Shown here piece by piece: positions 1-64,000 of a stretch of DNA of 64,000 nt; positions within the stretch are counted from its first letter, which is position 1, and each line of letters opens with the position of its first letter. Under the pieces are notes generated by a model. That model had not been told where the DNA came from and searched no databases. It worked only from the letters and a program-made list of their open reading frames with translations. The stretch is from contig CBDETK010000013.1 of NCBI GenBank assembly GCA_965242865.1, positions 5,455,427-5,519,426 on the forward strand. The letters run 5' to 3'. Made by a program: the position numbers and the translations under genes. The DNA comes from Candidatus Latescibacterota bacterium (GTDB lineage: Bacteria > Latescibacterota > UBA2968 > UBA8231).

Positions 1-720
1 GGCCCCGAGTTCCTTGGCGGCCGCTGGGAGCAACCCAACCTCCGCGGTGACATCGGCAAAGGTGGCGTTGCCTTGGTTGCGATAGAAGACATCGCGCTGG
101 GGTGCAAAGGCCTCCGGCCCGCAGTACACCGCAATCTCACCGGAGCGGACGCAGGGCTGATGGATTTCGGGGCGGAACGCGGCGTAATTGGCCACGAACA
201 GGTCGAGGTCGCCGTCGCCGTCGTAGTCGGCAAAAGCCGCGCCCGTACTCATCGCCGGGTTGGCTAGGACAGGCCCGGCCACGCCAGCCGCGTCGGTCGC
301 CTCGGCAAACTCCCCGTCGTTGCGGTAGAGGATGTTGGGGCCGTACGCGGTGATGTACAAGTCCAAGTCGCCGTCGCCATCGTAGTCGGCCGCAGCCACG
401 CCTAGCCCATAGCCCGAATGGGCCACGCCGGCCGCGTCGGTTGCCTCTGCGAATTGACCGGTGCCCGCGTTGCGATAGAGCGCGCCCGGGCCGGCGCTGT
501 TGACGAAGTACAGGTCGAGCCACCCATCGGCATCGTAGTCGAAAAAGGCCGCGCCCGACCCCATGGTCTCCATGGGGTACTTTTGCCCTTGCGCCCCATT
601 CTGATGGCGAAAGGCGATCCCGACCTCGGCCGCCACCTCCACGAACTGCACCTCGGCGCGGCCCAGCGCGGCCTGTAGCAGGCCAAAGCAAGCGGCCCCT
701 AAGAGGGCGCGCCGCGTCAC
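1..720 (-). CDS. FG-GAP/VCBS repeat protein (CRTAC1 / ASPIC-UnbV family), N-terminal part; the gene continues beyond the window start
   Basis: Absent from the ORF track because it has no stop in the window. Manual reverse translation from GTG at 720 gives VTRRALLGAACFGLLQAALG (signal-peptide-like). This is followed by repeated units of the type 'AAFFDYDADGWLDLYFVN..LYRN.G.G.F.E.T..AG' and 'DYDGDGDLDLYI/FVAN', the same repeat as in 36141..38225 and 41139..42776. The GTG overlaps the stop of the upstream small ORF (GTGA). Confidence 0.8.
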   Translation of the reverse strand, partial: MTRRALLGAACFGLLQAALGRAEVQFVEVAAEVGIAFRHQNGAQGQKYPMETMGSGAAFFDYDADGWLDLYFVNSAGPGALYRNAGTGQFAEATDAAGVAHSGYGLGVAAADYDGDGDLDLYITAYGPNILYRNDGEFAEATDAAGVAGPVLANPAMSTGAAFADYDGDGDLDLFVANYAAFRPEIHQPCVRSGEIAVYCGPEAFAPQRDVFYRNQGNATFADVTAEVGLLPAAAKELGA

Positions 721-968
721 GGGCACTCGGAGTCCGCGCTGGCTTCGCTGGCCCCGCGCCCGGCGACCATGTTGCGGATCATCTGCGCCACATCGCCAAC
801 GCCCTTGTAGGCCACGGCCGCGACAATGCCGTAAAAGAGGACGCTAGCGACGATAAAAATCGCCTGCCAGACTTCTCGCCAAGGCATCAGCCTACATTCG
901 ACGTAAGCCGCGACCGCGGCGAACAGCAGGGCAAAGCGTACAATGTCTTTCCAGCGTTGGGCTTCCAT
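717..968 (-). CDS. small hydrophobic protein (two predicted TM helices), function unknown
   Basis: 83-aa ORF with two hydrophobic stretches (FALLFAAVAAYV, AIFIVASVLFYGIVAAVAY). It starts 6 nt downstream of the symporter stop, and its own stop overlaps the next start. Confidence 0.5.
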   Translation of the reverse strand: MEAQRWKDIVRFALLFAAVAAYVECRLMPWREVWQAIFIVASVLFYGIVAAVAYKGVGDVAQMIRNMVAGRGASEASADSECP

Positions 969-974
969 AAGGGG

Positions 975-2516
975 TCACTCCATGTTGCTAAAGTCTAACG
1001 GGCGCGGCGGATGCGAGCGCTGGGTGAACGAGGCGACGACCAGCATGGCGAGGCCGCCCAAGACGAGGCTAGTCAGCCCGACGAGGTTGGAGTTTTCGAC
1101 CAACGGCAACAAAAACTCGGGGACCAAGTGCTGGTTTTCGGTCATAATTAGAAAGTTGATCGGCACCAGCGCGCCCAGTATCAGGGCGCAGTACGCCCCC
1201 GGGGTATTGGCCTTTTTCCAATACAGCCCCAAGGCCACGGTGCCGACGCAGCCAGAGAAGTAGATGCTGCCGGTGACGTACATAAAGCGGAAGGCCGTCT
1301 CGGGCAGTTGGTAGAGCGCGCCGAAGAGGGCCAAGAAGGCCGCGAGGATGACGACGATGGCCCGGGTCCAGTAGATCTCGCGCTCGCTCGACAGCCCGCC
1401 CCAAGTGCCATCGGCCTCGCGCCCGCCGCTCGACCGGGCGAGCATGGCCTTGATCGGCGAGACCACGTCGCGGACGATGACGCCGCTCCAAGCCAACAGG
1501 TAGCTGTCGTGGGTGGACATGAAGGCGGCGAACATCCCGGCCATGAGCAGGCCGGCTAGGCCGATGGGCAGGATTTTGCCGAGCATTTCGGGCATGGCGT
1601 AGTGGGGGTCGAGCGCGGGGTCGCCAAAATAGGCCAGCGTCGCGATGCCCCAAAACATCGGCACCATGGCCCGCCCCATGACCGTGGCCGCCGAGATCCA
1701 GAACACGCGGCGGGCCACTCTGGGGCTTTCGGCGCTGAGCGGCCGCATCATTTCGGGTTGCCAAACCACGCCGACCAAGCCGACGCAGAACAAAAACGAG
1801 ATCACCGGGAGGCCGTAGTTGGGATTGGCAATCGGGTCGAAGCCGAGGTCGCCTTTGTGGGTCTCAACGGCTTGGACTATGGTGTCCCAGCCGAGTTGGG
1901 GGTGATTGAGAATGATGTACGTGCCAAAGAAAAAACCCAGTGCCAACAACACGAACTGGGCGAAGTCCGTCAGCACCACCGAGACCATGCCGCCCATTAG
2001 CGTGTAGAAGACGACGATGATCAACATGCCGACCATGACGTAGTTGACGTATTCCCGGTCGAGGCCGGTGAAGCCGACGATGAACTTGCTGCCGAGGATG
2101 GGGAACAGCCCCATGTTGAGGGTGCCGGCGAGGGTGAGGATGATGCCGCCGAGCAGGCGCACGCCGCGGGTGTACTTGAGTTCGTAGAACTCGGGCACGG
2201 TCATCACCTGCAAGTGGCGCAGGCGGCTGACGATAAAGCCGGTGCGACCAATGATTAGCGTGGTGATCAGCGCCATGAGGCCAAAGACAAAGGGCGCGAA
2301 GCCGTACTTAAAGCCCTCCTCGGCCATGTACATGACCGTGACCAACCCGAGCCCGGTCGAGACCATCGTGGCGACGGCCATGTGGGTTTTGAGGCCGCGG
2401 CCGGCGACGAGAAAGTCGGAGATGCCCTTGATGGCACTGCGCGCCAACGTGCCAGCGACGATGGTGCCGCCGACGTAAACGAGGACGATGGCGTAATCGA
2501 TCCAGCTCAGGTGCAT
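975..2516 (-). CDS. sodium:solute symporter family (SSF) transporter
   Basis: 513-aa polytopic membrane ORF. The N-terminus 'IDYAIVLVYVGGTIVAG...ISDFLVAGRGL' and the overall hydrophobic pattern are typical of the SSF family. Confidence 0.88.
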   Translation of the reverse strand: MHLSWIDYAIVLVYVGGTIVAGTLARSAIKGISDFLVAGRGLKTHMAVATMVSTGLGLVTVMYMAEEGFKYGFAPFVFGLMALITTLIIGRTGFIVSRLRHLQVMTVPEFYELKYTRGVRLLGGIILTLAGTLNMGLFPILGSKFIVGFTGLDREYVNYVMVGMLIIVVFYTLMGGMVSVVLTDFAQFVLLALGFFFGTYIILNHPQLGWDTIVQAVETHKGDLGFDPIANPNYGLPVISFLFCVGLVGVVWQPEMMRPLSAESPRVARRVFWISAATVMGRAMVPMFWGIATLAYFGDPALDPHYAMPEMLGKILPIGLAGLLMAGMFAAFMSTHDSYLLAWSGVIVRDVVSPIKAMLARSSGGREADGTWGGLSSEREIYWTRAIVVILAAFLALFGALYQLPETAFRFMYVTGSIYFSGCVGTVALGLYWKKANTPGAYCALILGALVPINFLIMTENQHLVPEFLLPLVENSNLVGLTSLVLGGLAMLVVASFTQRSHPPRPLDFSNME

Positions 2517-2640
2517 GCGTACTCCTGTGGGGCGGTGAATGGGCGGGTAGTAACTAATGGTGTTGAAGCGGTTTCATAACTAGCGTCGGGCCGCCTCAAG
2601 GGACATCAACATGGAAAAGACCGTCTCGATGCGGCCCCAG

Positions 2641-3630
2641 TTAGACGCTACGGTTGTAGATCCAGCTAAACTGTAGCGGCGCGGCGGGCGTTTGCCGGCG
2701 CTCGTTGCGCTCGGCTAGCTTGGCGTAGCGCGGCCCGAGCGAGCACAAGTACTCTTGGGCCGCGGCCGCTTCCCCGGTGAGGCCGGTGAGCGAATCCAAC
2801 CCCCATTGGCGAACTAGGTGCTGGGTGATTTCGGAGTAATGCTTGGCCGTGTACACCCCGAGCCGCTGGGCCACCGTGGAGAAGCGTTCAAAGAGGTTGG
2901 GGCCTTGCCCGTCGGTCATCAGGTGAGCGGGCATGACGACTTGGCGTTTCATCAGGTCGCGGAAGGCCAGTATCGCGCCGTTGGGGTCGAGCTCGAAAAT
3001 TTTCTTGATAAAGCTGGTGTACGCTTTTTCGTGGCGGGCTTCGTCGCCGGCCACGACGCCGCAGATGGTCTTGAGGTGCGAATCGCCGGCCCTTTGCGCC
3101 AAGCGAGCCACATTGCTGTGGGAGATGCGGGTGGCCCGCTCTTGGAAAGACGTATAGACGAAGCCTTTGTAGGGATCTTGGGCGGCCTGCGGGTTGAAGC
3201 CATTGCGCAGCAGGTATTGGATCGTCGTCTCGATGGCGCGCATATCGACGCGGCCGGTGAGGAAGAGGTATTTGTTGAGCAGGTCGCCGTGGCGATTTTC
3301 TTCGGCCGTCCAGCCGCGCGACCACTGGGCCCACGCGCTGGCATCCGTGCCGGTGGTGTCCGACACGCCTTCAAAGCTGTTGAGCAGAGTCTGATAGGTG
3401 GGCAGGGCTTCCTCGGTGATCATGTCGCCGACGAGGACGACGAGGACATCGTCGGGAAGTGCTTGGGCGCGGGCGCGGAACTCGCGGATGGAGTCTTCCC
3501 AGTTTTCCGCGCTCATATTGGGGAGAAAATCGTCGGGCTGCCAACTGTCTTCTACGGGTTTGAGCAACTGGAGCTGGCCTCTGACAAAATCCTCCATGCT
3601 CGCAATGACTTCTCTCTTGTGCGGATTCAA
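2641..3630 (-). CDS. soluble acyl-ACP desaturase (stearoyl-ACP desaturase-like di-iron enzyme)
   Basis: 329 aa with 'LVGDMITEEALPTYQ', 'WTAEENRHGDLLNKYL' and 'VAGDEARHEKAY'. These are the two EENRH/DEARHE di-iron motifs of the FA_desaturase_2 family. Confidence 0.9.
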   Translation of the reverse strand: MNPHKREVIASMEDFVRGQLQLLKPVEDSWQPDDFLPNMSAENWEDSIREFRARAQALPDDVLVVLVGDMITEEALPTYQTLLNSFEGVSDTTGTDASAWAQWSRGWTAEENRHGDLLNKYLFLTGRVDMRAIETTIQYLLRNGFNPQAAQDPYKGFVYTSFQERATRISHSNVARLAQRAGDSHLKTICGVVAGDEARHEKAYTSFIKKIFELDPNGAILAFRDLMKRQVVMPAHLMTDGQGPNLFERFSTVAQRLGVYTAKHYSEITQHLVRQWGLDSLTGLTGEAAAAQEYLCSLGPRYAKLAERNERRQTPAAPLQFSWIYNRSV

Positions 3631-4027
3631 CGGAGTTTCTCCATCACTGAGTGATTGAAAGATACCCTGACCGGGTACGCGGGCGGCATGGTTTATACAT
3701 ACAATAATTGAATATAAGACAAAATGAACAAGTTAAGCTATCGCTTCAAGCGGTTTTCCTCGGTAAGCCTTTTGATACTAATGTTTTATATATGAAACAA
3801 ATGGAAGATAATATAAACTTACGCTTTTGGCCCGTCAACGTGCGGCGCGCTACGCGAGCGAGTGGCTGGCGGCCCCCGCCAAAAGTGGCGAATGCCGCCA
3901 TGAACCCATGTTCCCCTTAAAACTCTATCTGACTGTCTGCCAATAAGTTGTACCCAGCGCAAAGCCGCGGTACGCCTTTTGCTAATAAACCGGGTAGTTC
4001 CCTTACCCCAACAAGGAGGATACCTCG

Positions 4028-4222
4028 GTGAACAAAGGATTTAGTCGGGAGCAAATCGAGCGCGTAGCGCGGATGTACAAATGCAATCAGGACGCCAGCC
4101 GGGCGCTGGGGATCACGATCCGCAGCTTTAGCCGGCTCTGCCGCAAATACGATATTGAATCGCCCTTTGCCCGGCGGCAGCGGCAGTACGGTCGGGCGGC
4201 CCAAAGCACCAAGCCCGAATAG
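4028..4222 (+). CDS. small stand-alone Fis-type (HTH_8-like) DNA-binding protein
   Basis: 64-aa ORF with a GTG start preceded by AAGGAGGA at an 8-nt spacing. 'NQDASRALGITIRSFSRLCRKYDIE' resembles the C-terminal HTH of Fis/NtrC-type regulators. The ORF ends 13 nt before pspA. Confidence 0.55.
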   Translation: MNKGFSREQIERVARMYKCNQDASRALGITIRSFSRLCRKYDIESPFARRQRQYGRAAQSTKPE

Positions 4223-4235
4223 GAGGAGGCATATC

Positions 4236-4901
4236 ATGGGAGCCATAGAGCGGATCGCCGCCATCTGGAAGGCGAACCTCAACGAGGTGTTGGACCGGAT
4301 CGAGGATCCGGCGAAAATGGTGGATCAGATCGTCCGCGACGTAGAGCGCGCCGTTGACCAAGCCGTAGCCGCGCTAGTCAAGGCGCGCGCCACCAAGCGG
4401 CGTCTAGAGCGCGATCTCCAGCGCAACGCCGAGCATATACAGAGGTGGCAAGCAAAGGCCGCGGCCGCAGTAGAGGCCGGCAACGACGAAAGTGCCCGGC
4501 TCGCCTTGATCCAGAAGACGAAGTTGGAGCACGAGCGCGTCGGGCTGGAGCCGGCTCTGGCAGAGCACGGCGATACCGTAGTCCAGCTAGCGGAGCAGGT
4601 CGAGAGCTTGCGTCAAAAGCTGCGCGATGTCCGGGCGCGGCGGAGCAAGCTGATCGCCCGCTGTTGCGCCGAGCGCGACCGCGGTGCCGCCGGCGGAGAA
4701 GACGCGACCACGCTCCGTTTTGCCGCGATCTCGCAGCGGGTGCAGCAAAGCGAATGCGAGCTGGCGCGTTTTGAGGAACAGGTGGATCGGGCCGTTGCTG
4801 AGGCCGAAGTGCTGCGCGAACTAGCGGCTGAACGCCGCGCCGAGCGCGACCGCAAGGTCGCAGAGGAACTGGCCGCGCTAAAAGCGGAAAAGGCATCGTA
4901 A
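4236..4901 (+). CDS. pspA: PspA/IM30 family membrane-stress protein
   Basis: The ATG at 4236 is preceded by AGGAGGAGG. 'IERIAAIWKANLNEVLDRIEDPAKMVDQIVRDVERAVDQA' is the canonical PspA/IM30 N-terminus, and the rest is a long coiled coil. The upstream part of track ORF 4155.. is R/P-rich and overlaps the HTH gene. Confidence 0.9.
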   Translation: MGAIERIAAIWKANLNEVLDRIEDPAKMVDQIVRDVERAVDQAVAALVKARATKRRLERDLQRNAEHIQRWQAKAAAAVEAGNDESARLALIQKTKLEHERVGLEPALAEHGDTVVQLAEQVESLRQKLRDVRARRSKLIARCCAERDRGAAGGEDATTLRFAAISQRVQQSECELARFEEQVDRAVAEAEVLRELAAERRAERDRKVAEELAALKAEKAS

Positions 4902-4918
4902 AGGAGAGGAGGTCCGTC

Positions 4919-5293
4919 ATGTTGGCCAGAATACTAGGTGCGATACTGCTCATTGGGGGCGTTGTTTGGTCGATCAAGCTAATTTGGCCCGTATTCGGCG
5001 GTTTGTTTGGTTTGCTCGGCGCAGTTGTGGTCGGCCTCTTGGCGGCCGGGGCACTCTACGTGGGCCTGCGCTGGCTGCGCGGCGAGAGCCTCTTGGGCCG
5101 GGTTGTCGGGGCCTTGGTCCTACTCGTCGGCGTCGGGCTGGCCTTTAAGGCCGTGTTGAGCTTGGCGTCTAGCGTCTTTGGGATCGCGTTTTTGCTTTTG
5201 CAGGTCGCTTTGGTGCTGGCGATGATCTACGTGGGCTGGCGGTGGCTGGACAACGGCGAGTTTAGCCTGCGAGGACGAGGCGACTATATCTAA
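4919..5293 (+). CDS. PspA-associated integral membrane protein (about 4 TM helices)
   Basis: 124 aa, almost entirely hydrophobic helices. It starts 17 nt after the pspA stop and has an upstream AGGAGAGGAGG. Confidence 0.6.
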   Translation: MLARILGAILLIGGVVWSIKLIWPVFGGLFGLLGAVVVGLLAAGALYVGLRWLRGESLLGRVVGALVLLVGVGLAFKAVLSLASSVFGIAFLLLQVALVLAMIYVGWRWLDNGEFSLRGRGDYI

Positions 5294-5343
5294 AGGCGGT
5301 TTTGGAAGAGCCGGAGCTAGGGGGCGGTGAGGGTGGAGCAGTC

Positions 5344-5372
5344 TTGACTTTGTATGGTATGGTCATTATAAA
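5344..5372 (+). promoter_or_regulatory. candidate sigma70-type promoter (TTGACT - 17 nt - TATAAA)
   Basis: TTGACT at 5344-5349, a 17-nt spacer, and TATAAA at 5367-5372, about 115 nt upstream of the ParA-like ORF. Motif match only. Confidence 0.3.
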
Positions 5373-5486
5373 GGACAGGCAGCAGGTACTATACCTTATC
5401 TCACAAATGCCCATCCTCCCGTAGTATGGGGCGTCCACAAGGGACGCCTCATACCTTTAACCCTCTTAACTAAGGAAGGTACTTAT

Positions 5487-6018
5487 ATGGCCAATAAACA
5501 AGGTCCTGTTTGCGTTTCAGTGATTAACATGAAAGGGGGCGTTGGCAAGACTACAATCGCGACAATGCTGGCTCGCCATGCGACCCTCATGTCCCGCAAA
5601 GTTCTAGCAACTGACTTGGACCCACAGGCTAACCTGTCTCAAGCCCTTATGGGAGGTCGTGCTTATAAGGAGTTCCTAGAGCACAAATCCCCGTCAGTTG
5701 TCGAGGTATTTAAGGAGTATCAGCCCCCAACTCCCGATAAGCCATAATCGAGGCCACTTGATTGATGTCATCGGCGTAGTCATCAATAATTCTACTTATC
5801 ACTATAGTGGCAACCGTGGAGGGCCTGAAGCACAGAGATCAAAGAAGGAAATATGTGCGGAAGCAGCTAAGAATGGATGGCACGTGTTCGAGTCCGAGCT
5901 CCCTTTCTCCCGAGGATTTCCCAAAATAATGCGCGGCGCTTTCAGTCATATTGGAGATGCTGCATACTTTCGGTGTTTTGCGGAAAAATTTTTCGCAAGA
6001 CTCTTTAACGGAGGTTGA
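5487..6018 (+). pseudogene. ParA/Soj-like P-loop ATPase, internally deleted and frame-shifted
   Basis: ORF 5487..5747 carries the deviant Walker A 'NMKGGVGKTT' and 'ATDLDPQANLS'. ORF 5698..6018, in another frame, resumes with the ParA C-terminal 'VIGVVINN...'. The Walker B region (hhhhDcPP) between them is missing. Confidence 0.7.
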
Positions 6019-6024
6019 GAGCGT

Positions 6025-6570
6025 ATGAAGAATCCTATTGAAGCAGCACTGCGCCCAATAGTCCGCCAGTATGGCTTAGGGAGTGTTCTCGAATCGCTGG
6101 GGAGAATTGCGGACGCTCAAGGCGAAAGTTCTGGGCAGCCCAGAGGATCGTCCGATGCCGATAAGGGGAAAAAGCCCAAGAAGCGAAGTGTAAAAGCTAC
6201 GGCACCGGAATACGTTTCCAAGTTGGAACTCTCCTCAGAGAAGATCTCTCCAGTAGCTAATCTTGCGGAGTGCTTTGAGCGCAAGGCGTTTTTGCCCACT
6301 TTCGGCGATATTGCTCACTTCTGTCAGATATACGGAATTGAGGTGCCGGCCTCTAAGACTCGCGCAAGTGCCATCCCAAGAGTTTTCAAGCACCTAGCGG
6401 CGATGGAAACCGAAGAAATTCAAAGGATATTGGACGATGGGCTATTCTCCGGCCCATCGCGTTTGGGGCCTATTGCGGATGCAATCCGGCGCAATGGCAG
6501 GGGCAGCACTTCGCCTGCCTCCTCGTCAGTGCGAAACTCTCCTCTCCAGCCTACCGAGAGACATCCATAG
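6025..6570 (+). CDS. hypothetical protein downstream of the ParA relic
   Basis: 181-aa ORF with lower GC than the flanks. It starts 6 nt after the ParA-like stop. No recognisable motif. Confidence 0.45.
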   Translation: MKNPIEAALRPIVRQYGLGSVLESLGRIADAQGESSGQPRGSSDADKGKKPKKRSVKATAPEYVSKLELSSEKISPVANLAECFERKAFLPTFGDIAHFCQIYGIEVPASKTRASAIPRVFKHLAAMETEEIQRILDDGLFSGPSRLGPIADAIRRNGRGSTSPASSSVRNSPLQPTERHP

Positions 6571-6636
6571 CCCAGCAACGGCGAGTTTAGCCTGCGGCGA
6601 TGGAGAGTTTGAGGGCCTAAAAAGGGATTAAAGTGC

Positions 6637-6690
6637 TTGACAACTGCACTTGTGTTCAGTATATTGGTTGCTACTGAACACAAGTGCAGT
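6637..6690 (+). promoter_or_regulatory. near-consensus promoter (TTGACA-17-TATATT) overlapped by a 19-bp perfect inverted repeat (candidate operator)
   Basis: TTGACA at 6637-6642, a 17-nt spacer, and TATATT at 6660-6665. ACTGCACTTGTGTTCAGTA (6643-6661) is the exact reverse complement of TACTGAACACAAGTGCAGT (6672-6690), with a 10-nt spacer. Confidence 0.45.
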
Positions 6691-6762
6691 AATTGCTCAA
6701 AATGATCCCCCACGTCCTCTCTGGCACCGCCCTGAGTGCCAGTACTCCCTAGGAGGTTTCCA

Positions 6763-7056
6763 ATGCACAGGCAGCGTGCATTCCCCACATCCCCCTCGGT
6801 CGCCCGGCTGGGCGGGGAGCTCAGCGCAGTCATCAATCGGGTGCGGAGTGCTTTCGGGCCCATTCCCATGCGCGGCTCGGCCGGCCGGCCCCAAGTTCAG
6901 CGGGCCGAGCAAGTCGTCGATCAAACCGCCCGTCAGCTCCTCCGCGGCGAAGCGGATTGGAGCGCGTGGTATCGGGTGCTGCGTCAGTACGAAGACGCTT
7001 GGATGCTAGAGCTGGAAAGGATGCGCAGCACCCGAGCCGAGCGCTGTGCGGCTTGA
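6763..7056 (+). CDS. hypothetical protein (97 aa)
   Basis: The ATG at 6763 is preceded by AGGAGG with a 6-nt spacing. The ORF lies downstream of the palindrome/promoter. No recognisable motif. Confidence 0.4.
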   Translation: MHRQRAFPTSPSVARLGGELSAVINRVRSAFGPIPMRGSAGRPQVQRAEQVVDQTARQLLRGEADWSAWYRVLRQYEDAWMLELERMRSTRAERCAA

Positions 7057-7058
7057 GG

Positions 7059-7322
7059 CTAATCGAGGTGGATCTCGTCCACTTTGCCGACGATGGCCGC
7101 GTCCGTAGGCAGTGGAGGGGCAAAAGCATTGCAGGCTTCGCGGGCGACTTCGACGATCACGGCGTCGCCCTCGCGCAGGGCCGCCCAAGTCGCGCAGACC
7201 TCGGCCTCGCCCGTAAGCGCTAGGTGCTCGTTGAGGTCTTGGGTCAGGTGCAATATCTGGCCGCGGAACGGCTCAATGCACTGCGAGAGCACTACAGTGC
7301 CCACCACCTTGGCCAGCTTCAC
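7059..7322 (-). CDS. BMC-P (EutN/CcmL family) microcompartment vertex protein, copy 3
   Basis: GTG at 7322 preceded by GAGGAGG. 'VKLAKVVGTVVLSQ...AAIVGKVDEI' matches the EutN/CcmL fold pattern. The start overlaps the stop of copy 2 (GTGA). Confidence 0.78.
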   Translation of the reverse strand: MKLAKVVGTVVLSQCIEPFRGQILHLTQDLNEHLALTGEAEVCATWAALREGDAVIVEVAREACNAFAPPLPTDAAIVGKVDEIHLD

Positions 7323-7579
7323 GCGACCGCCTCCTCGTCGATAATTCCCACGATCACGCTCCTGCACGGGGGGCGTTTGGCCCCGGTCACCTCGGCCCCG
7401 GCCGCCCCGGACTGAACGACCAACACGCTGCTGCCGATCCCGGCTTGGACTCCATCCACCGCCACCTGCAAAGCACCGCCTTCCTCGCCTTCGGGGCGCA
7501 CCACCATGATCTTCTGCCCGGCGAGCGCGGGATGTTTGCTGCTGGCGACTACGTGGCCAATGACGCGGCAGACCTTCAT
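7319..7579 (-). CDS. BMC-P (EutN/CcmL family) microcompartment vertex protein, copy 2
   Basis: 'MKVCRVIGHVVASSKHPALAGQKIMVV...VIVGIIDE' from the ATG at 7579. The upstream part of track ORF 7319..7927 is R-rich and overlaps copy 1. There is an ATGA overlap with the copy 1 stop. Confidence 0.8.
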   Translation of the reverse strand: MKVCRVIGHVVASSKHPALAGQKIMVVRPEGEEGGALQVAVDGVQAGIGSSVLVVQSGAAGAEVTGAKRPPCRSVIVGIIDEEAVA

Positions 7580-7878
7580 GCGACTTGCTTCTCTAGGGCG
7601 CGTCCAAACGCCTGTAGCGAATCCACGATACCGATGATCAGCGCATCTACTGGCACCTGCTCCATGCCCGGGGCCTGCCGCGCCGAGCTGCCCTGCACGA
7701 CGACGACGAGTTCGCCTTCGCCCGCTTGCACCGCGTCGATGCAGACGAGGTGTTTCTCGGTGTGCTGCAAGCCCTCGGGCGTGGCGGCGAGGATTTCGAC
7801 GATGAGTAGTTTCTCGCCCTCGAGGGCCTCTACCTTGGCGCTGGAAACCACGCGCCCTTTGACGAGGCCGAGTATCAC
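7576..7878 (-). CDS. BMC-P (EutN/CcmL family) microcompartment vertex protein, copy 1
   Basis: 'ILGLVKGRVVSS...VVVVQGSSARQA...PVDALIIGIVD' closely parallels E. coli EutN ('GSSARQA...PVD..VIGIVD'). The GTG start overlaps the ispH stop (GTGA). Confidence 0.85.
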   Translation of the reverse strand: MILGLVKGRVVSSAKVEALEGEKLLIVEILAATPEGLQHTEKHLVCIDAVQAGEGELVVVVQGSSARQAPGMEQVPVDALIIGIVDSLQAFGRALEKQVA

Positions 7879-9131
7879 GGGCGGTCCTCAAAAAGTTGCA
7901 AGCGAGCGGCGTTGATTTCCTGCTCACCGTACCCGTACAAGCCGGCGACCTTCTCCAATACTTGGTTCATGAGGATATCCGGGCAGGACGCGCCCGAGGT
8001 AATGACTAGCCGCACGGGCAGGGAGCGCGGCAGCCAGCCTTCGCTCTCGATTACTTTCTTAGTATGAATGTCGAGATGGCGGATGCGCTGGGCCGATAGG
8101 ATCTCGTCGCTGTTGGCAATGAGAAAGCTCGGCATGGATTGGAGGCATAGCTCGACTAAATGCGAGGTGTTCGAGCTATTGTAGCCGCCGACGATCAGGG
8201 CCAAATCGGCACCGGAACTTAGCAGCGTGCGCGTGGCGTTCTGGTTTTGGTGGGTAGCGTAGCACAGGGTGTCGTTGGTGTCGGCGCAGTGGTAGTCGAG
8301 GTTTTCCGCGCCGTAGCGCTGGCGCATGGCGCGGCGCAAAACAGCGGCCACTTCCTGCGTTTCCTCGGCGAGCATGGTCGTCTGGTTGACCACGGCCACC
8401 CGCTCTAGGTCCCTTTGCGGGTCAAAGCCCGCTGAGCATTTGTCGGCAAAGGTGCGCTCAAAGGCGGCGAGTGGCATCTTGCCCGTGATGTACGCGGCCA
8501 CCTTTTCGGCTTCGGCCGCGTCGAACACCACTAAGGTCTTGGTGTGTGCCTCGGTGTGCGAATGAGTGGCTTGAGTCTCGGCGTGGTTGTACTTGCCGTG
8601 GATGATGATGGTATAGCCTTGGCGGCCCAGCTCTTCGCCGCGCTTCCACACCTTGGACACAAAAGGGCAGGTGGTGTCGTAGTTTTCCCGGTATTCTTCG
8701 GACTCGATGGCGATGCCGCTGTGGCGGAGCGATTCCTCGATCTGCGTGGTGGTGCCAAAGGCCGGAATCAGGGCGATGTCTTCGCTGGTCAATTCCTCCT
8801 CGGCGATCTGGCGGTCCCCCTCGGAGTCGTAGATGAAGCGGACGCCTTGCTTTTTGAGGTCGTTGTTGACTAGGGGGTTGTGGATGATTTCGCTGACGAG
8901 GTACGTGTTGCGCCCCGGGTTTTCCTTTAAGGCCGAAAAGGCCATGTGAATGGCCCGCTCCACCCCGAAGCAAAAGCCAAAGTGCCGGGGGATTAAAACC
9001 TGTAGCTGGCCGATTGCTAGGAGGGTCGGACAGAGCGAACGCTTGCCGTTTTTTAGGCGGTAGTTCTTAACGCGCTCGATGACGGGGCCGGCGTAGTGAT
9101 TGGGGACCCGGTCGAATTGCGAATACGCCAT
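7875..9131 (-). CDS. ispH: 4-hydroxy-3-methylbut-2-enyl diphosphate reductase (long form)
   Basis: 418 aa with 'GFCFGVERAI', 'SEIIHNP', 'TTCPFVSKVW' and 'NSSNTSHL', the LytB/IspH signature blocks including the three Cys ligands. Confidence 0.92.
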   Translation of the reverse strand: MAYSQFDRVPNHYAGPVIERVKNYRLKNGKRSLCPTLLAIGQLQVLIPRHFGFCFGVERAIHMAFSALKENPGRNTYLVSEIIHNPLVNNDLKKQGVRFIYDSEGDRQIAEEELTSEDIALIPAFGTTTQIEESLRHSGIAIESEEYRENYDTTCPFVSKVWKRGEELGRQGYTIIIHGKYNHAETQATHSHTEAHTKTLVVFDAAEAEKVAAYITGKMPLAAFERTFADKCSAGFDPQRDLERVAVVNQTTMLAEETQEVAAVLRRAMRQRYGAENLDYHCADTNDTLCYATHQNQNATRTLLSSGADLALIVGGYNSSNTSHLVELCLQSMPSFLIANSDEILSAQRIRHLDIHTKKVIESEGWLPRSLPVRLVITSGASCPDILMNQVLEKVAGLYGYGEQEINAARLQLFEDRP

Positions 9132-9272
9132 GCAAAGCTCCTCGTGGAATTTTTATCTATGGAAGTACATAGTATGGCATCGGCCTAAACTGTCAATAGG
9201 GTGCTCTGCTCGGGGCCGGGCGATTGGTTATATTGTCCGGCGCTGAATTCACCTGTACGGGAGTGCCAACCC

Positions 9273-10337
9273 ATGAAATTCGTCATTCGCGCCGGCGGGA
9301 TCGGTACGCGGCTGTGGCCCTATAGCCGAGTGCGCAAGCCCAAACAGTTCCACTGCTTGGTCGGCGAGCAGACCATGCTCCAAGCCGCGGTCGCCCGCAT
9401 CAGCGCGATTGCCGCGCCAACCGACATGTACATATCGACCGGACGCCCATTGCAGGCACTGGTGCGCGAACAGGTGCCGGTGCTGCCGCCCGAGCAGCTC
9501 ATCGTCGAGCCGGCTCTGCGTAATACCGGGCCGGCCATCGGCTTGGAGTGCGCCTTATTGGAGGCTCGCCATCCGGGCTGTACGGTCGCCAGCTTGGGAT
9601 CGGACCACTACATAGGCCGGCCCGAGGAGTTTTGCCGCTTGTTGCAGGTGGCCGACCAAGCCCTAACCGACCGGCCCGACTGCTTGTTCACGCTGGGGGT
9701 TGAGCCGACGCGCCCGGAGACCGGGTACGGCTACATCCGCCGCGGCCCGGTGCTGGCCGAGGTGCATGGGACGCCGGTGTACGCGGTCGCCGAGTTTACG
9801 GAAAAGCCCGCGGCCCAACAGGCGGCCGAGTACGCGGCCAGCGGCCACTACTTGTGGAACAGCAACACGTTTGTCTGGAAGGCGGCGACCGTGCTGGAGC
9901 TGTTCGCCCGGTTTGAGCCGGCCATGCACGCCGGGTTGCAGCGCATCCAAGCAGCCGTTGGCACGCCGCAAGAGGAAGCGGTCATCGCCCGCGAGTATCC
10001 CCAACTCAAGCCGATCTCCATCGATCACGCCTTAGTCGAGTGCGCCCCCCAGGTGGCTACGCTCGCGGCGAATATCGACTGGGGCGACATTGGTTCTTGG
10101 GCCGCACTGACGGACGTATTGCCGACGGATGCGGCGGGCAATTTGCTGGCGGATGAGGTGCTGGCGTTGGACGCGGCCGGTTCGACCGTGTACGGGCAAA
10201 GCGACAAGATCGTGCTGCTATTGGGGGTGGAGGACTTGGTGGTGGTGGATACTGAAGACGCGCTGCTGGTGTGCGCCAAGGGGGCGGCGCAGCAGGTGAA
10301 GGACGCGGTGGAGCAACTAAAAGAGAAATACCGCTAG
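9273..10337 (+). CDS. mannose-1-phosphate guanylyltransferase-like sugar nucleotidyltransferase
   Basis: 'MKFVIRAGGIGTRLWPYSRVRKPKQF' (GGxGxRLWP.SR motif) from the ATG at 9273. The 24 codons upstream in the track ORF have no homology-like signal. Confidence 0.82.
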   Translation: MKFVIRAGGIGTRLWPYSRVRKPKQFHCLVGEQTMLQAAVARISAIAAPTDMYISTGRPLQALVREQVPVLPPEQLIVEPALRNTGPAIGLECALLEARHPGCTVASLGSDHYIGRPEEFCRLLQVADQALTDRPDCLFTLGVEPTRPETGYGYIRRGPVLAEVHGTPVYAVAEFTEKPAAQQAAEYAASGHYLWNSNTFVWKAATVLELFARFEPAMHAGLQRIQAAVGTPQEEAVIAREYPQLKPISIDHALVECAPQVATLAANIDWGDIGSWAALTDVLPTDAAGNLLADEVLALDAAGSTVYGQSDKIVLLLGVEDLVVVDTEDALLVCAKGAAQQVKDAVEQLKEKYR

Positions 10338-10428
10338 GCCTAAAATCCCTAGCAGAACTCGCCAAAAACGTCAGTCATTAAGAATTAAAAAAATCGCCAC
10401 CGGCGGGAGGAAGGGTAGCCCGAAGGAG

Positions 10429-13173
10429 CTACGATCGCTCGACGCGCACCTGATCCTTCAGGTCGAGATCGTCGAGCACCTGCCGCAGCTCGGTTTCCAC
10501 GGTCTGGGCAAATTGCGCGGGGACGCGCACGGTGAATTCTATGCCGACGCAAAGGTCTTCTCCAGAGCGCAGCTTGGGCAGCAGTTTGGTTCCCAAGCGA
10601 TTCCAGACTTCGGGCGGCACAACGCCGGTGAGCCTAAGCGCGGTCTTTTGATTGGCTGGACTCGGGGCCGGGGCCGGCTGGGGTGGAGGCTCGGGGCGCG
10701 GCGCGGGTTCCGGTTCTGGCTGGGGCGCATCTTCAGGCGCGGCTTTGAGTGCTTGGGCCTTGGCTTTGGCTACCAAGAACACGTTCTCCTCAAACACCAC
10801 ATCCTCGGCAGCGACCGCCTCTTCATACCACAGCCGATTGAGGTTGGCGCCGGAGGCTAGGCCGAACTCTCCCCGCGCCACAAACTCAACGATCTTCTGA
10901 CGCAAGATCGCGTCGGGATCGATCAGCCGCGTCAACGCGCCGTTCAAAAAACTCTGGCGCAGGCTCGTCAGCGGCCACGCCCCCGCGTCTTTGAACGCGG
11001 CCGGCCAGTGGCGGTCGATGTAGCCGGCCCCCACGTTCTCGTTGAGCAGGGCCTCGGCTTTCAACGCACTGATGATCCGTCCGCAGAGGGTTTGGCTGGC
11101 ACTGGCGTGGCCGGCTCCGAGGTCGATGATCTTGAGCTGGTGCTCTTCTCGATTGTCCGCCAGCGCGACAAAGCGGTAGCCAGCCCATACCTCGTCCTTG
11201 GCCGCTTCCTCTGCGTCGCGAACGTGGGCCTGAAGCTCGGCGCGGTCCGCACGGTCGTATTCTGAGCCGAGGACGCCCTCGGCCACCTCGTGCGCGACGC
11301 GCTTCCAAGCGAGCCATAGCTCGACCTTGTCGCGCAGTTCGCGCCCCGGCTTCCGCGCACACCAGACCAACGAACCGCGGTACAGCCGGGGCGCGGTGCC
11401 CCGCTCCTGCGTCCAATCGCCAATGCGCTCGATCACTCGGTTGCCGCTGGGCCATTCCTCATCCGGGTCGAGGACGATGAGGGCCAAGCGCGGCGAATCC
11501 GGGACTGCGGTGCTGTCTTGGGGGAAGAAGCTCGTCGGCAGGGTCGCACCGCGGTTGAACTCTTCCTCGACCAGCTTGCGGATCGCCGGCTTGATCTCGG
11601 CGGTCTCGTCGAGCGACGCCCGCCGGTCGCTGACGACCTTGCGCAGGGTCGCTTGGTGGTGGATGCGGTAGCCGTCTGTGCCGACTTTGCGGATAAAGAA
11701 CCCCGACCCTTCGAGGGCGGTCGCCGCGCTGTCAATCGTCGTGGTTTCGACTTGGGGCTCCCCGAGCGCAAAGCGCAATTCCGGCAGATGGGCCACCTTA
11801 TCTACCTGCCCGCCAGAGGACTCAAACAGGATGGCCGTGCCCACGCGGCGGTGGATGTCGCGCAACGCGCCCGTGGCATCGGCATCGAGCGGTCTGGCCC
11901 GGGCCGTCAATCCCGCGAGGTCGGCGTCAATCGCCACGTCGAGCCGCGACTCGCCCAACTGGCCCAAGACCACAGCGCGGAACTCGGGCACATCCAACGG
12001 CGCCGCCCCCAGCGTAATCAGCGGCTCGGTGCGCGCCTTGGTAAATTGCTCGCGGGCGGCCCAAGAAATCCATTGCGCGAGCATGGCCAGCGCCCCGCGG
12101 GTTTGCTGGAACTGAGTGAGCGCGCGCCACTTGCGCTGAAAGACCGAAAGGGTGGCCGGATGAAAGGGATAGCACGCGGCAAATCGGCCCCGCAAAAACT
12201 CCTTGGCCTTGGCTTCGGTCGTCGCGGTATCGACCGCCAGCCACTCGGCCGGTAAGCGGGCAGTGCGTTCAAAGCACCAGTCCGCGTACGTCTTGGCGAC
12301 GCGCTTGCGAACGCGCTCGCTGCCGAGGTCCTCAAACAACCGCCGACGCACCACTTCGCTGATCTCGGATTCGTCGTTGGCAATTAGATCGCGGGCGACG
12401 CGGCGCACCACCTTGGTGATTCGGTCTTGCCACTGCTGATCCCAATCGGTCATTTCGACTTGGCTGCGCGGCAGGCTGATGACCGCGGCGGCCTGCGTGC
12501 TGCCGGTGACCGCGACGGTCAGGTTTTGTAGGAAGGCGTGGAAAGGCTCGGCTAGGTCGCGGTGGCGGTTGACGAAGTTCAGGACTTCATCGAACAACAG
12601 CAGCACGGGTGCGTCCGCCGCGGCGAATACGTTGGCGAGTGCCTCGGTGCCCGGTGGCGTGGTTTTTGCGGTCGCCCCGAGCGCGGCCACGCCCGTTTCG
12701 CCGGCCAGTTGGCGGGCTAGATCGATCCAAGGCGTCTCTCGGCCCTCTGCCGGGTCCCAAGCATTGCCGACGAAGACGCCGACGCGGGCGGGCGGAGCTT
12801 TGGCAAGCCCCGCCTCGTTTAGGAGGTCTGCCACCCCGAGGAACTGGGCGGCCTCTGCGCCGGCCTTGGCGATGTGATACAGGGAAGCGAGGGTATGGGT
12901 CTTGCCGCCGCCGAATTGGGTGACGAGCGTGAGGACCGGGGCTGTGTTCTCGGTCTTGCCGGAAAGTCGCCGGAGGACCATGCCGGCGTGTTCCTTTAGG
13001 GCGCGGGTGAAGCAGGTGCGCGAAAAAAATTGCGCGGGCTCGCGGTAATCGGCCGGAGCGGTTTGGGCGACGATTTGCTCTAGGGCGATGGCGAACTCGT
13101 CCGGGCTGAACGAGCGGCCTTCGCGCACTTCCCTGCGGAGCGTTACGATTTTGTACCAAGGGTCGAGGGCCAT
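10429..13173 (-). CDS. DUF499 (COG1483-type) AAA-like ATPase, normal partner of the DUF1156 methylase
   Basis: 914 aa. The N-terminus 'MALDPWYKIVTLRREVREGRS...FAIALEQIV' and Walker A 'QFGGGKTHTLASLYH' are characteristic of DUF499 proteins. A Pro-rich linker (PEPEPAPRPEPPPQPAPAPSP) precedes a small C-terminal domain. Confidence 0.82.
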   Translation of the reverse strand: MALDPWYKIVTLRREVREGRSFSPDEFAIALEQIVAQTAPADYREPAQFFSRTCFTRALKEHAGMVLRRLSGKTENTAPVLTLVTQFGGGKTHTLASLYHIAKAGAEAAQFLGVADLLNEAGLAKAPPARVGVFVGNAWDPAEGRETPWIDLARQLAGETGVAALGATAKTTPPGTEALANVFAAADAPVLLLFDEVLNFVNRHRDLAEPFHAFLQNLTVAVTGSTQAAAVISLPRSQVEMTDWDQQWQDRITKVVRRVARDLIANDESEISEVVRRRLFEDLGSERVRKRVAKTYADWCFERTARLPAEWLAVDTATTEAKAKEFLRGRFAACYPFHPATLSVFQRKWRALTQFQQTRGALAMLAQWISWAAREQFTKARTEPLITLGAAPLDVPEFRAVVLGQLGESRLDVAIDADLAGLTARARPLDADATGALRDIHRRVGTAILFESSGGQVDKVAHLPELRFALGEPQVETTTIDSAATALEGSGFFIRKVGTDGYRIHHQATLRKVVSDRRASLDETAEIKPAIRKLVEEEFNRGATLPTSFFPQDSTAVPDSPRLALIVLDPDEEWPSGNRVIERIGDWTQERGTAPRLYRGSLVWCARKPGRELRDKVELWLAWKRVAHEVAEGVLGSEYDRADRAELQAHVRDAEEAAKDEVWAGYRFVALADNREEHQLKIIDLGAGHASASQTLCGRIISALKAEALLNENVGAGYIDRHWPAAFKDAGAWPLTSLRQSFLNGALTRLIDPDAILRQKIVEFVARGEFGLASGANLNRLWYEEAVAAEDVVFEENVFLVAKAKAQALKAAPEDAPQPEPEPAPRPEPPPQPAPAPSPANQKTALRLTGVVPPEVWNRLGTKLLPKLRSGEDLCVGIEFTVRVPAQFAQTVETELRQVLDDLDLKDQVRVERS

Positions 13174-13301
13174 TTTCAGTTCCTATTGATTTGTTATCTG
13201 CCGTAATTTGGCGCGAAGATCGTCCAAAAACGCCTTTAGCGACGAATCGCTCTTCCCTGCTCGATAGAAGTCCATACCCTCTACCAGTTCAGAAGCGAAG
13301 A

Positions 13302-14546
13302 TTACTCATCAATGAGTCCGCGCAGTATCAGGCTTTCAAACATACCATCTTCCATCTGGCTGGCGAGTGCCGCCGCGATTTCTGTATCCTGAAACAGCGA
13401 GCCTGTAACATCGAAGGGGTCGATCACCGTCCCCTGATTCGCAAGGCGGACATTGAAGAGGCCAATATCGCTTGATTGTGTCTCGCGCTTCATCTTCATG
13501 ATTGCATCGACAAACAGTGGTGAATGCGTGGTGACAACAACTTGGCCTCGACGCTCCTCGACAACAGAGAACAGAAGCCGAGCGATCAGTTCGAGCCGGC
13601 GTGGATGAACGCCGTTTTCGGGTTCCTCCAGTGTTAGGAGAGAGCCGCCCCAAGGGTTCGCAGCGATGGTGCAGAGTGCGAGAACCCGCAGCGTTCCTTC
13701 AGATAAGATGCGAGAGGAATACTCTACGCCTGCCTGCTGGACCAACAGATCCAAGGTGCCGCGTCGCTCGTCTAGTTCGACGTTTAGCGTCTCAATGCTC
13801 GGTACGATTGAGCGCAATGTTCGCAGGACGGCAGCAAAATACTTGGGGTGCTCAGCTCGGAGCTTATATAAAAATGACGCGATGTACTCGCCGTGAATGC
13901 CAATATCCAACACGTCGGCCGGGGACTCCTCCGCCCGCATCTGCATCCGTGGCTCGAAATAGTACGTGCGCCAGTTCAGCAACTCTGAACGGACTTGCTC
14001 TAGCCAAGGGTATCCGTTGCCGCCCAAGCTCCGGTCAGACAGAATAGAGTGGTTCAAGCCGACCGGCTCCTGTCGCGGATGAGCCGGCTTGCCCTTGCGG
14101 CGGATGTGGAAGTTAGATCCCACGCGCTCAATGGCCGCGGCCCCCTTCGGGTTTCCGGCCGCACTGAGTTGAGCCAAATACTCGTCGGCAACGCTGAGTT
14201 GTCCCGATCTAAAATCTATTTCCGGCTCGACGCGATATCGATAACCTCCTTTCTCAGTAGCCAGATCGGCCTCCAGTGTAAACCGTGCAGATTGTTTCTG
14301 AAGCAAAGCGGGTAGTCCTTCCGCAGAAAAAGAGAATGCTTCAAAGGCATAACCGCGTACCGGAAACGATCCTCCGAGTGCGTCGAATAGCGTACGTGCG
14401 TTGCCCATCCACGAAAGAGCTTGGATGGCGTCCAGCAGATTGCTCTTGCCAACAGCATTAGGCCCAAAAAGGACCGCCAAACGGGGCAGGTCGACCGTGA
14501 CTTCGCTGAGCGACTTGAAGTTGCGGACGGTCAGTCTCTTGAGCAT
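13302..14546 (-). CDS. ABC/AAA_15-AAA_21-type ATPase (SMC-like head), full length
   Basis: The ATG at 14546 is preceded by AGGAGAG. 'LKRLTVRNFKSLSEVTV', Walker A 'GPNAVGKSN', signature-like 'LSEGTLRVLAL', Walker B 'LLTLEEPENGVHP' and D-loop/H 'VVTTHSP'. Confidence 0.8.
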   Translation of the reverse strand: MLKRLTVRNFKSLSEVTVDLPRLAVLFGPNAVGKSNLLDAIQALSWMGNARTLFDALGGSFPVRGYAFEAFSFSAEGLPALLQKQSARFTLEADLATEKGGYRYRVEPEIDFRSGQLSVADEYLAQLSAAGNPKGAAAIERVGSNFHIRRKGKPAHPRQEPVGLNHSILSDRSLGGNGYPWLEQVRSELLNWRTYYFEPRMQMRAEESPADVLDIGIHGEYIASFLYKLRAEHPKYFAAVLRTLRSIVPSIETLNVELDERRGTLDLLVQQAGVEYSSRILSEGTLRVLALCTIAANPWGGSLLTLEEPENGVHPRRLELIARLLFSVVEERRGQVVVTTHSPLFVDAIMKMKRETQSSDIGLFNVRLANQGTVIDPFDVTGSLFQDTEIAAALASQMEDGMFESLILRGLIDE

Positions 14547-14625
14547 TTGCGCTCTCCTATCGCGGTATCCCCCAGCGACTCCAATTTCGTTACCCAGCCA
14601 TTGAACCGAAGGCATTTAGCGCGAA

Positions 14626-15195
14626 TCACGGGCGTCCTCCGAGCAGGTTCTTCTGCCAGAGCTCGCCCGGTGTGAAGTTATCGTCGAGCCATACCTGATA
14701 GTCATCTGGGGATAGCTTGCGAACTTCAGTACGACCGTCCCGTAGCTCTAATACGAAAATCTCGTCGAGACCGAACGCATCAACCAGCAAGGGCGATTGT
14801 GTTGCCACAATGACCTGCCTGTCCTCGGCGAGGGACTTTATCATACCCCCGACCAAAGCGATAGCGGCCGAACGGTCGGGCTGAGCACGGGAAAGCATGA
14901 ACCGATAGTCGCCATAGCCCTCATCGATTCGCAATCTAACCTCGGCCTCTATGCGTGGCGTCCGTCGGCTGCCGCCATGTAATTGGTCATCGGCTCCTCC
15001 TTGGCTACCGATGAACTCGGCGAGCCTGCGATGCTCGAGCATCCAACTCAGCATTTCAAAGAAGCGAATGAAATTCGACTTGCCTGAGCCGTTGGCACCG
15101 ATTAGGACCGCCGCCTTGGGAATTCCCGCAAGCTCAACATCGGCCAACGACCGGAAGCCGCGGATGCGGACGGATTCGATCATTGTTGAGTCCAT
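14626..15195 (-). CDS. short ABC-type ATPase paralog lacking the central region (Walker A and C-terminal H-loop only); possibly a decayed gene
   Basis: From the ATG at 15195: 'MIESVRIRGFRSLADVEL', Walker A 'GANGSGKSN' and 'LSWML', then directly 'VIVATQSPLLVD...GELWQKNLLGGRP'. At about 189 aa it has no ABC signature or Walker B segment, compared with 414 aa for its downstream neighbour. Confidence 0.55.
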   Translation of the reverse strand: MDSTMIESVRIRGFRSLADVELAGIPKAAVLIGANGSGKSNFIRFFEMLSWMLEHRRLAEFIGSQGGADDQLHGGSRRTPRIEAEVRLRIDEGYGDYRFMLSRAQPDRSAAIALVGGMIKSLAEDRQVIVATQSPLLVDAFGLDEIFVLELRDGRTEVRKLSPDDYQVWLDDNFTPGELWQKNLLGGRP

Positions 15196-15205
15196 TTCGT
15201 TCCTT

Positions 15206-15238
15206 TCACCTCGGTGCCGCCAAGAGCATGGCGTCGAT
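15206..15238 (-). repeat. relic D of the DUF1156 methylase 3' end
   Basis: The minus strand reads ATCGACGCCATGCTCTTGGCGGCACCGAGGTGA (IDAMLLAAPR*). The genuine methylase end is CTCGACGCCATGCTGCTGGCGGTGCCGAGGTGA (LDAMLLAVPR*). That is 5 mismatches in 33 nt by manual alignment. The relic lies 10 nt upstream of the ATG at 15195. Confidence 0.7.
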
Positions 15239-15242
15239 GTAG

Positions 15243-15719
15243 TTATTTCTGGCATAGATCTCGTCGTCCAAGTAGTCTCTTGTGGGTAGGCGTGAAACGC
15301 TGGTTCGTACGTGTGGTGTAGATCTTGCCTCGTGGTCGGTTTATCAGATCCCTGTTCTTGAAATCCTCGCCTAGTCTCTTCTCTCTTTCACTGCTCTCAT
15401 TAGTAAACAATAGACGCGCTCCACTGATTTGGGCTAAGGCGATGATGTGCGAATCGTCTGAAACGCATTTACCCTTGATCGCCTCTGCTTTAGCGTTGAC
15501 CTGATCTTCGTTCATGGTCCTCATTTTGCCCGCTTCTCCTAACGTACTCGCCCATTCTCTAAATGTTGGCGAACCGTCTTTAAGTTCTTCAAGTAGCTTG
15601 CCGCCGACTATCAAGCGTTCTGATCCTGCGTTGATCCAATCATAGAATTTCTCGCCTGCCTCAGATTGACTGGGACCGAAAACTTCATTGGCTACATTCG
15701 CATCAACAATTGCACACAT
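15243..15719 (-). CDS. PIN-like (DUF4411-like) putative nuclease
   Basis: 158 aa. 'CAIVDANVANEVF' is a first-strand Asp, and 'VSDDSHIIALAQISGARLLFTNES' is a PIN-like D...hhA.A...hhT.E pattern. It starts 4 nt after the upstream ATPase stop. Confidence 0.5.
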   Translation of the reverse strand: MCAIVDANVANEVFGPSQSEAGEKFYDWINAGSERLIVGGKLLEELKDGSPTFREWASTLGEAGKMRTMNEDQVNAKAEAIKGKCVSDDSHIIALAQISGARLLFTNESSEREKRLGEDFKNRDLINRPRGKIYTTRTNQRFTPTHKRLLGRRDLCQK

Positions 15720-15722
15720 GGC

Positions 15723-17081
15723 TCAACTCCTTTCAGCCTTTCGTCTCTTCCAAATAGACCGTTCCATTTCATTGATGAAGAACTGCCGATATACCGGAGG
15801 GGCATTCAGGACGTTTCCCTCGGCGTCTATTTCTAGTGAATGAATATGTACGTCGAGGTCGCGTCGCTCGAAGAAGAGAATGGAAACGTCTTCGGGTTTC
15901 AGGTTCCCCTCGCTGTCGCGAACGTCCATGCGCACCCGGCTGAGCAGGTGATCGCTATGCGTCTCAATCACCAATTGACGCTCCGGCCCGGCAATTTGGC
16001 AGAATAGACTGCCCAGAGCGGCTTGGGCACTGGGATGGAGATGTACTTCCGGTTGCTGGAGCAGAAAAATGGACGGGGCGTCTGAACGCAGTAACTCGGT
16101 GACGACAGGGAGCACTTGGCTCACTCCATAACCTACGTCAATCAAGTTGCGTTGCGGCCCCTTAACCCTTTTCCCGTATTTTCGGATCTGCACCTGAAAA
16201 GGCTCGGTCTCCTTCTTGTCGAAAGACTTGACCGAGATTTCGTCAAAAAGGCCGGCGTCTTGACCAAATTTTTCGAGCGCGTCCTTGAGGGTTTCCCATT
16301 GCTTTTTATGCTGGAAATACAAATTGGACAGGTACATGGGAATGTAGTCGCCTTCGGGGTCCTGTGTCGGGAGTGCGGGGTCGTAGGTACGACGTGGCTT
16401 GGAGCGAACAGGTGCGCTGGCATACGGTTCGGATGCGTGAAAGAGAAAACGGCCTGATTGGCTAGCGTATATAACCTCTTTGATTTTTTTTAAGTCCGCT
16501 TTTGTAGGAGCCGCTGCACCTGCTAGTGCGTTCCATTGATGATTTTCTTCGAGCGTTTCTGTAAAATGCCAAATAAGCGACAAAAGAGAAAGTCGATCGT
16601 CCCGACTCCAATCCAGAAAGTGGACGGCCTCATCAGATAGATGATGCTTCCAAGCCCCCCTTTTTGTCCCGAAGCAAACCTCCCTTTGCGAGAGACGATA
16701 TTCGATCCACGTATCCTTTTGAGAAAGGCGTCTGCGCTCCGGCACCGGGACGCTTCCCTTCTTTTTGAAGATCGCTTCAAAATGGAACGGTTCTGTGTCG
16801 CTACGTATCTGAGTAGTGAATGCAAATCCCGCCTCAAAAGCATCTGCTCGACCACCCCGTCCTCGGTAATGGGCGATCTCGTCGAAGCTGCCGAGGTCGT
16901 AAGGCTCTTTCTTAAAATCGGGGTTTTTCTGCCGGTAGGCGACATCCCAGAGTGCCCGGATCAGGGCCATGAACGAGGTCTTGCCGGTGCTGTTCTCCCC
17001 GACAAGTAGCGTCAGTGGTGCTAAACGGGCGGTCTGTTTTTCGCGGAAGCAGCGAAAGTTTTTGATCGTGATTTGGTCCAT
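15723..17081 (-). CDS. AAA_21/DUF3696-like ABC-type ATPase
   Basis: 452 aa. 'ITIKNFRCF', Walker A 'GENSTGKTS', 'VGYGVSQVLPVV' (remembered as a DUF3696-type signature), Walker B 'IFLLQQPEVHLHP' and 'VIETHSDHLL'. Confidence 0.82.
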   Translation of the reverse strand: MDQITIKNFRCFREKQTARLAPLTLLVGENSTGKTSFMALIRALWDVAYRQKNPDFKKEPYDLGSFDEIAHYRGRGGRADAFEAGFAFTTQIRSDTEPFHFEAIFKKKGSVPVPERRRLSQKDTWIEYRLSQREVCFGTKRGAWKHHLSDEAVHFLDWSRDDRLSLLSLIWHFTETLEENHQWNALAGAAAPTKADLKKIKEVIYASQSGRFLFHASEPYASAPVRSKPRRTYDPALPTQDPEGDYIPMYLSNLYFQHKKQWETLKDALEKFGQDAGLFDEISVKSFDKKETEPFQVQIRKYGKRVKGPQRNLIDVGYGVSQVLPVVTELLRSDAPSIFLLQQPEVHLHPSAQAALGSLFCQIAGPERQLVIETHSDHLLSRVRMDVRDSEGNLKPEDVSILFFERRDLDVHIHSLEIDAEGNVLNAPPVYRQFFINEMERSIWKRRKAERS

Positions 17082-17102
17082 GCGATTCCCTTTTTTGTGC
17101 TT

Positions 17103-17235
17103 TTAGCGCGGCACCGCTAGTAGGAGGCGTTTTTCGTTGCAGCCTTGAGGATAGGGGGCGGATAGGGCGTTGGCAAGGCGGAGGAAGTCCTCGGCACAAA
17201 TCAGCGTCCGCAGCCTCTAAGGCGATGGCGGATGA
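17103..17235 (-). pseudogene. relic B of the DUF1156 methylase 3' end (about 130 nt, decayed)
   Basis: The minus strand reads ..DFLRLANALSAPYPQGCNEKRLLLAVPR* against the genuine ..DFLRLANALSALYPQGCNEKRLLDAMLLAVPR*. A 68-nt core has 3 mismatches and includes a 34-nt identical run. There are in-frame deletions and an upstream in-frame TAG. The relic lies 21 nt upstream of the ATG at 17081. Confidence 0.85.
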
Positions 17236-17277
17236 GAGATGCGGATACGACCGCCGCACACCGATCTACTAGGAATC

Positions 17278-17529
17278 TCACGAATCCGCAATCGATACAG
17301 CGGCCAGTGTATCTTTGGCAATAATGGCATGCGCGTAGGCCGTGCAGGCGCGAATGTCGTCTGGTTCCAGTTCGGGGTAATCCGCTAGAATGGCCTTTGT
17401 CGTCACGCCCTGTGCCATCAGGCTCAGGATGAGTTCCACTGAAATTCGCATGTCGCGAATGATGGGCTTGCCGCCAAAGACTTCCGGGCGGGCGGTGATG
17501 CGCTTGAGCAGTTCGGGATTAGGGATCAT
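17278..17529 (-). CDS. DUF433 (COG2442) antitoxin-like protein
   Basis: 83 aa. 'ITARPEVFGGKPIIRDMRISVELILSLMAQGVTTKAILADYPELEPDDIRAC' is the typical DUF433 pattern. Confidence 0.85.
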   Translation of the reverse strand: MIPNPELLKRITARPEVFGGKPIIRDMRISVELILSLMAQGVTTKAILADYPELEPDDIRACTAYAHAIIAKDTLAAVSIADS

Positions 17530-17553
17530 GTCCTCTCCGTAGATTACGTCCGG

Positions 17554-17602
17554 CTACCTCGGCACCGCCAGCAGCATGGCGTCGAGTGAGGCGTTTTTTT
17601 CG
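17554..17602 (-). repeat. relic C of the DUF1156 methylase 3' end
   Basis: 17556-17586 is identical (31 nt) to 18865-18895. The minus strand reads ..SLDAMLLAVPR* with a TAG stop. The relic lies 24 nt upstream of the DUF433 ATG at 17529. Confidence 0.85.
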
Positions 17603-17615
17603 GAACCAATAGGAG

Positions 17616-17843
17616 TCATCGGTTCTGCGTGATGAGCCGACTTCTGCTTTCCTCGCGTGGCTTTGAGGGCGGCTTGGTTTCAAAGGGATTACTTACCCGA
17701 CTGCCGCTATCTTCCCACACTCCCAATTCTTCGAGTTCTCGGCGCATTTGTAGCGCCTCTTCGACGATCTTAGGATCAACCGCCGGATTCTTTGCGATCT
17801 GCTCTTTGGTGAGCATGGGCACAAGTAGGTCTTTTTTTAGCAT
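17616..17843 (-). CDS. small hypothetical protein (75 aa) downstream of the protease
   Basis: ORF starting 11 nt after the protease stop, with similarly lowered GC. Charged and helical-looking, with no motif. Confidence 0.4.
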   Translation of the reverse strand: MLKKDLLVPMLTKEQIAKNPAVDPKIVEEALQMRRELEELGVWEDSGSRVSNPFETKPPSKPREESRSRLITQNR

Positions 17844-17854
17844 AGAGACTCCTT

Positions 17855-18748
17855 TTAGGGGAAATAACGGTTATGGACTAGACTATTTGCTTCTTCCTTG
17901 AATGCAAGATCTCCGAAAAACCAGAAGTATTCCTTGATCAAGTTGCTCAACGTAGGATCGGCTTCTAAGTCATCAATTTTGAGCTTCAATTCAGCAAGAA
18001 CATCTCGGTTAATTCCACGTCCATGAGTACCCCATCTTTTTTGATCGTTAAGTGCTTGGGCGATTTCTTCCGCACGTTTCTCCTTTTCTTTTTGAGTAAC
18101 AGGTTTCTTTGTAGAACCGTGTGTTGACCAATCCTTGAATTTGTACTTTACAAGCCAATGTTGAATGAGTCGAACTGATAGCTCGGCTGCCAATTCATAT
18201 TGACGCAAATCAGCAGCATCAAGTTTCTGAAGCAGCACCAAATCCGCACTTGTCAGGGTGCCTTCTTCGGCTTTTTTGACAAAGCGTTCGTACTGTTCAA
18301 GATAAGAAAGAACCGATATAGGGATGGGTTTGTCTTCTATATACAATTGGGGATCAACCGGCCCCAAACAAGAGAAGTAGTCCATCAAAATTGCGTCCCC
18401 GGACATCACGAGCACCGTCCCTGCCGACATCGCCTTATCGGGAATGAGAAACTTCACCTCTTTGTAGTAATGCCTGAGCGTGGTAACAATGCGTTCGGCG
18501 ACCTCGACAATGCCACCAGTTGTATCAATGATCACGAGCGAACCTTCGCGGCGTTCCGGGACCCTTTCGATAGCCAACCTGACGCGGTGATCGACCGACT
18601 CCATGATTGGACCGAAAATTGTCAGCGCATCCATACAGGTATGCTTCTCAATTTCAGCGAGCTTGGAATTAAGCCACTCGACCGCGATTGAATCGCTCGT
18701 ATCTGGATTCTTTTGTGGGACCGGCTGCGCGGTGATGTCATCGGCCAT
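17855..18748 (-). CDS. SDH-family (serine dehydrogenase proteinase) ClpP/SppA-fold serine protease
   Basis: 297 aa. 'IIDTTGGIVEVAERIVTTLRHYYKEVKFLIPDKAMSAGTVLVMSGDAILMDYFSCLGPVDPQL' matches the family core with its nucleophile Ser in 'AMSAGT'. A hand count of one 60-nt line (18001) gives 27/60 G+C. Confidence 0.78.
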   Translation of the reverse strand: MADDITAQPVPQKNPDTSDSIAVEWLNSKLAEIEKHTCMDALTIFGPIMESVDHRVRLAIERVPERREGSLVIIDTTGGIVEVAERIVTTLRHYYKEVKFLIPDKAMSAGTVLVMSGDAILMDYFSCLGPVDPQLYIEDKPIPISVLSYLEQYERFVKKAEEGTLTSADLVLLQKLDAADLRQYELAAELSVRLIQHWLVKYKFKDWSTHGSTKKPVTQKEKEKRAEEIAQALNDQKRWGTHGRGINRDVLAELKLKIDDLEADPTLSNLIKEYFWFFGDLAFKEEANSLVHNRYFP

Positions 18749-18862
18749 GGAGTGAACTCCTGCTCTCGGGGATTCGATTCATGTTGTCTCTGCGTATGCT
18801 TCGATTTTTAGAGTACTTAACCAGAATTTTTGCTTTGCGTCAACCTTTTGCTGAATCACGCG

Positions 18863-21774
18863 TCACCTCGGCACCGCCAGCAGCATGGCGTCGAGGAGGC
18901 GTTTTTCGTTACAGCCTTGAGGGTAGAGGGCGGATAGGGCGTTGGCAAGGCGGAGGAAGTCGGGGCCGCGATCTTGCTCGGCGCTGATTAGCGTCCGTAG
19001 GGCGGTGGCGTGGCCGGTGGATTGGAGCAGCATGGCGGTGTGGACGCGGTCGAGGGTGGTGTCGCCAAGCGTGGCGGAAAGGGGGTCGTCGGAGGATTCG
19101 CCGTATTGTGGGCGCGGCTCCCGGACGAGCGTGGGGGTGCTGTCCTGCTGGTCGGGGAAGAGCGTCTGCTGGGCGTCGGCTCCGCTTTCGATGTACGTGG
19201 CTGCGGCGGCCGCGCCGTCTTCGCCGAAGAGCTTTTGGGCGCGCTCGGCTACGGAGAGGAGGCGCACGACGCCCTTTTCTTGGCCGATGATGCGGTCGGT
19301 TTGGGCGGCGAGGTCAATGCCCATGGGCTGGGCGAAGCGGCGCACGACATCGAAGGGGAGCGCGAATCCCGTGGCCGCGGCTTGGGCGACGGCTTCTTCG
19401 TCGGCCTCGTCGGCTTGGTCCTGATTTTCTGCAACAGGGGCCGTGCTCTGGAGCGTCCACAGGAAGAGCGCGGTTAGGCGGGCGTCCGCTTCCAATGCGC
19501 CGTGCGTTTGCGCCTCGGCCGTGCCGAGCACCTGTTGCAGGGCGGCGCGACCGACGACTTCCCAGACTTTTTCCAAGTAATCGGGCAGGCCGATTAGATC
19601 GCCTTCGGCGGTTTCGACAGCGCGGTAGCGGCTGAAAATTTCGAGGGCCGGGCCGATGCAGGCGAAAACCAGATCGGCCCCGCGGATGCCTTCGGCTTGC
19701 AAGCGGTCGATCCAGTCGGCGACGCGGACCGGCAGTTCGCGCAGGACATCGGCCCAATCGCCGATGGGGGCGTCGTCGGGACGGGGGCGGCAGATGAGGT
19801 GGACGCTGGTGGCGAGGGCAGCGGAATCGCGGGCGCGGAGACGGGTCGCGCTTTCGGTAGCAATCGGCCACGATCCGGTTATGGTCCAACCGCCGCGAAT
19901 CATGCCCGAGAGCAACGCTTCCCAGCCTTCCGTTGTTTTATGAGCGAAGACGACCGAGCCGATGCCTTCTTCGCTCAGTACGCGGCGACCTTCGGCAAAG
20001 GCTTTCGCCATCGTCTCCTCGAACCATGCGCGGTCTTTTGGGCGGCCGTCGGCCTGCTTGGTCTCGTCTTGTACGGCCTCGGCGGTCTTGGGCGAGAGCA
20101 GGTTGTCAGGATCGAAGGGATCGCGCAGTAGCGGATTGTTGGGTAGCGTACGTTTGAGCCAGACGAGGAAGAAGTCGGAGAGATCGGAATAGGGAATCGC
20201 GTCGTAGTACGGCGGGTCTGTGAAATAGACGCTGGTGGCTTGGTCGGGGAGTGGGTGGTCGGTGGCGTCGGCGGATTGAAGTTGGCCTGAAACTGCAGAT
20301 CGGGCGAATTGTATGACTTCACAAGTTGCACCTATACCTGATAGGAAAACCCCCCGCGCATTGCTCTTTGGTGTAGATTCACAGAAATCCCACACAATGG
20401 GAATGGCTTGACGTGCAAAGAGATTTACAGGGTTTTCAGCATTGCTTTCCCACCGAGTAAGGGAGTTGTTGCCATCCGCCATTCTGCCTAAAAGCAATGC
20501 GATTAGGGTTTGTTGAATGCTTGGCGTGAGCGTTACGCTAGATCGGCCCAACCCAACCAACGCCACCTTCTGCCGCGCCGTAAACAAATCCCCCCACTGC
20601 ATCATACCATATCGCTGCACACGAAAGCCCAACGTGCCGATTGGTGGCAACGGCTCATCCGGCACCGGGCAAAGCCCCTGCCGCCCACCCCGCTCCCACT
20701 CGTCCAACATCCGCGCCACCCGCTCCTGCGCCACCCGCACCGCCGCATAATCCGCCCCGTCTCGCCGGGCCGCACCGTCACCACCGCCGTCATCCGCGCC
20801 CCACCCGTCCGCCTTCCCTCCGCGTCAAAAACCACATCCGCGCCGCCCCGTTGGGCCGCAAGCTGCGCCCGCACCCGCTCCGGCGGCAGCACCGCGCCGC
20901 AGCACAAACAAGTCGCTCGCGCTCGCGCCACCGTGCCGCCGCGCACCTCTCGATCCGCCTGCGGCTCAACCACCGCAAACTCGACGCTCGGCGGCTCCCC
21001 CTCGCAACGCTCAACCCGATGCTGCAACGCCCGCTTGCGCTTGGCCTTCTTGCACAACCAAAACGAGCGCATCAGGGGAATCTCCGCGCCGCAGTTGGGC
21101 GCTTCGCAGCGCACCGTGCGCGCCCACAAGTAGGCAATCGGCGTGGCCCCATCCGGGTCCCTCGGATACAGCTCGGCCAATTCCCGCTCGGCCTGCCGCT
21201 TAATTTCGCCGCCGACCCGACGCAACTCCTCGGCCAGCCCCGGCCCGTGCCGCGGAATATCCTCCAGCATCACCTTGAGAATCAGACACGCCACCGGATT
21301 TAGGTCGCTGGCAAACGCCTCGCAACCCAGCCGCAACGCCTCCAGCGGAATCGACCCGCCGCCGGCAAACGGATCCACCACCAGCGGCGGCTCCGCGCCA
21401 TGCGCCGCTTGCACCAACGCCCGGCTCACGTCGAGATGGGTGCGGTCCGCCGCATTCTTCCAATTGGCAAAGTTGGCAATGAACGCCAGTAACCCCTGCC
21501 GCAGCTCCAAGTCATTCGCCAGCGGCTGCCGCACCGCGAGCAGAATGTTCCGCGCTTGCCGCTTAAAGTCCTCCGGACAGTGCGCGTCGCACGGGTCTGG
21601 CAGCAGCAACGCCAGCAACACCGCCCGCGACGAGGCCAACGGCCGCCGCGCCCACCACAAGTGCAACGTACTCGGATGCCCATGCCGAATCGACTTCTCC
21701 CGCGCCGCGTACTGAGAAACCTCAGCAATGGGAAAATCAACTTCGGCGAGACGTTTGCAGACGCGGGGGATCAT
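18863..21774 (-). pseudogene. DUF1156 (COG1743-type) Zn-ribbon DNA methyltransferase, interrupted by a 1-nt frameshift near 20752
   Basis: N-terminal ORF 20602..21774: 'EVDFPIAEVSQYAAREKSIRHGHPSTLHLWWARRP', the SAM-binding 'DPFAGGGSIPLEA' and Cys pairs 'CEAPNCG'/'CLCCG'. C-terminal ORF 18863..20740: 'FTDPPYYDAIPYSDLSDFF' (DPPY catalytic motif). The frames join as ..RPGETGR/DYAAVRVAQE.. only if one nucleotide is added in GGGGCGGATT. Confidence 0.85.
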
Positions 21775-21855
21775 GGATTCTCTTTCCGTTCCTGCCGAGG
21801 CGGGATGGTGCTGGCACAGCTAAACCTGCGGTTCGGCGTCGTCATTGGCCGGTGC

Positions 21856-22065
21856 TTATCCGCGCTCCAGTTCGGCCGGATGCATGCTGAGATATTCACG
21901 AACCTCCAACTGCATTCGGTCGATCTCGGCGAGAAATCCCGCCACCGAGCCTCGGTAATTTTCAGGATGGGTTTCCACATTGCGTAGATGGGCTATTTGA
22001 CGCTGGAAATGCGCGATTCGCCCCAGAGTGACGTCGAGTTCGCGATCGTTTGCAATCATGGTCAT
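21856..22065 (-). CDS. small helical protein (69 aa) coupled to the upstream NTase
   Basis: Its ATG overlaps the NTase stop (ATGA at 22062-22065). Predicted helical, with no motif. Confidence 0.45.
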   Translation of the reverse strand: MTMIANDRELDVTLGRIAHFQRQIAHLRNVETHPENYRGSVAGFLAEIDRMQLEVREYLSMHPAELERG

Positions 22066-22502
22066 TCCCCCGTGATTTCAACGATGCCACGTTCAGTACC
22101 ATCGCGTTTGAGTTGCCAATCTTCGATGGCGGATTCTTCGCCACCGATGGCCGCCAAGCGGCGAACCCAGAACACACTACATCCAAAATGATCTTGGGCC
22201 GTTCCGTGATAGAACAGGAGTCGGGCTTCGCCGACTAGTGACCCCATATCGAAATTGTCATCCATAATCATGAAGATGTCCACATCGTTGGGTTCGTATT
22301 TTTCAGTAATAAACGAGCCGAATACGATGAATCGAGCTAGATAGCCAGTTTGCGCCGCGATCTGATAGATGCGTTCGAGGCGCATGGCAAGCAGCTTTCG
22401 GCGATGCGATCCCGTTCCAAAACGGCTGACTGTTTCGGCGAGCGAAGCCGTATAGACGCCAAAAGGAAGATCACCCATTGCGGTAAAGTCAGGTAGGGGC
22501 AT
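22062..22502 (-). CDS. minimal nucleotidyltransferase-fold protein (pol-beta superfamily)
   Basis: 146 aa. 'FIVFGSFITEKYEPNDVDIFMIMD' is the GS...DxD NTase motif. Confidence 0.65.
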   Translation of the reverse strand: MPLPDFTAMGDLPFGVYTASLAETVSRFGTGSHRRKLLAMRLERIYQIAAQTGYLARFIVFGSFITEKYEPNDVDIFMIMDDNFDMGSLVGEARLLFYHGTAQDHFGCSVFWVRRLAAIGGEESAIEDWQLKRDGTERGIVEITGE

Positions 22503-22642
22503 AGACCCTCCTGTTGATGAGAACCATTCTAATGAGACAGTCGGTTAGATCGTGCATCCCCGCGGCCAGCCCATTCCATCTTTCATCCCCCAAGGCCGTC
22601 GCTATACAGATTCCACGAAGATAAACAGTATTATTAGTTTAA

Positions 22643-25600
22643 TCACTCAGTTCCTGATTTTTGAACAATAAATGCTTTCATACCACCTGCATAGAATTGA
22701 ATTTGAACTTTATGACTTGACGATATACTAGTATCTATCATTGAATTTCTTTTTTTTAAGAAAAGAGGTATCTTATACTGAAGATCTATAATACGCACGT
22801 ATAATCTTTTTTTATATTTGACTATAACAGCATCAAATATCTCAGGATTACCTTCATCATCTTTCCAATAATCTTGCATACATAAGCTAGTTCTAAAACG
22901 TTGCTGAATTTTTCTCATGTGTCTCCTAAAATAAGAGAATTTTCTGTTATATGCTTCTGCGATACCCAAAAAGTAATGATATCTCATAGGGTCTTGTTCA
23001 AGTATAGGCCCATTAGAGCGAACTAAATCAAATAACTTAGATCGGCTGGCACTATGGTGTAAGTTACGCCCATAGTGCTGGAACAATAGCTTTGATACTT
23101 CATCTAAGTGAGTATATTTTTCAAGTTCACGCACCTTTGCACCTAAAGCATCCTCATCATTTTTCTGGGAGTAATAATAGAAGTATAAAATTAGGGCGTA
23201 TGGCTTTAAATCTTCTTTTTTATACAAGTCACTTATAAAATTGATATATTTTTCATCATTAGCAGAAGAAGAATGATGCTTTTTTCTATATCTGGCTTCT
23301 ATTTCGGCAATGGTTTCAATCCCTTCATGAAGCTGTCTTTTCGCTCGATCTAATAAATCTTCAATCGAAATTATACTACGCAATTCTGTTTCTTGGGTAA
23401 GAGAAAATGTTTCTAAATACCATATCTCAAACCGTAAGTATTCTCGGAAACTGTATATACTAAAGGGATCTTCTATCATTTTTATATAAAATAATTCCCT
23501 CGCTTCGTCAATATAAGGTTGTACTGCACTATGTATAACTTGCTCACGATCTAGCAACTGGGCTAGTTTAAAATTGAGAACTGCTCGTCGATGTGTTAAT
23601 CTGTGACTTCTTCGATATAAGAAACTTTCTGCATATATGATACGTTCGATGCCACGTTCTAAAGATTTCTGAGTTCCTCGGTATTGTAAATTTGTAGCGT
23701 AGTGAAGGTTGAAATGAGGATCATCAGAAAATTCATTTGCACATATATCATATAGATTATCAATCTTAGATTGTGTAAATTCTTCTGCCGTTATCATTGC
23801 TTTTAGTATATCTACAATTAAACGGGAATTATGAGGAGTATAAGTTAATTTTTTAAATATTTTTTGGTATTCCACAAATCTTTTATCTGAATCACTTAGA
23901 TACATCTCTATAAGTAAGTCTGAAATTACCGGATGACGAGTTCGAAAATATAGGTCGGGTTCATCTCCCGATATATTTTTTTCTTCTTGGACCAAAATTC
24001 CTTTTGCATCGTATTCTATGACGTCACGTTTGAATGTACCCCAATCTTTAGACACCAGTTTCATCAATAAACTGGAAGGCATTAAAATTTTGAATCTATA
24101 TAATAATGATGTATATAGAAATGACTCCTTAGCCTTTTCTGATAGTTGTTCATATGCGCTCCGTAATATCTGGTCATGATGTCCATCTGTAACTATGGAT
24201 AGCAGAGACACAAAAGCATCTCCTTTATAATCTCGAACAACCGTAGAGGCGAGAGAGTTTCTTTCTTTTTCATCTCTGACAGTGATAATCTTTGAGTCAT
24301 CTAATTTCTTAATCAGATCTGATGCTTCTTTTTTGTTAAAATTAGTATTGATCTCCAGTTGATGCAGGTTGGGATATGATCGGTTATGGGTTAATTTTTG
24401 TAGGATATTTTCCCTTATGGGAACCAGCATCACTATATTAGATCCAGAGAGTTGTTGTATGCTGAGATTCGACCGCAATTCAATCATTGATTTAAAGAAA
24501 CTGTCTACCTCACATTCATCAAATAGAAGCATGATATTTTCAGTGTCAACAGCACTGATTAGTTCACATAAATCTACTTCTCTAATATCTTGAGGCTCTA
24601 ATATCTCAAATACTGCTACATCTAAGTCAGAGTCAAGAATACTATGGACTAATCTATAGCAGAAAGTCGTTTTGCCGACACCATAGGATCCAGTTATTGC
24701 AATAATAGGAATTACAAATTCTTCAGAATTGAAAAATTGTTCTAATTTATTGATTATCTCTTTTTGACAATCTAATCTTATTACATCATAATTCTGCTTT
24801 ATCGCAAAATAAGATGGTCTTTCTCCCGTATAAAATTGCTCTGGTGAAATGTATTCAAATCTGGTATGTGGATTAATCTGGACAAGACTGCTTCCAAGCC
24901 TCTTAATAAGCCTATTAGATATATTTATGGGAGAACTGTCTTTTTGGCGAAACTGCGGTTTTCGCCTTCTTATAGCTGATTCTTCACTCGATTTTTCCCA
25001 ATCTTCATATTTTTGATAGAATTCAGAAGCAGTGCATTTTATAATTCTAATACTGCTGCTCTCAAGGTATGGTAGCATATCTTCCTGTATGGTGGGATCT
25101 ACCAATAGTATATCTCTCTTATTTCGGTAATTATATCGATCAAAACGATCAAGAAGAAATTTAGCAAACGGATCTCTAAATGAGTATCCAATCACGAGAA
25201 GTTGAATACGGGGCGAGATGTGTTCTAGGGCCTGTAACACTATCTTGTAAAAACCGTTAACGGATTCAAAATCTCTTGTTGAAAAAATGAATGGATATTT
25301 GGCTCTATCACTAATACAACCATTTAGCTTAATGTATTTTATCTCATCGTTTGCTGGATTGTAATGATATTCATGCAAATTTTTTGCAGGCTTCAGGATT
25401 TTATTTTCGTCCGATGTACTAAATACTCTATCAAAAGCCTTCTCAACTATAATATCCAAATTGGTCGTAATGATCTCTTTCCAAGGTAGGCGAGCAATTG
25501 TAGTATGAAATGCAGTGGGTTCTAGATTTCTAAGACATTTTTCTACTATATCATCAAACTCTTTGCGATCAAATTGAGGATTTCGACTAAGCACATCAAC

Positions 25601-25807
25601 ATATTCAATAATACTGTCGGTTTGATAACTATTTCCAGACTTTGCTTTGTGATAACCCATTAATTGACTACTTAGATACACATTATCATCGGTTATAGAA
25701 GCACCTGCGCCTAAGAACAGAATCGTATTACCCGATATGATATTAGGAAATATGTCTCTTCGTAAAGTTTCACTTCCTTTTTCTTGGACATCTGTTATAT
25801 GGTACAT
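22643..25807 (-). CDS. SIR2-like (SIR2_2) domain fused to a P-loop STAND-type NTPase and a long helical C-terminal region
   Basis: 1054 aa. N-terminus: 'ILFLGAGAS', 'ITTNLDIIVEKAF', 'IKLNGC' and 'VIGYSFRDP' (SIR2_2 pattern). Middle: Walker A 'ITGSYGVGKTT' and Walker B 'IMLLFDECEV'. Very AT-rich: line 22681 is 19/60 G+C, against 47/60 for line 20761 in the methylase. Confidence 0.82.
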   Translation of the reverse strand: MYHITDVQEKGSETLRRDIFPNIISGNTILFLGAGASITDDNVYLSSQLMGYHKAKSGNSYQTDSIIEYVDVLSRNPQFDRKEFDDIVEKCLRNLEPTAFHTTIARLPWKEIITTNLDIIVEKAFDRVFSTSDENKILKPAKNLHEYHYNPANDEIKYIKLNGCISDRAKYPFIFSTRDFESVNGFYKIVLQALEHISPRIQLLVIGYSFRDPFAKFLLDRFDRYNYRNKRDILLVDPTIQEDMLPYLESSSIRIIKCTASEFYQKYEDWEKSSEESAIRRRKPQFRQKDSSPINISNRLIKRLGSSLVQINPHTRFEYISPEQFYTGERPSYFAIKQNYDVIRLDCQKEIINKLEQFFNSEEFVIPIIAITGSYGVGKTTFCYRLVHSILDSDLDVAVFEILEPQDIREVDLCELISAVDTENIMLLFDECEVDSFFKSMIELRSNLSIQQLSGSNIVMLVPIRENILQKLTHNRSYPNLHQLEINTNFNKKEASDLIKKLDDSKIITVRDEKERNSLASTVVRDYKGDAFVSLLSIVTDGHHDQILRSAYEQLSEKAKESFLYTSLLYRFKILMPSSLLMKLVSKDWGTFKRDVIEYDAKGILVQEEKNISGDEPDLYFRTRHPVISDLLIEMYLSDSDKRFVEYQKIFKKLTYTPHNSRLIVDILKAMITAEEFTQSKIDNLYDICANEFSDDPHFNLHYATNLQYRGTQKSLERGIERIIYAESFLYRRSHRLTHRRAVLNFKLAQLLDREQVIHSAVQPYIDEARELFYIKMIEDPFSIYSFREYLRFEIWYLETFSLTQETELRSIISIEDLLDRAKRQLHEGIETIAEIEARYRKKHHSSSANDEKYINFISDLYKKEDLKPYALILYFYYYSQKNDEDALGAKVRELEKYTHLDEVSKLLFQHYGRNLHHSASRSKLFDLVRSNGPILEQDPMRYHYFLGIAEAYNRKFSYFRRHMRKIQQRFRTSLCMQDYWKDDEGNPEIFDAVIVKYKKRLYVRIIDLQYKIPLFLKKRNSMIDTSISSSHKVQIQFYAGGMKAFIVQKSGTE

Positions 25808-26078
25808 CTCAAATCCTTATAGTCTATATTGCGTTATAGATGGAAGTCATTGGGAACGGAAAAACGTATGATGACGCCCTTGTTCCTCGTGGTTCTACTT
25901 GGGAAATAAGTCTAGATTAGCCCATTCCAACGCTTTTTCTTCCCACAATCGAATTCGGCGTTTCGGACCACTTCTACTCAAGAAAACCTATCGCCCGCTC
26001 GTCCAAATATATCTATCATGTTCAAAATATCGTATCCTCTACACTAGGTCAAGTGTCTCCATAGTCGCCGCTATCGCA

Positions 26079-26202
26079 CCCACCACAAGTGCAGCGTACT
26101 CGGATGCCCATGCCGAATCTACTTCTCCCGCGCCGCGTGCTTGGAAACCTCGGCAATGGGAAAATCGACTTCAGCGAGACACTTGCATTCATGAGGGATC
26201 AT
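26079..26202 (-). pseudogene. relic of the DUF1156 methylase 5' end (first 41 codons, with a premature TAG)
   Basis: 124 nt align without gaps to 21651-21774, with 15 mismatches by manual count. The relic reads MIPHECKCLAEVDFPIAEVSKHAAREK* against the genuine MIPRVCKRLAEVDFPIAEVSQYAAREKSIRHG.. Its ATG overlaps the HEPN-1 stop (ATGA). Confidence 0.88.
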
Positions 26203-26594
26203 AGTACGCGTTTCTCGGCCCAACGGACGACGGCTTCGGCGATAGTGATGGCTTCGGCGTACTCCTGAGCGGTAACAGGCTCTATATCGCCGGGATAGCG
26301 CGTGGTGGTGGCGTATTTAGTCAACTTGCAGGCTTGACTGATCGGTGCTGGTATGACTTCTCCCTCGTCTTCGAGTAGTGATAATAGGCGGTCGAGATCA
26401 TGCACGTAAGGGAACTCGATGTTGCGTACGATCATCACGGCCTTGATAGATTTTTCGGCGGCCTGCTGAGCATTGAAGCACAAATTTTCGAGATAGACCC
26501 CGGGCACCTCGTTCTTTGCTTGAGTCAGGTCGCTTCGGGCGCGGTTTATCCATTCCCGGGGATCGCCAGGCGGAAAGCGTTCAGGAGGCTTCAT
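26199..26594 (-). CDS. HEPN domain protein (toxin-like), pair 1
   Basis: From the ATG at 26594: 'MKPPERFPPGDPREWINRARSDL..A......LCFNAQQAAEKSIKAV...FPYVHDL' is a classical HEPN (PF05168-like) pattern. It is the same length as pair 2 and has a 14-nt overlap with its MNT. Confidence 0.85.
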   Translation of the reverse strand: MKPPERFPPGDPREWINRARSDLTQAKNEVPGVYLENLCFNAQQAAEKSIKAVMIVRNIEFPYVHDLDRLLSLLEDEGEVIPAPISQACKLTKYATTTRYPGDIEPVTAQEYAEAITIAEAVVRWAEKRVL

Positions 26595-26895
26595 AGACGA
26601 TCCTTCCTTCCTGTAGGGCGGGCTTGATGACCAATGCGTGGGTGTCCTTATACCGCTCGACCGATTGGGGCGTGACGACGATGGCGTCAACTGCTGCGCC
26701 AACCCTGTGCAGGTTCTGATAAATCTGCCCCATAAGTTCAAGCGGGTTCGCGCACTCTTTTATAATAAGCAGATCGACATCGCTGTGGCGGTTCATGTCG
26801 CCGCGAGCAGCCGACCCAAAGAGAATGATTTTCTCTGGTTGGGCAACTTTCACAATGCGGCGAATAATGTCGTCCAGAATCGCTTGTTCGAGCAT
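26581..26895 (-). CDS. minimal nucleotidyltransferase (MNT, antitoxin-like), pair 1
   Basis: 'ILFGSAARGDMNRHSDVDLLII' (GSxxRG..DxD). Start chosen at MLEQAIL to match paralog 27338..27652. Confidence 0.85.
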   Translation of the reverse strand: MLEQAILDDIIRRIVKVAQPEKIILFGSAARGDMNRHSDVDLLIIKECANPLELMGQIYQNLHRVGAAVDAIVVTPQSVERYKDTHALVIKPALQEGRIVYEAS

Positions 26896-26955
26896 CTTCT
26901 TAATCCCACGTTCTATCGTTTGCAATCACGTTGAATGGCGTGTACCGATTGCGGA

Positions 26956-27351
26956 TTAGCCCACAAGTTCCCCGGCCCAGCGGACGACGTTTGTGGCGAT
27001 CTCTATCGCTTCGGCGTACTCCTGAGCGGTAACAGGCCCTGTGTCGCCGGGATAGCGCGTGGTGGTGGCAAATGGAGTGAGCTTTCTGGCCTGTCCAACG
27101 GCGTCCGGGATCGCTTCGCCTGCTGCCTTGAGCAGGGAAAGCAATCGGGCCAAATCATGCACGTAGGGAAAGCCGATGCCGCGCTTGAGCATCACCGCCT
27201 TAATCGCTTTCTCAGCGGCTTGCTGTGCATCAAAGCACAAGTCTTCAAGATAGGCACCGGGAGTGCGGTCTTTTGCCCGAACCAAATTGCTTCTGGCTCG
27301 ATTCATCCACTCTCGTGGGTCGTCCGATGGAAAGCGTTCAGGCGGCTTCAT
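26956..27351 (-). CDS. HEPN domain protein (toxin-like), pair 2
   Basis: 131-aa paralog of 26199..26594 ('LCFDAQQAAEKAIKAV...FPYVHDL'). Confidence 0.85.
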   Translation of the reverse strand: MKPPERFPSDDPREWMNRARSNLVRAKDRTPGAYLEDLCFDAQQAAEKAIKAVMLKRGIGFPYVHDLARLLSLLKAAGEAIPDAVGQARKLTPFATTTRYPGDTGPVTAQEYAEAIEIATNVVRWAGELVG

Positions 27352-27652
27352 ACACCACCTTTCCCTCCTGTAGAGCGGGCTTTATTACCAGCGCGTGGCT
27401 GTCCTTATACCGCTCTACAGAGTCGGGCGTGACGACGATAGCATCGACGGCTGCCCCGACGCCATCGAGATTCATATAAATATCACCCATGAGTTCAAGC
27501 GCGTTCGCGCATTCTTTTATAATGAGCAGATCGACATCGCTATGGCGGTTCATGTCGCCGCGAGCGGCCGACCCAAAGAGAATGATCTTCTCCGGTTGAG
27601 CCACTTCTATAATGCGGCGAATAATGTCGTCCAGAATCGCTTGTTCGAGCAT
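27338..27652 (-). CDS. minimal nucleotidyltransferase (MNT, antitoxin-like), pair 2
   Basis: 104-aa paralog of 26581..26895 ('ILFGSAARGDMNRHSDVDLLII'). Confidence 0.85.
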   Translation of the reverse strand: MLEQAILDDIIRRIIEVAQPEKIILFGSAARGDMNRHSDVDLLIIKECANALELMGDIYMNLDGVGAAVDAIVVTPDSVERYKDSHALVIKPALQEGKVVYEAA

Positions 27653-27688
27653 CTTTTCAACCCCATTAGCATTTGCCTGCGCGGAAGA

Positions 27689-28924
27689 TCACGACGGTTT
27701 CGGCTCCTTCCACAAGCGGACGATGAAGCGGTGCTCTTCCTCGATCAGGTCCGGCTCAGTGCCGTTGTGGTCTCGCATAGCTCTAATAATCCGATTGCGT
27801 ACACCCATGCCAAAATGCTCAACATAGCCGTAATCTCGAAGGATTTCTTTTAGCAATTCATTTCTGGCGGCCCGTAAACCTTCCTTCATCTTCTCTACCG
27901 TCACTCCATTAGGAAGACGCCCGGGCGAGATTACTTCTAGGCGATCACGATACAAAGAGACTTCGATGTCTGTGCCGACGAGCGTATAATCGCGGTGTGC
28001 AACCGCATTCACGATGGTTTCACGAACCGCGGCCCGTGGAAGCGACTTCTTGCGGCGTCTCCTTCCACCATCGAGCCACGCGACAGAGCCCATGTTACGG
28101 GCTACGAAATCTACCGCTCGGTCAATGACCCCCTTATCCATAACACTTTTTTTTGCCGATAACATCGGAACGAGAGGACCTCGAATCAGTTCTTCATCTA
28201 CAGTATTGTACGCCTTTTCATTTTCTGGGAACGCCGCCGCCGTAATGCCCGACTGCGGCAGCCTGCGGTTCGGGTTCTTGCCGAAGAGGAGCAAGCCCGC
28301 GACTGTTCCGACAGTCGTTCCCGCCGCTTCCGCAAGAAGATCAATGCTCACAAGAACTCGACGCCATTCTTCGGTATTCTGCGCCGTTGGCACATCGCGC
28401 TTCTGGATAACACGAAAGTAGTTCCCGATTCGGTCCAGATCGAGTTCCTCCAGTCCCGTCTCAAGTACGGGCTTGATGTCATAGCGCATGATACGGGCTG
28501 ACTGGTAGAGGCGTCCTTCTTCATCGCGACTTGCCTCTCGTGAACTGCTACCGACCCGCACGAACGTCCACCAAGCTTTGCCGCGTTTAGCCTTGTACGG
28601 CTTATCCGGCGCATCGCTAGGAAGAGATACTATGCCGACGGTTTTCCCCTCTCCCCAGTCCACGGTCTCCCAGTAGGGGATCGTCGCCGGACGGATGTGG
28701 GTACGCGCAGTTTCCATCACCCATTCTTCGACTTTGCTCGGCTCGCAGGTGAGACCGGAAACCGAGCCATCGTCCTCGACGCCGAGGAGAATGTGCCCAC
28801 CTTCTAGGTTGAGTAGGGCGGCGATTTCAGTGGCGAGTCGTTCGGGGCGAACGTCGGAGCGCTTGAACTCCACGCCGGAACTCTCGCCATTGCGGATTAG
28901 TTCGATCAAATCGGTTTTGTTCAT
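27689..28924 (-). CDS. COG2865-type protein (AlbA_2/Schlafen-like N-domain plus HATPase_c_4-like and wHTH C-terminal part), copy a
   Basis: 411 aa. 'LIRNGESSGVEFKR' (AlbA_2 N-terminus) and 'VNAVAHRDY...ISPGRLP' (C-terminal module). It starts 8 nt after the PHP-ATPase stop. Confidence 0.78.
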   Translation of the reverse strand: MNKTDLIELIRNGESSGVEFKRSDVRPERLATEIAALLNLEGGHILLGVEDDGSVSGLTCEPSKVEEWVMETARTHIRPATIPYWETVDWGEGKTVGIVSLPSDAPDKPYKAKRGKAWWTFVRVGSSSREASRDEEGRLYQSARIMRYDIKPVLETGLEELDLDRIGNYFRVIQKRDVPTAQNTEEWRRVLVSIDLLAEAAGTTVGTVAGLLLFGKNPNRRLPQSGITAAAFPENEKAYNTVDEELIRGPLVPMLSAKKSVMDKGVIDRAVDFVARNMGSVAWLDGGRRRRKKSLPRAAVRETIVNAVAHRDYTLVGTDIEVSLYRDRLEVISPGRLPNGVTVEKMKEGLRAARNELLKEILRDYGYVEHFGMGVRNRIIRAMRDHNGTEPDLIEEEHRFIVRLWKEPKPS

Positions 28925-28932
28925 AGTTCACC

Positions 28933-31644
28933 TCAGAATCCGTATTTCCGGCGGCGACGCTCAAAAGCATCCTTGCCACCTTCGAGAATCTCCTCAACCA
29001 TTTCCCGCACCGGGTGTGCATCAATGGAGCCTATATGTTTGGGATCAATGTAGGCATTCCCCTCGTCCCCACCTCCAGTGGCGGTGAGGCCAACGATCAG
29101 TTCGGCGTCCCCAAGCACCAAGATGTTGGCATTGTGAGTCGAGAAGACGAATTGGCGACGGCGTTTCTCCTCGCGCATTCTGGGAACCACCCCTTCGGTG
29201 ATGAATCGGTTGTCGAGGTCGTCCTCCGGCTGATCGACGATGAGCGGCGCATCGGACTCTAGCAGGAGGAGCAGCAACACAGCGGTCGCTTTTTGGCCCG
29301 TTGAGAGCGCTTCGAGTGCTTGCCATGACGGCGGTTTGCCGGAAGGAGCCGTGTTGAGCTGGATTGTGGTCGCGGGGGAAAGTTCCAACTCTTCAATGTG
29401 CATCAAAGTCTCGGCCGACGCCTCGGCAAGCCGTTGCGCTTGGGCTGGTGGAATTTTGTAGGTTCGGTGAACGGCATCCGCGCCTGTCCGACAGCTATCG
29501 ACGAATTGCGGCAGCGAGAAGTTCTCCGCTCGGGCGAGGATGGCTAAGGCCTCGGAGAGACGGCCGCGGATCTCATCGCGGAGCAACCGGATCAGCAGCT
29601 CGCGGTTGCCTGCGGCGGTGACCGCCACTTGGACGCGGGGGCGCAGTTTCTTGCTGACTGCTTGCGCGGCTCTGTCCAAACTCCTGAACTCCTCCGCTTT
29701 GATATCTTCCCATTCGGCGAGCAGCATACGCCGTCGTTCAAGGAGTTCTTTTTCTAACCGTTTCAATAAGAACTTGCGCTCCCCGAGCGGGCGAAGGTTC
29801 TCGATTTCGCGCCTAAGACGAATGAACTCTTGCCCGTCTATTGCCGATTTCTGAAGCTCGCGCAGAATTTTCTCATAGTCGGCTTGGACCTTTTCTTGGC
29901 ACTCGTTCCAGCGAGCGCGGATTTCGGCGATTCCTTCATCTGCTTGCTTTAGTGCTTCTGCAAGTTGACCCGCCAATTTATCGAGATTAGTGCTCAGGCT
30001 TTCCAATATGTCATTGCCGCCCGCAAGAATTTTCTTACCCGGTAGATCTCGGAGTGCCCTTTCAGACAAGAACACCCGGTCTATCGGGAGCTCTTGGCGG
30101 AGAAGATCGAGGCATTCGCGGAAATTCTGTAGGCGCTCGGGCATCGAATTGAGCACCCGCTCCTCGCGTACGAGCAAGCTCTTTTCTCGCAGGCGATCTT
30201 CAAGACCGACTTCTCGAAAGCGTTCTAGGGTCTCCTCAAGTCTTGGCAGGGCGGCTAGACGCTCCTCGATTTGCTGGAGCTCGGTGCATACCTCTACTAT
30301 GGACCGCCGCGTCTTCTCGAGTTCTCGGCGGAGATCGGCCTTGCGCCGGGCCGAGGAATGGTCTCGCTCGACGAAGCGGTCGAGAAGGCGCGTGAGCTTT
30401 TCGGGACTCTTGGTGAGTTCGGAAATTTCGTGCTGTCCGTACACCTCGACGCGAGGGAGTATCTCTTTTGGAAGCAGGTTCGACATATTGCCGTCCTCCT
30501 CGCGCACCACGGGCGGGTTTGGAATGGTCCGCTCAATGCGGTACTCGCGTGGCGCCGGGCGGTCACAGCGCACGAGAAGCGAGACTTTCGTCCCGCTGCG
30601 GAGCACTTGGCGCACGATTCCTTTGTGGGCCTTGTCGGCCTCCTCGCCGATAGGCTCCAATCCGAGCGCGTAGCGCAGGCTCTCGATGATGGTTGATTTG
30701 CCGGTGCCGCGCCCGCCGACTAAGACGTTCATGTTCGGATTGAAGCGAATGGCTGCACCATCCAGAAAGCCACCTTCCCAAGTCAGGGAAACGAGTTCGG
30801 CGTGGTCGTCGGGCGTGGAGTCGCTGTTCAGCCGAATTCTCGACCCGGGATCGAGAAAAGCCTGCCGTAGCCCCTCAACCGTGATCTCGGACATCTTGAT
30901 CCAGCATGTAGCCGAAGGGTCTTTCAGATCGCTCGGCTTAACGACATCCTTCGCGTTGATCGCGGCTACGGCTAGATTTTCATCTGCGGGATGGTTTCGC
31001 TGATAGTCTGGATTCTCGTTCTGGACAATTGGACGTACCTCGGGGGGCAGGCTGGCGACAGGCCCAGGGATCTGGATCGCGAGCAGGTCTTTAGCACGCC
31101 ATGCGTTGATCCGCGCTTGGCCTTCGAGTGCTTTGAAAAGCCCTTTGGCGTTTGTCACGTGCGCGGCGATGGCGACTCCGCCCTGTTGCTCGACCATTGT
31201 AAGTACCTTGTCGAACGGCTCGCTCGACAAATTCGCTGAAGGGCCAGTCTTTCGGATTCTAAACTCGCCTAGAAACCGATCCAAACTGTTCTTATCAGCA
31301 TTCGGCGGATAGATGCACAGGATGTGAATGCCTTCAGACGAAGAGAGCTCGAAACCGGGGAATATCGTGACGTTGGTATGTTGGGCGGCTTCTTGGAACG
31401 CGGCTACTCCGCTCGCGTCGTTGTGATCGGTGATGGCGAGCACGGAGACGCCGATTTCGACTGCCTGCTCGACAATGGCTTTCGCGTGCTCGCGAGCATC
31501 GCCGCTGGTTTGCTGGCCTCGGAAGGTTGCGCCGTAGCCGTGTGGGTTTACTTGGAGGGCGCATCGATGAAATACAGCACCCGCTGGCAACCCGCTGGCC
31601 TTGGCGATAGGGTCCTTAGCCCTCACACTCGACATGGTCTCCAT
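28933..31644 (-). CDS. PHP-domain phosphoesterase fused to an SMC/ABC-like coiled-coil ATPase (Ppl-like / TrlF-like architecture)
   Basis: 'FHRCALQVNPHGY', 'AITDHND', 'GFELSS' and 'IAAHV' (PHP motifs). Walker A 'GGRGTGKST', a long coiled coil, then 'LSTGQKA', 'LIVDQPEDDLD' and 'VFSTHNANI'. The start at ATG 31644 (METMSS) has GAGAGGG upstream. The longer track start 31731 overlaps the neighbouring relic. Confidence 0.85.
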   Translation of the reverse strand: METMSSVRAKDPIAKASGLPAGAVFHRCALQVNPHGYGATFRGQQTSGDAREHAKAIVEQAVEIGVSVLAITDHNDASGVAAFQEAAQHTNVTIFPGFELSSSEGIHILCIYPPNADKNSLDRFLGEFRIRKTGPSANLSSEPFDKVLTMVEQQGGVAIAAHVTNAKGLFKALEGQARINAWRAKDLLAIQIPGPVASLPPEVRPIVQNENPDYQRNHPADENLAVAAINAKDVVKPSDLKDPSATCWIKMSEITVEGLRQAFLDPGSRIRLNSDSTPDDHAELVSLTWEGGFLDGAAIRFNPNMNVLVGGRGTGKSTIIESLRYALGLEPIGEEADKAHKGIVRQVLRSGTKVSLLVRCDRPAPREYRIERTIPNPPVVREEDGNMSNLLPKEILPRVEVYGQHEISELTKSPEKLTRLLDRFVERDHSSARRKADLRRELEKTRRSIVEVCTELQQIEERLAALPRLEETLERFREVGLEDRLREKSLLVREERVLNSMPERLQNFRECLDLLRQELPIDRVFLSERALRDLPGKKILAGGNDILESLSTNLDKLAGQLAEALKQADEGIAEIRARWNECQEKVQADYEKILRELQKSAIDGQEFIRLRREIENLRPLGERKFLLKRLEKELLERRRMLLAEWEDIKAEEFRSLDRAAQAVSKKLRPRVQVAVTAAGNRELLIRLLRDEIRGRLSEALAILARAENFSLPQFVDSCRTGADAVHRTYKIPPAQAQRLAEASAETLMHIEELELSPATTIQLNTAPSGKPPSWQALEALSTGQKATAVLLLLLLESDAPLIVDQPEDDLDNRFITEGVVPRMREEKRRRQFVFSTHNANILVLGDAELIVGLTATGGGDEGNAYIDPKHIGSIDAHPVREMVEEILEGGKDAFERRRRKYGF

Positions 31645-31654
31645 TTTGGCCCTC

Positions 31655-31906
31655 TCATTCGTCCCGTGTTTTCCATTTTTCAGAAGTCTTTTGACCTTCC
31701 CTAACTTCCACCGGCTGCTTGAGCGCGTCAACGCTCAGATAGTAGTGAGCTACCTTGGTGACCTCGTGCCACGGAAATCGCACGGGGTCTCGGATCGGCT
31801 CTTGAAGCTCTGGCGCACTCGCGCAGTGGGTCACCACGTAGAGCCAGTAGCAGTCGCGGCGATCCTCGGCGACGCGCCGCTCGTTGGGCGTCAGCAGGAT
31901 AAGGAA
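31655..31906 (-). pseudogene. C-terminal fragment of a PD-(D/E)xK / DUF3883-like nuclease domain, no usable start
   Basis: Manual translation directly after an in-frame TAA (31907-31909) gives FLILLTPNERRVAEDRRDCYWLYVVTHCASAPELQEPIRDPVRF... This matches the 'f.LT.NE...A.....Y.LYvV.....P.l..I.DP' tail I remember for DUF3883-type domains. The upstream catalytic part is absent. Confidence 0.35.
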
Positions 31907-32095
31907 TTAGGGCTTTTTCGTTGAGCCAAGCGGTCGCCTCGGGCCGTGCGGCTATCGGCGGCCGATTTGTGAAATCCTCAATGAACCGCAAGAATACCTC
32001 TATTTTCTCGACGTGCATCACACGAAAAGTATCGGCGTAATCTGAGCAACCTAGACACATCGTGCATCTTCCCCGATCTAGCTGTTTTGAAAGAG

Positions 32096-33646
32096 TCATC
32101 TGAAGCTTATAAAGCTGAAGCGGTTTCGTTTCAACTCAGCCAAAAACGCTTGGCCTTCGCCTCTCAGCGTTTCCTCGCGCCACACTTGATAGATCAGGAG
32201 CCAGAAGCGGTCCTTCTCTTGGGTCTCCATATCCTTCAACTTATTGGCGCGTCTTCGTATCGCCTCCCGAATTCTCTTAATCCTGTAGCGTTTTGCGTAC
32301 TTTAGTAGTAACACATCCGAGAGGCAGTCATCTATCGCGATGACCTCTATGAACTTGTCCTCCAGCGTACTCAACTGAAGGTTATGTTTGAGCGAGTAAT
32401 ACAAGGCATGGGCGATGGCATCCGAATAGATTCTCTGAATTCCAATCACTAGGAGATGTTCAATAAAATCAAGAATGACTTTCTCGATTCCATCATAGCG
32501 ATGCTTGTCGAACACGTGCTTGTCTAAGATTGGAGCAAGATATGGATATAGCAGTGCCAAGTTGATAGTCTCCTGAACGAAGAGACGCTTAGCTCGGCTA
32601 TCGAGACTCGGAGGCACCATCTTGATAGCGTAGTTCAAAACGGCATAGGTCTCCGCTCCATGCGCTAGTTTCAGTGCCAAGTCCAGGAGCGAACGAACCT
32701 TCCCGAAGCGAACGGTTGCGCCTTTGGCTGGCAATCGGAAGTTGTTCAACTCTCGAACCCAGTCTTTTTGGATTGGAAGTGGCATCGGCAAGATTTCAGT
32801 CTTACGGTCGTTCAGAACAAGCTCGTATTCGCGCAGTTGCATCCCAAGGTCATGGATGAATTTCTCAGCTTCGTCATAGGTTTTCGCGTAAAAGGTGTAA
32901 TCGTCAATATAGCGGCTAAACCTCTCGTATCCCTTCTTGGTCATCTCATAATCAATTCTGGTCAGTATTATCTCTGAGACGACGTTGGATGAGTGTGGCC
33001 CGATCAAGATCCCATTGGTTTGTCCATCTCGGATACCCTGGGTGGCTTTGTCCAGAAGATTTCCTGCCAATAAGACCGAGCGGCACTTTTTCGACTTACT
33101 ACGACCATGTAGGGCCCATGGGATTGAATGAGTGTAGATGCTGGGAAAGCAATTTGATATATCAGTGTAAACGACATAATGCGCTCCCATCATTTCGCGA
33201 ATGTCTATTTCTTCATGCTCGAAGTGTTCCTTTCCCTTGTAATTCATTCGGAAAACACGCTCACTTGACGTTTTCCGAACAAAGAGACGGCTCACGGGTG
33301 TCTTCGGTTTTGCGCAGTGCCCTTTAATTGTCGCCCAATGCTGCTTCAGGGCTAGACACTGGACAAGGTGGCTTTCGGGATGGGGAACCCCCATCTGACG
33401 AGGGATATTGACGGCGTGTAGTGGTTCGTAGCGGATGAAATCGTGCTTTCGTTTCTTAAAGGTCTTATCCAAATTTTTTGAGTCTTTTTCTGTTGTTGGC
33501 TTTAGAAGAATGTTCGGGGCATAGGCTGAAAGCCCTTTGGAGGTAAAACATGGCGGAAGTTTTTCACTGAATAGGCCATAGTCAACCAAGCCTATGAATG
33601 CTTCGTCCTCCGAAAGGCCGAGCCCTGTCGTTTGTCTCCTTACCAT
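32096..33646 (-). CDS. reverse transcriptase, stand-alone Abi/UG (defence-associated) type with a helical C-terminal domain
   Basis: 516 aa. 'YTDISNCFPSIYTHSIPWAL' (RT motifs 1-2), 'GILIGPHSSNVVSE' (motif 4) and 'RYIDDYTFY' (YxDD catalytic motif 5). There is no maturase or endonuclease domain, and only 45 nt of upstream spacer. Confidence 0.86.
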   Translation of the reverse strand: MVRRQTTGLGLSEDEAFIGLVDYGLFSEKLPPCFTSKGLSAYAPNILLKPTTEKDSKNLDKTFKKRKHDFIRYEPLHAVNIPRQMGVPHPESHLVQCLALKQHWATIKGHCAKPKTPVSRLFVRKTSSERVFRMNYKGKEHFEHEEIDIREMMGAHYVVYTDISNCFPSIYTHSIPWALHGRSKSKKCRSVLLAGNLLDKATQGIRDGQTNGILIGPHSSNVVSEIILTRIDYEMTKKGYERFSRYIDDYTFYAKTYDEAEKFIHDLGMQLREYELVLNDRKTEILPMPLPIQKDWVRELNNFRLPAKGATVRFGKVRSLLDLALKLAHGAETYAVLNYAIKMVPPSLDSRAKRLFVQETINLALLYPYLAPILDKHVFDKHRYDGIEKVILDFIEHLLVIGIQRIYSDAIAHALYYSLKHNLQLSTLEDKFIEVIAIDDCLSDVLLLKYAKRYRIKRIREAIRRRANKLKDMETQEKDRFWLLIYQVWREETLRGEGQAFLAELKRNRFSFISFR

Positions 33647-33691
33647 AGAAATCTCCTTTGAGGACTGTCGCCTTCAAGTGACCGAGGCTGC

Positions 33692-34930
33692 CTACCCTGT
33701 GCTGCGCTCTTTCCACAGCCGAACCGTGAAGCGGTAATCCTCCGCTATCAGGTCCGGCTCGGTGCCGTTGTGGGCCAACATGCCGGGAATGATCTTGTTC
33801 CGCACGCCCATTCCACGCGCATCCACATAGCCGTAGTCGCGCATCACGTTGACTAGCGTCTGATTGCGGGCGTAGCGCAGTCCCAAGCGCATCCCGGCCG
33901 GCGTCACCGTGTTGGGCAAGCGACCCGGGCTGACCACTTCGAGGCGGTCGGAGAATATGACCAGCATGATGTCCGTTCCCACGATGCTATAATCGCGGTG
34001 TACTAGGGCGTTGGCCACGGCCTCGCGCACCGCTTCTTCGGGAAATTCCCAGCGGTCAATCCGCCGCGCCCCTTCCAAGTAGGCGGAAGGCGTCGTATTG
34101 CGCCGCACGAAATCCCACGCCTTATCTACAAGCCCCAGCTTGACAAACTCCCCATCCTCGGGGTCGCAGAGCGGAACCATAGGACCGTTGAGATCCTCGT
34201 CCGCACGGGTTGCATAATCCGGCTCCCGGCCTACGTAGCAAATCGCGCGAATGCCCGATTGCGGAAGAAACCGCTTGGGGTTCTTGCCGAACAGGAGCAT
34301 TCCGTCCACGGTTGCGACCATCCGGCCCGCTGTTGGGGTCGCAAGTTCGAGGTTTTGCAGCAGCCTTTGCCATTGATCGACATCGCTTGCCGGCGGAACG
34401 CTGCTGCCCAGAACGCGGCCAAAGTAATCGCGCAAGTGCCGCTGGCTGAGCGAGTCGATTGCCGTGCCGAGGACGGGCTTTAAGCCGTAACGGAACAGTC
34501 CCCCTTGTAAGTAGAGCCGTTCTTCTTCCTCGCGGCCAGCGGCTCGCGTGGTAGTACCGACGCGTACCTGAGTAACCCAATTTTCTCCGCGCTTAGCCTT
34601 GTACGGCTTATCCGGCGCATCGCGAGGCAGAGATATAATGCCGACGGTTTTCCCCTCTCCCCAGTCCACGGTCTCCCAATAGGGAATCGTCGCCGGCAAA
34701 ACGTGGGTACGCGCCGTTTCCATCACCCATTCTTCGACCTTGCGCGGCTCTCGCATGAGACCGGTAACCGAGCCATTGTCTTCGACGCCGAGGAAAATGT
34801 ACCCGCCTTCGAGATTGAGTAGAGCCACAATTTCCGCGGCGAGTCGTTCCGGGCGAAGATCGGCGCGTTTGAACTCCACGCCGGAGTTCTCGCCGCTGCG
34901 AATCAGTTCGACTAAGTCGTCTTTGTTCAT
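33692..34930 (-). CDS. COG2865-type protein (AlbA_2-like N-domain plus HATPase_c_4-like/wHTH), copy b
   Basis: 412-aa paralog of 27689..28924. I count 19 differences in the first 114 residues of the two track translations. Confidence 0.78.
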   Translation of the reverse strand: MNKDDLVELIRSGENSGVEFKRADLRPERLAAEIVALLNLEGGYIFLGVEDNGSVTGLMREPRKVEEWVMETARTHVLPATIPYWETVDWGEGKTVGIISLPRDAPDKPYKAKRGENWVTQVRVGTTTRAAGREEEERLYLQGGLFRYGLKPVLGTAIDSLSQRHLRDYFGRVLGSSVPPASDVDQWQRLLQNLELATPTAGRMVATVDGMLLFGKNPKRFLPQSGIRAICYVGREPDYATRADEDLNGPMVPLCDPEDGEFVKLGLVDKAWDFVRRNTTPSAYLEGARRIDRWEFPEEAVREAVANALVHRDYSIVGTDIMLVIFSDRLEVVSPGRLPNTVTPAGMRLGLRYARNQTLVNVMRDYGYVDARGMGVRNKIIPGMLAHNGTEPDLIAEDYRFTVRLWKERSTG

Positions 34931-34945
34931 GGCTTTATTCCCGCG

Positions 34946-36058
34946 TCACCGCGCAAAAAGTTCCCCCGCTTCCATCGTCAACTCGCGGCCCTGACCGCCG
35001 TCCTCGCGCACCACGAGTTGCCCGGCGGCGTATTCCACAGCGGCGACGCCGGCGAAGTCGGGGGGAATTTCCATGAGAAAGTTGGCGTAGTGAAAGACTT
35101 GGGTCTCGTCCGCATCGATGAAGCGCAAAATTTGGCGGCCAAAGATAGGGCCCTTTTGGACGAGTATCGGCCCGGGCTGATGTAAGCCCGTGGTGCCAAA
35201 CTCCAAGCCGCGGGCAAAGGGCTTGCCGTCGCGGACGTGCCGCCAAGCGTCGAACCACGGGTAGTCCGCTGTCGGCCAGATATAGCCGATCAGCAGCCCT
35301 TGGCCGGCGTTGATGGCCGTGGTCCAGCCGTATTCCGCTTCGACGATATAGGACACCACGGCCGGGGCCGCGTCATCCGTCAGATGGCGCATATCGACCT
35401 CGGTGCCGTCCTTTTTGCGGGCGTAGGGCCAGCGCACCTCCGGATCCTCTGGCGTCGGCATGGGCGTTTCCTGCATGAAGCCGCGCGTGCCGTTGGCGTC
35501 AACGCGGGTGCTCGCGTCCAAAAAGGGCGGGCCAATGGTCGGGTGCTGGACGATGTTGTACACGCGGCCCAAATGGCGCGTGTTGGTAACGGCCTCGGCC
35601 ACGGCAACCACGGCTTGGTCCTGATGCAGGCGAATCGAGCGTGCGACCGTTAGGCCGGCTAGGGGCAGCTCGGCCGATAGCTGGGCCACGAGAAAGCCAT
35701 CCGTAGCGCGGACGTCCTCGTCTTTTGTCCACCACACGCGCGTGGCCTCGCCGTGCCAGCCCATGCCGTGAGCTTGCTCGGCTTCGGTGGCCGGTCCCCA
35801 GCGGTCGAGGCACAGGAAGTGCCCCATGGAGCGCGGTTCCATGGGCGGGGCTTGGTCCGGGGTAGCACTGAAGGACCAAGAGTCCCATTGCAGGGGGTTG
35901 AGCGGGTTGCTTTTGAGGTGGAAATCGGCAATGGAGCCGCCGCCTAAATCGACGACTAACACCGCGGCTTGGCCGTCGAGGACGAGGCGGGGGCGGTCTG
36001 CGGCCGGGCTGGGCGCAGCGGCCCAGAGGAAGGTTGTGAGGCAGAGAATCCATCTCAT
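34946..36058 (-). CDS. secreted hypothetical protein (beta-rich; possibly mutarotase-like fold)
   Basis: 370 aa with signal peptide 'MRWILCLTTFLWAAAPSPA'. GC and codon style match the host. The fold suggestion is a guess only. Confidence 0.6.
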   Translation of the reverse strand: MRWILCLTTFLWAAAPSPAADRPRLVLDGQAAVLVVDLGGGSIADFHLKSNPLNPLQWDSWSFSATPDQAPPMEPRSMGHFLCLDRWGPATEAEQAHGMGWHGEATRVWWTKDEDVRATDGFLVAQLSAELPLAGLTVARSIRLHQDQAVVAVAEAVTNTRHLGRVYNIVQHPTIGPPFLDASTRVDANGTRGFMQETPMPTPEDPEVRWPYARKKDGTEVDMRHLTDDAAPAVVSYIVEAEYGWTTAINAGQGLLIGYIWPTADYPWFDAWRHVRDGKPFARGLEFGTTGLHQPGPILVQKGPIFGRQILRFIDADETQVFHYANFLMEIPPDFAGVAAVEYAAGQLVVREDGGQGRELTMEAGELFAR

Positions 36059-36140
36059 TGTGGTGCTCCTTTACGGGTGAAGGAATGGGCAACGGAACGC
36101 AACAACGTACTAGAAATTGACAGCAGGCAAAAGACGGCAG

Positions 36141-38225
36141 ATGTTGTTTCTAATGAGCGTCGTTCTGGTTGCTACCCTGTCTATTTCCATCCTCGCCCTA
36201 AGCGGCTGCCGCGAACCGGCCGGCCGCTCCGAGGCGTTCCGCGAATCGTACTACCGGGGCTTGGACTTGCTGGAGCGCTATCGGCTCCGGGCGGCCGAGC
36301 GGGCCTTTGCCCAGTGCGTCCGGCTGGAGCCCGAGGCGGCCGAGGGCTACTGGCAGCTAGGACGGGTGCGGCTCGTGCAGGGGCGGCTCGAAGAAGGCGT
36401 GGAGTTGCTGGAACGAGCTGCGGTGCTCGACCCTGCCTTGACGGCCGCGCGGTCTTTGGCGTTGGAGACCTTTTTGGGGCGGGGGAAAGAGGCACTCGAA
36501 GAGGGGCGGTTTGAACAGGCGGAAAGCTATTTGCAGCGGGCACTGGCCGCCGATCCCCAAGGCTACGAATCGCTCTACTGGGCGGCGATTGCCGCGCTGT
36601 GGCAGCAGGACTACGTGCGGGCCGACTCGATCTTGCAGCAGGCCGTGGCCTTGCATCCCGAGCCGTTGGAATTGCGCTGGCACCGGCAGTGGTTGCAGGA
36701 GGCCTTGGGGCGGCCGGCCACCGGGGCCTTTGCCGATGCCGTGCCGCCGGGACCGATCGGCGGGCGGTTTAGCGAAATCGGGGCCGAGGTGGGGGTCGAT
36801 AAGTTCGACGGGGGCCGCGCCAGTGCGTGGGCCGACTACGACGAGGATGGCGACCTCGACTTGGTCGTCATCGGCCATCCCGCCTTGGCGTACTTTCGCA
36901 ACGACGGCGCGCGCTTTGCCGAGCGGACGCAGGCGGCCGGATTGGTGCGGCCCGAGGGCGGCATTGGGGTGCAGACGGCCGACTACGACAACGACGGCGA
37001 CGCCGATCTATATGTGACGCGCGATGGCTGGTTTGGCGGCGGGGTGAACGCGCTCTTCCAAAACGACGGCCGGGGGGGCTTTGCCGATGTGACCCAAGCG
37101 TCGGGCACGGGCGATCCCGGGTCGAGCTTTTGCGCGGCGTGGAGCGACTTCAACCGCGACGGCTATCTCGACCTCTACGTGGCCAACGGCACGGGCGCGA
37201 CCGGGGATTCGACCAATGTGCTCTACCGCAATCAGGGCGACGGCACCTTTGCCGACGTGGCGGCGGCCGCTGGGGTGGCTCACCAGGGGCAGACGTTGAG
37301 CGCGGCGTGGGGCGACTTTGACGGCGATGGCTGGCCCGACCTGTACGCGTGCAATTTTACCGAGCCGAATGTGCTTTTCCGCAATCGGGGCGACGGCACT
37401 TTTGCCGATCAGACGGTCACGGCCGGCGTAGGGGCCGAGTACATCGACGGCTTTATAACGTTTGTCCTCGACTACGACAACGACGGTGCGCTGGATATTT
37501 TCGTGGGCAACTGGAGCCAGTACTCGGTAGTGCTGGCCGACCGCGTCGCCGGAAAGTCAACCAGCCAGCGCGACCGGCCGGTGCTTTTCCGCAATCGGGG
37601 CGACGGCACCTTCGCCGATGTGACCCAAGCCGCCGGGCTGGCGCGGGCGCTGGGCACGATGAGTGGCGTTCCCGGGGATGTGGATAACGACGGCTACATA
37701 GACATCTACCTCGGCAACGGCGGGCCGCAGATGGGCCGGCGCGAGCCGGATGTGCTTTTCCGCAATCAGGGCGACGGGACCTTTGCCGATGCGACCGAAG
37801 CGGCTGGCTTGGGGCACTTGGGAAAATCGCACGGCGTGACCTTTGCCGATTACGACCGCGACGGCGACCTCGACCTGTACGCGCCCGTGGGCGGCGCCCA
37901 ACCCGGCGACCAGTGGCCCAACGCATTCTACCGCAGCGAAGGCTTTGGCAATCACTACTTGGTCTTGGAATTGGAAGGCGTCGAGAGCAATCGCGACGGG
38001 ATCGGGGCCAAGGTCTGGGTGCATTCCGGCGAGTTAATGCAGTTTGCCGAAGTGGCTTCGGGGTACAGCTTTGGCAACAGCAACAGCCTAGAGCTGGAAT
38101 TTGGTTTGGGGCAACGGCTGCGGGTCGAGCGCATTGAGGTGGCGTGGCCCAGCGGGCAGGTTGACGTGCATCGGGACATTGAGGCCGACCAGCACTTGCT
38201 GCTGCGGGAGGGGGAGACGCGGTGA
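36141..38225 (+). CDS. lipoprotein with N-terminal TPR region, FG-GAP/VCBS repeats and a C-terminal ASPIC/UnbV domain (CRTAC1 family)
   Basis: The ATG at 36141 gives 'MLFLMSVVLVATLSISILALSGC' (lipobox). There are repeated 'DYDNDGDxDLYV' units, and the C-terminus 'NRDGIGAKVWV...SGYSFGNSNSLELEFGLG' is ASPIC/UnbV-like. Confidence 0.85.
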   Translation: MLFLMSVVLVATLSISILALSGCREPAGRSEAFRESYYRGLDLLERYRLRAAERAFAQCVRLEPEAAEGYWQLGRVRLVQGRLEEGVELLERAAVLDPALTAARSLALETFLGRGKEALEEGRFEQAESYLQRALAADPQGYESLYWAAIAALWQQDYVRADSILQQAVALHPEPLELRWHRQWLQEALGRPATGAFADAVPPGPIGGRFSEIGAEVGVDKFDGGRASAWADYDEDGDLDLVVIGHPALAYFRNDGARFAERTQAAGLVRPEGGIGVQTADYDNDGDADLYVTRDGWFGGGVNALFQNDGRGGFADVTQASGTGDPGSSFCAAWSDFNRDGYLDLYVANGTGATGDSTNVLYRNQGDGTFADVAAAAGVAHQGQTLSAAWGDFDGDGWPDLYACNFTEPNVLFRNRGDGTFADQTVTAGVGAEYIDGFITFVLDYDNDGALDIFVGNWSQYSVVLADRVAGKSTSQRDRPVLFRNRGDGTFADVTQAAGLARALGTMSGVPGDVDNDGYIDIYLGNGGPQMGRREPDVLFRNQGDGTFADATEAAGLGHLGKSHGVTFADYDRDGDLDLYAPVGGAQPGDQWPNAFYRSEGFGNHYLVLELEGVESNRDGIGAKVWVHSGELMQFAEVASGYSFGNSNSLELEFGLGQRLRVERIEVAWPSGQVDVHRDIEADQHLLLREGETR

Positions 38226-39607
38226 GGGGGTCGGCTGCCATCGCGCTCTTGTTGGCCGGGTGCGCCGCGCCGGACGCGCCCGAGGCCCATCGCCAAGCGC
38301 AGGCGCTGATCGCCGGTCGGCCCCTGCGGACCTTGAGTCCGGCCGAATTGGCTCAAGCCGAACAGCTCGTCACACGGGCGCGGGACCTCGACCCGACGCG
38401 GCCCGAGGCGACTTTTGCCTTGGCCGCGCTCTACGTGGCGCGCGGTGCGTACGAAGACGCGACCGCGCTCTACCGCAGCCTAGTGGAAGCGCACCCGGAC
38501 GACGGGCGGGCCTACGCCGAGTTGGGGTTTAGCTTGGCCGCGCAAGGGCGCTATAGCGGCGCGTTGCGCGCCTATCAGGATGCCGTGCGCCGAGGCGAGA
38601 AATCGGCGCGGCTGTACGCGCGGCTGGGCCACGCCTATCAGGCGCTGGGGCACTTGCGGGAAAACCTCCACGCGGCGCAGGCGGCCTATCGCGCATCCCT
38701 CCAGCTTGCGCCCGAGCAGGCCGAGGTGCGCTACCAGCTAGCGCGCGTAGCGGCGCGGTTGGGGCAAGATGAGGAGGCGCGGACGCTGATGCAGCAGGCA
38801 CTCGACGCCGCGCCCCAAGACTTGGGGATCCGGGCCGACCTCGCCGCGCTCTACCGAGAGGCCGGTCAACGGGAACAGGCGCACGCCGCACTCGTCGAGG
38901 GGTTGGCGGCTGGCGATGGGGGGGGCGAGGAAGCGGTCTTGTACTGCGAGTTGGGGCGGCTGCTCTGGGAGGAAGGGGATGGCGTCGGTGCCCTAGCCCA
39001 GTTTGAACGGGCGCGGGCGGCCGATCCCGACCTGCCCCCGGTCTATCGCTATTTAGGTTTGATCCACAGCGCGGCCGGGCGGCTGGACTCGGCACTCGCC
39101 GCGTTTGTCGAGTTGGCGAACCAACAGCCTAGAGATGCAGCGGCCCAAGTGAGCATCGGCATCGTCCACAGCCGCACAGGTGCGCTCGCCGCGGCTGAAG
39201 AGGCGTTTGAAACGGCCCTCGCGTTGGGCGGTGCCGAAGGGGACGCGGCCCTGAAGTTGGGCGGGTTGTACGTGCATCAGCGGCGGCTACGCGCGGCCGT
39301 GCAGGTGTTCAAAGAAGCCACGGTCGCGCACCCGCACCACGCCGAGCTTTTTGCGTCGCTCGGCGATGTCTATCGGCAGTTGGGCTTGCTCGCCGCGGCC
39401 GCGCAGGCCGGCGAAGAGGCCGTCCGGCTCGAACCGGAGCGGGCGCTGTGGCGCTTCCATCTCGCCGCGACGTACGAAAAATTAGATCCCGAGCGAGCGC
39501 GGGCCGAGTGGCGCGCGTACGCATCACTGGCCGAGGGCGACGAGCGCGAGGCCCAGCGGTTGGCGCAGGTTCGCTCGCGCCGGCAAACTTTGCAACAGGA
39601 GGAATGA
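38222..39607 (+). CDS. TPR-repeat lipoprotein
   Basis: 461 aa. 'AIALLLAGC' lipobox and multiple A/L/Y/G-rich 34-residue repeats. The GTG start overlaps the preceding stop (GTGA). Confidence 0.78.
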   Translation: MRGSAAIALLLAGCAAPDAPEAHRQAQALIAGRPLRTLSPAELAQAEQLVTRARDLDPTRPEATFALAALYVARGAYEDATALYRSLVEAHPDDGRAYAELGFSLAAQGRYSGALRAYQDAVRRGEKSARLYARLGHAYQALGHLRENLHAAQAAYRASLQLAPEQAEVRYQLARVAARLGQDEEARTLMQQALDAAPQDLGIRADLAALYREAGQREQAHAALVEGLAAGDGGGEEAVLYCELGRLLWEEGDGVGALAQFERARAADPDLPPVYRYLGLIHSAAGRLDSALAAFVELANQQPRDAAAQVSIGIVHSRTGALAAAEEAFETALALGGAEGDAALKLGGLYVHQRRLRAAVQVFKEATVAHPHHAELFASLGDVYRQLGLLAAAAQAGEEAVRLEPERALWRFHLAATYEKLDPERARAEWRAYASLAEGDEREAQRLAQVRSRRQTLQQEE

Positions 39608-40470
39608 TGATCGACCTAGTGGCTTTTGACCTCGACGGCACGGTGCTCGACTCAGAGGGGCGGTTGGCGGCTTCGGCCGTGGCCGCGCTCGAGGAACTGA
39701 TCGGGCGCGGCATCCCCATCGCCAGCATCAGCGGGCGCAGCATGCTCCGCATCGAACATTGTTTTGCAGCCCATCCAGCCTTGGCGCGGGCACTCTACAT
39801 GGCCGGCTACAACGGCTCGGTGATTCTCGGGCCGGGCGAAGGGGCCGGGCGCACGGTGTTGCGCGAGGAGCGGCTGGACGAGGCGTCCTTTGCCCAGCTC
39901 GTCGAATACGGGCGCGCCGAGGGGCTGAACCTGATCTACTGCCTATTTGAACGCACGGCCGCGGGGATCGCCGAGGAGTACCGCCACGTCCGGCCCATCG
40001 ATCACCTCGAAGCACTCGGCGGCCCGGGCATGGTGCTCGACGCGGATTTGTACGCGCGTTGCCAGCGCGGCGAGTTCGGCGCACCGCCCAAGATCATGCT
40101 GGAGGTCGCCCCCGAGCGACGGGACCAGCACATCGCCGCGATCGAGGCCCTGTGCGGCGATCAGGTCTATGTGGCGTGGGCACTGCCCGACCGGGTGGAA
40201 TTTATGCGGCGGGGCGTGGATAAGGGCGTGGCCTTGCGGACGCTGGCCGAGCGGGTGGGCGGGTGCGTGGAGCGCGTCTTGGCGATTGGGGACGCGGACA
40301 ACGACTTGCCCATGTTGCGCGCGGCCGGGACCGGGGTGTTGCTGGGCAATGCAAAGGACGAGGTAAAAGCGGCCGTGGCCGGAGAGGACGTGCGGATTGG
40401 CCCGGGGATGGCCGAGGATGGCTTCGCCAAAATGGTGTGGGAATACGCGCTGGACGGGGAGCAGCCGTGA
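39604..40470 (+). CDS. HAD-superfamily hydrolase, Cof-type (IIB)
   Basis: 'MMIDLVAFDLDGTVLD' (DxDGT motif I), 'ISGRS' and 'LAIGDADNDLPML' (motif IV). There is an ATGA overlap with the TPR gene stop. Confidence 0.85.
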   Translation: MMIDLVAFDLDGTVLDSEGRLAASAVAALEELIGRGIPIASISGRSMLRIEHCFAAHPALARALYMAGYNGSVILGPGEGAGRTVLREERLDEASFAQLVEYGRAEGLNLIYCLFERTAAGIAEEYRHVRPIDHLEALGGPGMVLDADLYARCQRGEFGAPPKIMLEVAPERRDQHIAAIEALCGDQVYVAWALPDRVEFMRRGVDKGVALRTLAERVGGCVERVLAIGDADNDLPMLRAAGTGVLLGNAKDEVKAAVAGEDVRIGPGMAEDGFAKMVWEYALDGEQP

Positions 40471-41138
40471 TGCGGGTGTTGTGCGGAATCGCGCTGTGGG
40501 TCGCCGTGGCGTCCGCGGAGGAGGGCGGGGAGATGGTACAGATCGAGGGGAAGAATCACAGGTTCTACCTAGACAAGTACGAGGTGACCAACGCGGAGTA
40601 TGCCGCGTTTTTGACCGCCAAGGGAAACGCCAAAGTGGAAGGGGTGTTCTGGGTGGAACTGGGCAGCCGATATACGGCCCTCGTGGAGCAAGACAGCGTG
40701 TATCAGGTCAAAGAAGGGTTTGCGCGGCATCCGGTCATTGAGGTGTCGTGGTACGGGGCCAGGGCCTATTGCCGGTGGGCGGGCAAGCGCCTGCCGACCG
40801 AGGAGGAATGGCAATTCGCCTGCGCCGGGGCCGACGCGCGAAAGTACCCGTGGGGAGCAGACTTCGAGGCGGGACGCGCCAACATCTTCGGCGACGCGGA
40901 CGGCTACCGGCGGACCGCGCCGGTGGGGTCCTTTCCGCGGGGGGCCAGCCCCTTTGGCCTCTTGGATATGGGCGGCAATGTGTGGGAGTGGACGCAAGGC
41001 GGCGAGAAAATGCAGTTTCTGCGTGGGGGATCGTGGATCAACGGCCCCACCTTGGCCCAGTGCAACAAGCGGACCAACACCAAGGACTCGCACTCGTACA
41101 TCAAGGGCAACACCATAGGCTTCCGCTGCGCCCGCTAA
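40470..41138 (+). CDS. secreted FGE-sulfatase (SUMF1-like) domain protein
   Basis: 'YLDKYEVTNAEYAAFL', 'HPVIEVSWYGARAYCRWAGKRLPTEEEW', 'GNVWEWT' and 'RGGSW...GFRCA'. A signal peptide follows the ATG at 40470, which overlaps the HAD stop. Confidence 0.85.
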   Translation: MRVLCGIALWVAVASAEEGGEMVQIEGKNHRFYLDKYEVTNAEYAAFLTAKGNAKVEGVFWVELGSRYTALVEQDSVYQVKEGFARHPVIEVSWYGARAYCRWAGKRLPTEEEWQFACAGADARKYPWGADFEAGRANIFGDADGYRRTAPVGSFPRGASPFGLLDMGGNVWEWTQGGEKMQFLRGGSWINGPTLAQCNKRTNTKDSHSYIKGNTIGFRCAR

Positions 41139-42776
41139 ATGCTCGCGCCCATTTTTGCCCTCCTGCTCGTCGGAGCCAGCACCCGGGCCGATCCCTTTTT
41201 CGTGGATGCGACGCGGGAAGCCGGCTTGGACCATCCCACCATCAGCGGCGGCCCGCACAAGCGCTTCATCCTCGAATCGATCGGCAGCGGCGCGGCGTTT
41301 TTCGACTACGACCGCGATGGCGACCTCGACCTGTACGTGGCCAATGGCTCGACCTACGCCAACTATGGCACAGGGCCGGGCAATGTGCTCTACCGCAACG
41401 ACGGCGGTGCCTTTGTGGCGCGGGTCGCCGGCGTGGAAGATTCGAGTTGGAGCATGGGAGTAGCGGTGGGGGATTACGACGGCGACGGGCAGCGCGATCT
41501 CTATGTGACCAACTACGGGGCGGACGCGCTCTATCGCAATCGCGGCGACGGCACCTTTGCCGCAGTCGCCGCGCCGCCCGGGGTTGCCGGCGATCGCTTC
41601 AGCACGAGCGCGGCGTTTTTCGACTACGACCGCGACGGCGACCTCGACCTGTACGTGGCCCATTACGTGATCTTCGACATTGAGCCGGTGCTGCAAGACC
41701 CGGAATTGGCAGACCCTTGCGTCTATTTGGGCGGGCTGCGGGTCTTTTGCGGGCCGCAGGGCATGGCGGGCGGGCGGGATCGGCTCTACCGCAACGACAG
41801 CGGCCGCTTTGCCGATGTCACGGTCGCGTCCGGCGTGGCCGAGGCCAATGCCCACTATGGCTTGGGCGTGGTGCCGGCCGACTTGGACCGCGACGGCGAC
41901 TTAGACCTGTTCGTGGCCAACGACGAGACGCCCAATGCGCTGTTCCGCAACGACGGCGGCCGCTTGATCGATGTAGCCTTGGCGGCCGGCGTGGCGTACA
42001 ACGGCGATGGCGAGGCCGAGGCGAGCATGGGGGTGGATGCGGCCGATTGCGACGGCGATGGCGATTTGGACCTGTATGTGACCAACTTCTACGGCGAGAC
42101 CAATACGCTCTATTTGAACTCGGGCGACGGAACCTTTATCGACGCCACGAGCGAGCGCGGCTTGGCCGCCCCTACGGTGGGCTATCTAGGTTGGGGGACG
42201 CGCTTTTTTGACTTCGACTTCGACGGCGACTTGGACCTGTTCGTTGCCAACGGCCACATCTATCCCCAAGTGGATCACGCCCAGGCCGGAGGCACGTATG
42301 CCCAGCGCAACCAGCTTTTTGCCAACGCGGGCCCGGGCGTCTTTGCTGCGGTGGAAGGGGCCGGTCCCGGGCTGCTGGTGCAAAAGTCGAGCCGGGCGGC
42401 CATCAGCGGCGACTACGACCAAGACGGCGATGTCGATCTGTTCACGACCAATATCGACGATAGCCCGACGCTCTTGCGCAACGAGACGCCCTCCGGTCGC
42501 TACCTCGTGGTGCAAATCGAACCGGAAGCCGTCGGCACTTGGGTGCGGCTGGTCGCGGGCGGGCGGACGCAGGTGCGGCAGGTCGGTGGGGCGGCGAGCT
42601 ATTTGGGCCACAGCGACGGGCGGCTCCACTTTGGCGTGGGCCGAGCCGAGCGCGTGGAACGCTTGGAGGTGGTGTGGCCCGATGGCGCGGTGACGCGGCG
42701 GGAGGATCTGCCGGTGGATGAGCTGGTGATCGCATATAAGGAGGGGAAATTGGGCCGTGTGCATAAGCGGCCGTGA
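41139..42776 (+). CDS. FG-GAP/VCBS repeat protein with ASPIC/UnbV C-terminal domain (CRTAC1 family)
   Basis: 545 aa with a signal peptide, repeated 'FFDYDRDGDLDLYVAN' units, and the C-terminus 'GGAASYLGHSDGRLHFGVG...VEVVWPDG'. It starts at the nucleotide following the FGE-gene stop. Confidence 0.87.
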   Translation: MLAPIFALLLVGASTRADPFFVDATREAGLDHPTISGGPHKRFILESIGSGAAFFDYDRDGDLDLYVANGSTYANYGTGPGNVLYRNDGGAFVARVAGVEDSSWSMGVAVGDYDGDGQRDLYVTNYGADALYRNRGDGTFAAVAAPPGVAGDRFSTSAAFFDYDRDGDLDLYVAHYVIFDIEPVLQDPELADPCVYLGGLRVFCGPQGMAGGRDRLYRNDSGRFADVTVASGVAEANAHYGLGVVPADLDRDGDLDLFVANDETPNALFRNDGGRLIDVALAAGVAYNGDGEAEASMGVDAADCDGDGDLDLYVTNFYGETNTLYLNSGDGTFIDATSERGLAAPTVGYLGWGTRFFDFDFDGDLDLFVANGHIYPQVDHAQAGGTYAQRNQLFANAGPGVFAAVEGAGPGLLVQKSSRAAISGDYDQDGDVDLFTTNIDDSPTLLRNETPSGRYLVVQIEPEAVGTWVRLVAGGRTQVRQVGGAASYLGHSDGRLHFGVGRAERVERLEVVWPDGAVTRREDLPVDELVIAYKEGKLGRVHKRP

Positions 42777-43014
42777 CGAAGGTGCTGCTCGCCTTGCTCG
42801 ATGGCCCAACACCGGCGACTTTGCTGGCCATATCAACGGCGTCTAGCGTATTATAAGGGTGTCAACAAAAACGAGGATTTTCCTAGAAACCTGAAGGAAC
42901 AATCATGCAACGGCCTCGCAGCTACAAAAACCCGCCTATATAGCAATTCTAAATTATTCAAGAGATGTTATATATTGCTGTAATTCCTACTTCTTTGGAG
43001 CTATCCAAATTACC

Positions 43015-46000
43015 ATGAAGCCACTCTACTTTACCGCCTGTGCTCCTCATCCAAAGGTCGCGCCTGCCTTAGCGTCCCAAGTCCAGGAAAGCCTACGTCC
43101 TTACACTGCGTATCTGAGATCTGCGCTTGATGCTGCTAAAAAGCGCGAGTCGCGGTCTGTGTGTCGGTGGGAGCCTGTCCCGCAAGAGTATCCACTTCGA
43201 ATTACCCCTATGGACTCGCTCTTGGCAGTGGAAGCCGAGGGGTATAACTACCGGCTCGAAGGCTGGTCGGGCGACGCGCCGGATATGCCGTTATTCGTCG
43301 GAGACCAGTACCGGCCGATGGTCCCCAAGCGCGTTGAGCGAGTTGACGACGGATTGCTCCTCGTTCTAGACAGCGAGGTTGACCCGGACGACCGGATATT
43401 CTGGGAGGGCGAGCCTTGCACATTAACGCCCGCAGAGTCGATCTGGCCGGCTAAGTTGGTTGCACGGCGCGACGACGGTACCGTCGCGTCCCTGTTCCAA
43501 CGCAGGGAAGAAGCCAAGCGCGTTGTTTTGGTCGTAGAGGGCTGTGCTCCTGTTGTTCTCGAGGACGAGCGTGGCACCGAGCTACCCCATCGGGTGACCG
43601 AGCCACATGAAGGTGCCACGCGCCTTCGCGTCGGCAGAGAGGAGATTTCTTGGAACGGTCAACGAACCCTGACGCTGGAGGAACCGCCAGACCAAGACTT
43701 TCTCCTCGCCGACAACGGCGTCCGGTGGGCGTGGGCGGACGACGGTGGACGTGGGCGGCGACAGCGCGGGGTCTGGATTCAACTCCTGCCCCCTGACGAG
43801 GTGGATAGCGAGGCGGCCTTGGATATTCGGACAGCATACATGGAGGAAGGCGTTCGCGAAGTCCGTACGAAAAAAGGCAACAACCCGCAGCATGCCTTCA
43901 AGGTTTGGGGATTCCAGCGCGATAATTATCGGCTCGAATTAGATCGGCTCCCACCCGAGGGATCGACATTTTTCATCCCGTCCAGCACTTCGGGCCTACA
44001 ACGCCAGCGGCAGGCAGTGTTCCGTTTTAAGGACAACCCACTGCCCCACCACGGCCCTCTCCTAAGGCTTTGTGAAGCACCGGATAAGGTCCATTGGCCA
44101 AAGTTCCGACCAAAGGAAAAGGACGTTTCCCACTGGTATTTGCTCAACGACGAGCATTGGTGGGGCACTAGCCAGCAACGGGAGTTCGTAGAAAAGGCCC
44201 TTGGTACGCCGGACTTCGCGTTTCTCGAAGGGCCGCCTGGGTCGGGTAAAACCCATGCCATTTGTGAGTTGGTGCTCCAGTTCATCGACCGGGGACTGAA
44301 TGTGTTGCTCTGCTCTACGACCCATGTCGCCGTGGACAACGTACTGGAGCGACTCGTCGGTGATGGCGAGTTTGAGCAAGTTGAAGCCGTGCGGATCGGG
44401 CTTGCAGACCGAGTGGACCAAACCATCCGCACTGTACAGATTGATGAACGCATCTCGGCCTTGGTGGAGACTTGGCGTGACGTTGGAACCTTCGCCGACT
44501 TGGATACCGCCGACTTGGAGCGAGTCGCCGAGGCGACAATCCTCTCGTCCGTGAACCTGACGTGCGGCACCTCCACAGGCATCCTCGCGCATCCCTACAT
44601 CCGCCGGTCAGACGCCGGGCGCGACAACGATACCGGCCCGAGTTGGCCCTACTTTGATGTTTTGATCATTGACGAGGCCAGCAAGACGACCTTCCAAGAA
44701 TTTCTGGTCCCCGCCCAACTCGCCCGCAAGTGGATCGTAGTCGGCGATGTGCGGCAACTGCCTCCCTTCTCTGAGCCTAAAGATCTCGAAGCGAGTATTG
44801 CCGAAGTCAGCGACGCGAACGACGCAATGCTCTCGGACGCCCAGCAAGCGGCACTGCTGATCTTGTTCCGCCTCCAACGACCGGAAGCGGGGGTTAGACG
44901 GGTCAGATGGTTGATTGAGGAGTCGAACGATGTGCTTGATGCGCTTAGTGCGGAAATCGAGGCTCGGACCCACACACCCGAGATCGTGCGCGTTGTCCAA
45001 GGCCGGTCCGTGGGGAATAAAGTATCCATCGCCGATATTGAGGCCGGTCAACCTGTGGCACTGCATTTATTAGCGGCCGATTGGATTCTCTTTCCACCTA
45101 AGTTGCGAAATCGCCTCGCGCCTTATCTGCCGCCGGATGGGCTTGCGTTGCGCGACTGGGGCCCGGATTCTGCCCGTGCGTACCAATTTGTACGCTGGCT
45201 TGAGCAACGAGGCCGCTTCAAAAATCCCGTGCGAGAGCAACGGCGTCAGTTCCAAACTGCCGATGAGTTGGCTGCCCGCCAGCGGGGTTTTCTGCGCGAG
45301 GAGTCTTGGGCCAAGCAGGTATCGTGGCGGCTTGGGAGGGTTCATCAACTTGCCAGTGCTCGAGACGAGCGACAGAGTAAACGACGCCAAGATGAAGTTG
45401 ATAGCCTTATGCCCGCCGTGGAACCCTACTCTAAATGGGTGCCCCTAGCCATTGACGCAATCCGAGATGTCGGAGTTCGCAGTGTAATTGAGTCCTTCCG
45501 GGTGCGTAGGAGCAACCATCGGGTTCGCCGCCTGAGCGCCCTCACCGAGGCACTTCCAACGCATGTTTGGAATGAGCGGGCGGTACTGATCGAGTACCAG
45601 CACCGTATGCACCCGGACATCTCAAAGTTTCCGAGAGAGCAGTTCTATGAGGGAGTGGCACTGAAGGACGCAAACACCCTTGATGGGCGCGACAAACGGG
45701 ACGGTTGGTCCTTCATGCCCAAGGTGCCCGCACGACGAGTGTGGGTGGATGTGCGTGGCCACGAGGAACGCGGCGTCAACCAAGCTGAGATCAAAGCTAT
45801 GCAGAGTTGGTTGGAGACTTGGCGGGATTACGCTAAAACTCACCCGAGAACCGATGGCAAGCCTTGGACAGTGGCCTGCCTCTCGTTCTACCATCGGCAG
45901 GAATTGGAGACGCGAAACATGCTCCGGCGACTCACCAGAGTGCAGCGTGCGGAGACGCGCTTCGCGCTTCCCAACACGACGATTGTATGCGCGACGGTTG

Positions 46001-46215
46001 ACCGCTTCCAAGGCCGAGAGGCCGACCTCGTGTTGCTGAGTCTCAGAAACACCTCTCGACCAGGGCACATGGACAGCCCCAATAGGCTCAATGTCGGGGT
46101 CACTCGCGCCCGGTTTCTGCTCGTCATCTTAGGTCGCCGGAAGTACTTCGCCGATTGTCCATCCGAGGAACTCAACGCGCTTGCAAACGCCACGCCGTTG
46201 TTCAGTCTTGCTTGA
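43015..46215 (+). CDS. Upf1/DNA2-like superfamily 1B helicase (AAA_11/AAA_12) with an about 380-aa unknown N-terminal region
   Basis: 1066 aa. Motif I 'LEGPPGSGKTH', II 'VLIIDEASK', III 'VVGDVRQLPPF', 'EYQHRMHPDISKFPREQFY', V 'TVDRFQGREADLV' and VI 'RLNVGVTRAR'. Confidence 0.88.
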   Translation: MKPLYFTACAPHPKVAPALASQVQESLRPYTAYLRSALDAAKKRESRSVCRWEPVPQEYPLRITPMDSLLAVEAEGYNYRLEGWSGDAPDMPLFVGDQYRPMVPKRVERVDDGLLLVLDSEVDPDDRIFWEGEPCTLTPAESIWPAKLVARRDDGTVASLFQRREEAKRVVLVVEGCAPVVLEDERGTELPHRVTEPHEGATRLRVGREEISWNGQRTLTLEEPPDQDFLLADNGVRWAWADDGGRGRRQRGVWIQLLPPDEVDSEAALDIRTAYMEEGVREVRTKKGNNPQHAFKVWGFQRDNYRLELDRLPPEGSTFFIPSSTSGLQRQRQAVFRFKDNPLPHHGPLLRLCEAPDKVHWPKFRPKEKDVSHWYLLNDEHWWGTSQQREFVEKALGTPDFAFLEGPPGSGKTHAICELVLQFIDRGLNVLLCSTTHVAVDNVLERLVGDGEFEQVEAVRIGLADRVDQTIRTVQIDERISALVETWRDVGTFADLDTADLERVAEATILSSVNLTCGTSTGILAHPYIRRSDAGRDNDTGPSWPYFDVLIIDEASKTTFQEFLVPAQLARKWIVVGDVRQLPPFSEPKDLEASIAEVSDANDAMLSDAQQAALLILFRLQRPEAGVRRVRWLIEESNDVLDALSAEIEARTHTPEIVRVVQGRSVGNKVSIADIEAGQPVALHLLAADWILFPPKLRNRLAPYLPPDGLALRDWGPDSARAYQFVRWLEQRGRFKNPVREQRRQFQTADELAARQRGFLREESWAKQVSWRLGRVHQLASARDERQSKRRQDEVDSLMPAVEPYSKWVPLAIDAIRDVGVRSVIESFRVRRSNHRVRRLSALTEALPTHVWNERAVLIEYQHRMHPDISKFPREQFYEGVALKDANTLDGRDKRDGWSFMPKVPARRVWVDVRGHEERGVNQAEIKAMQSWLETWRDYAKTHPRTDGKPWTVACLSFYHRQELETRNMLRRLTRVQRAETRFALPNTTIVCATVDRFQGREADLVLLSLRNTSRPGHMDSPNRLNVGVTRARFLLVILGRRKYFADCPSEELNALANATPLFSLA

Positions 46216-46224
46216 AAGGAAACA

Positions 46225-47328
46225 ATGAAAGCTAGCCTCAAAAAAGAAGTCGAGATTCGAGACATCGCGGTATTTGCAGAACTCGCCGTATGGGAGGAGA
46301 GACCGGACCTTCAGAGCCTGTGCGTCGCGGCTCAGGATCAAGGTGTCCTCAACGAGGCCGCGGTTGATACCGTCCTACCGGGGCTGTCGCCGCGTGCTCA
46401 GAAGAACCTGTTGCGCCACTTGGGCTACATTCAACTTGTTGATCAAAACGGAGCACTGACCGCCCTCGGACGCCGTTGTGCATCGTCGGGCGAGGCCCCG
46501 GCTTGGGAGCAGGGTGTATATCGCCTGCTCGTGGCATCCCATCCTCTCTTTGATAGCCATGTCCTCGATTTCAGACGCGCCCCCGGCGATTGGCGCGACC
46601 GCGACTTTGACAACCACGAGCCGCTTCCGGCAGGGGTCTCGGCTAAACGCGACAGGGTGTTCACGTCGGTATTCCAGTCTAAGCGATTCAACGTATCGAA
46701 GTTTCCGGCAGCACAAGGCCAAAATCCGGTCTGCCGCATTGAAGGTACGACCAAGGGAACGTTGCAGTGGGATATCGACCTCGCGTCGGGCGACAACGAG
46801 TGGACGATTGAAGGACAGGTGAGCGGAGATAGGAACCGGCGCGGCAAGTTCCAGTCCGCGCCTGAGTCGGTGGAGCCGGATGAGTTGGTCGATATTTTCG
46901 CGGACTGGGAGCCGCAGCACTGGGATGTGCGAATGGGTCGCCTCGCCATGGCGTATGACGGCAAGATTGGGCAGGGCGGACGCGAGTCGTTTCTGCGGTC
47001 CCGGAAGTACAAAAATAAGCAGGTCAAGAGTTTTGGCTCGTTTGATGAGGTCGTAGTCCGAGATGTACCGGTCGGCCCGGCGACGAAGGAGGATGCTCGT
47101 ACTTGGGCAACTGCCATCCTCATCGCTCAAGCCAAGGCCGAGGACAAATACATAGTGCCCGACACTTATCAGTCGGATTGGTCAAACATTATCGACGGTA
47201 CTCCACTGGCAAAGTGGGCTGGGGATGCCCCCGATCCGGTGGCACTCTCCGAGGTGAACGGTCGCCCCCTCGCTGACCGGATGAGGTGGTTGCTCGCCGC
47301 GGGGACCGATCTAGAAATGGAGGCATGA
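46225..47328 (+). CDS. hypothetical protein (367 aa), possible N-terminal winged-helix
   Basis: The ATG lies 9 nt after the helicase stop, with AAGGAAA upstream. 'SPRAQKNLLRHLGYIQLVDQNGALTALGRR' looks wHTH-like. The rest is unrecognised. Confidence 0.6.
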   Translation: MKASLKKEVEIRDIAVFAELAVWEERPDLQSLCVAAQDQGVLNEAAVDTVLPGLSPRAQKNLLRHLGYIQLVDQNGALTALGRRCASSGEAPAWEQGVYRLLVASHPLFDSHVLDFRRAPGDWRDRDFDNHEPLPAGVSAKRDRVFTSVFQSKRFNVSKFPAAQGQNPVCRIEGTTKGTLQWDIDLASGDNEWTIEGQVSGDRNRRGKFQSAPESVEPDELVDIFADWEPQHWDVRMGRLAMAYDGKIGQGGRESFLRSRKYKNKQVKSFGSFDEVVVRDVPVGPATKEDARTWATAILIAQAKAEDKYIVPDTYQSDWSNIIDGTPLAKWAGDAPDPVALSEVNGRPLADRMRWLLAAGTDLEMEA

Positions 47329-49229
47329 TGCGTCGCGGACCGATTCAACCCGAAGATAAACAGGAATGGATTGACCAGAGGGAGAAAGAGCTTTCGCTTT
47401 GGGAGCAGGGCAAGAAGGGTACGCAAATTGACCTTCCTTGGACCGAATTGAGCAGCCCCGACTCCCTCAATGATGTGCAGTCGCTCGTGGCGAATGCTCG
47501 TAGCGTCATCCTTGCCATCGGTACGACAACAACCTCGCGCAAATTGATTGACGCTGTCTTACAATATCTTCCTGCACAATGCCGGCTCTATGTTTACGGA
47601 GCTAGTGACCTTGAGACCGAATTGGTTCAAAAGATCGCGGGCATGGGCGACCGAGTCCTCGCTCGCTTGGGGCACCGTCCACCTGCCGACTGGCTCATCG
47701 TTGATAAAGGGCGCGCCGGACGCCTTATCGTAGGGCCTACCGCCGAGCACCAAAAATGGGTGCTCCCCGTCAGCGGCGACTTAGCAAGATCGCTGTTCGA
47801 GGCATTTTGTGTGCTATTCTGGTTTCACGCAACGAGCGAAGCCCTGCCGGACGATAACGGCAATGTCGCCTTCCGGCCTCCGCTGGCGGCTCCGTTCAAA
47901 GACCCCGGTCCCGACATCCCACTCCCGGCTGGTCGGCTCCTCCTTGGCGGAGAACTCGACGATCCAGTTTCTGACGCCGAGTTCCGAATTTCACCGAACG
48001 CTTCGGATCCCGGACATGCGCGGGTGCTGTTCATCCCTCCCACTGACGACCTGGCGAGCGGCGGGACAGGTCGCCCTGTCGATCTCGAGCTTCCGACGGC
48101 ACTCTGTCGCCGGGGTCACCGAGTGCTGTGGGTTGATACCGGTCTTCCGAGGACGACGGTTACACGTCAGCGCATGGTTATGAACCTCGTGGAAGCCCCG
48201 ATTGCACTCCAAATTGAATGGCCAGCCGCCACAGCAATAGACTTCCTCCACCGTTTTGAACGTGCGGCGAAACAACCCGCTTGGGAGTTCCATCCAGCGC
48301 GGCGGCTCGACGCTATTAAGGGCGAGGTGCTACTGAACGGGGCGACGCAACCCGCCAAGATCGCTCCCTCTGTCTCGCTGGACGCTGGCGATGTGGACGC
48401 ACCACTGCTGGACTTCGACTCTGCCCGCCCCGCTCGCTTGCCCGATGTCCCGCCCCTCGCCTTGGAAGCGGCTATCAAGTGGCGACTAGTACCGGCTACT
48501 TTGCCGCGGGGTGCCCGCCGCGCCGAGATCGTCCGCCACTGGACAGCGGTGGATGAGTGGACATCGCGGACAGTGGAAAGCCTCCGCGATGCGCTTGACG
48601 AACTTGAGAACCAAGAAGGACTGTTGAGCAAACTTCGCCAATGGCTTCCTTCTCGGGATGGGAACTCGGCCTTGGAACGCGAAAAACTACGCGACGAACT
48701 TGACGACCTCGGCGAATCGCCCCCAAGTCAGATAGCGGCCCAAGCCGAGGAGCGCATGACACGCCTCGCCGCGGTCGTCAACCGTTTGGATGGACTGCGG
48801 CGTACCACTCACGACCAGCAACAGGACGCCGAGGACGCCAAGGCTGAAGACGCCCAGCGAGACATTTGGAAAAAGCGCGTCGAAGATGCCAAGACCAAGC
48901 TGGAAGAAATTCGACAGAAGTTGGCGGAGAATGAGATAGCCCAAGGCGAGGCGGCGGAAAAACGGCAAAAGATCGAGAAACTGGGTCGTGTTGCATCGGA
49001 AGAATTTCGTTTCAAGAAACCGCCTCGACTTGCAACTCCAGCAACGAGCGAGGTGGATTCGCACCCGCCGATTCCGTCAGAAGCACCTCCTGAGATAGGG
49101 GAGCTCTACGAACATGGCGAAAAGCGTTTTCTCGCCATTCGCACATGGGAACAACTTAGGCCGGCGCAGTCTGTTGCGAGGCGGCTTCGGGCCGAACCCG
49201 TGGTTGCTACAAACCCTTCAAAAGTGTAA
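47325..49229 (+). CDS. hypothetical protein (about 634 aa) with a C-terminal coiled-coil, charged region
   Basis: The ATG at 47325 overlaps the upstream stop (ATGA). The C-terminal third is E/K/R/Q/A-rich (..DAEDAKAEDAQRDIWKKRVEDAKTKLEEIRQKLAENE..). No catalytic motif recognised. Confidence 0.6.
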   Translation: MMRRGPIQPEDKQEWIDQREKELSLWEQGKKGTQIDLPWTELSSPDSLNDVQSLVANARSVILAIGTTTTSRKLIDAVLQYLPAQCRLYVYGASDLETELVQKIAGMGDRVLARLGHRPPADWLIVDKGRAGRLIVGPTAEHQKWVLPVSGDLARSLFEAFCVLFWFHATSEALPDDNGNVAFRPPLAAPFKDPGPDIPLPAGRLLLGGELDDPVSDAEFRISPNASDPGHARVLFIPPTDDLASGGTGRPVDLELPTALCRRGHRVLWVDTGLPRTTVTRQRMVMNLVEAPIALQIEWPAATAIDFLHRFERAAKQPAWEFHPARRLDAIKGEVLLNGATQPAKIAPSVSLDAGDVDAPLLDFDSARPARLPDVPPLALEAAIKWRLVPATLPRGARRAEIVRHWTAVDEWTSRTVESLRDALDELENQEGLLSKLRQWLPSRDGNSALEREKLRDELDDLGESPPSQIAAQAEERMTRLAAVVNRLDGLRRTTHDQQQDAEDAKAEDAQRDIWKKRVEDAKTKLEEIRQKLAENEIAQGEAAEKRQKIEKLGRVASEEFRFKKPPRLATPATSEVDSHPPIPSEAPPEIGELYEHGEKRFLAIRTWEQLRPAQSVARRLRAEPVVATNPSKV

Positions 49230-49272
49230 TACGTCACAGCATTCACACGGAGTCCAAACAAGGAGAAAATCA

Positions 49273-50001
49273 ATGGAACACGAAGAAACCATGGAACCCA
49301 AACTTCCAGGAGGGCCAATCGCAAACAGGCCACTCCATTTCATTTTCCTCGCAGACTGCTCGTACTCGATGTCAGGCGAGAAAATTCAAGCACTCAACCA
49401 CGCGATTAAAGAGGCCATTCCGCACATGCGGGATGTCGCAGAAGGCAATCCGAACGCCGAGGTTTTGGTGCGGGCGATCGAGTTCTCGTCCGGTGCCCAG
49501 TGGCATATTCCGCAACCGACGAATGTCGATGTGTTTGAGTGGAACGACCTCTCGGCCAACGGCTCGACTTCAATGGGACGCGCTCTGTCTCTGGTTACTG
49601 AGGCACTCAAGACCCCGCCCATGCCGGAGCGTGCGCTACCTCCCGTGCTGGTGCTCATCAGTGACGGACAGCCCACGGACGACTTCAATGGGGGGCTTCA
49701 AGCATTGATGGCCGAGCCTTGGGGCACGAAGGCCGTGCGCCTCGCTATCGCCATTGGCGCAGACGCGGATATCGATGTTCTCCAACGCTTCATCGGGCAT
49801 GCAGAAATCCAACCGCTGCAAGCCAACAACGCTCAAGATTTGGTCAATTATATCCGCTGGGCATCCACCGCAGTTTTGCAGGCCGCCTCCGCGCCAGCGA
49901 GCCAGACGCAGAGTGCTCCGGCCGGGGTCAATGTGCCGTTGCCTCCACCGCCGAAACCCGATCCGAAATCCGGGCCGACGGATGCCAATGATGTCTGGTA
50001 G
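49273..50001 (+). CDS. TerY-like von Willebrand factor A (vWA) domain protein
   Basis: The ATG at 49273 is preceded by AAGGAGAA. MIDAS 'FLADCSYSMSG' (DxSxS), 'GSTSMG' and 'LISDGQPTD'. Confidence 0.85.
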   Translation: MEHEETMEPKLPGGPIANRPLHFIFLADCSYSMSGEKIQALNHAIKEAIPHMRDVAEGNPNAEVLVRAIEFSSGAQWHIPQPTNVDVFEWNDLSANGSTSMGRALSLVTEALKTPPMPERALPPVLVLISDGQPTDDFNGGLQALMAEPWGTKAVRLAIAIGADADIDVLQRFIGHAEIQPLQANNAQDLVNYIRWASTAVLQAASAPASQTQSAPAGVNVPLPPPPKPDPKSGPTDANDVW

Positions 50002-50953
50002 CCACGAAATAGACGCGAGACCAAGCCGACGACCCGGATTCGCCATTGAGCGGGTAATCGGTGCAAACCACCTGCGATCTGGCAAGCCCTGCCAAGACGA
50101 GGCAGGGCTTTGGATGGTGGCCGACACTGTGGCCCTTGCCATCGCTGACGGTCATGGTTCGAGCAAACACGCCGACATCGGTGCCCGCCTCGCAGTCCAA
50201 GTGGCTCTTACCGCGCTCGTGCGATTCGCCGAGGACTTGGGTGAGCGCACTTCAAACCTGAGCGAAGTCCAGAAATACGCCGAGCATCCACTCCGCGTTC
50301 AGATCGTCCGGGAATGGAAAGAGAGAGTCCACACCAAGTCTGGAGACAGTGAAACACCACTCGTGGATTATGGCTCGACACTCTTGGTCGCTTTAGCAAC
50401 GCCGGACTTTTTACTCGTTGGACAACTCGGTGATGGCGATATACTACTCGTCAACGAGGCTGGTACAGTTGATGTCCCACTACCTGCTGACCCGGAGGCG
50501 TTTGCCGACGAGACTCCTAGCCTGTGTCTCCCAGAAGCCGAGCACTCATTTCGTCTGCGAGTCCTGCCGACACCGAAGCAAGAGACGCTTCTCCTGCTCT
50601 CGACCGATGGGTACAGCAAGTCGTACCCCACGGACGCCGCGTTCAAGGAGATCGGCCCGGATTATCTCGACCTCATACGCAAGGATGGGGTCGCCAAATT
50701 GACCCTTCTCTTGAGGGGCTTTCTCGAGGCGGTTACTAATCAGGGGAGTGGTGATGACATCGCCCTCGCGCTTCTCCACTGGTCGCCACCAGCGAGCCAG
50801 ACTGCTATGGATTCTTCTAACGCATCGTCGGGGCAGGATGGAATAGTACAGCGGATTCGAGCCAAAATTGGGGCATTCATTGGGAACAAGAACGAAACTC
50901 AAAATAATGGAGAAATTGCCAATGCAAAAACCAGAACTACTGAAGACCGCTGA
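49988..50953 (+). CDS. PP2C-family protein phosphatase
   Basis: 'ALAIADGHGSSKH', 'VGQLGDGD', 'LSTDGY' and 'GSGDDIALALL', the PP2C metal-binding Asp motifs. The start overlaps the end of vWA by 14 nt. Confidence 0.85.
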   Translation: MMSGSHEIDARPSRRPGFAIERVIGANHLRSGKPCQDEAGLWMVADTVALAIADGHGSSKHADIGARLAVQVALTALVRFAEDLGERTSNLSEVQKYAEHPLRVQIVREWKERVHTKSGDSETPLVDYGSTLLVALATPDFLLVGQLGDGDILLVNEAGTVDVPLPADPEAFADETPSLCLPEAEHSFRLRVLPTPKQETLLLLSTDGYSKSYPTDAAFKEIGPDYLDLIRKDGVAKLTLLLRGFLEAVTNQGSGDDIALALLHWSPPASQTAMDSSNASSGQDGIVQRIRAKIGAFIGNKNETQNNGEIANAKTRTTEDR

Positions 50954-52214
50954 TGGAACGCGCATCATCGCCGACACCCTGCTTGGTCAAGGGGGCCAAG
51001 GCGAGGTCTGGAAAGCCACTGATGGCGGGAAGTCTGTCGCGGTGAAGGTCTATCACCGAGATACGGCGACTACAGAACAAAAAGAGGGACTCGAGCGGTT
51101 GGTTGAAAAAGGCTCGCCTGCGCCCTGTTTTTTGTGGCCGATGGCGATGGTAGCGGATACTCAATCAGAGAGATATGGCTACATCATGCCCATCCGGGAG
51201 CCTAACTTTCGAGGACTGGAAGACTTCATGGCGCGGCGGATCCGCCCATCAATGCGTGCATTGCTCACGGCAGGCAGGAAACTCGCGGATGGATTTCTCC
51301 GCCTCCACAGTCGAGGTCTCTGCTATCGGGACATTTCCTTCGCCAATGTATTCTTTGATCCGAAGACCGGCGATATCCTCATCTGCGACAACGACAATGT
51401 TGACATAACGGGATCCGAAACGGGCGGTGTGCTGGGGACCCAGCGTTTTATGGCCCCCGAGGTGGTTCGGAGAGAGGCGGCCCCATCTGCTGATACGGAT
51501 CGCTACTCGCTGGCAGTACTGCTGTTTTTTCTTTTGTACGGTGGTCATCCCCTTGACGGTCAACTGGAAGCGAACATTCGCTGCCTCGATGTTCCCGCCT
51601 TGGAGAGTCTCTATGGGTCTGACCCGCTTTACATCTGGGATCCGAGCGACGATTCCAACCGTCCTGTCCCCGGCATTCACAACAACCCCATCGCCTTTCG
51701 CCACATGTACCCTGAAACGCTGGCAACCCTGTTTCAACGGTCATTCACGGACGGATTGCACTACCCATCCAAACGTGTGCGCGAGTCGGAGTGGAGGAAG
51801 GCTTTCGCGAGCACCATCGACAGTATCTGGCTGTGCGAGTGCAGTGCTGAAAACTTCTATGAGCCTGCGGTCGTGGCATCGTCTGGCGGCAAGCACTGCT
51901 GGTCATGCAAGAAGCCGCTGGTCCTCCCACCGCGCATTCGGATTGACGACGACATCGTCTTGCTCAATCGCACTACCCAACTGTTCGGCTACCATGTTGG
52001 TCAGACCCGCGACGATACCCCAATCGCGGAAGTCGTTCAGAACCCCCAAGTTCCGAACCTTTTCGGCTTGCGAAACCTGACCGCAGAGAAGTGGACACTG
52101 ACCAAGCCGGACGGGTCGGTGGTTGATGTTCCGCCTGACCGTGCAGCACCGATTCTCAACGGCAACCGCATCAACTTCGGGCCGCAAACGGGAGAGGTGC
52201 GAGTACAGTCCTAA
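50922..52214 (+). CDS. Ser/Thr protein kinase with C-terminal Cys-pair (Zn-ribbon-like) and beta-rich (FHA-like?) extension
   Basis: 'LLGQGGQGEVWKA...VAVKVY' (G-loop and Lys), 'CYRDISFANVFF' (catalytic loop), 'ICDNDN' (DFG-equivalent) and 'GTQRFMAPEV' (APE). C-terminus 'CECSAEN...CWSCKKP'. The start could be 50907 or 50922; GGAGA lies 8 nt before 50922. Confidence 0.85.
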   Translation: MQKPELLKTADGTRIIADTLLGQGGQGEVWKATDGGKSVAVKVYHRDTATTEQKEGLERLVEKGSPAPCFLWPMAMVADTQSERYGYIMPIREPNFRGLEDFMARRIRPSMRALLTAGRKLADGFLRLHSRGLCYRDISFANVFFDPKTGDILICDNDNVDITGSETGGVLGTQRFMAPEVVRREAAPSADTDRYSLAVLLFFLLYGGHPLDGQLEANIRCLDVPALESLYGSDPLYIWDPSDDSNRPVPGIHNNPIAFRHMYPETLATLFQRSFTDGLHYPSKRVRESEWRKAFASTIDSIWLCECSAENFYEPAVVASSGGKHCWSCKKPLVLPPRIRIDDDIVLLNRTTQLFGYHVGQTRDDTPIAEVVQNPQVPNLFGLRNLTAEKWTLTKPDGSVVDVPPDRAAPILNGNRINFGPQTGEVRVQS

Positions 52215-52407
52215 GATGTCGGACAGTCAGTCGCGAGGACACACTGCTTAGACCGCCGGGATATATGTCGCTGGCGGCTCAGCTTTGGGCTTTGAGACGC
52301 AACAATCGCACCGGCCCACCGGCCCCCCCAACCGCTCCTTGTGCCGCGTCACGCAGCGGCGTAACTTATGCAAAAAGCAAGACTTACCCAACACAGGAGC
52401 TTCCGCC

Positions 52408-53832
52408 ATGACGCCTCCCAACATTCTCTGGATCTGCACGGATCAGCAACGCTACGACACCATCGGCGCACTCGGTTATACCCACGTCGATACGCCGCAT
52501 GTCGATCGGCTGGTCGCCGAGGGCGTGGCCTTTACTCGCGCCTATTGTCAAAGCCCGATCTGCACGCCGAGCCGGGCGAGTTTTCTCACTGGCCAGTACG
52601 CCAGCGCCGTCCACATCAATGGCAATGGCCTCGATAGTTTTCCCGGGCACCCGCCGCTGGTCACGCGGCTGTTGGCCGAGGCCGGGTACGACTGCGGGCT
52701 GATTGGCAAGCTGCACTTGGCCAGCGCCCATCGCCGCATTGAGCCGCGCGTCAACGACGGGTATCGCTATTGGGAATACAGCCACGCGCCCCGCGACGAC
52801 TGGCCGCAGGGGCACGGCTATGCCGATTGGGTGCGGGAAAAGGGGGAAGTTTTAGGCGAGTTGATGAAGCAATATCCCTGCGGATTGCCGGCCGAATTCC
52901 ACCAGACGACGTGGTGCGCCGAGAAGACCATTGAGTTTATGAGCCAAAAGCGCGATGGCCCTTGGCTGGCCAGCGTCAATATCTACGACCCCCACCCGCC
53001 GTTCAATCCGCCGCAGAGCTACCGCGACCGCTTTGACCCAGCGACCATGCCCGGGCCGCTGTTTGCCGACAGCGACTTGGCGCAGCAGGAAAAGCTAGCG
53101 GCGATTGACTTCCAGTCCAAGGGGCGGCGGCCCGACCAACTCGACATCCGCGACCCCTTGCACCAAGACCGCCCGACGCCCGGGGCGGACGCGCACGTGT
53201 TGCAGGCGGCGTACTGCGCGATGATCAAGCAAATTGACGACCAAGTGGGCCGGATGCTGGCCGCGCTCGAAGACGCGGGCCAGCGCGACAATACCGTGGT
53301 GATTTTTACCTCTGACCACGGCGAAATGCTCGGCGACCACGGGCTGATCCAAAAGGGGTGCCGCTTTTACGAGGGCTTGGTGCGGGTGCCGCTGATTTTT
53401 TCTTGGCCGGGGCACTTTGAGCAGGGCTTGGTGCGCGGCGATCTGGTCGAGCTGACCGATAAAGCACCGACGCTGCTGGAGCTAGCCGGGCTGGAGGTGC
53501 CGGAGCGGATGACCGGCCGCTCGCTCGGGCCGATTTTGCGCGGCGAAAGCGCGGCCCCACACCGCGACTTCGTCCGTTGCGAGTACTACGACGCGTTGGC
53601 CGCGCCCGATGGCACCTTTGCCACCATGTACCGCGACGAGCGCTACAAGTTGGTGCTCTACCACGGGCACGGTTTGGGCGAGCTATACGACTTGGACGAA
53701 GACCCCGGCGAGTTCGAGAACATGTGGGATGAGCCGCAAGCGCAGCCGCTCAAGCTGGAACTGATGCAAAAGAGCTTCGACGCTTCGATGCTGGCGATGG
53801 ACCGGGGGCCCCGGCGCGTCGGGCCGATGTGA
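52408..53832 (+). CDS. sulfatase (formylglycine-dependent, arylsulfatase-like)
   Basis: 'PNILWICTDQQRYD' and 'SPICTPSRASFLTGQY' (C-x-P-x-R formylglycine motif), plus 'FTSDHGEMLGDHG'. The ATG at 52408 has AGGAG upstream. Confidence 0.9.
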   Translation: MTPPNILWICTDQQRYDTIGALGYTHVDTPHVDRLVAEGVAFTRAYCQSPICTPSRASFLTGQYASAVHINGNGLDSFPGHPPLVTRLLAEAGYDCGLIGKLHLASAHRRIEPRVNDGYRYWEYSHAPRDDWPQGHGYADWVREKGEVLGELMKQYPCGLPAEFHQTTWCAEKTIEFMSQKRDGPWLASVNIYDPHPPFNPPQSYRDRFDPATMPGPLFADSDLAQQEKLAAIDFQSKGRRPDQLDIRDPLHQDRPTPGADAHVLQAAYCAMIKQIDDQVGRMLAALEDAGQRDNTVVIFTSDHGEMLGDHGLIQKGCRFYEGLVRVPLIFSWPGHFEQGLVRGDLVELTDKAPTLLELAGLEVPERMTGRSLGPILRGESAAPHRDFVRCEYYDALAAPDGTFATMYRDERYKLVLYHGHGLGELYDLDEDPGEFENMWDEPQAQPLKLELMQKSFDASMLAMDRGPRRVGPM

Positions 53833-54650
53833 TGGAGCGGCAGCAGCGGGTGACGCGGCGGCCAATCTGGCGCTTCCGCGAGGCAGCCCAAGCGGCCGCA
53901 GACGACTTGGTAACGGTTGAGGAGCCGCTGGAGATCCGCGTGGACGAGACGCCGATCGCAGTGGTCATGCGCACCCCGCGCCACGACTTTGAGCTCGCGG
54001 CCGGTTTTTTGTGTACCGAGGGACTGATCCAAACGCCGCAGGACTTGGGCGCGATCTCGTATTGCACGGCCGCGGAACCGCCCAACGAGGAGAATATCGT
54101 CGAGGTCAAGCTGGCCGCGGGCGTGGGCTTTGATCGGCAGCGGCTCCAGCGCAACTTTTACGCCTCGTCGAGTTGCGGAGTCTGCGGCAAGGCCAGCATT
54201 GAGGCCATCGCCGGCGAGGCCCCCGCGCTGACGGAAAACTTTACCGTGCCGCTGGCCGTGCTCTACGGCCTCGGCGACCGCATGCGCCAAGCACAGGACG
54301 TATTTGAGCAAACCGGCTCCCTGCACGCTGCGGCCCTGTTTGATCGGGCGGGCGACTTGCTCGTTTTGCGCGAGGACGTGGGCCGGCACAACGCGGTTGA
54401 CAAGCTCATCGGCCACTACGCGCTGCGCAACGAGCCGGTGCCAGCCCAGAGCGTGCTAATGGTCAGCGGCCGCACCAGCTTTGAGATCGTGCAAAAGGCG
54501 TGGATGGCCGGGATTGCGGTGGTCGCCGCGGTATCCGCGCCGTCGAGCTTGGCGGTGGATCTGGCGCGGGAATCGGGGATGACGCTGGTGGGGTTTTTGC
54601 GCGGGCGCGGGTTCAATGTGTATGCGGGGGGCGAGCGAATTGCTGCGTAG
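53832..54650 (+). CDS. fdhD: formate dehydrogenase accessory sulfurtransferase FdhD
   Basis: 'SSCGVCGKASIE' and 'GRHNAVDKLIG' are signature blocks. The start (GTG 53829 or ATG 53832) overlaps the sulfatase stop. Confidence 0.88.
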   Translation: MERQQRVTRRPIWRFREAAQAAADDLVTVEEPLEIRVDETPIAVVMRTPRHDFELAAGFLCTEGLIQTPQDLGAISYCTAAEPPNEENIVEVKLAAGVGFDRQRLQRNFYASSSCGVCGKASIEAIAGEAPALTENFTVPLAVLYGLGDRMRQAQDVFEQTGSLHAAALFDRAGDLLVLREDVGRHNAVDKLIGHYALRNEPVPAQSVLMVSGRTSFEIVQKAWMAGIAVVAAVSAPSSLAVDLARESGMTLVGFLRGRGFNVYAGGERIAA

Positions 54651-54758
54651 GAGCGGGGGTTTCCCTATATCCTTCCCGTGCGCGATCGACCTCCGAATGC
54701 TTGAGGGGCGGGGCGCACCAAGCATCGTCGTTTAATTTTTTACGTAAAGGAGAGGACC

Positions 54759-55631
54759 ATGCCCAAGAGAAATCAGGCCAAAAGACCGCAACTCAAACTC
54801 TGCGCCGCGGCGTGGACGTTGACCAACTACCCGTCTGAAGCCAAGCCGTGGTCCATGGACCGCAAGGTCCGTGCGGCTAAGGACGCTGGCTTTGTCGGAT
54901 TTAGCGCGGGGGCCGATCCCGAGATCGCCGAGGCTTGCGCCAAGCACGGGCTACAGCTCGTCGGCGGGGTCGATGTAGCCACGGCAGAAGAGGCCGCCCC
55001 GAAACTAGCGGCCTTTAAGGAAGCGGGTGCCGAGCACGTCAATGTCCAGCTCTGCGACCACGACACGGCCATCCCCAAGGCGGTGACGGTGGCGCGGGCG
55101 GTGATGAAGGCGGGCGCCGCACTCGGGATCAAGCCGGCGATTGAATGGCACCGCGACACCTGCACTGAGACGCCGGAGAAGGGGCTAGTGCTGGCCGCGC
55201 AGTACGAGAAACGCTACGAGGAAAAGTTGCGCACCAATTTTGACCACTCGCATCCGGCGATCATTAAGCAGCTGCGGCCGGCCAACTTCTGGGAGCGCAT
55301 CGCCGAATACCGCCCGGACCTGCTCAACATGAGCGAGTTGATTCACTTCCGCACCTTTACCGGCAGCCATTGCCAGACGCCGGTCACCAATGGCCGCGGC
55401 GCACTGGACGCGGATTTTATCACTTGGCGCGACCACTTTCTCGAGCACTTGCTCTATCACTGGATTAAGGGCCAGCGCGGCGGCACCACGCTATGGGCGG
55501 TCGTCGAATTGGGGCCGAAGGGTTCGGGCTACGCGCTCGATTGTTTCCCGGACGTATGGAAGGACGCGATCGTCGCCCGCGACGAGATCGACAAGGCGTT
55601 CAAGGGGGCGTTGAGAAAAGCGAAGAAGTAG
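54759..55631 (+). CDS. hypothetical enzyme, possibly a xylose-isomerase-like TIM-barrel protein
   Basis: 290-aa ORF with host-like composition and a GGAGAGGA RBS. The fold assignment is a weak impression only. Confidence 0.5.
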   Translation: MPKRNQAKRPQLKLCAAAWTLTNYPSEAKPWSMDRKVRAAKDAGFVGFSAGADPEIAEACAKHGLQLVGGVDVATAEEAAPKLAAFKEAGAEHVNVQLCDHDTAIPKAVTVARAVMKAGAALGIKPAIEWHRDTCTETPEKGLVLAAQYEKRYEEKLRTNFDHSHPAIIKQLRPANFWERIAEYRPDLLNMSELIHFRTFTGSHCQTPVTNGRGALDADFITWRDHFLEHLLYHWIKGQRGGTTLWAVVELGPKGSGYALDCFPDVWKDAIVARDEIDKAFKGALRKAKK

Positions 55632-55747
55632 CGTTTGACTTAGAGCCTATACGAAAATCATCTGAGGTCGAGTTCAAATCGTTTGACTGGATTCCCGCTG
55701 TTGCGAGAATGACGGGTGCTGTCTCTACGGCTTGTAGGTGCTAGGCG

Positions 55748-57115
55748 TTAATACACCCGCACCACAGTCCCCCGCTCGGCCGCAAGCCGCTCGGCTACGG
55801 CTTCTTGGGTCACCGGATTTTCCGGCCACTCCTCCGGGGCCACGTGCGACAGCCGCAACAACAAGCGCGCGAGCTGCCCGACGTATTCCTTTAACTCCCG
55901 CACATTGAGCTTGTCGGCGGTGTCGGCTGGCTCGTGGTGGTAGTTGGAATCGGCGTGGCGACCGCTAAAGCGCCAGCGCCACAAATGCGCCGCGTCAATG
56001 CCCGCGCGCAAAAAGGGGAAATGGTCTGAAGTCGCGTCGAGTTGGGACATTACGTGGCACTTCAGCCCATCGCCCATCGCGTCGAGCTGCGCCTGCACCA
56101 AGCCGCGCAAATGCCCAAACCCCAGCACCACCCCCTTGATCGGCCCGGTCGATAGCTCGTCGAGATTGATCGCCAGTCGCGGCTTTTCGCCGCCGAGTTG
56201 CCGCACGTATTCGCTCGACCCTTGGAACGTCTGCTCCTCGGCACTATACGTCGCAAAGCACAGGCTCATGCCCGGCTCAACCCCGAGCGCCGCTTTCAGT
56301 CCGGCCAATACGCGGGCGGTCTCCAGCACCGCAATGGTCCCCGAGGCATTGTCGTTGCCCCCTGGGGCGTCGTACACCGTGTCGTGGTGCCCGCCCAACA
56401 CCAGCCGCTCTTGGGGCCAGCGCGTCCCGGGCAGCGAGGCGACTACGTTGTGCGCGGATGCTCGGTAAAATCGGCTCTCGACGGCGAGCTTGAGCGGCCG
56501 GCCCTCGTCGGCCCACTTTTGCAACAAGGCCCCGTGTTCCCGCGAGGTCGTCACCGTTGGCATGGTCAACTCAGCGGTCTCTGGCTCGCGCCAATCCCCG
56601 CCGTTGTGGTACTCCACGCGCCGCCCATCCTTTGGATCAATCGCTACCACCGCCACCGCGCCGGCGTCGCCCAGTGCTTTGAGCCGCACATTGGGGGGAG
56701 AAGGCGCGGTAAAAGGCTCCAGCGCTAGGTGCATTACGGCGATGCTCCCGTTGAGCTGGCCGCGCACCCGGTCGATTTCGTGCGCCGTGCCGTATCCGGC
56801 GTGGACTATTGGGGCTTGGAGGTCGCACGGTGGACAGCGGTTATAGGGCAAGAGGTCGATTTTTACGCCCCCCACCGTGGCCTCGGCCCGGTTGTACGCC
56901 CAAGTATTCAGCGCAAACTCCTTTAGCGCCGCATCGGCCAGTCCGGCCTGTGCAAACTGCTCCCGCAGGTATGCTACCGCTTGGTACTCCTCGGCCGAAG
57001 AAGCCCAGCGCGGCCCGATTTGCTCGCACAACACTTCTACGTGCGTGCCGATCTGCGAGCCGGTCCAAGCCTCGCCAAAAATCCAGCGGTCAATTGCTCG
57101 CCAATTCAGTTCCAT
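55748..57115 (-). CDS. M28-family zinc aminopeptidase with PA domain
   Basis: 'LVLGGHHDTV', 'GGNDNASGTIAVLE', 'FATYSAEEQTFQGS' and 'SDHFPF' are the M28 metal-ligand blocks. Confidence 0.85.
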   Translation of the reverse strand: MELNWRAIDRWIFGEAWTGSQIGTHVEVLCEQIGPRWASSAEEYQAVAYLREQFAQAGLADAALKEFALNTWAYNRAEATVGGVKIDLLPYNRCPPCDLQAPIVHAGYGTAHEIDRVRGQLNGSIAVMHLALEPFTAPSPPNVRLKALGDAGAVAVVAIDPKDGRRVEYHNGGDWREPETAELTMPTVTTSREHGALLQKWADEGRPLKLAVESRFYRASAHNVVASLPGTRWPQERLVLGGHHDTVYDAPGGNDNASGTIAVLETARVLAGLKAALGVEPGMSLCFATYSAEEQTFQGSSEYVRQLGGEKPRLAINLDELSTGPIKGVVLGFGHLRGLVQAQLDAMGDGLKCHVMSQLDATSDHFPFLRAGIDAAHLWRWRFSGRHADSNYHHEPADTADKLNVRELKEYVGQLARLLLRLSHVAPEEWPENPVTQEAVAERLAAERGTVVRVY

Positions 57116-57240
57116 CGCGTCCCTTTCTCGAAGTTGACCATTCCTCTATGCGTCCCCGTAGGATAGGCAAATGTTGTTGCTCGACCAAAGGGGCGTTAGA
57201 TTCCCCCCACAATGGACCCTTAAAAAGTTAGGTGCCGCCG

Positions 57241-59826
57241 ATGAATAGCCCGAAACTTCTCTCGCGTCTCGTGGTGGCCAGCGCAGCGCTGTGGGCCAAT
57301 GGGGCCGAGGATTTGCTGGCTCAAGCAGGCCATCGGATCGACCGCCGTGCCAACCAAGTCGTCGTCGAAGCCGACCACTGGCAACGCTGGGAATTTGCGC
57401 CCGGTACGATTGAGGTTTCCCCGCTCGGGGAGGTGCGGCCCAATCGCGTCCGCAAAAACACCAATGCCGCGCTGGACATCGTCGATTTTCTGCGCCACAA
57501 CCCGCCCGATTACCTCTCCAAGAAAGAGCCTGAAGCCATCGCCCTCCTCGACGCCATTCAGGGCGGGTCCAACCGCGCTGGCGTCGTCGCAGCCCTAGAC
57601 GGCGACTTGACCACGTACTGGGAGCCTGATCCGGTTGCGGAGCACGTAGATATGTCGTCTCAGTGGTGGTTTACCGTGGATTTGGGGCGCGTCGTTTTTA
57701 TCGACAAAATCGCGTTAAAATTCGTCGAGGAGGGCATGGGCGATCCCTTTCTTTTGTTTGACGTGCTCGTGTCGGACGGGCAGAAGCCCGTACAGGCCAT
57801 TGGCGGGTCGAGCCTCGAGTTCTTTCCGGTGCTCCAGACGCTAAAGCCCAACAAAAGCCAGCGAACCTTTGCGGTCGAGCTCGACCCCGTGGGGCTCGAC
57901 CAGCGCCGGGCCGTGGCCCGCTTTGTCCAAGTGGTCGTGCAGGCCAGCGATTTTGGTCGCGGCCGAGAAGTATCCCCAGCCGAGTACGATCAGTTGCCGG
58001 CTGAAGACCGCGGAATCGTCGAGTATCGCAAGCGTCAAGTGGATGGGCGGGAGATCGCGGTCAAACGGGAAGTGTACGAGGCCCTCGATCCCCAGCGGCA
58101 GGGGGCGATCCGCTACTTTCGGCGCGAGCGGCCCCGGTTGGCCGAACTCGAAGTGTGGACCCAAGGCGACGACTTGGCCAGCGGGGCCCTGCGACGCAAT
58201 GGGTCCATTTCTACTACGGTGCCCGGCAGCATCAATCCCCAGTTGATGATCGACGGCGATGTGACCAGCGTAGAGGGGCTGTCCCTGTTCAACATTGAGA
58301 ATCGGTTGGAAGACGAGTTGTTCATCGACTTGGGCTCGTTCTTTTGGATTCACAGCCACCGGATGAGTTTCACCGAGTACACGCTTGGGAACTACCGCTT
58401 GGAGTTTTCGGACGGTTCGCGGGAAGTAGATGGGGGCCTCAAGTGGACTACGGCCATGCGGCGCGAGCAAGTAAAGCGGGGCGTGGCCGGGGCCCTCAAC
58501 GTCGATGGCAATGACTTCGATCCAATAAAGGGGCGCTTTTTTCGCTTGGTGTTTGAAGTAGAACACGTGCGCCTGCCCAACCGAAGCGCGAGCCGGTTGA
58601 GCGAGATACAACTGTTTGGCGAGGGGTTTTTGCCAGAGGTGCAGCTCGAGTCCGACCTGATCCGGTTGGGGGGCAGCCGCAACTTGGTCGCCCTCGAATG
58701 GGACGCACACGCGCCTTCCGGCACTGAGGTGCAGCTTCAGACGCGCACCGGCGACACCTTGGGCGAGATTTTGCACTACTTCAAAAAGGATGGGACCGAA
58801 ATCTCCGAAACGGCCTACAACAAGCTGTTGAGCATTTTTCGCGGCGAGATCGTGGCCGAGGAAGTCGCCGGCGCAGACTGGGAGCCGTGGAGTACACCCT
58901 ACGACGACCCGGCAGGCAGCCCTATCACTTCGCCGTCGCCGCGGGAGTTTCTCAAGGTGCGGGCGACCTTGCGCTCGGCCTCGCCCGATGTGGCGGCGAG
59001 TTTGTCCGGGCTGCGGCTGCGCTTTGCCGAGCCGGTGGCGCGCCGGCTCTTGGGTGAGGTGGTGCCCAGTCAGGTGGAGCGGTTGGGAGTCGAGGCGCCT
59101 TTTGCGGTGTATGTGCGACCCGAGTTTGACCCCGGGGATGGCGGGTTCAACGAGTTGTTGTTGGAAGCACCGGCGGGCATGGAACTGACATATAGGGAGT
59201 TGTTGGGAAGTGCGGACGGGGCGGATTTTTCCCCATTGGCCGCGGCGGTGCTAGCCGCTAGCGCAGACCGGGTGCATTTGTCCTTTGCTCCGTTGGGGCC
59301 GGAGAGCGAGGTAGCGGTGTTGCGGATCGACTTTGCGGGGCGGCTGTTTTCTCGGGGGGGGCCGCTTAAAGTGCAACTGCGCCGCGGAGAAGATGGCGAG
59401 GGAATCTGGCAGCGCGTCGATCGCGGGGAAGCGGTGGAAACCGTGGGCCGCAATCGGCTGTTGGTGGTGGGGCAGCCGCACCAGCACTCGATTTTTGCGG
59501 ATTTGGCGATCGAGCCAGCGGTATTGACGCCGAATGGGGATGGGGTCAACGACGCGGTGGCATTGCGCTTTTCAGTGGTGTTGGTGGAAGGGAGTCCGCG
59601 GGTTGAGGCCACGATCTACGATTTGGAGGGCCGCTTGGTGCACCAACTGGGCGAGCAGCGCGATTTTGCCGCGGGGATGTACGAACTGAGGTGGGACGGA
59701 CGGGACGAACAGGGAACCCTCGCGCCGCCGGGGGTGTACCTAATCCACCTGCGGCTGGACGCCAACACGTCGGGCGCGGACCTGCGGCGGGAAGAATTGG
59801 TCCGCACCCTAGTCGTGGCCTATTAA
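57241..59826 (+). CDS. large secreted protein with discoidin-like region(s) and a C-terminal 'TPNGDGVND' beta-sandwich domain
   Basis: Signal peptide follows the ATG at 57241. The C-terminus 'LTPNGDGVNDAVALRF...IYDLEGRLVHQL...WDGRDEQG..APPGVYLIHL' resembles FlgD-Ig / CHU_C-type terminal domains. Confidence 0.7.
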   Translation: MNSPKLLSRLVVASAALWANGAEDLLAQAGHRIDRRANQVVVEADHWQRWEFAPGTIEVSPLGEVRPNRVRKNTNAALDIVDFLRHNPPDYLSKKEPEAIALLDAIQGGSNRAGVVAALDGDLTTYWEPDPVAEHVDMSSQWWFTVDLGRVVFIDKIALKFVEEGMGDPFLLFDVLVSDGQKPVQAIGGSSLEFFPVLQTLKPNKSQRTFAVELDPVGLDQRRAVARFVQVVVQASDFGRGREVSPAEYDQLPAEDRGIVEYRKRQVDGREIAVKREVYEALDPQRQGAIRYFRRERPRLAELEVWTQGDDLASGALRRNGSISTTVPGSINPQLMIDGDVTSVEGLSLFNIENRLEDELFIDLGSFFWIHSHRMSFTEYTLGNYRLEFSDGSREVDGGLKWTTAMRREQVKRGVAGALNVDGNDFDPIKGRFFRLVFEVEHVRLPNRSASRLSEIQLFGEGFLPEVQLESDLIRLGGSRNLVALEWDAHAPSGTEVQLQTRTGDTLGEILHYFKKDGTEISETAYNKLLSIFRGEIVAEEVAGADWEPWSTPYDDPAGSPITSPSPREFLKVRATLRSASPDVAASLSGLRLRFAEPVARRLLGEVVPSQVERLGVEAPFAVYVRPEFDPGDGGFNELLLEAPAGMELTYRELLGSADGADFSPLAAAVLAASADRVHLSFAPLGPESEVAVLRIDFAGRLFSRGGPLKVQLRRGEDGEGIWQRVDRGEAVETVGRNRLLVVGQPHQHSIFADLAIEPAVLTPNGDGVNDAVALRFSVVLVEGSPRVEATIYDLEGRLVHQLGEQRDFAAGMYELRWDGRDEQGTLAPPGVYLIHLRLDANTSGADLRREELVRTLVVAY

Positions 59827-61308
59827 AAGCTGCTGGCCCCGCGCTCGATGCTTTTGACTCTCTTCGCCCAGCCCGAGCGCTTCGCAGGCATCGCCTAAGT
59901 AGAGGTGGCCGCGCCCGTCTTCGGGGTCTAACTCGACAAAGCGTTGGTAGGCCCTGCGGGCCGCGGCAAAGTCCCCGAGCTGGGCATGGGCCACCCCGAG
60001 GTTGAAGTGGGCTTTGGCGTATTGGGGGGCGAGGCTGGTGGCGCGGGCAAAAAGTCGCGCGGCTTCCTTGAAGCGGCGTTGCTGGGCGGCGATCAACCCG
60101 AGCATGTAGGGCGGCTCGACGAGGGCGGAGTCGAGTTGGGCGGCTTGGGCAAAGGTCTGGGCCGCCCTTTCGAGGAATCCCGCCTGATAGTGAGCGTGGC
60201 CTAGATGCACGTGTAGAACCGGGTTTTCCGGCACTAGCTCGATGGCCCGCTCAAAGTGCCGGGCCGCCTGTTTTTGTCGGCCCTGCTCGGCGAGGAGGAG
60301 GCCGAGGCCGATGTGGGCGTCTTGGTGATCCGGGTTGATTGCGACCGTGCGCTGAAACTCCAACAAGGCTTGGTCCATTTCGCCGACCATCCGGTGCTTC
60401 AAGCCCATGTTGTAGTGATCGCGCGCCGAGCCAATGGGGAGCGATTGGTGCGTCGGCCGGGAGATTTCCGAGTGCAACCCCCGATGCTGCTGGCGCAGGC
60501 TTTCCGAGCGCGCCATTTCCCGCTTGCCCGCTTCGCCGCGGCCTAGGCGGAGATAGACGTTGCCGAGGTTGAGGCGGAGCTTGGGCGAGTTGGGGTTGAG
60601 TTCGGTGGCCTTGAGGAGGGCGCGCAAAGCCGCTTCATTGTCGCCGCTGTCGCGCTGGGCCAGCCCCAAGAGAAAGTGCGCTTCGGCGTCTTGCGGGTCG
60701 AAGCGCACCGCTTTTTTGAACGCGCTGGCCGCCTCAGCCGGGAACCCCTTTTCGCGGTGGATTTTGCCCAATTTCTTGTGGGCTGGGGCCAAGGTGGAAT
60801 CGGCCGCCAAGGCCGCAGTGTACGCGGCTTGGGCCTGATTTACCTCTTGGCGATAGCCGTGTAGTAAGCCCAAGTTGTAGTGCGCGGTTGCGCGGTGGGG
60901 ATCGAGCGCGATCGATTGCTCAAAGGCGGCCCGTGCGGCTTGGACATCGCGGTGCTGGTTTGGGCTATACGCTCGGGCGGTGTAGCGGGCCGTGTGGACG
61001 ATGCCGAGGATTTCGTACAACTCGGCGCGCGTGTGGTTGGTTTGCGGCGCGAGTTCAATCGCGTGTTCGATGGCGCGCAGGGCTTGGGGAAATTGGCCCA
61101 AGGCCAGATAAGAACGGGCGAGATAGTGGTGGACCTCGTAATCGTCGGCGCGGGAAGCCAGGGCTTTGTGAAAGGCGACGATGGCTTCGCCGTAGCGTTC
61201 CTGAGCAAAGGCGTACATTCCGGCGCGGACCAAGGGGTCGCGCTCCTTGGGGGTACAGGCACAGAGGAGACAAAGGGCGACCCCAAGCCAAGACTGAAAG
61301 CGGGCCAT
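59809..61308 (-). CDS. TPR-repeat lipoprotein
   Basis: The ATG at 61308 gives 'MARFQSWLGVALCLLCAC' (lipobox). Many TPR units follow (..YNLGLLH.., ..HFLLGLAQ.., ..LNLGNVYLRLG..). The longer track start is upstream of the signal peptide. Confidence 0.8.
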   Translation of the reverse strand: MARFQSWLGVALCLLCACTPKERDPLVRAGMYAFAQERYGEAIVAFHKALASRADDYEVHHYLARSYLALGQFPQALRAIEHAIELAPQTNHTRAELYEILGIVHTARYTARAYSPNQHRDVQAARAAFEQSIALDPHRATAHYNLGLLHGYRQEVNQAQAAYTAALAADSTLAPAHKKLGKIHREKGFPAEAASAFKKAVRFDPQDAEAHFLLGLAQRDSGDNEAALRALLKATELNPNSPKLRLNLGNVYLRLGRGEAGKREMARSESLRQQHRGLHSEISRPTHQSLPIGSARDHYNMGLKHRMVGEMDQALLEFQRTVAINPDHQDAHIGLGLLLAEQGRQKQAARHFERAIELVPENPVLHVHLGHAHYQAGFLERAAQTFAQAAQLDSALVEPPYMLGLIAAQQRRFKEAARLFARATSLAPQYAKAHFNLGVAHAQLGDFAAARRAYQRFVELDPEDGRGHLYLGDACEALGLGEESQKHRARGQQLLIGHD

Positions 61309-61531
61309 GGTGCGTCTTTCTAAGGATCGAGGGCATCTTGTCCTCGATCCCGGACGTAGCGGAAACAGCAGAAAAGGCATACGCAAAGTAAGTGTCGCGT
61401 ACTTATGATATGAGAAGAGACGCCCTATTGTCCATCTTGAAGCCAACCGCCCCTAGCTGGGTTGCGTTGCTGGATTTTGGTTGCTGGGTCTTTTCGTATT
61501 TCCTACCGTTACTTGCCTTGCAGAGGAAGCC

Positions 61532-63766
61532 ATGTCAACCATGATCCATTTTCGCCTCATCCTGTTCTCAGTGCTCGGAGCATTGACCGCGCCCGTTGAC
61601 GCCGAACTGGAGGTCGTCCAGCTCGGAGGCGAGGGTGGGTTGGCTTGGGAGAGTGGCGGCGGAGCGATTCCCGCGCTGGTCATCCTCGACCCGGCGACCG
61701 TTGATCAGTCCAATACGCCCGGCGGCGTCATCGACTTTGCGCCGGTTGACCGCGCCCATTGGATCTTTCCGCAGCAGGCCGATACCACAGACAACATCTT
61801 GATCGGCGTCAACTCCAAAGAGCGCGGGGGCCGCGTCTTTACGCCCATTCCCTCCTTTCGGTTTCTCGAAGCCGACTTTCCCCAGATGTTTGACGACGAC
61901 GGCAACACCGCCTTGGCGGTGAAATCCTCGGGCACCGGGGGCACCGGCGCCTTTGGCCTCCTCATTGAATTCGACTTGGGGGCCATCTTTGGCGTCAATC
62001 GGTTCAAGTTCTTCCCCCGCAATGCCGACCCGGCCTTTCCGGCTCCTGACTTCCAGTCCCAAGACGACTTTTTGAAGGGCTACGAAATTTTTGTCAACGA
62101 CGGCCGCCCGGAATCGCGCCGCGAGGGCAGTCTGATTTGGGAAACGGTGGCCTTTGAGGGGCAAAACCAAGAAGCGGTGGTGGATGTGCGCATTCCCACC
62201 CGCTTTGTGCGCTTTTTGCGGCTCAAGTCCCTGACGGCCGCGGACTTTGAGATCGCCGAGTTCCAAGTGTTCAGCGAGGGGTTTGTGCCGCAGGCCGTGT
62301 ACATTTCCAACGTATTCGATTTTGGCGATCCAGCGCTTTTGGGCCGGTTGCGCTGGGTTGAAGAGCAGGTGGGCGACCCAACGCGCTCTAGGGTGCAGGT
62401 CCGCACTCGCAGTGGCGATGATCCCCAGCCGGTCGAGTTCACGCGGGTCGGCAAGCAATCCTCGGGGCGACTTGAACAGCGGGGCGATACCGTGTTCGAC
62501 ATCCCCATTGACGCGCCTTGGAAGCGAGCCGAAGAGGTGGAAGACAGCGAACTCCAGGGCCTGATCGCCAACGTCCTCGACAACGAAGCGATGGACGGGC
62601 GCGAGGCGCTGTTGACGTTTGGCCAGTTGCCTTTTGCCCAGCGGTCCCAGATCACCCTCGACGAGGCGCACTACAACAAGCTGGCGAGCGACCAAAGATC
62701 GGTGATTCGCGACGACCTCACCAATTGGAGCCCTTGGTCGCCCCCCTATTCGCCCGAAGGCATCGTCGCCCCAGACCAATTGCCGGACCCAGGAACGGGG
62801 ACGCTGATCGTATCGCCGAGCCCCCGGCGCTATTTTCAAGTCATGCTCGAATTCTTCAACGCCGAGGTCGATGCCGCGACTGGCATCGGCGGGGTGGCGT
62901 GGGATGTTTTCCGGCCGGTCTTTGCGGACTCCCTCATCGCCGAGATTTTGCCCCGCACCGCCACTTTAGGCCAAGCCACCCGCTTCACATACGGCGTACT
63001 GGTCAAAGCCACGGCCCAGAATGCGGGCTTTGACCGCTTTGAAATTAGTACCCCGCTGCGCCCCGCGTCGATTGGCCAAGTGGAAATACGCCGGCCCGAT
63101 GGCACGACCGAAGCGGCGGATTTTTCCGGCTCGTCCCTCGCGGCTCTCCCAGTGGAGCAACATGGTTTTAGCGTGGTGGCCGTGCGCGACGACGGCTTTG
63201 TCATGGCCTTCCCGCGGATTGCGGAGGATGGGGCCGTCTTGACCTTGGAATTTGAGAATGCGGTCTTGCGCTTGGGCACTCGGTTTGCCGGCCGGGCGCT
63301 CAACGCGGACAACGCGGTGCTGGGGCAAGTGGTGTTGGCTGGCAATGCCGCGAATTTGAGTCGGGAGGGTATGGAGGATCCCGACCGCCGCGCCGTGGGC
63401 ACCCTCGATCCAGAAAACCTCTTTGTCAACGTGCCGATCACCGACGACCTGCTCGTGAATGTGGCGGCCGTTCCCAGCGTTTTTACCCCCAATGGCGACG
63501 GGGTCAACGAGCGAGCGGCCATTACCTACGATATAACCAACATCGCGCACCCCACCCGGGTGCGGCTCCGGATCTACGATTTGAGTGGCCGGTTGATCCG
63601 CAACCTCTACGAAGGCTTGGATACGAGCGGTCGCTTCCCCCGCTTTTGGGATGGCCGCGACGATGGGGACGACCCCGTCCCGCCGGGCCACTACATCTTT
63701 GCTGTTGCTTTGGATGCGGGGACCGGCGAGGAAAAGCGGTCGGGGATCGTCAAAGTAGCGTATTGA
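61532..63766 (+). CDS. large secreted protein, paralogous in architecture to 57241..59826 (same C-terminal domain)
   Basis: The ATG at 61532 (GAGGAAG upstream) gives signal peptide 'MSTMIHFRLILFSVLGALTAPVDA'. C-terminus 'FTPNGDGVNERAAITY...IYDLSGRLIRNL...WDGRDDGDDPVPPGHYIF'. Confidence 0.7.
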   Translation: MSTMIHFRLILFSVLGALTAPVDAELEVVQLGGEGGLAWESGGGAIPALVILDPATVDQSNTPGGVIDFAPVDRAHWIFPQQADTTDNILIGVNSKERGGRVFTPIPSFRFLEADFPQMFDDDGNTALAVKSSGTGGTGAFGLLIEFDLGAIFGVNRFKFFPRNADPAFPAPDFQSQDDFLKGYEIFVNDGRPESRREGSLIWETVAFEGQNQEAVVDVRIPTRFVRFLRLKSLTAADFEIAEFQVFSEGFVPQAVYISNVFDFGDPALLGRLRWVEEQVGDPTRSRVQVRTRSGDDPQPVEFTRVGKQSSGRLEQRGDTVFDIPIDAPWKRAEEVEDSELQGLIANVLDNEAMDGREALLTFGQLPFAQRSQITLDEAHYNKLASDQRSVIRDDLTNWSPWSPPYSPEGIVAPDQLPDPGTGTLIVSPSPRRYFQVMLEFFNAEVDAATGIGGVAWDVFRPVFADSLIAEILPRTATLGQATRFTYGVLVKATAQNAGFDRFEISTPLRPASIGQVEIRRPDGTTEAADFSGSSLAALPVEQHGFSVVAVRDDGFVMAFPRIAEDGAVLTLEFENAVLRLGTRFAGRALNADNAVLGQVVLAGNAANLSREGMEDPDRRAVGTLDPENLFVNVPITDDLLVNVAAVPSVFTPNGDGVNERAAITYDITNIAHPTRVRLRIYDLSGRLIRNLYEGLDTSGRFPRFWDGRDDGDDPVPPGHYIFAVALDAGTGEEKRSGIVKVAY

Positions 63767-63812
63767 TACTAGGCACCGTGAATTTTTCACGCAGAATTGG
63801 GAGGGTGCGGCA

Positions 63813-64000
63813 TTGAACGTCCGCGGAGCGAATTTAACGATTGGGCTAGCACTGTTGGTCGCGTCCCAAACCGTGCTCTTCGCCCAAGACTACGGCTCCC
63901 GCCTAGGGATTCAGCGCGGCGGCCAAGTCAGCTTTGAGCCTCGGGGGCCGGGCGTACTCTTTGGTGCCCTCGATCCCGCTGTGCAGAAGTGGTACGTGCC
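63813..64000 (+). CDS. 5' end of a secreted protein gene (partial, runs out of the window)
   Basis: TTG at 63813 preceded by GGGAGGG. Manual translation gives LNVRGANLTIGLALLVASQTVLFAQDYG.., which is signal-peptide-like. The frame is open to the window end. Confidence 0.35.
   Translation, partial: MNVRGANLTIGLALLVASQTVLFAQDYGSRLGIQRGGQVSFEPRGPGVLFGALDPAVQKWYV

Follow-up and report, generated by a model that had tools for sequence, protein, structure and literature searches.

The 24.5-kb block at positions 10429 to 34930 of the window (the whole 64-kb stretch of DNA analyzed here) is orthologous to a conserved Hma (helicase-methylase-ATPase) operon, an anti-phage system located here on the chromosome of a Latescibacterota bacterium. 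Such an operon is also named a Type-1 DUF499-centred BREX-related (BR) system. The block is probably best read as a vertically maintained Hma operon whose gaps were loaded with cassettes via allelic recombination and whose core has decayed.

Organization of the block and comparison with related loci

The block holds about 20 genes, and all credible ORFs lie on the minus strand, as an earlier note on this DNA had stated; this strict unidirectionality is explained by their being embedded in an operon. The flanking DUF4432-like gene (34946 to 36058; Pfam DUF4432, below the curated cutoff) is also on the minus strand, which brings the number of co-oriented genes to about 21 (random orientation, ~2^-20). 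Outside the block, the strands alternate. The gene content and order given in the note agree with Pfam and PADLOC, apart from the corrections of identity described below. The embedded cargo comprises DRT4, Ppl, two COG2865 genes, two MNT-HEPN pairs, SIR2-STAND, DUF6932, an SDH protease, DUF433, a HEC-03-like ATPase with a PIN protein, and HEC-01A remnants. Defence activity of each cassette is predicted from profile matches. The cassettes may be cotranscribed, being tightly spaced and having no terminator-like sites between the genes. The wide swings in composition reported earlier were confirmed, with per-gene GC spanning 0.34 to 0.66: SIR2-STAND has a GC of 0.336 (GC3, 0.26), the SDH protease gene 0.466 and HmaB at least 0.63, and host genes have 0.62 to 0.66 (GC3, ~0.8).

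Eight same-clade loci, from seven chromosome-scale genomes and one scaffold, share the order DUF4432, HmaA helicase, cargo, HmaB methylase, cargo, HmaC. The DUF4432-like gene is host-like in composition, is the conserved upstream neighbor of the operon, and has 84 to 92% amino acid identity to the syntenic gene of L033 to L037 and L041; in relatives, the HmaA start either adjoins its stop codon or overlaps with it. L033, L034, L036, and L037 combine a full HmaA with the same DUF4432/FG-GAP flank. L038 and L040 have a full HmaA, the flank lying beyond the stretch compared, and L041 has the same flank with an HmaA remnant only.

The cargo differs in every genome, as expected from the turnover that the note had proposed, and no relative carries the same complete set. 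All genes of the loci are nevertheless co-oriented, except for two IS ORFs in L040; IS transposases lie inside the locus in L035, L038, and L040. Compared with L041, cargo proteins are 88 to 95% identical and flank proteins 86 to 92%, with the mosaic COG2865-b at 68%. Lineage-specific cargo is limited to DRT4 (shared with one relative), DUF6932, and one ATPase, and most cassettes are common to relatives at core-like divergence. We rejected the earlier view of a free-standing island of many independent acquisitions in this genome, because the core genes match the host in GC and show core-like divergence, and most cargo also occurs in relatives, having diverged there to the same extent as housekeeping genes. 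The block is one conserved Hma operon anchored by DUF4432.

Decay of the Hma core genes

The 123-amino-acid ORF at 31728 to 32099, previously read as a nuclease-tail relic, is actually a C-terminus relic of the HmaA SNF2/NOV_C helicase. The 3' relic of HmaA (SNF2 helicase plus NOV_C) lies in two pieces at 31658 to 31962 on the minus strand: the main piece (31900 to 31658) is 84% identical by tblastn to residues 1068 to 1148 of L037 HmaA, and the second lies at 31962 to 31903. The relic sits within the 123-amino-acid ORF and extends into the annotated Ppl start. HmaA is reduced in the window to its last 81 codons, and tblastn with L037 HmaA as the query found no further HmaA anywhere in the 64 kb.

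The DUF1156 methylase listed in the note is present as HmaB, a DUF1156 N6-adenine methylase (18863 to 21774, minus strand; PADLOC HmaB, 3e-61 and 3e-54 on its two halves), but as a pseudogene split by a frameshifting deletion of ~25 nt near 20735 to 20750, with the codons HYRLPND absent. It has 87% amino acid identity to intact P0001, and its variable central region fits a nested TRD. HmaC, a DUF499 AAA+ ATPase, is an intact ORF (10429 to 13173, minus strand; PADLOC HmaC, 1.6e-93; Pfam DUF499) with a host-like GC of 0.656 and 81 to 89% amino acid identity to clade relatives. With its own helicase and methylase lost, the Hma host system of the window itself is dead, which the note had not recognized. 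L041 is the other genome with a gutted HmaA, and its HmaB is independently broken; HmaB is intact in every genome with a full HmaA. The cargo that looks intact in the window includes DRT4, Ppl, SIR2-STAND, the MNT-HEPN pairs, and the HEC-03-like pair.

Cargo cassettes

All features below are on the minus strand and are given in transcription order. COG2865-b (33692 to 34930; Pfam Schlafen AlbA_2 plus HATPase_c_4) has 59% amino acid identity to COG2865-a. By blastn it is a mosaic, its 5' 600 nt resembling L035/L036 and the rest L041, a pattern indicative of a double crossover between alleles in which the HmaA remnant was removed. It is followed by an intact DRT type 4 reverse transcriptase (32096 to 33646; GC 0.47; PADLOC Drt4, 1.8e-152, full length), found among relatives only in L041 (89% amino acid identity), its fragment L042, and L043 (76%). 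Ppl (28933 to 31731; Pfam PHP plus AAA_21/AAA_23; PADLOC Ppl, 9.5e-42) also is intact and has 82 to 89% amino acid identity to L037, L041, and L043, where the same HmaA-tail/Ppl junction occurs. COG2865-a (27689 to 28924; Pfam AlbA_2 plus HATPase_c_4) has 92 to 95% amino acid identity to L037 and L041. Two tandem MNT-HEPN pairs (26199 to 27652; Pfam NTP_transf_2/Polbeta and HEPN), with members at 27338 to 27652 and 26956 to 27351 and at 26581 to 26925 and 26199 to 26741, are 79% identical to each other at the nucleotide level. The stop of HEPN and the start of HmaB overlap in L034, L035, and L037.

The SIR2-STAND cassette (22583 to 26060; gene at 22643 to 25807, 1,054 amino acids; Pfam SIR2_2 plus nSTAND_NTPase5) matches L040 6204 to 9681 with 87% nucleotide and 86% amino acid identity, a GC of 0.33, and the same slot. 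That a GC of 0.33 was apparently kept at only 87% nucleotide identity is odd for long vertical residence. Against L041, the head of the full-length HmaB of the window has 120/128 matches and the relic head upstream 114/128; the SIR2-STAND event may have been a gain in the window genome or a loss in L041. Downstream lie a DUF6932 nucleotidyltransferase (22062 to 22502; Pfam DUF6932, 4e-25; PADLOC PDC-M63A), which was found in none of the sampled relatives, and a 69-amino-acid ORF (21856 to 22065) homologous to 67-amino-acid ORFs of L033 and L040. By blastn, 22112 to 21771 is 91% identical to L033 4314 to 4655.

Beyond HmaB, the cassette at 17616 to 18748 encodes an SDH/ClpP-like serine protease (17855 to 18748; Pfam SDH_protease, 1.4e-16) and a 75-amino-acid ORF (17616 to 17843). 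The protease has 87 to 93% amino acid identity to L037 and L041, where it lies directly after HmaB. DUF433 (17278 to 17529; Pfam DUF433, 3.8e-22) is an orphan antitoxin-like gene, its DUF5615/PIN_10 partner being present in relatives and absent from the window; it has 87 to 90% amino acid identity to L035, L036, L038, and L040. The HEC-03-like pair (PADLOC NsnB, 1.3e-50, and HEC-03B, 1.5e-30) consists of an ABC ATPase (15723 to 17081) and a PIN-like protein (15243 to 15719; weak Pfam PIN match). The note had counted two further ABC ATPases, and two are present; one of them (14626 to 15255) is an internally deleted HEC-01A followed by an 18-codon relic of its lost DUF4276 partner. This HEC-01A (14626 to 15195; PADLOC HEC-01A, 7e-51, two stretches) has an in-frame internal deletion of ~180 amino acids, its residues 5 to 128 and 130 to 209 mapping to L033 12942 to 13319 and 13863 to 14102. 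The DUF4276 (HEC-01B, TOPRIM) 3' relic, the last 18 codons (14573 to 14626; tblastn and blastn), is 78% identical to residues 189 to 206 of L036 DUF4276 by tblastn and matches L040 18261 to 18322 by blastn. The second, divergent HEC-01A-type ATPase (13302 to 14615; Pfam AAA_21, 5.6e-30; PADLOC HEC-01A, 5e-50) lacks a TOPRIM partner, has 24 to 33% amino acid identity to ATPases of relatives, and is unique to the window genome among the relatives sampled.

Core-gene relics at cassette boundaries

The proposal that duplicated fragments of resident genes mark the edges of cargo blocks was borne out by four repeat matches. The 5' relic of HmaB (26075 to 26202, minus strand), 42 codons with an in-frame TAG, is an 88% copy of 21647 to 21774 (E = 5e-40), and its start overlaps the HEPN stop. 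The other three are 3' relics of HmaB, also on the minus strand. Relic no. 1 (17554 to 17598), whose translation ends in LDAMLLAVPR and then TAG, lies 26 nt upstream of DUF433; 17556 to 17598 copies 18865 to 18906 (98% over 43 nt; E = 7e-13). Relic no. 2 (17100 to 17215) spans ~40 codons, is missing two short in-frame segments, and carries its own TAA (translation, RLRTLICAE..DFLRLANALSAPYPQGCNEKRLLLAVPR*), and 17122 to 17189 copies 18894 to 18961 (96% over 68 nt; E = 7e-25). It lies ~21 nt upstream of the HEC-03-like ATPase and has orthologous relics in L037 and L040. Relic no. 3 (15206 to 15250), ending in IDAMLLAAPR and then TGA, is 10 nt upstream of the HEC-01A start; 15206 to 15237 copies 18863 to 18894 (88%; E = 3e-4). 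The same 10-nt junction to HEC-01A occurs in L033 with an active HmaB and in L036 with a relic.

Relatives follow the same pattern. L035, L036, L038, and L040 have one HmaB tail relic each, L037 has two, and L033, with a single cassette, has zero; in L034 and L038 a 5' relic of HmaC takes the place of the HmaB tail ahead of the second ATPase cassette. Each type of cassette sits right behind an active HmaB in at least one genome: HEC-01A in L033 and L034, DUF433 in L035, L036, L038, and L040, and the HEC-03-like ATPase in L043. The spacing behind the HmaB end is kept (10 nt for HEC-01A; 17 to 21 nt for the HEC-03-like ATPase, 17 nt in L043). The protease lies directly after a full-length HmaB in the window, L037, and L041, the HmaB of the window being a pseudogene and that of L041 broken. 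HmaA tails obey the same rule in L041, where an HmaA remnant with its own tail is followed by COG2865, DRT4, a second HmaA tail, and Ppl. HmaB head relics are present in the window, L033, L035, L036, and L038 (directly after HEPN in the window and L038), HmaC head relics in L034 and L038, and a DUF4432 tail relic in L033. The presence of core-gene ends at most well-mapped cassette boundaries suggests how cargo may have entered without a mobility gene.

Mobility signals, left border, and alternative explanations

As the note had reported, the defence-gene block has no mobility gene: no tRNA or tmRNA was found in the 64 kb, no Rfam family in the window, and no integrase or transposase Pfam match in the main window ORFs (most ORFs of at least 70 amino acids). 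Its claim that att-like direct repeats are missing held for att sites, no att pair being found in the 64 kb, but direct repeats do flank the cargo blocks in the form of core-gene fragments. The left border (10338 to 10428) joins the block to a convergent ManC-like gene. By blastn end points, homology with relatives stops at ~10403, 26 nt past the HmaC stop. HmaC is followed by adh_short/FAD-oxidase genes in L034, L036, L037, and L038, and in L033 these come after an extra COG2865; most relatives have a conserved 252/513/338/825-amino-acid block after ManC. The window contains none of these genes. The border at ~10403 is a rearrangement joint.

This synteny break, the heterogeneous composition, and a distant, compact Hma locus (L039) that lies amid transposases, a tyrosine integrase, and serine recombinases could favor a classical mobile genomic island, driven by an integrase or ICE, whose mobility module is outside the window or lost. 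We regard this as very improbable, given the lack of mobility signals in the 64 kb, the same chromosomal position beside DUF4432/FG-GAP in six related genomes, and core genes with host-like GC that have diverged as housekeeping genes have; the orthologous loci largely refute it already. A chimeric contig, with low-GC foreign DNA such as SIR2-STAND stitched into a high-GC genome, is hardly credible. The source is a metagenome-assembled genome and GC falls sharply to 0.33 across 3.5 kb, but L040, an independent genome, carries the same SIR2-STAND cassette at the same GC and in the same slot upstream of the 67-amino-acid ORF and HmaB, and most other junctions are common to independent assemblies.

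The repetition of the same tail sequence ahead of each cassette, the uniform orientation, and the appearance of the newest cassettes beside the core gene resemble an integron-like system, in which a recombinase supplied in trans would act on a site in the last ~40 to 140 nt of hmaB (and hmaA) and insert promoterless cassettes in one orientation. This is unlikely: the left ends of the tail relics fall at positions 13, 30, 52, and 107 of the last 150 nt, which argues against a site-specific process, the relics are pieces of coding sequence in frame, stop codon included, other gene ends (HmaB head, HmaC head, DUF4432 tail, and DUF4276 tail) left relics too, no recombinase gene is conserved among ten clade loci, and no conserved attC-like element stood out in passing. 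Somewhat less doubtful, although still improbable, is that the relics are functional rather than scars, the hmaB 3' end being a promoter, RBS, or coupling signal selected before each cassette. The stop codon and native spacing to the next start are kept, identity to active tails is 84 to 99%, and a weak sigma-70-like -35/-10 match lies inside relic no. 2 (17176 to 17148). However, with lengths of 32 to 138 nt, the relics have no element in common except within the last ~30 nt, the idea does not account for head relics or for relics of other genes, and promoter-like sites showed no overall enrichment over shuffled expectation. A functional role would in any case not compete with the recombination model and could coexist with it. 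Given their identity to active tails, gene conversion or selection could also keep the relics, and a selected tail element could be an internal promoter or a translational-coupling signal.

Proposed mechanism

In the recombination model that we favor, the gaps between Hma core genes would be slots accumulating other defence cassettes, which, being co-oriented, can ride on operon transcription. Turnover would involve no recombinase of its own: within the population, alleles of the locus that carry different sets of cassettes would recombine with one another. Incoming DNA would be anchored by homology in a conserved HmaA, HmaB, HmaC, DUF4432, or COG2865, and its other end would be joined by an illegitimate event slightly inside the terminus of the same gene in the recipient; the process would be homology-facilitated illegitimate recombination or, equivalently, unequal crossing-over. 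The relic ladder fits such one-sided homologous recombination between alleles. Each event would place a new cassette beside the core gene and displace the older one, which would keep a short core-gene-end relic. The resulting direct repeats could also delete or circularize cassettes. In the window, a COG2865-DRT4 module may have entered and destroyed HmaA, with HmaB decaying afterwards and the cargo staying largely intact. The breakpoints in this model were inferred from eight loci of different species.

Comparison with published Hma systems

The relic ladder, in which every additional cassette that follows HmaB or HmaA has a copy of the 3' end of that gene, with its stop, ahead of it, appears to be undescribed. 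Earlier work has already described embedding within Hma and co-orientation: embedded genes occur in 62.7% of Hma systems, mobility genes make up only 3.1% of Hma-embedded genes, and the mechanism of embedding was left open (Payne et al. 2024). In that survey, 96.7% of Hma-embedded genes were co-oriented with the host system, and the block described here, with all credible ORFs on the minus strand, behaves likewise.

Gene content and identity of the minus-strand block

The block at 10429-34930 is the locus of an Hma (helicase-methylase-ATPase) anti-phage system, alias a Type-1 DUF499-centered BREX-related (BR) system. The Type-1 BR core is tripartite, consisting of a DUF499 ATPase, an N6-methyltransferase, and a helicase (PMC12839542). 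HmaC, the DUF499 AAA+ ATPase, is encoded at 10429-13173 (PADLOC HmaC, 1.6e-93 over 1-842; Pfam DUF499, 5.6e-13) and has 81 to 89% amino acid identity to HmaC of the clade's complete systems. HmaB, the DUF1156 methylase, was recognized by PADLOC at 18863-21774. From the upstream neighbor of a relic of HmaA, the SNF2 helicase, to HmaC, about 18 embedded genes and relics all lie on the minus strand, and the DUF4432-like gene upstream of the block (34946-36058) is on the same strand.

In transcription order, the block begins with COG2865-b (33692-34930; AlbA_2 plus HATPase_c_4), a DRT4 reverse transcriptase (32096-33646), a 123-amino-acid ORF without a family match (31728-32099), Ppl (28933-31731; PHP plus ABC ATPase), COG2865-a (27689-28924; 59% amino acid identity to COG2865-b), and two MNT-HEPN pairs (26199-27652; HEPN/MNT by Pfam). 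A 128-nt copy of the HmaB 5' end (26075-26202) precedes SIR2-STAND (22643-25807; GC content, 0.336; Pfam SIR2_2 and nSTAND5) and DUF6932 (22062-22502) with a 69-amino-acid ORF. Downstream of HmaB lie an SDH-type protease (17855-18748) with a 75-amino-acid ORF, DUF433 (17278-17529), an NsnB/HEC-03-like ABC ATPase with a PIN-like protein (15243-17081), two HEC-01A-type ATPases (14626-15255 and 13302-14615), and HmaC. Many of these products matched known or candidate defense families by PADLOC: Drt4 (1.8e-152), Ppl (9.5e-42), HEC-01A (5e-50 and 7e-51), NsnB (1.3e-50), HEC-03B (1.5e-30), PDC-M63A, and PDC-S09. The Drt4 match (PDLC02178) is full length, with residues 11-514 aligned to positions 12-501 of the 506-position profile, and Pfam detected RVT_1. 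On this profile match, the gene is predicted to encode DRT type 4, a single-gene defense reverse transcriptase.

The ORF map, Pfam, and PADLOC agreed almost item by item with the gene list of the earlier note and revealed no credible plus-strand gene inside the block, so the strictly one-directional arrangement that it described was upheld. The exception was a supposed nuclease-tail relic: that ORF holds the last 81 codons of HmaA and a short fragment from further upstream. The wide differences in base composition are real, with a GC content of 0.34 to 0.60 in the cargo and 0.62 to 0.66 in the host genes of the window (GC3, about 0.8). The reported absence of mobility genes and tRNA likewise stood. 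The 64-kb window contains no tRNA and no Rfam family, including retron ncRNA, group II introns, and riboswitches, and no integrase or transposase domain (including Phage_integrase) was found in its main scanned ORFs. As an observation the earlier account was confirmed; its interpretation was supported only in part. The block is a heavily loaded, decayed Hma locus that is ordinary as a defense island and is explained by known Hma embedding.

Flanks and orthologous loci

Left of the block lies a ManC-like gene with orthologues, 85 to 90% identical, in about 22 MAG species of Latescibacterota, and the left flank (desaturase-PspA-EutN-IspH-ManC) is syntenic between these MAGs and the window. After ManC, most relatives carry a conserved block of genes of 252, 513, 338, and 825 amino acids that is missing from the window. 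No genes of the Hma block and no right-flank homologues were found downstream of ManC in these relatives (L001-L024). Since the ManC-side relatives are without the block genes and homology to the orthologous Hma loci ends at about 10403, 26 nt beyond the HmaC stop, the left border is a rearrangement joint.

Several further features of this flank were noted. Three of the ManC loci (L007, L016, and L023; L001-L024, about 11.1-21 kb) have low-GC inserts of unknown genes after ManC instead of the 252/513/338/825-amino-acid block, and no integrase or informative Pfam match was found in these inserts. In another ManC locus (L013), the left flank is copied in inverted orientation directly after ManC. 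In the window, a low-GC patch (0.46 to 0.54) on the plus strand at 5487-6570 comprises a split ParA/CbiA-like ORF (5487-5747 and 5698-6018) and a 181-amino-acid ORF (6025-6570), the latter found in some related genomes only. An exact-protein look-up of both genes flanking the block returned no match; the called starts probably differ.

The orthologous locus was reached via HmaB homologues, which are abundant (72 to 87% identity), and not via the left flank. The comparison covers the window locus and ten relatives, nine of them in the same clade. Six related genomes (L033-L037 and L041) share the chromosomal locus, with the same DUF4432/FG-GAP flank and core order: divergent FG-GAP/TPR genes, DUF4432, HmaA, variable genes, HmaB, variable genes, and HmaC, usually followed by convergent adh_short and FAD-oxidase genes. 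HmaA of these loci is an SNF2 helicase with NOV_C of about 1,140 amino acids. Two further loci (L038 and L040) have the identical core order; the fetched stretch begins inside HmaA, so the flank lies outside it.

Decay of HmaA and HmaB

HmaA is represented in the window by its last 81 codons (31900-31658) and a short fragment upstream of these (31962-31903), both within the 123-amino-acid ORF, and there is no other match in the 64 kb. Full-length HmaA (1,136 to 1,150 amino acids) is present in L033, L034, L036-L038, and L040. The window HmaB, 87% identical in amino acid sequence to an intact homologue (P0001), is split into ORFs of 390 and 625 amino acids by a roughly 25-nt deletion, which takes out the HYRLPND codons and shifts the frame. 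Sequencing error was considered and rejected as the cause of the split, the lesion being a multicodon deletion and not a homopolymer slip. With HmaA reduced to 81 codons and HmaB frameshifted, the host Hma system is therefore nonfunctional, and PADLOC would probably not call Hma here, given the loss of HmaA.

In the closest relative, L041 (about 90% nucleotide identity), the HmaA remnant is internally deleted and HmaB is independently broken. HmaB is intact in every genome with full HmaA, and it decayed independently in two genomes with a gutted helicase. The death of the host system in the window matches the methylase decay expected after the restriction component is lost.

Between alleles (window versus L033-L037), a central block of HmaB (alignment columns about 1050-1950) is hypervariable, with 45 to 70% nucleotide identity and flanks at 83 to 92%. 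This fits a swappable, nested target-recognition domain (TRD), as judged from the alignment, and a nested variable TRD agrees with the published description of BR systems (PMC12839542). A sliding-identity analysis, aimed at joint transfer of the C-terminal half of HmaB and its downstream cassette, found low identity only in this central block. Some HmaB homologues are fused to additional domains, namely GIY-YIG in P0061 (locus L043, 11510-14800) and PF08719 in P0120.

Turnover of the cargo

The composition of the cargo differs in each genome. In the relatives, the slot upstream of HmaB contains MNT-HEPN pairs, COG2865, Ppl, YhcG, FitA/PIN, OLD-like ATPase, Metallophos plus HATPase, C5-methylase, ORC/Cdc6-like, TIR, SIR2-STAND, and IS elements. 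The HmaB-HmaC slot contains HEC-01 (ATPase plus DUF4276), DUF433 plus DUF5615, ATPase plus PIN, and protease genes. All genes point one way except two IS ORFs in L040. The turnover at this locus that the earlier note had anticipated is therefore seen across relatives, as differing gene sets in each genome. Its proposal of many independent acquisitions was only partly right, because most of the window cargo has a counterpart in some relative, diverged about as far as the core genes. Compared with L041, amino acid identity is 89% for DRT4 and Ppl, 95% for COG2865-a, and 93% for the protease, and it is 92% for the flanking DUF4432 and FG-GAP proteins. Two cargo items, DUF6932 and a 437-amino-acid ATPase, are unique to the window among these relatives.

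SIR2-STAND is 86% identical in amino acid and 87% in nucleotide sequence to the L040 copy, which occupies the same slot and also has a GC content of 0.33. Base-composition jumps alone do not date acquisitions, because this gene is shared at 87% identity yet has 33% GC. The entire cassette (window, 22583-26060; L040, 6204-9681) stays at 0.33 in two 63%-GC genomes although its copies are only 87% identical, which implies either no amelioration or repeated acquisition from a low-GC pool.

DRT4 otherwise occurs only in L041 (and in L042, a fragment of it) and L043. In all three full DRT4 loci, COG2865 (AlbA_2 plus HATPase_c_4) is immediately upstream (L041, 8769-11548; L043, 7083-9865; window, 32096-34930), and in L041 and L043 its stop codon overlaps the start of DRT4. 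COG2865 and DRT4 may form a two-gene module instead of a single-gene DRT4.

IS-type DDE transposases (DUF4096 plus DDE_Tnp_1) were noted in Hma slots of L035 (7016-7784), L038 (5830-6648), and L040 (13283-14157), where the IS splits a DUF433/DUF5615 pair. At the population level, then, the locus does carry mobility genes.

Core-gene relics at cassette junctions

The earlier note had cargo boundaries marked by duplicated pieces of resident genes, and relics of core-gene ends do mark most of the well-mapped cassette junctions. All three older cassettes 3' of HmaB have a fragment of the HmaB C terminus in front of them (17554-17598, 17100-17215, and 15206-15250). These tail relics end in DAMLLAVPR or a variant and have their own stop codons (TAG, TAA, and TGA); a short spacer separates each relic from the following start codon, and the left ends of the relics are variable. 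One HmaB tail relic each is found in L035, L036, L038, and L040, two in L037, and none in L033, which has a single cassette. Every cassette type adjoins an active HmaB on its downstream side in some genome; HEC-01A keeps the same spacing to its start (10 nt), and the HEC-03-like ATPase a similar one (17 to 21 nt).

Other core-gene ends are represented as well. Two copies of the HmaA tail bracket COG2865 plus DRT4 in L041, and an HmaC head relic precedes the second ATPase cassette in L034 and L038. The HmaB head relic of the window and L038 begins at the stop of HEPN, as at the native HEPN/HmaB junction found in L034, L035, and L037; L033, L035, and L036 have HmaB head relics too. Compared with L041, the active HmaB head of the window has 120/128 matches and the relic head has 114/128. 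A DUF4432 tail relic is present in L033 and a DUF4276 tail relic in the window (14573-14626). The resulting direct repeats are 43 nt at 98%, 68 nt at 96%, and 128 nt at 88% identity. COG2865-b is a mosaic in which the first 600 nt are L035/L036-like and the remainder is L041-like, a pattern that fits a putative double crossover between alleles, with loss of the HmaA remnant.

Consensus scans of the high-GC part for promoters and terminators gave counts within or below shuffled expectation. Promoter-like matches otherwise occur only inside the SIR2-STAND gene, where they are AT driven, and no terminator-like site was detected in the intergenic gaps of the block. One weak sigma-70-like match (TTGCCA, 17-nt spacer, TATCCT), not above chance, is located on the minus strand at 17148-17176, in tail relic no. 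2 of HmaB, ahead of the HEC-03-like ATPase, at a place where the active HmaB tail has TACCCT; it may be a candidate internal promoter.

A model for cassette entry

From the conserved operon with its variable slots, the terminus relics with their variable breakpoints, and the mosaic anchors, we infer that recombination carries cassettes from one allele of the locus to another. In each exchange, a conserved core gene would serve as the anchor on one side, and the other side would be closed by an illegitimate joint shortly inside the terminus of that gene in the recipient. Every such exchange would stack a new cassette beside the core gene and leave a relic in front of the displaced one, and co-orientation would be inherited from the donor allele. 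Direct repeats so formed (43, 68, and 128 nt) would also permit deletion or circular excision. The cargo presumably uses operon transcription, given the overlapping genes or short gaps and the lack of terminator-like intergenic sites.

Allelic recombination is better supported than any of four rivals: a site-specific mechanism, relics with a function of their own, a mobile island of the classical type, and misassembly. Against an integrase-mobilized island or ICE, the window has no tRNA and no integrase or transposase domain in the scanned ORFs, and the repeats are internal gene relics that do not bound the ends of the block. The block does resemble integron arrays in being a one-way stack of mostly promoterless cassettes, apparently newest beside the anchor, with repeated sequence at the boundaries. 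Unlike in integrons, no IntI integrase is present (no Phage_integrase match in the window), an unsystematic reading of the junctions brought up no attC-like element, and the repeats are coding fragments whose boundaries vary.

Returning to allelic recombination, it is possible, if somewhat doubtful, that Hma/BR core-gene termini are recombinase-free docking points, where a cassette that brings a copy of the adjacent core-gene end is taken in by one-sided homologous recombination, displacing older cassettes outward. The docking termini would then be the last 30 to 140 nt or so of hmaB/hmaA and the first 130 nt or so of hmaB/hmaC. Each locus would bear an ordered ladder of relics, a readable record of successive defense acquisitions. 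If true, this would provide a general, mobility-gene-free route by which defense systems become embedded in operons for Hma, BREX, or type I R-M and would account for a cargo array outliving its host system.

Significance of the locus

The embedding of defense systems in operons of other such systems (Hma, BREX, DISARM, and type I R-M) has recently been recognized as an organizing principle and has been used for guilt-by-embedding discovery. On this basis, the SDH protease with its 75-amino-acid ORF, DUF6932 with its 69-amino-acid ORF, COG2865 plus DRT4, and SIR2-STAND are defense candidates. The window locus is an unusually legible record of embedding and turnover without mobility genes, in which cargo outlived the host system. 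With its ten relatives it forms a natural series whose well-mapped junctions can mostly be read, displaying core-gene end relics with stops and spacing kept, variable breakpoints, mosaic anchors, and independent methylase decay after helicase loss; the origin of embedding becomes testable by a systematic relic scan.

A second candidate defense locus, of lower GC content (about 0.59), was noted on the plus strand at 43015-52214. It comprises an MkoA-like SF1 helicase (43015-46215; PADLOC, 1.1e-73; Pfam AAA_11/AAA_12), two ORFs without a family match (46225-47328 and 47286-49229), and a PD-T4-6-like Ser/Thr kinase (50868-52214; 2.5e-20).

Comparison with known systems

Hma systems with embedded defense genes have been described previously (Payne et al. 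2021; Payne, Hughes, Fineran and Jackson 2024, bioRxiv 10.1101/2024.01.29.577857; as Type-1 BR systems in NAR 2026, PMC12839542). Hma loci in RefSeq number about 1,500 (Payne 2024, 10.1101/2024.01.29.577857), and BR loci are given for 3,592 taxa (PMC12839542). Embedded genes were found in 62.7% of 1,485 Hma systems; of the embedded genes, 96.7% were co-oriented and 3.1% were mobility genes, and HEC-01 and HEC-03 were established there as families of Hma-embedded candidates (Payne 2024, 10.1101/2024.01.29.577857). As in published Hma systems, the window HmaB (DUF1156, nested variable TRD) and HmaC (DUF499) are orthologous to those of complete HmaA-HmaB-HmaC loci, and co-oriented defense genes without mobility genes, HEC-01 and HEC-03 among them, are nested between the core genes. 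Unlike in those systems, HmaA is deleted, HmaB is frameshifted, and the host system is nonfunctional. The PADLOC-based survey admitted a maximum of three embedded genes per slot (Payne 2024, 10.1101/2024.01.29.577857), a limit that the window far exceeds with about 6 in the HmaB-HmaC slot and about 12 ahead of HmaB. With that survey limit, and with the helicase absent here, heavily loaded or decayed scaffolds are probably missed by rule-based callers. The significance and origin of embedding were left to be explored (Payne 2024, 10.1101/2024.01.29.577857), and no description of core-gene relics at cassette junctions or of a relic ladder was found in that paper or in the other papers compared here.

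Defense genes also reside inside other modification-based systems, such as PrrC in EcoprrI (type I R-M) and BrxU in pEFER (BREX) (cited in Payne 2024, 10.1101/2024.01.29.577857). The window resembles these cases, and it resembles chromosomal defense hotspots without mobile elements in that cargo varies between conserved flanks. It differs from both in that the anchors are the system's own core genes, not housekeeping flanks, and the host system has decayed.

In the orphan toxin/immunity arrays of rhs and cdiA, a new module arrives with a piece of the conserved upstream gene and displaces older ones downstream, each of which retains a fragment of that gene; the modules are co-oriented, and there is no dedicated recombinase. 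The window cassettes are likewise co-oriented and apparently displaced with an anchor-gene fragment, with no dedicated recombinase, but they are independent defense genes, not alternative C termini of the anchor, and relics occur at both anchor-gene ends. In homology-facilitated illegitimate recombination, a one-sided homologous anchor and a nearby illegitimate joint lead to insertion of foreign DNA; de Vries and Wackernagel reportedly described it in 2002 in naturally transformable bacteria. In the window, a comparable process is suggested by junction anatomy.

Follow-up and report, generated by a model that had tools for sequence, protein, structure and literature searches.

Here we report that the 3'-terminal 32-135 nt of hmaB, a DUF1156 methylase gene, are found again at three sites (B, C and D) on the same strand of the window, by which we mean the whole 64-kb stretch of DNA that was analysed. 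Comparison with the corresponding junctions in related loci identifies genuine hmaB ends as the orthologs of these relics. Profile matches assign the locus to a decayed Hma (Helicase-Methylase-ATPase, BREX-related) system with gene junctions full of defence cassettes, and the relics would mark the splice points of successive anti-phage cassettes, joined in by recombination. The best model, which we consider quite probable, is additive insertion, in which one homologous crossover within an hma gene is combined with one non-homologous joint.

The Hma scaffold and its decay

The Hma system, also named BREX-related type-1, consists of the helicase HmaA, the DUF1156 methylase HmaB and the DUF499 ATPase HmaC, and in relatives (here given L numbers) the genes stand in the order hmaA-hmaB-hmaC with variable cargo. 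The system was assigned from PADLOC matches to HmaB and HmaC and Pfam matches to DUF1156 and DUF499, and all features described below lie on the minus strand. The cargo interval is bounded distally by hmaC (10429-13173), an intact 914-aa ORF with a PADLOC HmaC match at E 1.6e-93 in addition to Pfam DUF499, collinear with hmaC of L001, L002, L003 and L005 at 78-87% nucleotide identity. The N6-adenine methylase gene hmaB (18863-21774, stop codon at 18863-18865) is matched by PADLOC HmaB on both halves of its ORF. It is a pseudogene, frameshifted by the loss of 25 nt near 20752-20755, which appears as a gap against L001, L002 and L005; the consensus motif GRHYRLPT is absent from it. Its last ~135 nt (18863-19000) are the stretch of which the relics are copies. 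Between two allele groups the central region of hmaB is 45-60% identical and the flanks are 85-91% identical, a contrast by which the gene is demonstrably recombinogenic.

Two further scaffold fragments lie upstream. The first is a stub of the hmaB 5' end (26075-26202). Its 128 nt begin at the ATG, contain an in-frame TAG and are 88% identical to 21647-21774 (E 2e-40 against the window's own hmaB start, 4e-43 against that of L020). The stop of the HEPN gene upstream still overlaps this ATG in the native ATGA, the HEPN ORF reaching 4 nt into the stub. The second is a ~205-nt 3' stub of hmaA, the SNF2/DEAD/NOV_C helicase gene (31696-31900), 81-88% identical in nucleotides to its counterparts in L001, L002, L003 and L005; a tblastn search of window positions 8000-36000 matched residues 1066-1133 of L002 HmaA and no other hmaA remnant. 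Both stubs, like the frameshift near 20752, had been overlooked at first. The scaffold of the window decayed after cassettes were gained: hmaA is lost, hmaB carries its frameshift and there is damage in several cassettes.

Relics of the methylase tail

When the last 240 nt of hmaB together with 60 nt downstream were used as a blastn query against the entire 64-kb window, the gene itself and exactly three more significant matches were returned, all of them in the interval from hmaB to DUF499 and on the minus strand; the next-best hits were chance words of 11-15 nt (E of at least 0.015). The genuine end is translated as DFLRLANALSALYPQGCNEKRLLDAMLLAVPR followed by its stop. Closest to hmaB is relic C (17554-17598), the last 43 nt of a presumed former hmaB with a TAG stop, where 42/43 positions at 17556-17598 are identical with one 1-nt gap (E 2e-14), including a perfect run of 31 nt, and the translation is EKNASLDAMLLAVPR before the stop, 24 nt ahead of the DUF433 start (ATG 17529). 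Relic B (17103-17240) is a decayed stretch of ~135 nt with a TAA stop 21 nt from the start of the AAA_15/DUF3696 ATPase gene (ATG 17081). Its core at 17122-17189 is identical at 65/68 positions over 68 nt (E 5e-27), its decay consists of an upstream in-frame TAG with deletions of 15 nt and 12 nt, and its translation reads P, a stop, then RLRTLICAEDFLRLANALSAPYPQGCNEKRLLLAVPR and a second stop. Relic D (15206-15238), the stub closest to hmaC, holds the last ~32 nt including a TGA stop, is identical at 28/32 positions over 15206-15237, reads IDAMLLAAPR before the stop, and lies 10 nt from the start of a short ATPase gene (ATG 15195). The match to the present hmaB end thus drops with distance from hmaB, from 98% in C through 96% with indels in B to 88% in D. 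The terminal 31 nt of hmaB also hold a weak imperfect dyad, CGCCA-N6-TGGCG.

These results bear out the original observation that the methylase 3' end recurs three times downstream on the same strand, each copy with its own stop 10-24 nt before the start of a different gene, and the translations of the relics and of the genuine end are exactly as first given. The similarity to the methylase end is significant for B and C; relic D on its own is statistically marginal (E 8e-6 by blastn, 4e-3 by blastn-short), but independent confirmation comes from contiguous alignments of 371-373 nt, which run from a relative's hmaB end or stub across the junction into the ATPase gene.

The cargo cassettes

The interval between hmaC and hmaB opens with an ABC ATPase gene (13302-14615; Pfam AAA_21, PADLOC HEC-01A at E 5e-50), whose homologs align only from residue 22-25 onward (24 in most) and whose type directly follows an intact hmaB in L007, L057 and L017. 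It is overlapped by a 62-nt remnant that corresponds in position to the 3' end of the L003 DUF4276 gene (14570-14631; 80.6% identical to L003 18261-18322); the remainder of that partner gene was not detected in the window. The short ABC ATPase gene (14626-15195) is probably a pseudogene, since it is of HEC-01A type with an internal deletion of ~540 nt: residues 21-128 match PADLOC profile positions 1-102 and residues 132-207 match 314-390, the halves aligning to L001 12948-13318 and 13861-14109. A HEC-03-like cassette follows, made up of a PIN-like 158-aa protein (15243-15719; weak Pfam PIN match, E 4.6e-3) and an ABC ATPase (15723-17081; Pfam AAA_15, AAA_21 and DUF3696, PADLOC NsnB and HEC-03B). 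The same pair is present in L003, L018, L022, L026, L036, L042 and L061, and the ATPase directly follows an intact hmaB in L010, L022 and L036. A probable DUF433 antitoxin (17278-17529; Pfam E 3.8e-22) has 89-90% amino-acid identity to the DUF433 protein after the intact hmaB of L003 and L005; its DUF5615 partner is missing from the window, is found by Pfam in L003 and has a right-sized interval of 290 nt in L005. The putatively newest cassette (17616-18748; 41-53% GC) joins a ClpP-like SDH-type serine protease (17855-18748; Pfam SDH_protease, E 1.4e-16) to a 75-aa ORF (17616-17843). Upstream of hmaB, the cargo at 21856-25807 (Pfam SIR2_2, nSTAND_NTPase5 and DUF6932) consists of a 69-aa ORF (21856-22065), a DUF6932 nucleotidyltransferase (22062-22502) and a SIR2-STAND NTPase of ~33% GC (22643-25807), in a cassette that is 87% identical in nucleotides to L003 6204-9681.

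GC content sets the cargo (33-58%) apart from the hma genes (62-72%). Each cargo type of the window stands close after an intact hmaB (10-89 nt) in some relative, except for the 75-aa ORF, which occurs in L080 only; for the protease, the gene in that position is only a 43%-identical homolog.

Junctions shared with relatives

Relic D with its ATPase gene corresponds to an intact hmaB end with the ATPase gene in L001 (84.6% over 371 nt) and to a stub with the ATPase gene in L005 (88.5% over 373 nt). In L003 and L005 a genuine hmaB end followed by DUF433 aligns collinearly with relic C and its DUF433 (85.7% over 350 nt), and the TAG stop, the sequence CCGGACG and DUF433 are common to all of them. 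Relic B corresponds to a 135-nt stub of L003 that has the identical 5' boundary and the same CTTAGAG insertion, and that likewise precedes an AAA_15 ATPase. The protease cassette is matched in L080, where it sits between two hmaB 3' stubs, at 85.9% nucleotide identity over 1414 nt. At the joint of relic C, the donor-like and recipient-like sequences have just a 3-4-nt A-run in common, these proxies being 14-20% diverged.

The same junctions bear on a purely local origin, by which tandem duplication, slippage or unequal crossing-over multiplied the hmaB end within one genome, with no imported hmaB DNA and with the cargo differences produced by later replacement. The stubs do stand close together as same-strand direct repeats, B and C match the resident end at 96-98% identity, and a second hmaB copy that could serve as an internal partner exists in L021, L054 and L027/L028 (one MAG). 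Nevertheless we regard this origin as very unlikely, because no two stubs adjoin the same cassette and every such junction has as its ortholog, in some other genome, the junction of a genuine hmaB with that cassette; relic C has the TAG, the CCGGACG and the extra A of the L003/L005 type and not the window's current TGA end; relic D is closer to the L080 end (30/32) than to the window's own (28/32); the protease cassettes of the window and L080 are far more alike (92.9% amino-acid identity) than their hmaB genes (69% over the C-terminal 625 aa by tblastn); and the GC contrast between cargo and hma genes is sharp.

The serial accretion by recombination within the methylase that was originally proposed is therefore supported, each stub-cargo junction having an ortholog in a relative. 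That the relics are ends of diverged orthologous methylases is only weakly resolvable from sequences this short. Some junctions also suggest other events. A stub in L005 is collinear with B on its left side and with D on its right, so the AAA_15 cassette was inserted into, or deleted between, stubs, and placement of the newest cassette beside hmaB is not the sole process. In L003 an hmaC-5'-like fragment occupies the position of relic D, so some seemingly shared junctions are independent events.

Gene-end copies across related loci

In a census of 82 non-redundant loci (1.6 Mb), ectopic copies of the terminal 210 nt (E < 1e-6) were found for the hmaB 5' end at 24 places in 16 loci, the hmaB 3' end at 11 places in 8 loci, the hmaA 3' end at 7 places in 7 loci and the hmaC 5' end at 3 places in 3 loci, while the outward-facing hmaC 3' end had one. 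Each of 17 internal control segments gave 0-6 places, nearly all in loci that contain a second large piece or whole gene (L021, L054, L047, L017 and L043), the remaining matches being few and short (L012, L023, L032, L044, L061 and L075). Every stub is on the gene strand. Among loci with both flanking genes delimited, 8/38 with an hmaB-hmaC spacer above 1 kb contain 3' stubs, versus 0/37 with a shorter one; for 5' stubs the counts are 10/46 versus 0/16. The inner boundary of the stubs varies, from 26 to more than 210 nt and in L021 as far as an entire second hmaB; on the outside every stub ends at the native junction, with the ATGA stop/start overlap in at least 14/24 of the 5' stubs. The hmaB-end motif does not behave as a generic REP-like element, being confined in 83 loci to hmaB ends and hmaB-hmaC spacers, on the gene strand throughout.

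At E < 1e-6, scars of this kind are present in about one fifth of the related loci with more than 1 kb of inserted genes, in several phyla, which implies that most turnover is scarless or proceeds by another route. Identity at four-fold-degenerate sites is not elevated at the hmaB termini (0.47 and 0.44 versus 0.43 overall), so there is no signal of family-wide homogenisation by frequent exchange.

Selection might instead have kept the stubs as translational-coupling leaders, small ORFs or regulatory RNA for cassette expression, which we judge highly improbable and which would address their retention alone, leaving the recombinational origin in place. Consistent with such a function, the stop codons lie 10-24 nt before the next start or overlap it, both deletions of relic B are in frame, many 5' stubs keep the ATGA overlap, and embedded genes share the orientation of their host system in 96.7% of cases, suggesting co-expression (Payne et al. 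2024). Against it, relic B (upstream) and the 5' stub contain an in-frame TAG, the stop of L080 stub 2 is mutated to TGG, stub lengths are arbitrary and identity decays by position, and most cassettes in most loci are stub-free. Moreover, there is no Rfam match at 13000-27000, promoter-like sites show no excess (2 found versus 3.7 expected), and terminator-like sites are modestly above expectation (13 versus 7.2 +/- 3.5).

Discussion

Under additive insertion, the internal gene junctions of Hma would be repeated landing sites for small defence cassettes. The donor each time would be DNA of another Hma locus, in which part of hmaB adjoins some other cassette. A first, homologous crossover would occur within hmaB, and a second, non-homologous joint would form a few tens to hundreds of nt into the resident's own version of that hmaB terminus, by homology-facilitated illegitimate recombination or by Campbell-type insertion of a circularised fragment, which would have an equivalent outcome; we infer this pathway, the direction of each event and a dependence on RecA. 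The incoming DNA would thus bring a complete new gene end and a new cassette, and the resident's old end would persist as a stub that lacks a promoter and decays, attached as before to the cassette formerly downstream. Repeats of the event would stack the cassettes, the newest beside hmaB and older ones displaced toward hmaC, and at the hmaB 5' end a mirror process would stack them toward hmaA. The short stubs give no phylogenetic resolution, so a stub is only putatively the former resident allele. The stacking order is tentative for some events (B versus D); being direct repeats, the stubs could act as secondary homologous anchors, and recombination between stubs may also add or remove cassettes.

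Integrase-mediated insertion can pile elements up in tandem, with direct repeats of the target gene's 3' end left between them. By analogy, the conserved last ~30 nt (and first ~30 nt) of hmaB could be an attachment site used by an integrase in trans. The cassettes would be small integrative elements with a replacement gene end, like the islands that insert at the 3' ends of tRNA or protein genes, and the stubs would be att repeats; all 3' stubs contain the last ~30 nt, all 5' stubs begin at or near the ATG, and the weak dyad would fit. We hold site-specific recombination to be very unlikely. The extreme terminus is present in every stub trivially, because a stub is resident DNA still attached to its old neighbour; stub lengths form a continuum between 26 nt and an entire gene; the stubs derive from four unrelated sequences (hmaB 5', hmaB 3', hmaA 3' and hmaC 5'); and stub length and spacer sequence after the same protease cassette differ between the window and L080. 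In keeping with the early proposal that no integrase is needed, Pfam found no integrase, transposase or Xer-type domain in ORFs of at least 69 aa from hmaC to the hmaB 5' stub, a scan that covers cargo other than ORFs below 69 aa and the MNT half of MNT-HEPN pairs; mobility-associated genes make up just 3.1% of Hma-embedded genes (Payne et al. 2024).

Under additive insertion, the scars suggest a route by which defence genes can be nested inside another defence system without an integrase. The methylase/DUF499 junction had been proposed as a cargo hotspot; the hotspot is real and already known (Payne et al. 2024), but the scars are found at all four junction-facing ends. Cargo embedded between hma genes was thus described earlier in that work, and the scars, with the mechanism that they imply, appear to be new.

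Results

Host system and its decay

The locus was identified as an Hma (Helicase-Methylase-ATPase) defence system through the PADLOC HmaB and HmaC models; a 2026 study names Hma a DUF499-centred, BREX-related type-1 system. In the window, HmaB matches Pfam DUF1156 (E 2.3e-23) and PADLOC HmaB (E 2.8e-54 for the N-terminal half and 3.3e-61 for the C-terminal half), and HmaC is an intact 914-aa ORF at 10429-13173, downstream of hmaB on the same strand, which matches PADLOC HmaC (E 1.6e-93) and Pfam DUF499. Compared with three related loci from other genomes (L001, L002 and L005), hmaB carries a 25-nt deletion near 20752 (20752-20755) that shifts the frame, splits the gene into two ORFs and takes out the region of the conserved GRHYRLPT motif, so the methylase is probably a pseudogene; judging from the sequence, HmaB is present in the window but probably inactive. 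A full HmaA, the SNF2/DEAD helicase with NOV_C, was not found upstream. In tblastn the HmaA of L002 matches over residues 1066-1133 only, and what is left of the gene is a 3′ piece at 31696-31900 on the minus strand, its last ~205 nt; the Hma system is therefore degraded, not complete. The place of hmaA is taken by a defence reverse transcriptase of the Drt4 type at 32096-33646 (PADLOC E 1.8e-152) together with a protein of the Schlafen/AlbA_2 kind at 33692-34930; a PHP-ATPase resembling Ppl (28933-31731) and another Schlafen paralog (27689-28924) follow downstream of the hmaA remnant.

Repeated gene ends in the window

The stop codon of the DUF1156 methylase gene lies at 18863-18865 on the minus strand, and about 5.7 kb of other genes separate it from the DUF499 ATPase gene. 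A blastn search of the whole window, with the final 240 nt of the methylase gene and the 60 nt after it as query, recovered the query itself and three more significant matches, all on the same strand and all within the 5.7-kb hmaB-hmaC interval: the core of relic B at 17122-17189 (minus strand, 65 of 68 positions identical, E 5e-27), relic C at 17556-17598 (minus strand, 42 of 43 identical, E 2e-14), and relic D at 15206-15237 (minus strand, 28 of 32 identical, E 8e-6 with blastn and 4e-3 with blastn-short). The 64 kb hold no further copies of the hmaB end, the remaining blastn matches being chance words of 11-15 nt, and a second, independent repeat finder recovered identical families. The three downstream copies of the methylase end named in the original prediction are thus real, and the translations, stop codons and stop-to-start gaps given for them (24, 21 and 10 nt for C, B and D) are correct throughout; the claimed similarity to the methylase end is significant for B and C, while that of D is statistically marginal alone and is rescued by comparison with relatives.

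Relic B has an in-frame TAG upstream of its conserved core as well as deletions of 15 and 12 nt, and is therefore a decaying fragment, not coding sequence. The identity of the relics to the present hmaB end drops with their distance from hmaB, from 98% (C) through 96% with indels (B) to 88% (D). Using the word stub for an ectopic copy of an hma gene terminus facing a junction, the window contains three hmaB 3′ stubs, one hmaB 5′ stub and one helicase (hmaA) stub. The hmaB 5′ stub (26075-26202, minus strand) is 128 nt long, is 88% identical to 21647-21774, contains an in-frame TAG and is the mirror image of the 3′ relics; it stands before the SIR2-STAND cassette and directly after a HEPN gene, whose stop overlaps the stub ATG (26199-26202).

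The data do not suggest that the stubs were kept for a selected function: stop codons and indels accumulate in them, their lengths are arbitrary, and they show no Rfam match and no promoter-like excess, with terminator-like sites modestly above expectation. The Rfam scan gave no signal clearly above expectation, and the same holds for the promoter and terminator scans (13 terminator-like sites, with 7.2 +/- 3.5 expected). Two antisense terminator-like hairpins lie within stub sequence. A REP, MITE or other dispersed repeat is excluded, there being no more copies in the 64 kb. A REP-like element at many unrelated sites was the alternative named by the original prediction itself; in 83 loci the hmaB-end motif is confined to hmaB ends and hmaB-hmaC spacers, always on the + strand.

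Cargo of the locus

Seven ORFs lie between hmaB and hmaC, with more upstream of hmaB, every one of them on the minus strand, and the window carries embedded cargo in the sense of co-oriented non-hma genes with defence-type domains between hma genes. The domains include ABC ATPases (HEC-01A, HEC-03B and NsnB models), PIN-like, SDH protease, DUF433 and SIR2-STAND. Between hmaB and hmaC the cargo consists of a ClpP-like SDH protease with a 75-aa ORF, DUF433, an AAA_15/DUF3696 ABC ATPase with a PIN-like protein, a HEC-01A-type ABC ATPase with an internal deletion, and a second HEC-01A-type ATPase, at a GC content of 41-58% against 62-72% for hmaB and hmaC. Upstream of hmaB are a 69-aa ORF, a DUF6932 nucleotidyltransferase and a SIR2-STAND protein. 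The SIR2-STAND NTPase gene (22643-25807) has ~33% GC in a region of 55-70% GC and is 87% identical in nucleotides to a cassette at the same position in the related locus L003; it is a strikingly foreign cassette common to two genomes.

Several cassettes have lost parts. The short ATPase (14626-15195) lacks ~540 nt of its middle relative to L001, and the DUF433 gene has lost the DUF5615 partner (17257-17277) that follows DUF433 in L003; in L005 a 290-nt interval after DUF433 has a size that fits this partner, and in L003 an IS (DDE_Tnp_1) is inserted into the DUF433/DUF5615 cassette. Two tandem regions (26170-26894 and 26967-27651) align to the MNT-HEPN pair of L003 with 90% and 77% nucleotide identity, the HEPN ORF of the first being the only one confirmed by Pfam. 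Two MNT/HEPN units are likewise present in L001, where a short hmaB 5′ stub comes after each of them and the second has a truncated 38-aa ORF at the HEPN position. For the protease cassette, metagenomes returned only homologs of 40-50% identity and none near hma genes, which shows that the protease module also lives outside the hma context.

Each relic as a former end of hmaB

We retrieved 80 additional hmaB loci with 10 kb on either side, taking one genome for each species; they come from Latescibacterota, Gamma- and Alphaproteobacteria, Chloroflexota, Nitrospirales, Acidobacteriota, Gemmatimonadota, Rhodothermales and one Halobacteria MAG. The closest hmaB homologs are 83-85% identical in protein; the three that were looked up are MAG assemblies of >4 Mb, one of them Candidatus Latescibacterota, and these relatives have the gene order hmaA-cargo-hmaB-cargo-hmaC. 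In blastn, relic D together with the short ATPase gives one contiguous match (84.6%, 371 nt) to the intact hmaB end of L001 and the ATPase directly after it, and also matches a 138-nt stub and ATPase of L005 at 88.5% over 373 nt. Relic C with DUF433 likewise forms a contiguous match (85.7%, 350 nt) to the genuine hmaB end and DUF433 in L003 and L005, and a TAG stop, a downstream CCGGACG and an extra A are common to relic C and these two loci but absent at the current hmaB end of the window, which has a TGA stop. Relic B agrees with a 135-nt stub of L003 in its 5′ boundary and in a 7-nt CTTAGAG insertion, and an AAA_15 ATPase follows both; the two therefore go back to one ancestral event, the window copy having decayed further. 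The present hmaB end with its protease cassette matches L080 at 85.9% over 1414 nt, with 92.9% amino-acid identity in the protease; in L080 a 123-nt hmaB stub precedes the cassette and a 146-nt stub follows it, and the hmaB genes of the two loci are just 76-78% identical in nucleotides.

With orthologous junctions in relatives, each relic is a former hmaB end, still joined to the cassette that it once preceded, and serial accretion through recombination in the methylase gene, as originally proposed, is essentially right. A purely local duplication as the origin of the stubs is disfavoured, since relic C carries allele-specific characters, every junction has cross-genome orthology, and the composition of the cargo is foreign. 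All cargo types of the window occur next to intact hmaB elsewhere except the 75-aa ORF, found in L080 only, and the protease follows an intact hmaB elsewhere only as a 43%-identical homolog. Placing the relics in a phylogeny of methylase ends, as the original prediction had advised, decided nothing, the sequences being too short, and gave hints: against 80 hmaB ends each stub is about equally close to several relatives as to its own locus, with relic D fitting L080 slightly better and relic C going with the allele-specific characters of L003 and L005.

Census of stubs across loci

Between the hmaB stop and the hmaC start, the spacer measures about 3 nt at its shortest and about 7.0 kb at its longest. 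Each locus has a degenerate DAMLLA pattern once at the end of hmaB, and five loci have it again downstream on the same strand. For a census of gene ends, the terminal 210 nt of each gene served as query, and only matches outside the source gene with E < 1e-6 were counted. The 5′ end of hmaB was found at 24 ectopic places in 16 loci and its 3′ end at 11 places in 8 loci, the 3′ end of hmaA at 7 places in 7 loci, the 5′ end of hmaC at 3 places in 3 loci, and the outward-facing 3′ end of hmaC at 1 place in 1 locus. Seventeen internal control segments gave 0-6 ectopic places each, in 0-3 loci each; nearly all of these matches fall in loci where the gene is present a second time, whole or as a large piece (L021, L054, L047, L017 and L043), and the others are few, short and in L012, L023, L032, L044, L061 and L075. 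Where both flanking genes are delimited, 3′ stubs occur in 8 of 38 loci with an hmaB-hmaC spacer above 1 kb, compared with 0 of 37 shorter ones, and 5′ stubs in 10 of 46 loci with an hmaA-hmaB spacer above 1 kb, compared with 0 of 16 shorter ones. Further terminal copies, where hmaA is not delimited or outside the hma genes, are present in L001, L021, L034, L044, L054, L080 and the window.

Every stub has the orientation of its gene strand, and its outer end is always the native junction, with the inner end lying from 26 nt to >210 nt from the terminus. A fixed site of the attC or att-core kind bounding every cassette is absent; the boundaries are stubs of arbitrary length from three genes, and most cassettes have none. 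These features bear on the possibility that a site-specific integrase acting in trans made the stubs. Such an origin is disfavoured: stub lengths are arbitrary, four unrelated gene termini all leave stubs, and the scanned ORFs (window ~7.9-36 kb) contain no integrase domain and gave no integrase or recombinase match in Pfam or PADLOC.

In at least 14 of the 24 5′ stubs the stop of the upstream ORF overlaps the stub ATG as ATGA (loci L001, L003, L005, L015, L021, L026, L035, L042, L054, L071 and L080, and 26199-26202 in the window), and the genes that end in this overlap are unrelated, among them HEPN, Schlafen/HATPase_c_4 and hmaA. Random joints do not explain precise ATGA junctions for so many cassettes; recombination may have spread old junctions of this kind, or selection for translational coupling may favour them.

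Individual loci add further arrangements. L021 has a complete second, diverged hmaB at 10996-14071, preceded by a 100-nt hmaA 3′ stub and situated between hmaB and cargo, and L054 has further hmaB pieces ~7-10 kb downstream (19427-21962); both look like the long-stub extreme of the stub-forming process. Downstream of hmaC in L001 (17861-19327), a 41-nt hmaA 3′ stub, a Schlafen gene and a ~90-nt hmaB 5′ stub follow one another, and this is a fossil hmaA-Schlafen-hmaB junction outside the present system. In L047, hmaC segments at 6778-7930 and 17366-18518 are 99-100% identical inverted copies flanking the locus, and hmaC appears interrupted, possibly through a recent rearrangement or an assembly problem.

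Discussion

How the scars may arise

The recurring pattern is that a complete gene end adjoins the newest cassette, and behind it lies a truncated copy of that gene end fused to an older cassette, with a variable truncation point, uniform orientation and no recombinase among the scanned ORFs. In the model that we propose, DNA from another Hma locus would integrate by one homologous crossover within an hma gene, and the other joint would be non-homologous and slightly inside the resident gene end, which would leave a truncated stub. A linear fragment entering by homology-facilitated illegitimate recombination, or a circularised fragment entering by a single crossover, would both yield the observed architecture. 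Several observations are consistent with this model: the 45 residues at either end of HmaB are conserved best and so offer the best homology between diverged loci, and the identity of the relics to the present hmaB end drops with their distance from hmaB.

The hmaB gene is itself a mosaic. In a comparison of the window with L001-L003, L005, L006, L007, L012, L020 and L080, its central region (gene columns ~1200-2000) is 45-60% identical between two allele groups, and its flanks are 85-91% identical. We suspect that the central region is a target-recognition region swapped by recombination, in keeping with the description of the BR methylase in PMC12839542. An intact hmaB adjoins each newest cassette and the hmaB alleles are mosaic, both of which would be consistent with one insert end lying in sequence homologous between donor and recipient. 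A search for a 3′ mosaic breakpoint left by the protease-cassette event found no clear change of nearest relative in the 3′ third of hmaB, only the central allele swap. At the joint of relic C, the donor-like L080 and the recipient-like L005 share a short A-run only, which is weak evidence because both are diverged proxies.

Cassette traffic that keeps the termini similar family-wide is not supported. Amino-acid identity of HmaB is 0.87 and 0.81 at the two ends against 0.68, and four-fold-site identity of hmaB, at 0.47 and 0.44 at the ends against 0.43, is not raised there.

In L005 there is a single stub, and it is collinear with relic B at the left flank and with relic D at the right. The AAA_15-PIN cassette must therefore have entered an existing stub or been lost by deletion between two of them; stubs probably also serve as secondary recombination substrates. 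Only about one in five loci with over 1 kb of cargo have detectable stubs, and much of the other turnover is presumably due to two-sided homologous replacement, which would leave no scar.

Taken together, these observations permit a tentative reading, which we regard as possible rather than probable: Hma loci would be integrase-free gene-capture platforms, in which the conserved coding termini of hmaB, hmaA and hmaC provide cassettes with portable homology arms, carried along with them from phylum to phylum. Each insertion would add a cassette and leave a stub behind, and such stubs would in turn become secondary landing pads and deletion points; the junctions would be functionally analogous to an integron array, though driven by RecA, and would preserve a readable stratigraphy of acquisitions. 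Such scars may also mark cargo embedding in BREX, DISARM and type I restriction-modification generally.

Significance

Nested defence genes have served the discovery of new immune systems, and the route by which they enter, almost without mobility genes, was left open by Payne et al. (2024). Stubs are a direct sequence-level footprint of the embedding process, and what they indicate is ordinary recombination in which the conserved gene ends of the host system itself provide one homologous anchor. They fit a relative chronology of acquisitions and show the same cassettes moving between Hma loci that are far more diverged than the cassettes. Ectopic junction-facing termini are also a simple searchable signature, which could date or trace cassette flow in any embedded-defence locus and could serve an experimental test of the model. 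The footprint and the mechanism that it implies are a useful, testable addition, not a new category of system.

Comparison with known systems

Defence systems embedded in Hma were described as 'guilt-by-embedding' by Payne, Hughes, Fineran and Jackson (bioRxiv 2024, 10.1101/2024.01.29.577857), who found extra genes between hma genes in 62.7% of 1,485 Hma systems, nearly always co-oriented, after loci with pseudogenes had been filtered out. The commonest cargo there was ABC-ATPase cassettes, many with TOPRIM, NERD or PIN partners (HEC-01, -02 and -03), and mobility genes made up only 3.1% of embedded genes; the reason and route of embedding 'remains to be explored', with a 'genomic sink' as the sole idea cited, and the words recombination, remnant and hotspot are absent from the text. 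The cargo hotspot of the original prediction is already known. Host system and phenomenon are the same as in the window, whose cargo matches the HEC-01A and HEC-03B models; that earlier work is a cargo catalogue and contains neither the terminal stubs with their census nor the recombination model.

Homology-facilitated illegitimate recombination, known from natural transformation of Acinetobacter and Streptococcus pneumoniae, combines a one-sided homologous anchor with a microhomology joint. It resembles the process proposed here in its single homologous arm, its illegitimate other end, its variable joint positions and the lack of a dedicated recombinase. It was, however, observed in laboratory transformation assays, whereas here it is inferred from natural footprints; the Hma scars recur at the same gene ends across phyla and add whole defence cassettes, and microhomology at their joints is seen through diverged proxies only. 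In the minimal mobile elements of Neisseria, cassettes between conserved flanking genes are replaced by homologous exchange. The term occurs in PMC3787668 and PMC1797815. The likeness lies in integrase-free cassette exchange with conserved flanking genes as the homology, but the Neisseria exchange is a two-sided replacement without duplicated gene ends, whereas Hma events are additive and leave stubs.

The nearest published finding that we met concerns the defence hotspots of P4 satellites and P2 phages (NAR 2026, PMC13586616). Most of the pseudogenes in that study are tiny and intergenic, roughly half of the total are in loci associated with defence, and a likeness to core genes (typically Ash) was seen for 24% of those in P4; its authors read them as remnants of intense recombination that swaps defence systems. 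Unlike Hma loci, these hotspots lie within integrase-bearing mobile elements, and their remnants were detected generically with PseudoFinder, not analysed as ordered terminal stubs, with swapping favoured over stacking. Within the literature outside subscription, searches that linked stubs or illegitimate recombination to defence embedding found no paper that describes these stubs. Integrase-borne islands that accrete at the 3′ ends of tRNA or protein genes are alike in that a replacement 3′ end arrives with the element, displaced partial 3′-end copies stay as direct repeats, and the stacking order is the history; unlike them, Hma shows no integrase among the scanned ORFs and no fixed repeat length, and 5′ ends and three different genes are affected. 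One-sided-homology integration, integrase-free exchange between conserved flanks and the Hma hotspot are thus known already, and what appears new against the literature available here is that gene-terminus stubs in Hma are recognised as scars, in order, of additive cassette insertion, that they occur across phyla at every internal terminus facing a junction, and that one locus is reconstructed layer by layer.

Follow-up and report, generated by a model that had tools for sequence, protein, structure and literature searches.

A very AT-rich SIR2-STAND gene in an Hma defence island probably encodes a single-protein antiviral sensor of the Avs5/SAMD9 class

A gene whose base composition departs far from that of its genome raises the questions of what its product does, where it came from and whether it can be expressed at all. 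The window analysed here (the whole stretch of 64,000 nucleotides from a Candidatus Latescibacterota bacterium) contains such a gene on the minus strand at 22643..25807, an open reading frame running from ATG to stop and encoding a protein of 1054 aa, P0001; at the gene's own base composition, the chance that 1054 codons remain open is ~7e-38. Its G+C content is 0.336 against 0.606 (60.6%) for the genome, its GC3 (0.259) lies far below the host median (0.774), and of the 2,621 ORFs in this genome that are 300 aa or longer and do not overlap, none has a lower G+C. In 200-nt windows the G+C remains between 0.27 and 0.39 throughout the gene, whereas in the methylase gene (21000-21700) it lies between 0.62 and 0.67. 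These values bear out a sequence-only reading of this DNA, which had described the composition as far from that of the host. We consider that the product is probably an antiviral sensor of the STAND (NLR-like) type and the Avs5/SAMD9 class, working as a single protein, that the gene was acquired horizontally as part of a cassette and that its low G+C content is a trait of its family.

Pfam domains and AlphaFold models (mean pLDDT 86.2 for the full-length protein and 88.9 for the C-terminal half) support a protein with four predicted parts: SIR2 at the N-terminus, a STAND NTPase of NB-ARC-like fold, an arm of winged-helix and TPR type and, at the end, a degenerate cold-shock (OB) domain as a small β tail. 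The SIR2 domain, of the NADase effector type, would span residues ~7-275 (24983..25789, minus strand) as aligned to ThsA; Pfam places SIR2_2 at residues 110-256 (E 1.8e-14), and the modelled fold superposes on ThsA (8bto) with a VIA-align Z of 20.4 and an rmsd of 3.2 Å over 252 residues. The STAND NTPase module (NBD, helical domain and winged helix) is assigned to residues ~312-677 (23777..24874, minus strand). Here nSTAND_NTPase5 (PF25199) matches residues 324-469 with 37.5 bits (cut-off 34), Walker A is GSYGVGKTT at 373-381, and the Walker B region LLFDECEVD at 427-435 includes the LLFDECE (427-433) already pointed out from the sequence; in VIA-align, model residues 312-677 resemble NRC4 (Z 17.9), Sr35 (Z 16.8) and CED-4 (Z 16.6). 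The model continues with a TPR-like helical sensor arm of ~14 helices (residues ~678-971; 22895..23776, minus strand), collinear with SAMD9 915-1589 and PaAvs5 504-769, and ends in a β domain of 5-6 strands (residues ~978-1047; 22667..22876, minus strand) that appears to be a degenerate cold-shock/OB-like fold. The N-terminal SIR2_2-type domain and the central P-loop NTPase proposed from the sequence alone are thus both supported by profile searches, and that reading stands; the C-terminus, described as helical, is indeed helical in the model, except for its end, which is the β domain.

By sequence, P0001 belongs to a distinct family of ~1050-aa proteins whose SIR2 motif reads "NG" and whose sister is a SIR2-nSTAND5-TPR-CSD family; its relatives P0002-P0010 are 60-87% identical. 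A metagenome scan with the single protein found no relative and a rescan with an alignment gave 80 loci, while 86 matches at E≤1e-30 were obtained among 1.84 billion cluster representatives. Across the family, Pfam recognises SIR2_2 in 44/44 members and nSTAND_NTPase5 in 43/44, with a weak nSTAND3 match as well in 21/44. GAGxS, TTNxD and E122 are invariant in 48/48 members, as are G373, G376, G378, K379 and T381 in the family alignment; the Walker B aspartate (D430) is Asn in 16/48. Of the 157 positions with a conservation of 90% or more in the family, P0001 keeps 156. Some members carry N-terminal extensions, for which Pfam gives no match and the atlas only a weak lead (Cap4_nuclease in 10% of one cluster, score 0.87). 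The sister family, exemplified by a SIR2 family protein of 1044 aa encoded by K. pneumoniae plasmid CP043374.1 and by metagenome loci L061-L082, has the same length and domain order at 18-25% identity, and the two families align over their full length in hhalign (probability 100, E 5e-61, 994 columns). They differ in that the sister family has the canonical HG in 11/11 members in place of NG, and in that its CSD is recognisable by Pfam (E down to 5.8e-11), whereas the P0001-family tail is too diverged, with 0/44 members matching CSD (PF00313) at E≤0.01. The tail is nevertheless related to the sister-family CSD by hhalign (probability 94.7, E 5.7e-8), and it does not retain the FGF-type RNP1 motif. 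In one sister-family member, L077, the neighbourhood includes an hmaB-like gene as well as an MNT/HEPN pair. A literature search on nSTAND5 found no paper, and the available part of the eLife nSTAND paper (PMC8195603) leaves the P0001 family untreated.

Which reaction the SIR2 domain catalyses depends on how its motifs are interpreted, these being GAGAS (33-37), TTNLD (114-118) and NG (162-163), the last replacing the sirtuin HG. The closest SIR2 by sequence is that of ThsA (PADLOC E 1.7e-11; family profile against the PDB sequence profile E 1.1e-12), with TTN-D in register and the catalytic His aligned with N162. The match is confined to SIR2 (PADLOC profile positions 7-217 of 478; model residues 7-275), and P0001 lacks both the SLOG/STALD domain and the ThsB partner of Thoeris ThsA. 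DSR2 also resembles the P0001 SIR2 (Z ~19), its low-rmsd matches (3.2-3.5 Å) covering model residues 8-276 only, and here too the catalytic His is Asn in P0001. It could therefore be argued that the domain is not an NAD+ hydrolase, being either dead or devoted to another reaction, such as ADP-ribosyl transfer or formation of an NAD-derived signal, and that the protein acts by another route: the replaced His is essential in ThsA and DSR2, mutants of the related SIR2 proteins KomC (H146N) and DSR2 (H171A) occur among solved structures, the sister family retains HG throughout, and the Asn, present in 45/48 members, is ancestral to the whole P0001 family with a single reversal to H. However, EfAvs5, in which Asn (N180) takes the place of the His, has NADase activity according to the available text of PMC11897194, and PaAvs5-1 carries NG, a motif described in the accessible part of bioRxiv 2025.07.08.663546 as about as frequent as HG among Avs5 proteins; the same portions of these two sources report NAD+ depletion and defence for both proteins. 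As they bear the same Asn and are active, the dead SIR2 that N162 had at first led us to suspect was dropped. Considering also the invariance of GAGxS, TTNxD and E122, we regard a SIR2 that is not an NAD+ hydrolase as quite improbable.

In the preferred reading P0001 is a sensor of the Avs5/SAMD9 class. In Foldseek, EfAvs5 (9jap) comes first (E 9.4e-22, 928 columns), followed by human SAMD9 (~2e-18 to 7e-18) and by the PaAvs5 filament 9nc9 (1.9e-15), and VIA-align gives Z 19.5 for EfAvs5, with 746 residues aligned (model 6-854), and Z 16.5 for PaAvs5 (9nc9), with 673. These whole-chain matches have low TM-scores (0.32/0.38) and a large rmsd of 13-17 Å because the domain arrangement differs. 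P0001 shares with Avs5 the single-gene order of SIR2, STAND NTPase and helical repeat sensor, as well as GAGxS, TTNxD and the Asn-Gly in place of His-Gly found in EfAvs5 and PaAvs5-1; the Walker A lysine is residue 379 in both EfAvs5 and P0001. On the other hand, identity in structural alignments is 14-16%, and P0001 exceeds EfAvs5 (869 aa) and PaAvs5-1 (828 aa) by ~200 residues, owing to a longer TPR arm and the β tail. Neither PADLOC PDLC02170 (E≤0.01) nor NCBIfam NF041814 (E≤0.001), the latter having a cut-off of 1000 bits, matches P0001, and a sequence search with the P0001-family profile does not retrieve EfAvs5 at E≤1. Both HMMs match the L083 protein, in its SIR2 part only, and PDLC02170 finds no match either in 168 genomes of the phylum or in 14 control genomes, an empty result that carries no weight. 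The naming of the NOD also differs, being nSTAND5 by Pfam for P0001 and nSTAND3 in the Avs5 papers, whose Pfam release perhaps did not include PF25199; as an argument against Avs5 this was rejected, since the 21/44 members mentioned above also match nSTAND3. P0001 therefore fits Avs5 in the broad architectural sense (SIR2 motifs, STAND NTPase, helical sensor) and not in the narrow sense of the curated HMMs. The label "Avs5-like" given from the sequence accordingly holds for the architecture, EfAvs5 being the best whole-chain match, but not for the Avs5 HMMs or for the extra SAMD9-like TPR/OB tail.

In respect to this tail, the counterpart is the SIR2, P-loop NTPase, TPR and OB-like order of human SAMD9/SAMD9L (PDB 9ZJR and others) and bacterial Avs9, which is collinear with P0001. 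Foldseek against six SAMD9 entries gives E ~2e-18 over >1200 columns, and the C-terminal model matches SAMD9 915-1589 end to end (Z 11.9, 443/495 residues aligned), although for the helical arm a Z of ~12 is only slightly above the ~10 obtained with unrelated TPR proteins. The identity to SAMD9 is 9-13%. Pfam detects neither SAM nor AlbA_2 domains in P0001, which begins straight at SIR2, and AlbA_2 is found only in separate neighbour genes (27689-28924 and 33692-34930). The effector of SAMD9 and Avs9 is the AlbA_2 nuclease domain, as stated in the available part of PMC12680541, whereas the sole candidate effector in P0001 is SIR2. The relationship between Avs5 and SAMD9 is itself already in print, in the accessible sections of PMC12680541 and PMC12803255.

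The remaining placements are less suitable. The PADLOC Dsr HMMs give no match in P0001 and the DSR2-type C-terminus is absent, and NACHT (PF05729) has no match at E≤0.01, the best NTPase family being nSTAND5; among Avs5, DSR and bNACHT, the families suggested for comparison, it is thus the Avs5 architecture that fits, with Dsr unmatched beyond SIR2 and NACHT unmatched altogether. Transcriptional regulators occur among STAND NTPases with TPR arms, and 6mfv, a STAND-TPR protein, is found among the structural matches, so that P0001 could be conceived as a regulatory or housekeeping STAND ATPase of signal transduction and no immune gene. A DNA-binding output domain is however absent, the effector being a SIR2 of the ThsA/DSR2/Avs5 type, and the patchy distribution (0/60 relatives), the position inside a defence island and the defence genes near 9/19 other family loci make this reading highly improbable.

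If P0001 acts as the characterised Avs5 proteins do, it would rest as an autoinhibited monomer until, upon infection, a phage product binds its C-terminal arm; nucleotide-dependent oligomerisation would then gather the SIR2 domains, which would hydrolyse NAD+, and the infected cell would cease to support phage growth. We infer NADase activity, trigger and defence of the P0001 family by this analogy. What stands of the NAD-depleting STAND/NLR antiviral sensor proposed from the sequence is the architecture, namely a ThsA-like SIR2, an NLR/CED-4-like NOD and EfAvs5 as best match.

The genomic context is that of defence. The gene lies, together with a DUF6932 gene pair, in a 4.4-kb cassette directly upstream of the methylase gene (hmaB) of an Hma defence island, and a duplication of the methylase 5' end marks both limits of the cassette. 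Its upstream boundary is a relic in which the DUF1156 methylase gene hmaB is repeated for its first 128 nt (26075..26202, minus strand); in the raw sequence this relic forms a direct repeat (D3) 88% identical to the 5' end of the resident hmaB at the downstream boundary (21647..21774, minus strand). The DUF6932 nucleotidyltransferase-like gene (22062..22502, minus strand; Pfam DUF6932 E 4e-25, PADLOC PDC-M63A E 6e-9) is overlapped at its stop by 4 nt by a 69-aa ORF (21856..22065, minus strand), which has no match in Pfam, PADLOC or NCBIfam; NCBIfam gives no curated name to P0001, the DUF6932 protein or the 69-aa ORF. DUF6932 was considered as a partner of P0001 and rejected, as among the fetched loci it adjoins a family gene only in L004, a locus of another assembly. 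HEPN-MNT, Ppl-like, DRT4 and HEC-01-like genes adjoin in the island (Pfam, PADLOC), and Hma with embedded defence genes has been described in the available part of bioRxiv 2024.01.29.577857. Nine of the 19 other P0001-family loci have a strong PADLOC match within ~6 kb, a raw count without background control. An apparent empty-site form, in which a contig of run X4 joins 21712 to 27669 and skips 5,956 nt, was discounted, its shorter side being only 23 letters.

As for origin, the genome has one copy of the gene and 0/60 related genomes carry one, which together with the lowest G+C of any ORF in the genome supports horizontal origin; the gene would have arrived within the 4.4-kb cassette. The evidence does not bear out the further proposal that the gene was transferred very recently from a low-GC donor, because L004 holds an 88%-identical copy that is similarly AT-rich, in GC3 as well, and has the same cassette junctions to GC-normal DNA at dS 0.40, and because the whole family is AT-rich, its genes being AT-richer than their flanks in 35/35 loci. 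Between the two copies, changes from W to S and from S to W number 159 and 159 (unpolarised, without outgroup), counts that on their own are no test of amelioration. Low G+C is therefore a lasting trait of the family as a whole and no sign of very recent arrival.

These comparisons also bear on the doubt, raised from the sequence, as to whether the gene can be expressed in this codon background. It might be a silent passenger, intact only through fairly late arrival, scarcely translated at 61% GC and useless to its host. Indeed, the comparison of codon adaptation with host genes gives a CAI-like score of 0.357, third-lowest of the 2,621 ORFs, and very rare host codons make up 8.3% of the gene against a median of 1%. 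The adjoining hmaB is split into two ORFs, with 25 extra bases at the split point in a related contig of run X4, and in a 97%-identical variant (run X5) the reading frame of the gene is broken by indels, with 2 nt missing at 23221 and 1 nt added at 24907, hence some copies are decaying. Nevertheless, dN/dS against the L004 copy is 0.148 over dS 0.40, with the same GC-normal junctions in both, and the near-complete set of conserved family positions is retained. The host has tRNAs for AGA, UUA and AAA, and of its three CAU tRNAs one could serve AUA codons. A Shine-Dalgarno-like AAGGA lies immediately 5' of the ATG and a consensus scan finds a promoter-like site, TTGACC-17-TATTTT (26024..26052, minus strand), in the cassette's own upstream region, which is weak evidence; the -35 TTGAC and the AAGG are retained in L004. 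In our estimation a silent passenger is thus unlikely: the purifying selection, conserved positions and cognate tRNAs weaken the doubt about expression, while the low codon adaptation speaks for it.

The extreme composition may even be a selected, functional feature of the family, beyond a mark of origin, an idea that we hold as doubtful. Both copies have kept GC3 at 0.26-0.27 through dS 0.40 beside the same GC-normal DNA, and a two-state amelioration estimate assuming host-like mutation pressure (equilibrium GC3 ~0.77) would require a common ancestor with GC3 ~0.07, which is implausible. If the AT-richness were selected, a toxic NADase might be held down to amounts that are safe for the cell, through rare codons or through silencing of AT-rich DNA, and these could also couple its synthesis to infection, for example by relief of silencing or by tRNAs from AT-rich phages.

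P0001 and its relatives add an uncharacterised branch of ~1050 aa to the SIR2-STAND immune sensors. Their SIR2-NTPase-TPR-OB-like layout is a fuller mirror of the human SAMD9 core than the shorter characterised Avs5 proteins, and could help to reveal what the OB tail contributes. The locus is moreover a clean case in which an Hma island has gained a defence cassette by a swap and retains a methylase 5'-end scar, and a gene with GC3 0.26 under purifying selection at 61% GC provides a test case for selection on the composition of defence genes.

The SIR2-STAND gene is a single ORF of 1054 codons, from ATG to stop, lying on the minus strand at exactly 22643-25807, the ends proposed by the sequence-only reading, and, with the gene's own base frequencies, a frame this long would stay open by chance with a probability of ~7e-38. 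The two motifs picked out by that reading are also present in the product, P0001, GSYGVGKTT being residues 373-381 and LLFDECE residues 427-433. In 200-nt windows the G+C content is 0.27-0.39 across ~22600-25900, against 0.62-0.67 in the downstream methylase gene. Using the host assembly (6.0 Mb, 13 contigs, GC 0.606) for comparison, the gene has the lowest G+C (0.336) among 2,621 non-overlapping host ORFs of at least 300 aa, with GC1/GC2/GC3 of 0.441/0.309/0.259 against medians of 0.654/0.452/0.774, so that it is indeed a very AT-rich gene in a high-GC genome. Other clusters of long ORFs with a G+C of 0.36-0.43, probably further foreign islands, are found on the host contig C13 at ~3.045-3.047, 3.448-3.451 and 3.638-3.647 Mb.

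Pfam identifies SIR2_2 at residues 110-256 of P0001 (E 1.8e-14) and nSTAND_NTPase5 at residues 324-469 (37.5 bits, cut-off 34 bits), along with weak matches to nSTAND3 and AAA, which together with structural matches to ThsA and to NLR NODs bears out the proposed SIR2 N-terminus and central STAND NTPase. PADLOC recognises the SIR2 part alone, as ThsA-like (E 1.7e-11). No Avs5, DSR or AVAST match was obtained for P0001 in PADLOC and no Avs5 match in NCBIfam, both libraries holding Avs5 models (PDLC02170 and NF041814, respectively), which an 816-aa, shorter metagenomic relative (L083) reaches through its SIR2 part only. A search of clustered public proteins returned 221 relatives, the best 120 of which are mostly full-length (1029-1092 aa; four are partial, 612-942 aa) with identities of 36-87%, their named sources including Flavobacterium, Winogradskyella, Belliella, Roseivirga and Christiangramia, as well as Ignavibacteria, Blastocatellia and a Gammaproteobacteria MAG; when 1.84 billion cluster representatives were searched exhaustively, 709 matched at E <= 1e-3, with 335 reaching E <= 1e-10 and 86 reaching E <= 1e-30. 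In an alignment of 48 family members the NAD-binding motif residues (G33, A34, G35, S37, N116, D118, E122) and the P-loop residues (G373, G376, G378, K379, T381) are invariant; where the other 47 sequences are at least 90% conserved (157 positions), P0001 agrees at 156 and differs only in having I667 for L. The Walker B aspartate (position 430) is Asn in 16 of these 48 members, with E433 being Glu or Asp in 48/48; the family may bind nucleotide without hydrolysis, as reported for EfAvs5. Four family proteins (P0142, P0147, P0149 and P0157; 1295-1378 aa) have an extra 250-335 residues ahead of SIR2, for which Pfam gave no match and the atlas offers, as sole lead, a weak link to Cap4-type nuclease clusters. 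The host genome has two more weak SIR2-like matches, L002 (C13:2132529-2132903; open frame 1264 aa) and L003 (C13:1503823-1504227; open frame 357 aa, within a low-GC ORF).

The catalytic His of ThsA ('KMHG') aligns with N162 of P0001, in 'KLNGC', and across the 48 family members this position is N in 45 and H, S and G in one each. In a FastTree phylogeny of these 48 and 11 sister-family sequences the family forms one clade with support 100, and N is ancestral at position 162, with one reversal to H. The possibility of a dead SIR2 enzyme, with Asn replacing the catalytic His, was dropped, since EfAvs5 is reported to have Asn (N180) at the equivalent position and yet to hydrolyse NAD+ and confer defence (PMC11897194), and PaAvs5-1 is reported to have NG at 153-154 (bioRxiv 2025.07.08.663546, published as PMC12931631), the same source describing NG and HG as about equally frequent among Avs5 homologues. 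Because both proteins carry Asn or NG, the motif points towards, not away from, an Avs5-type SIR2.

The full-length AlphaFold model of P0001, from the 48-sequence alignment, has a mean pLDDT of 86.2 and a pTM of 0.66, and a separate model of residues 560-1054 (from 28 sequences) has a pLDDT of 88.9 and a pTM of 0.85. The top Foldseek match in the PDB is EfAvs5 (9jap; E 9.4e-22, 928 columns, TM 0.32/0.38), followed by six human SAMD9 entries (E 2.4e-18 to 7e-18, 1217-1293 columns) and then by the PaAvs5 filament 9nc9 (E 1.9e-15) and DSR2 (~1e-10). Using VIA-align, model residues ~7-275 superpose on ThsA (Z 20.4, rmsd 3.2 A, 252 residues), and likewise on KomC and DSR2, and residues ~312-677 on NLR/apoptosome NODs with rmsd ~4 A (NRC4 Z 17.9, Sr35 16.8, CED-4 16.6, RPP1 16.4). 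EfAvs5 aligns with model residues 6-854 over 746 residues (Z 19.5) and PaAvs5 with 1-824 over 673 (Z 16.5), the whole-chain rmsd being large (13-17 A) because domain arrangements differ between a closed monomer model and active filaments.

The best matches of the C-terminal model (560-1054) are SAMD9 chains: 9zjr aligns over 443 of 495 residues (Z 11.9, rmsd 6.3 A), with model 1-492 on SAMD9 915-1589, and the alignment reaches the extreme end of SAMD9; PaAvs5 504-769 spans the first 276 residues only. Since unrelated TPR proteins reach Z ~10, barely below the ~12 obtained here, the argument for SAMD9 likeness is the end-to-end collinear coverage and not the score. The helical C-terminus of about 550 residues that had been proposed is seen in the models, but it ends in β strands, five to six of which are present at residues 978-1047. 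Distant relatives (L061-L084) have 19-25% identity and are mostly ~1040 aa; ten relatives of ~1035-1050 aa scanned with Pfam all have SIR2_2 and nSTAND5, most have TPR, and in several the C-terminus is a genuine cold-shock domain (CSD E 5.8e-11 in L065, 2e-9 in L079). A 'SIR2 family protein' of 1044 aa encoded on K. pneumoniae plasmid CP043374.1 belongs to this sister group. In hhalign comparisons, the profile of 11 sister-family members matches the family alignment end to end (probability 100, E 5e-61, 994 columns), and the last 80 residues of the latter alone match the CSD region of the profile (probability 94.7, E 5.7e-8). In the window gene's own family the aromatic FGF-type cold-shock motif is not retained, and Pfam CSD is found in 0/44 members at E <= 0.01. 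From profiles and models, we read the tail of P0001 as a degenerate OB/cold-shock domain, which may or may not have kept nucleic-acid binding. The core layout SIR2 - NTPase - TPR - OB is common to P0001 and SAMD9, and a kinship of Avs5 sensors with SAMD9 has already been reported (PMC12680541, PMC12803255).

The gene is thus genuine and intact, was acquired horizontally and encodes a SIR2-STAND sensor that forms a one-gene system. Its description as Avs5-like or SIR2-NLR-like holds at the structural level, but P0001 is outside Avs5 as defined by the curated HMMs (PDLC02170, NF041814): it has an NG motif in common with Avs5 proteins and EfAvs5 as its top Foldseek match, differs in matching neither HMM, and belongs to an uncharacterised ~1050-aa branch of the same superfamily, marked by NG and by a degenerate OB tail. 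By analogy with solved and tested Avs5 proteins, from which we infer the mechanism, P0001 would most likely undergo phage-triggered, NTP-dependent oligomerisation and, upon that trigger, would most likely deplete NAD+.

The gene lies inside a defence island (~10.4-35 kb) built around an Hma system. Pfam and PADLOC scans of the island ORFs identify an HmaC-like DUF499 ATPase (10429-13173), an SDH-type protease (17855-18748), an HmaB-like DUF1156 methylase (18863-21774, minus strand) and HEC-01A-like and NsnB-like ATPases; the HmaA helicase model had no match among the ORFs scanned with PADLOC at 10.4-36 kb. Two tandem HEPN-MNT (nucleotidyltransferase) pairs (26199-27652, minus strand) follow, the second a 72%-identical repeat of the first (D2), and a Ppl-like PHP-ATPase (28933-31731) and a DRT4 reverse transcriptase (32096-33646) lie between two paralogous AlbA_2 + HATPase_c_4 genes (27689-28924 and 33692-34930, minus strand; segments 71-83% identical, at a spacing of 6,006 nt). 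The methylase gene, hmaB, is divided into two overlapping ORFs (20602-21774 and 18863-20740, minus strand), matching the N- and C-terminal halves of HmaB profiles; in a relative's contig from sequencing run X4, 25 additional bases stand behind 20751; they are missing from the same-strain X1 contigs, and since they equal exactly the frame offset between the two ORFs, hmaB is split in the window. Beyond the island, a possible second defence locus comprises a 1066-aa superfamily-1 helicase (43015-46215, plus strand), which matches Mokosh MkoA (E 1.1e-73), and two ORFs behind it (46225-47328 and 47286-49229) that lack a Pfam match.

A second copy of the hmaB 5' end (its first 128 nt, 21647-21774) is found at 26075-26202 with 88% identity, where it abuts the stop of a HEPN gene through an ATGA overlap. 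Enclosed between the two copies are 4,428 nt that carry the SIR2-STAND gene and its own upstream region along with a DUF6932 nucleotidyltransferase-like gene and an ORF of 69 aa. Hma systems have been described as hosting other defence genes, with embedded genes reported in 931 of 1,485 systems (bioRxiv 2024.01.29.577857). Relics of the hmaB 3' end (vs 18865-18961; 84-100% identical) are scattered downstream at 15208-15238, 17122-17189 and 17556-17586, bracketing the SDH-type protease gene, which suggests that cassettes were swapped at that end too. In the metagenome locus L077 (6-674, 2701-3349, 5965-9096) a sister-family SIR2-nSTAND5-TPR-CSD gene likewise has an hmaB-like gene and an MNT/HEPN pair as neighbours at a distance of a few kb, a second case of such a gene near Hma genes. 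Among the other fetched loci DUF6932 adjoins a family gene only in L004, a closely related copy, and the SIR2-STAND gene is therefore treated as a one-gene system. A strong PADLOC match (E <= 1e-25) occurs within ~6 kb in 9/19 other family loci (a raw count without background control, over 117 ORFs, L040 left out for its size), the systems including restriction-modification, type II-A retron, AbiP2, PD-Lambda-3, PD-Lambda-4, HEC-06 and several PDC candidates.

The L004 copy, on a 4.7-kb contig of an uncultured bacterium, has 88.2% nucleotide identity over window 22404-25837, a span that takes in the SIR2-STAND gene, the spacer downstream of it and the beginning of DUF6932; L004 also has the hmaB 5' relic, the conserved upstream block (window 25972-26084, 82%) and sequence resembling the 3' ends of the AlbA_2 genes and the DNA that precedes the Ppl-like gene. 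Comparison of the two copies gives dS = 0.40, dN = 0.059 and dN/dS = 0.148 (SIR2 0.09, NTPase 0.15, C-terminus 0.18), and such purifying selection speaks for the protein being produced somewhere. The doubt that had been raised on expression in this codon background is partly justified, as a CAI-like index with typical host ORFs as its reference is 0.357, third-lowest of 2,621 (median 0.702), and ATA, TTA and AGA make up 11% of the codons; but, besides this selection, the 53 host tRNAs include tRNA-Leu(UAA) x2, tRNA-Arg(UCU), tRNA-Lys(UUU), hence readers of TTA, AGA and AAA, and three with a CAU anticodon, one of which could be an AUA reader. A promoter-like TTGACC-17-TATTTT lies at 26052-26024 (minus strand) and AAGGA precedes the ATG, the -35 and AAGG being kept in L004; this counts as weak evidence, since matches of this sort are common in AT-rich DNA (21 found vs 13.8 expected). 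Among the contigs of four DNA-type runs, those of X1 carry the cassette unbroken and without a difference, but they may come from the source sample and hence are not independent. In a ~97%-identical variant from run X5 (window 22777-26113) the SIR2-STAND frame has lost 2 nt at 23221 and gained 1 nt at 24907, and this copy therefore looks broken.

In respect to the timing, the proposal of a very recent transfer from a low-GC donor stands only as to foreign origin, which is supported: the gene is single-copy in the host and was found at E <= 1e-20 in 0/60 relatives (30 congeneric, 6 from other genera of the family, 24 from the same class). The L004 gene is equally AT-rich (G+C 0.336 vs flanks 0.556; GC3 of the two copies 0.258 vs 0.268), and because both copies share junctions, the AT-rich gene was joined to GC-normal DNA before they diverged. 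By our two-state estimate, reaching a GC3 of 0.26 after this divergence under host-like mutation pressure would need an ancestor with GC3 ~0.07, which is implausible. Moreover, family genes have G+C of 0.245-0.433, lower than their flanks in 35/35 loci with flanking DNA, including flanks of 0.51-0.55. The low G+C is thus a persistent trait of the family that gives no date for the transfer, and this stable extreme AT-richness under purifying selection in high-GC genomes may deserve more than routine interest.
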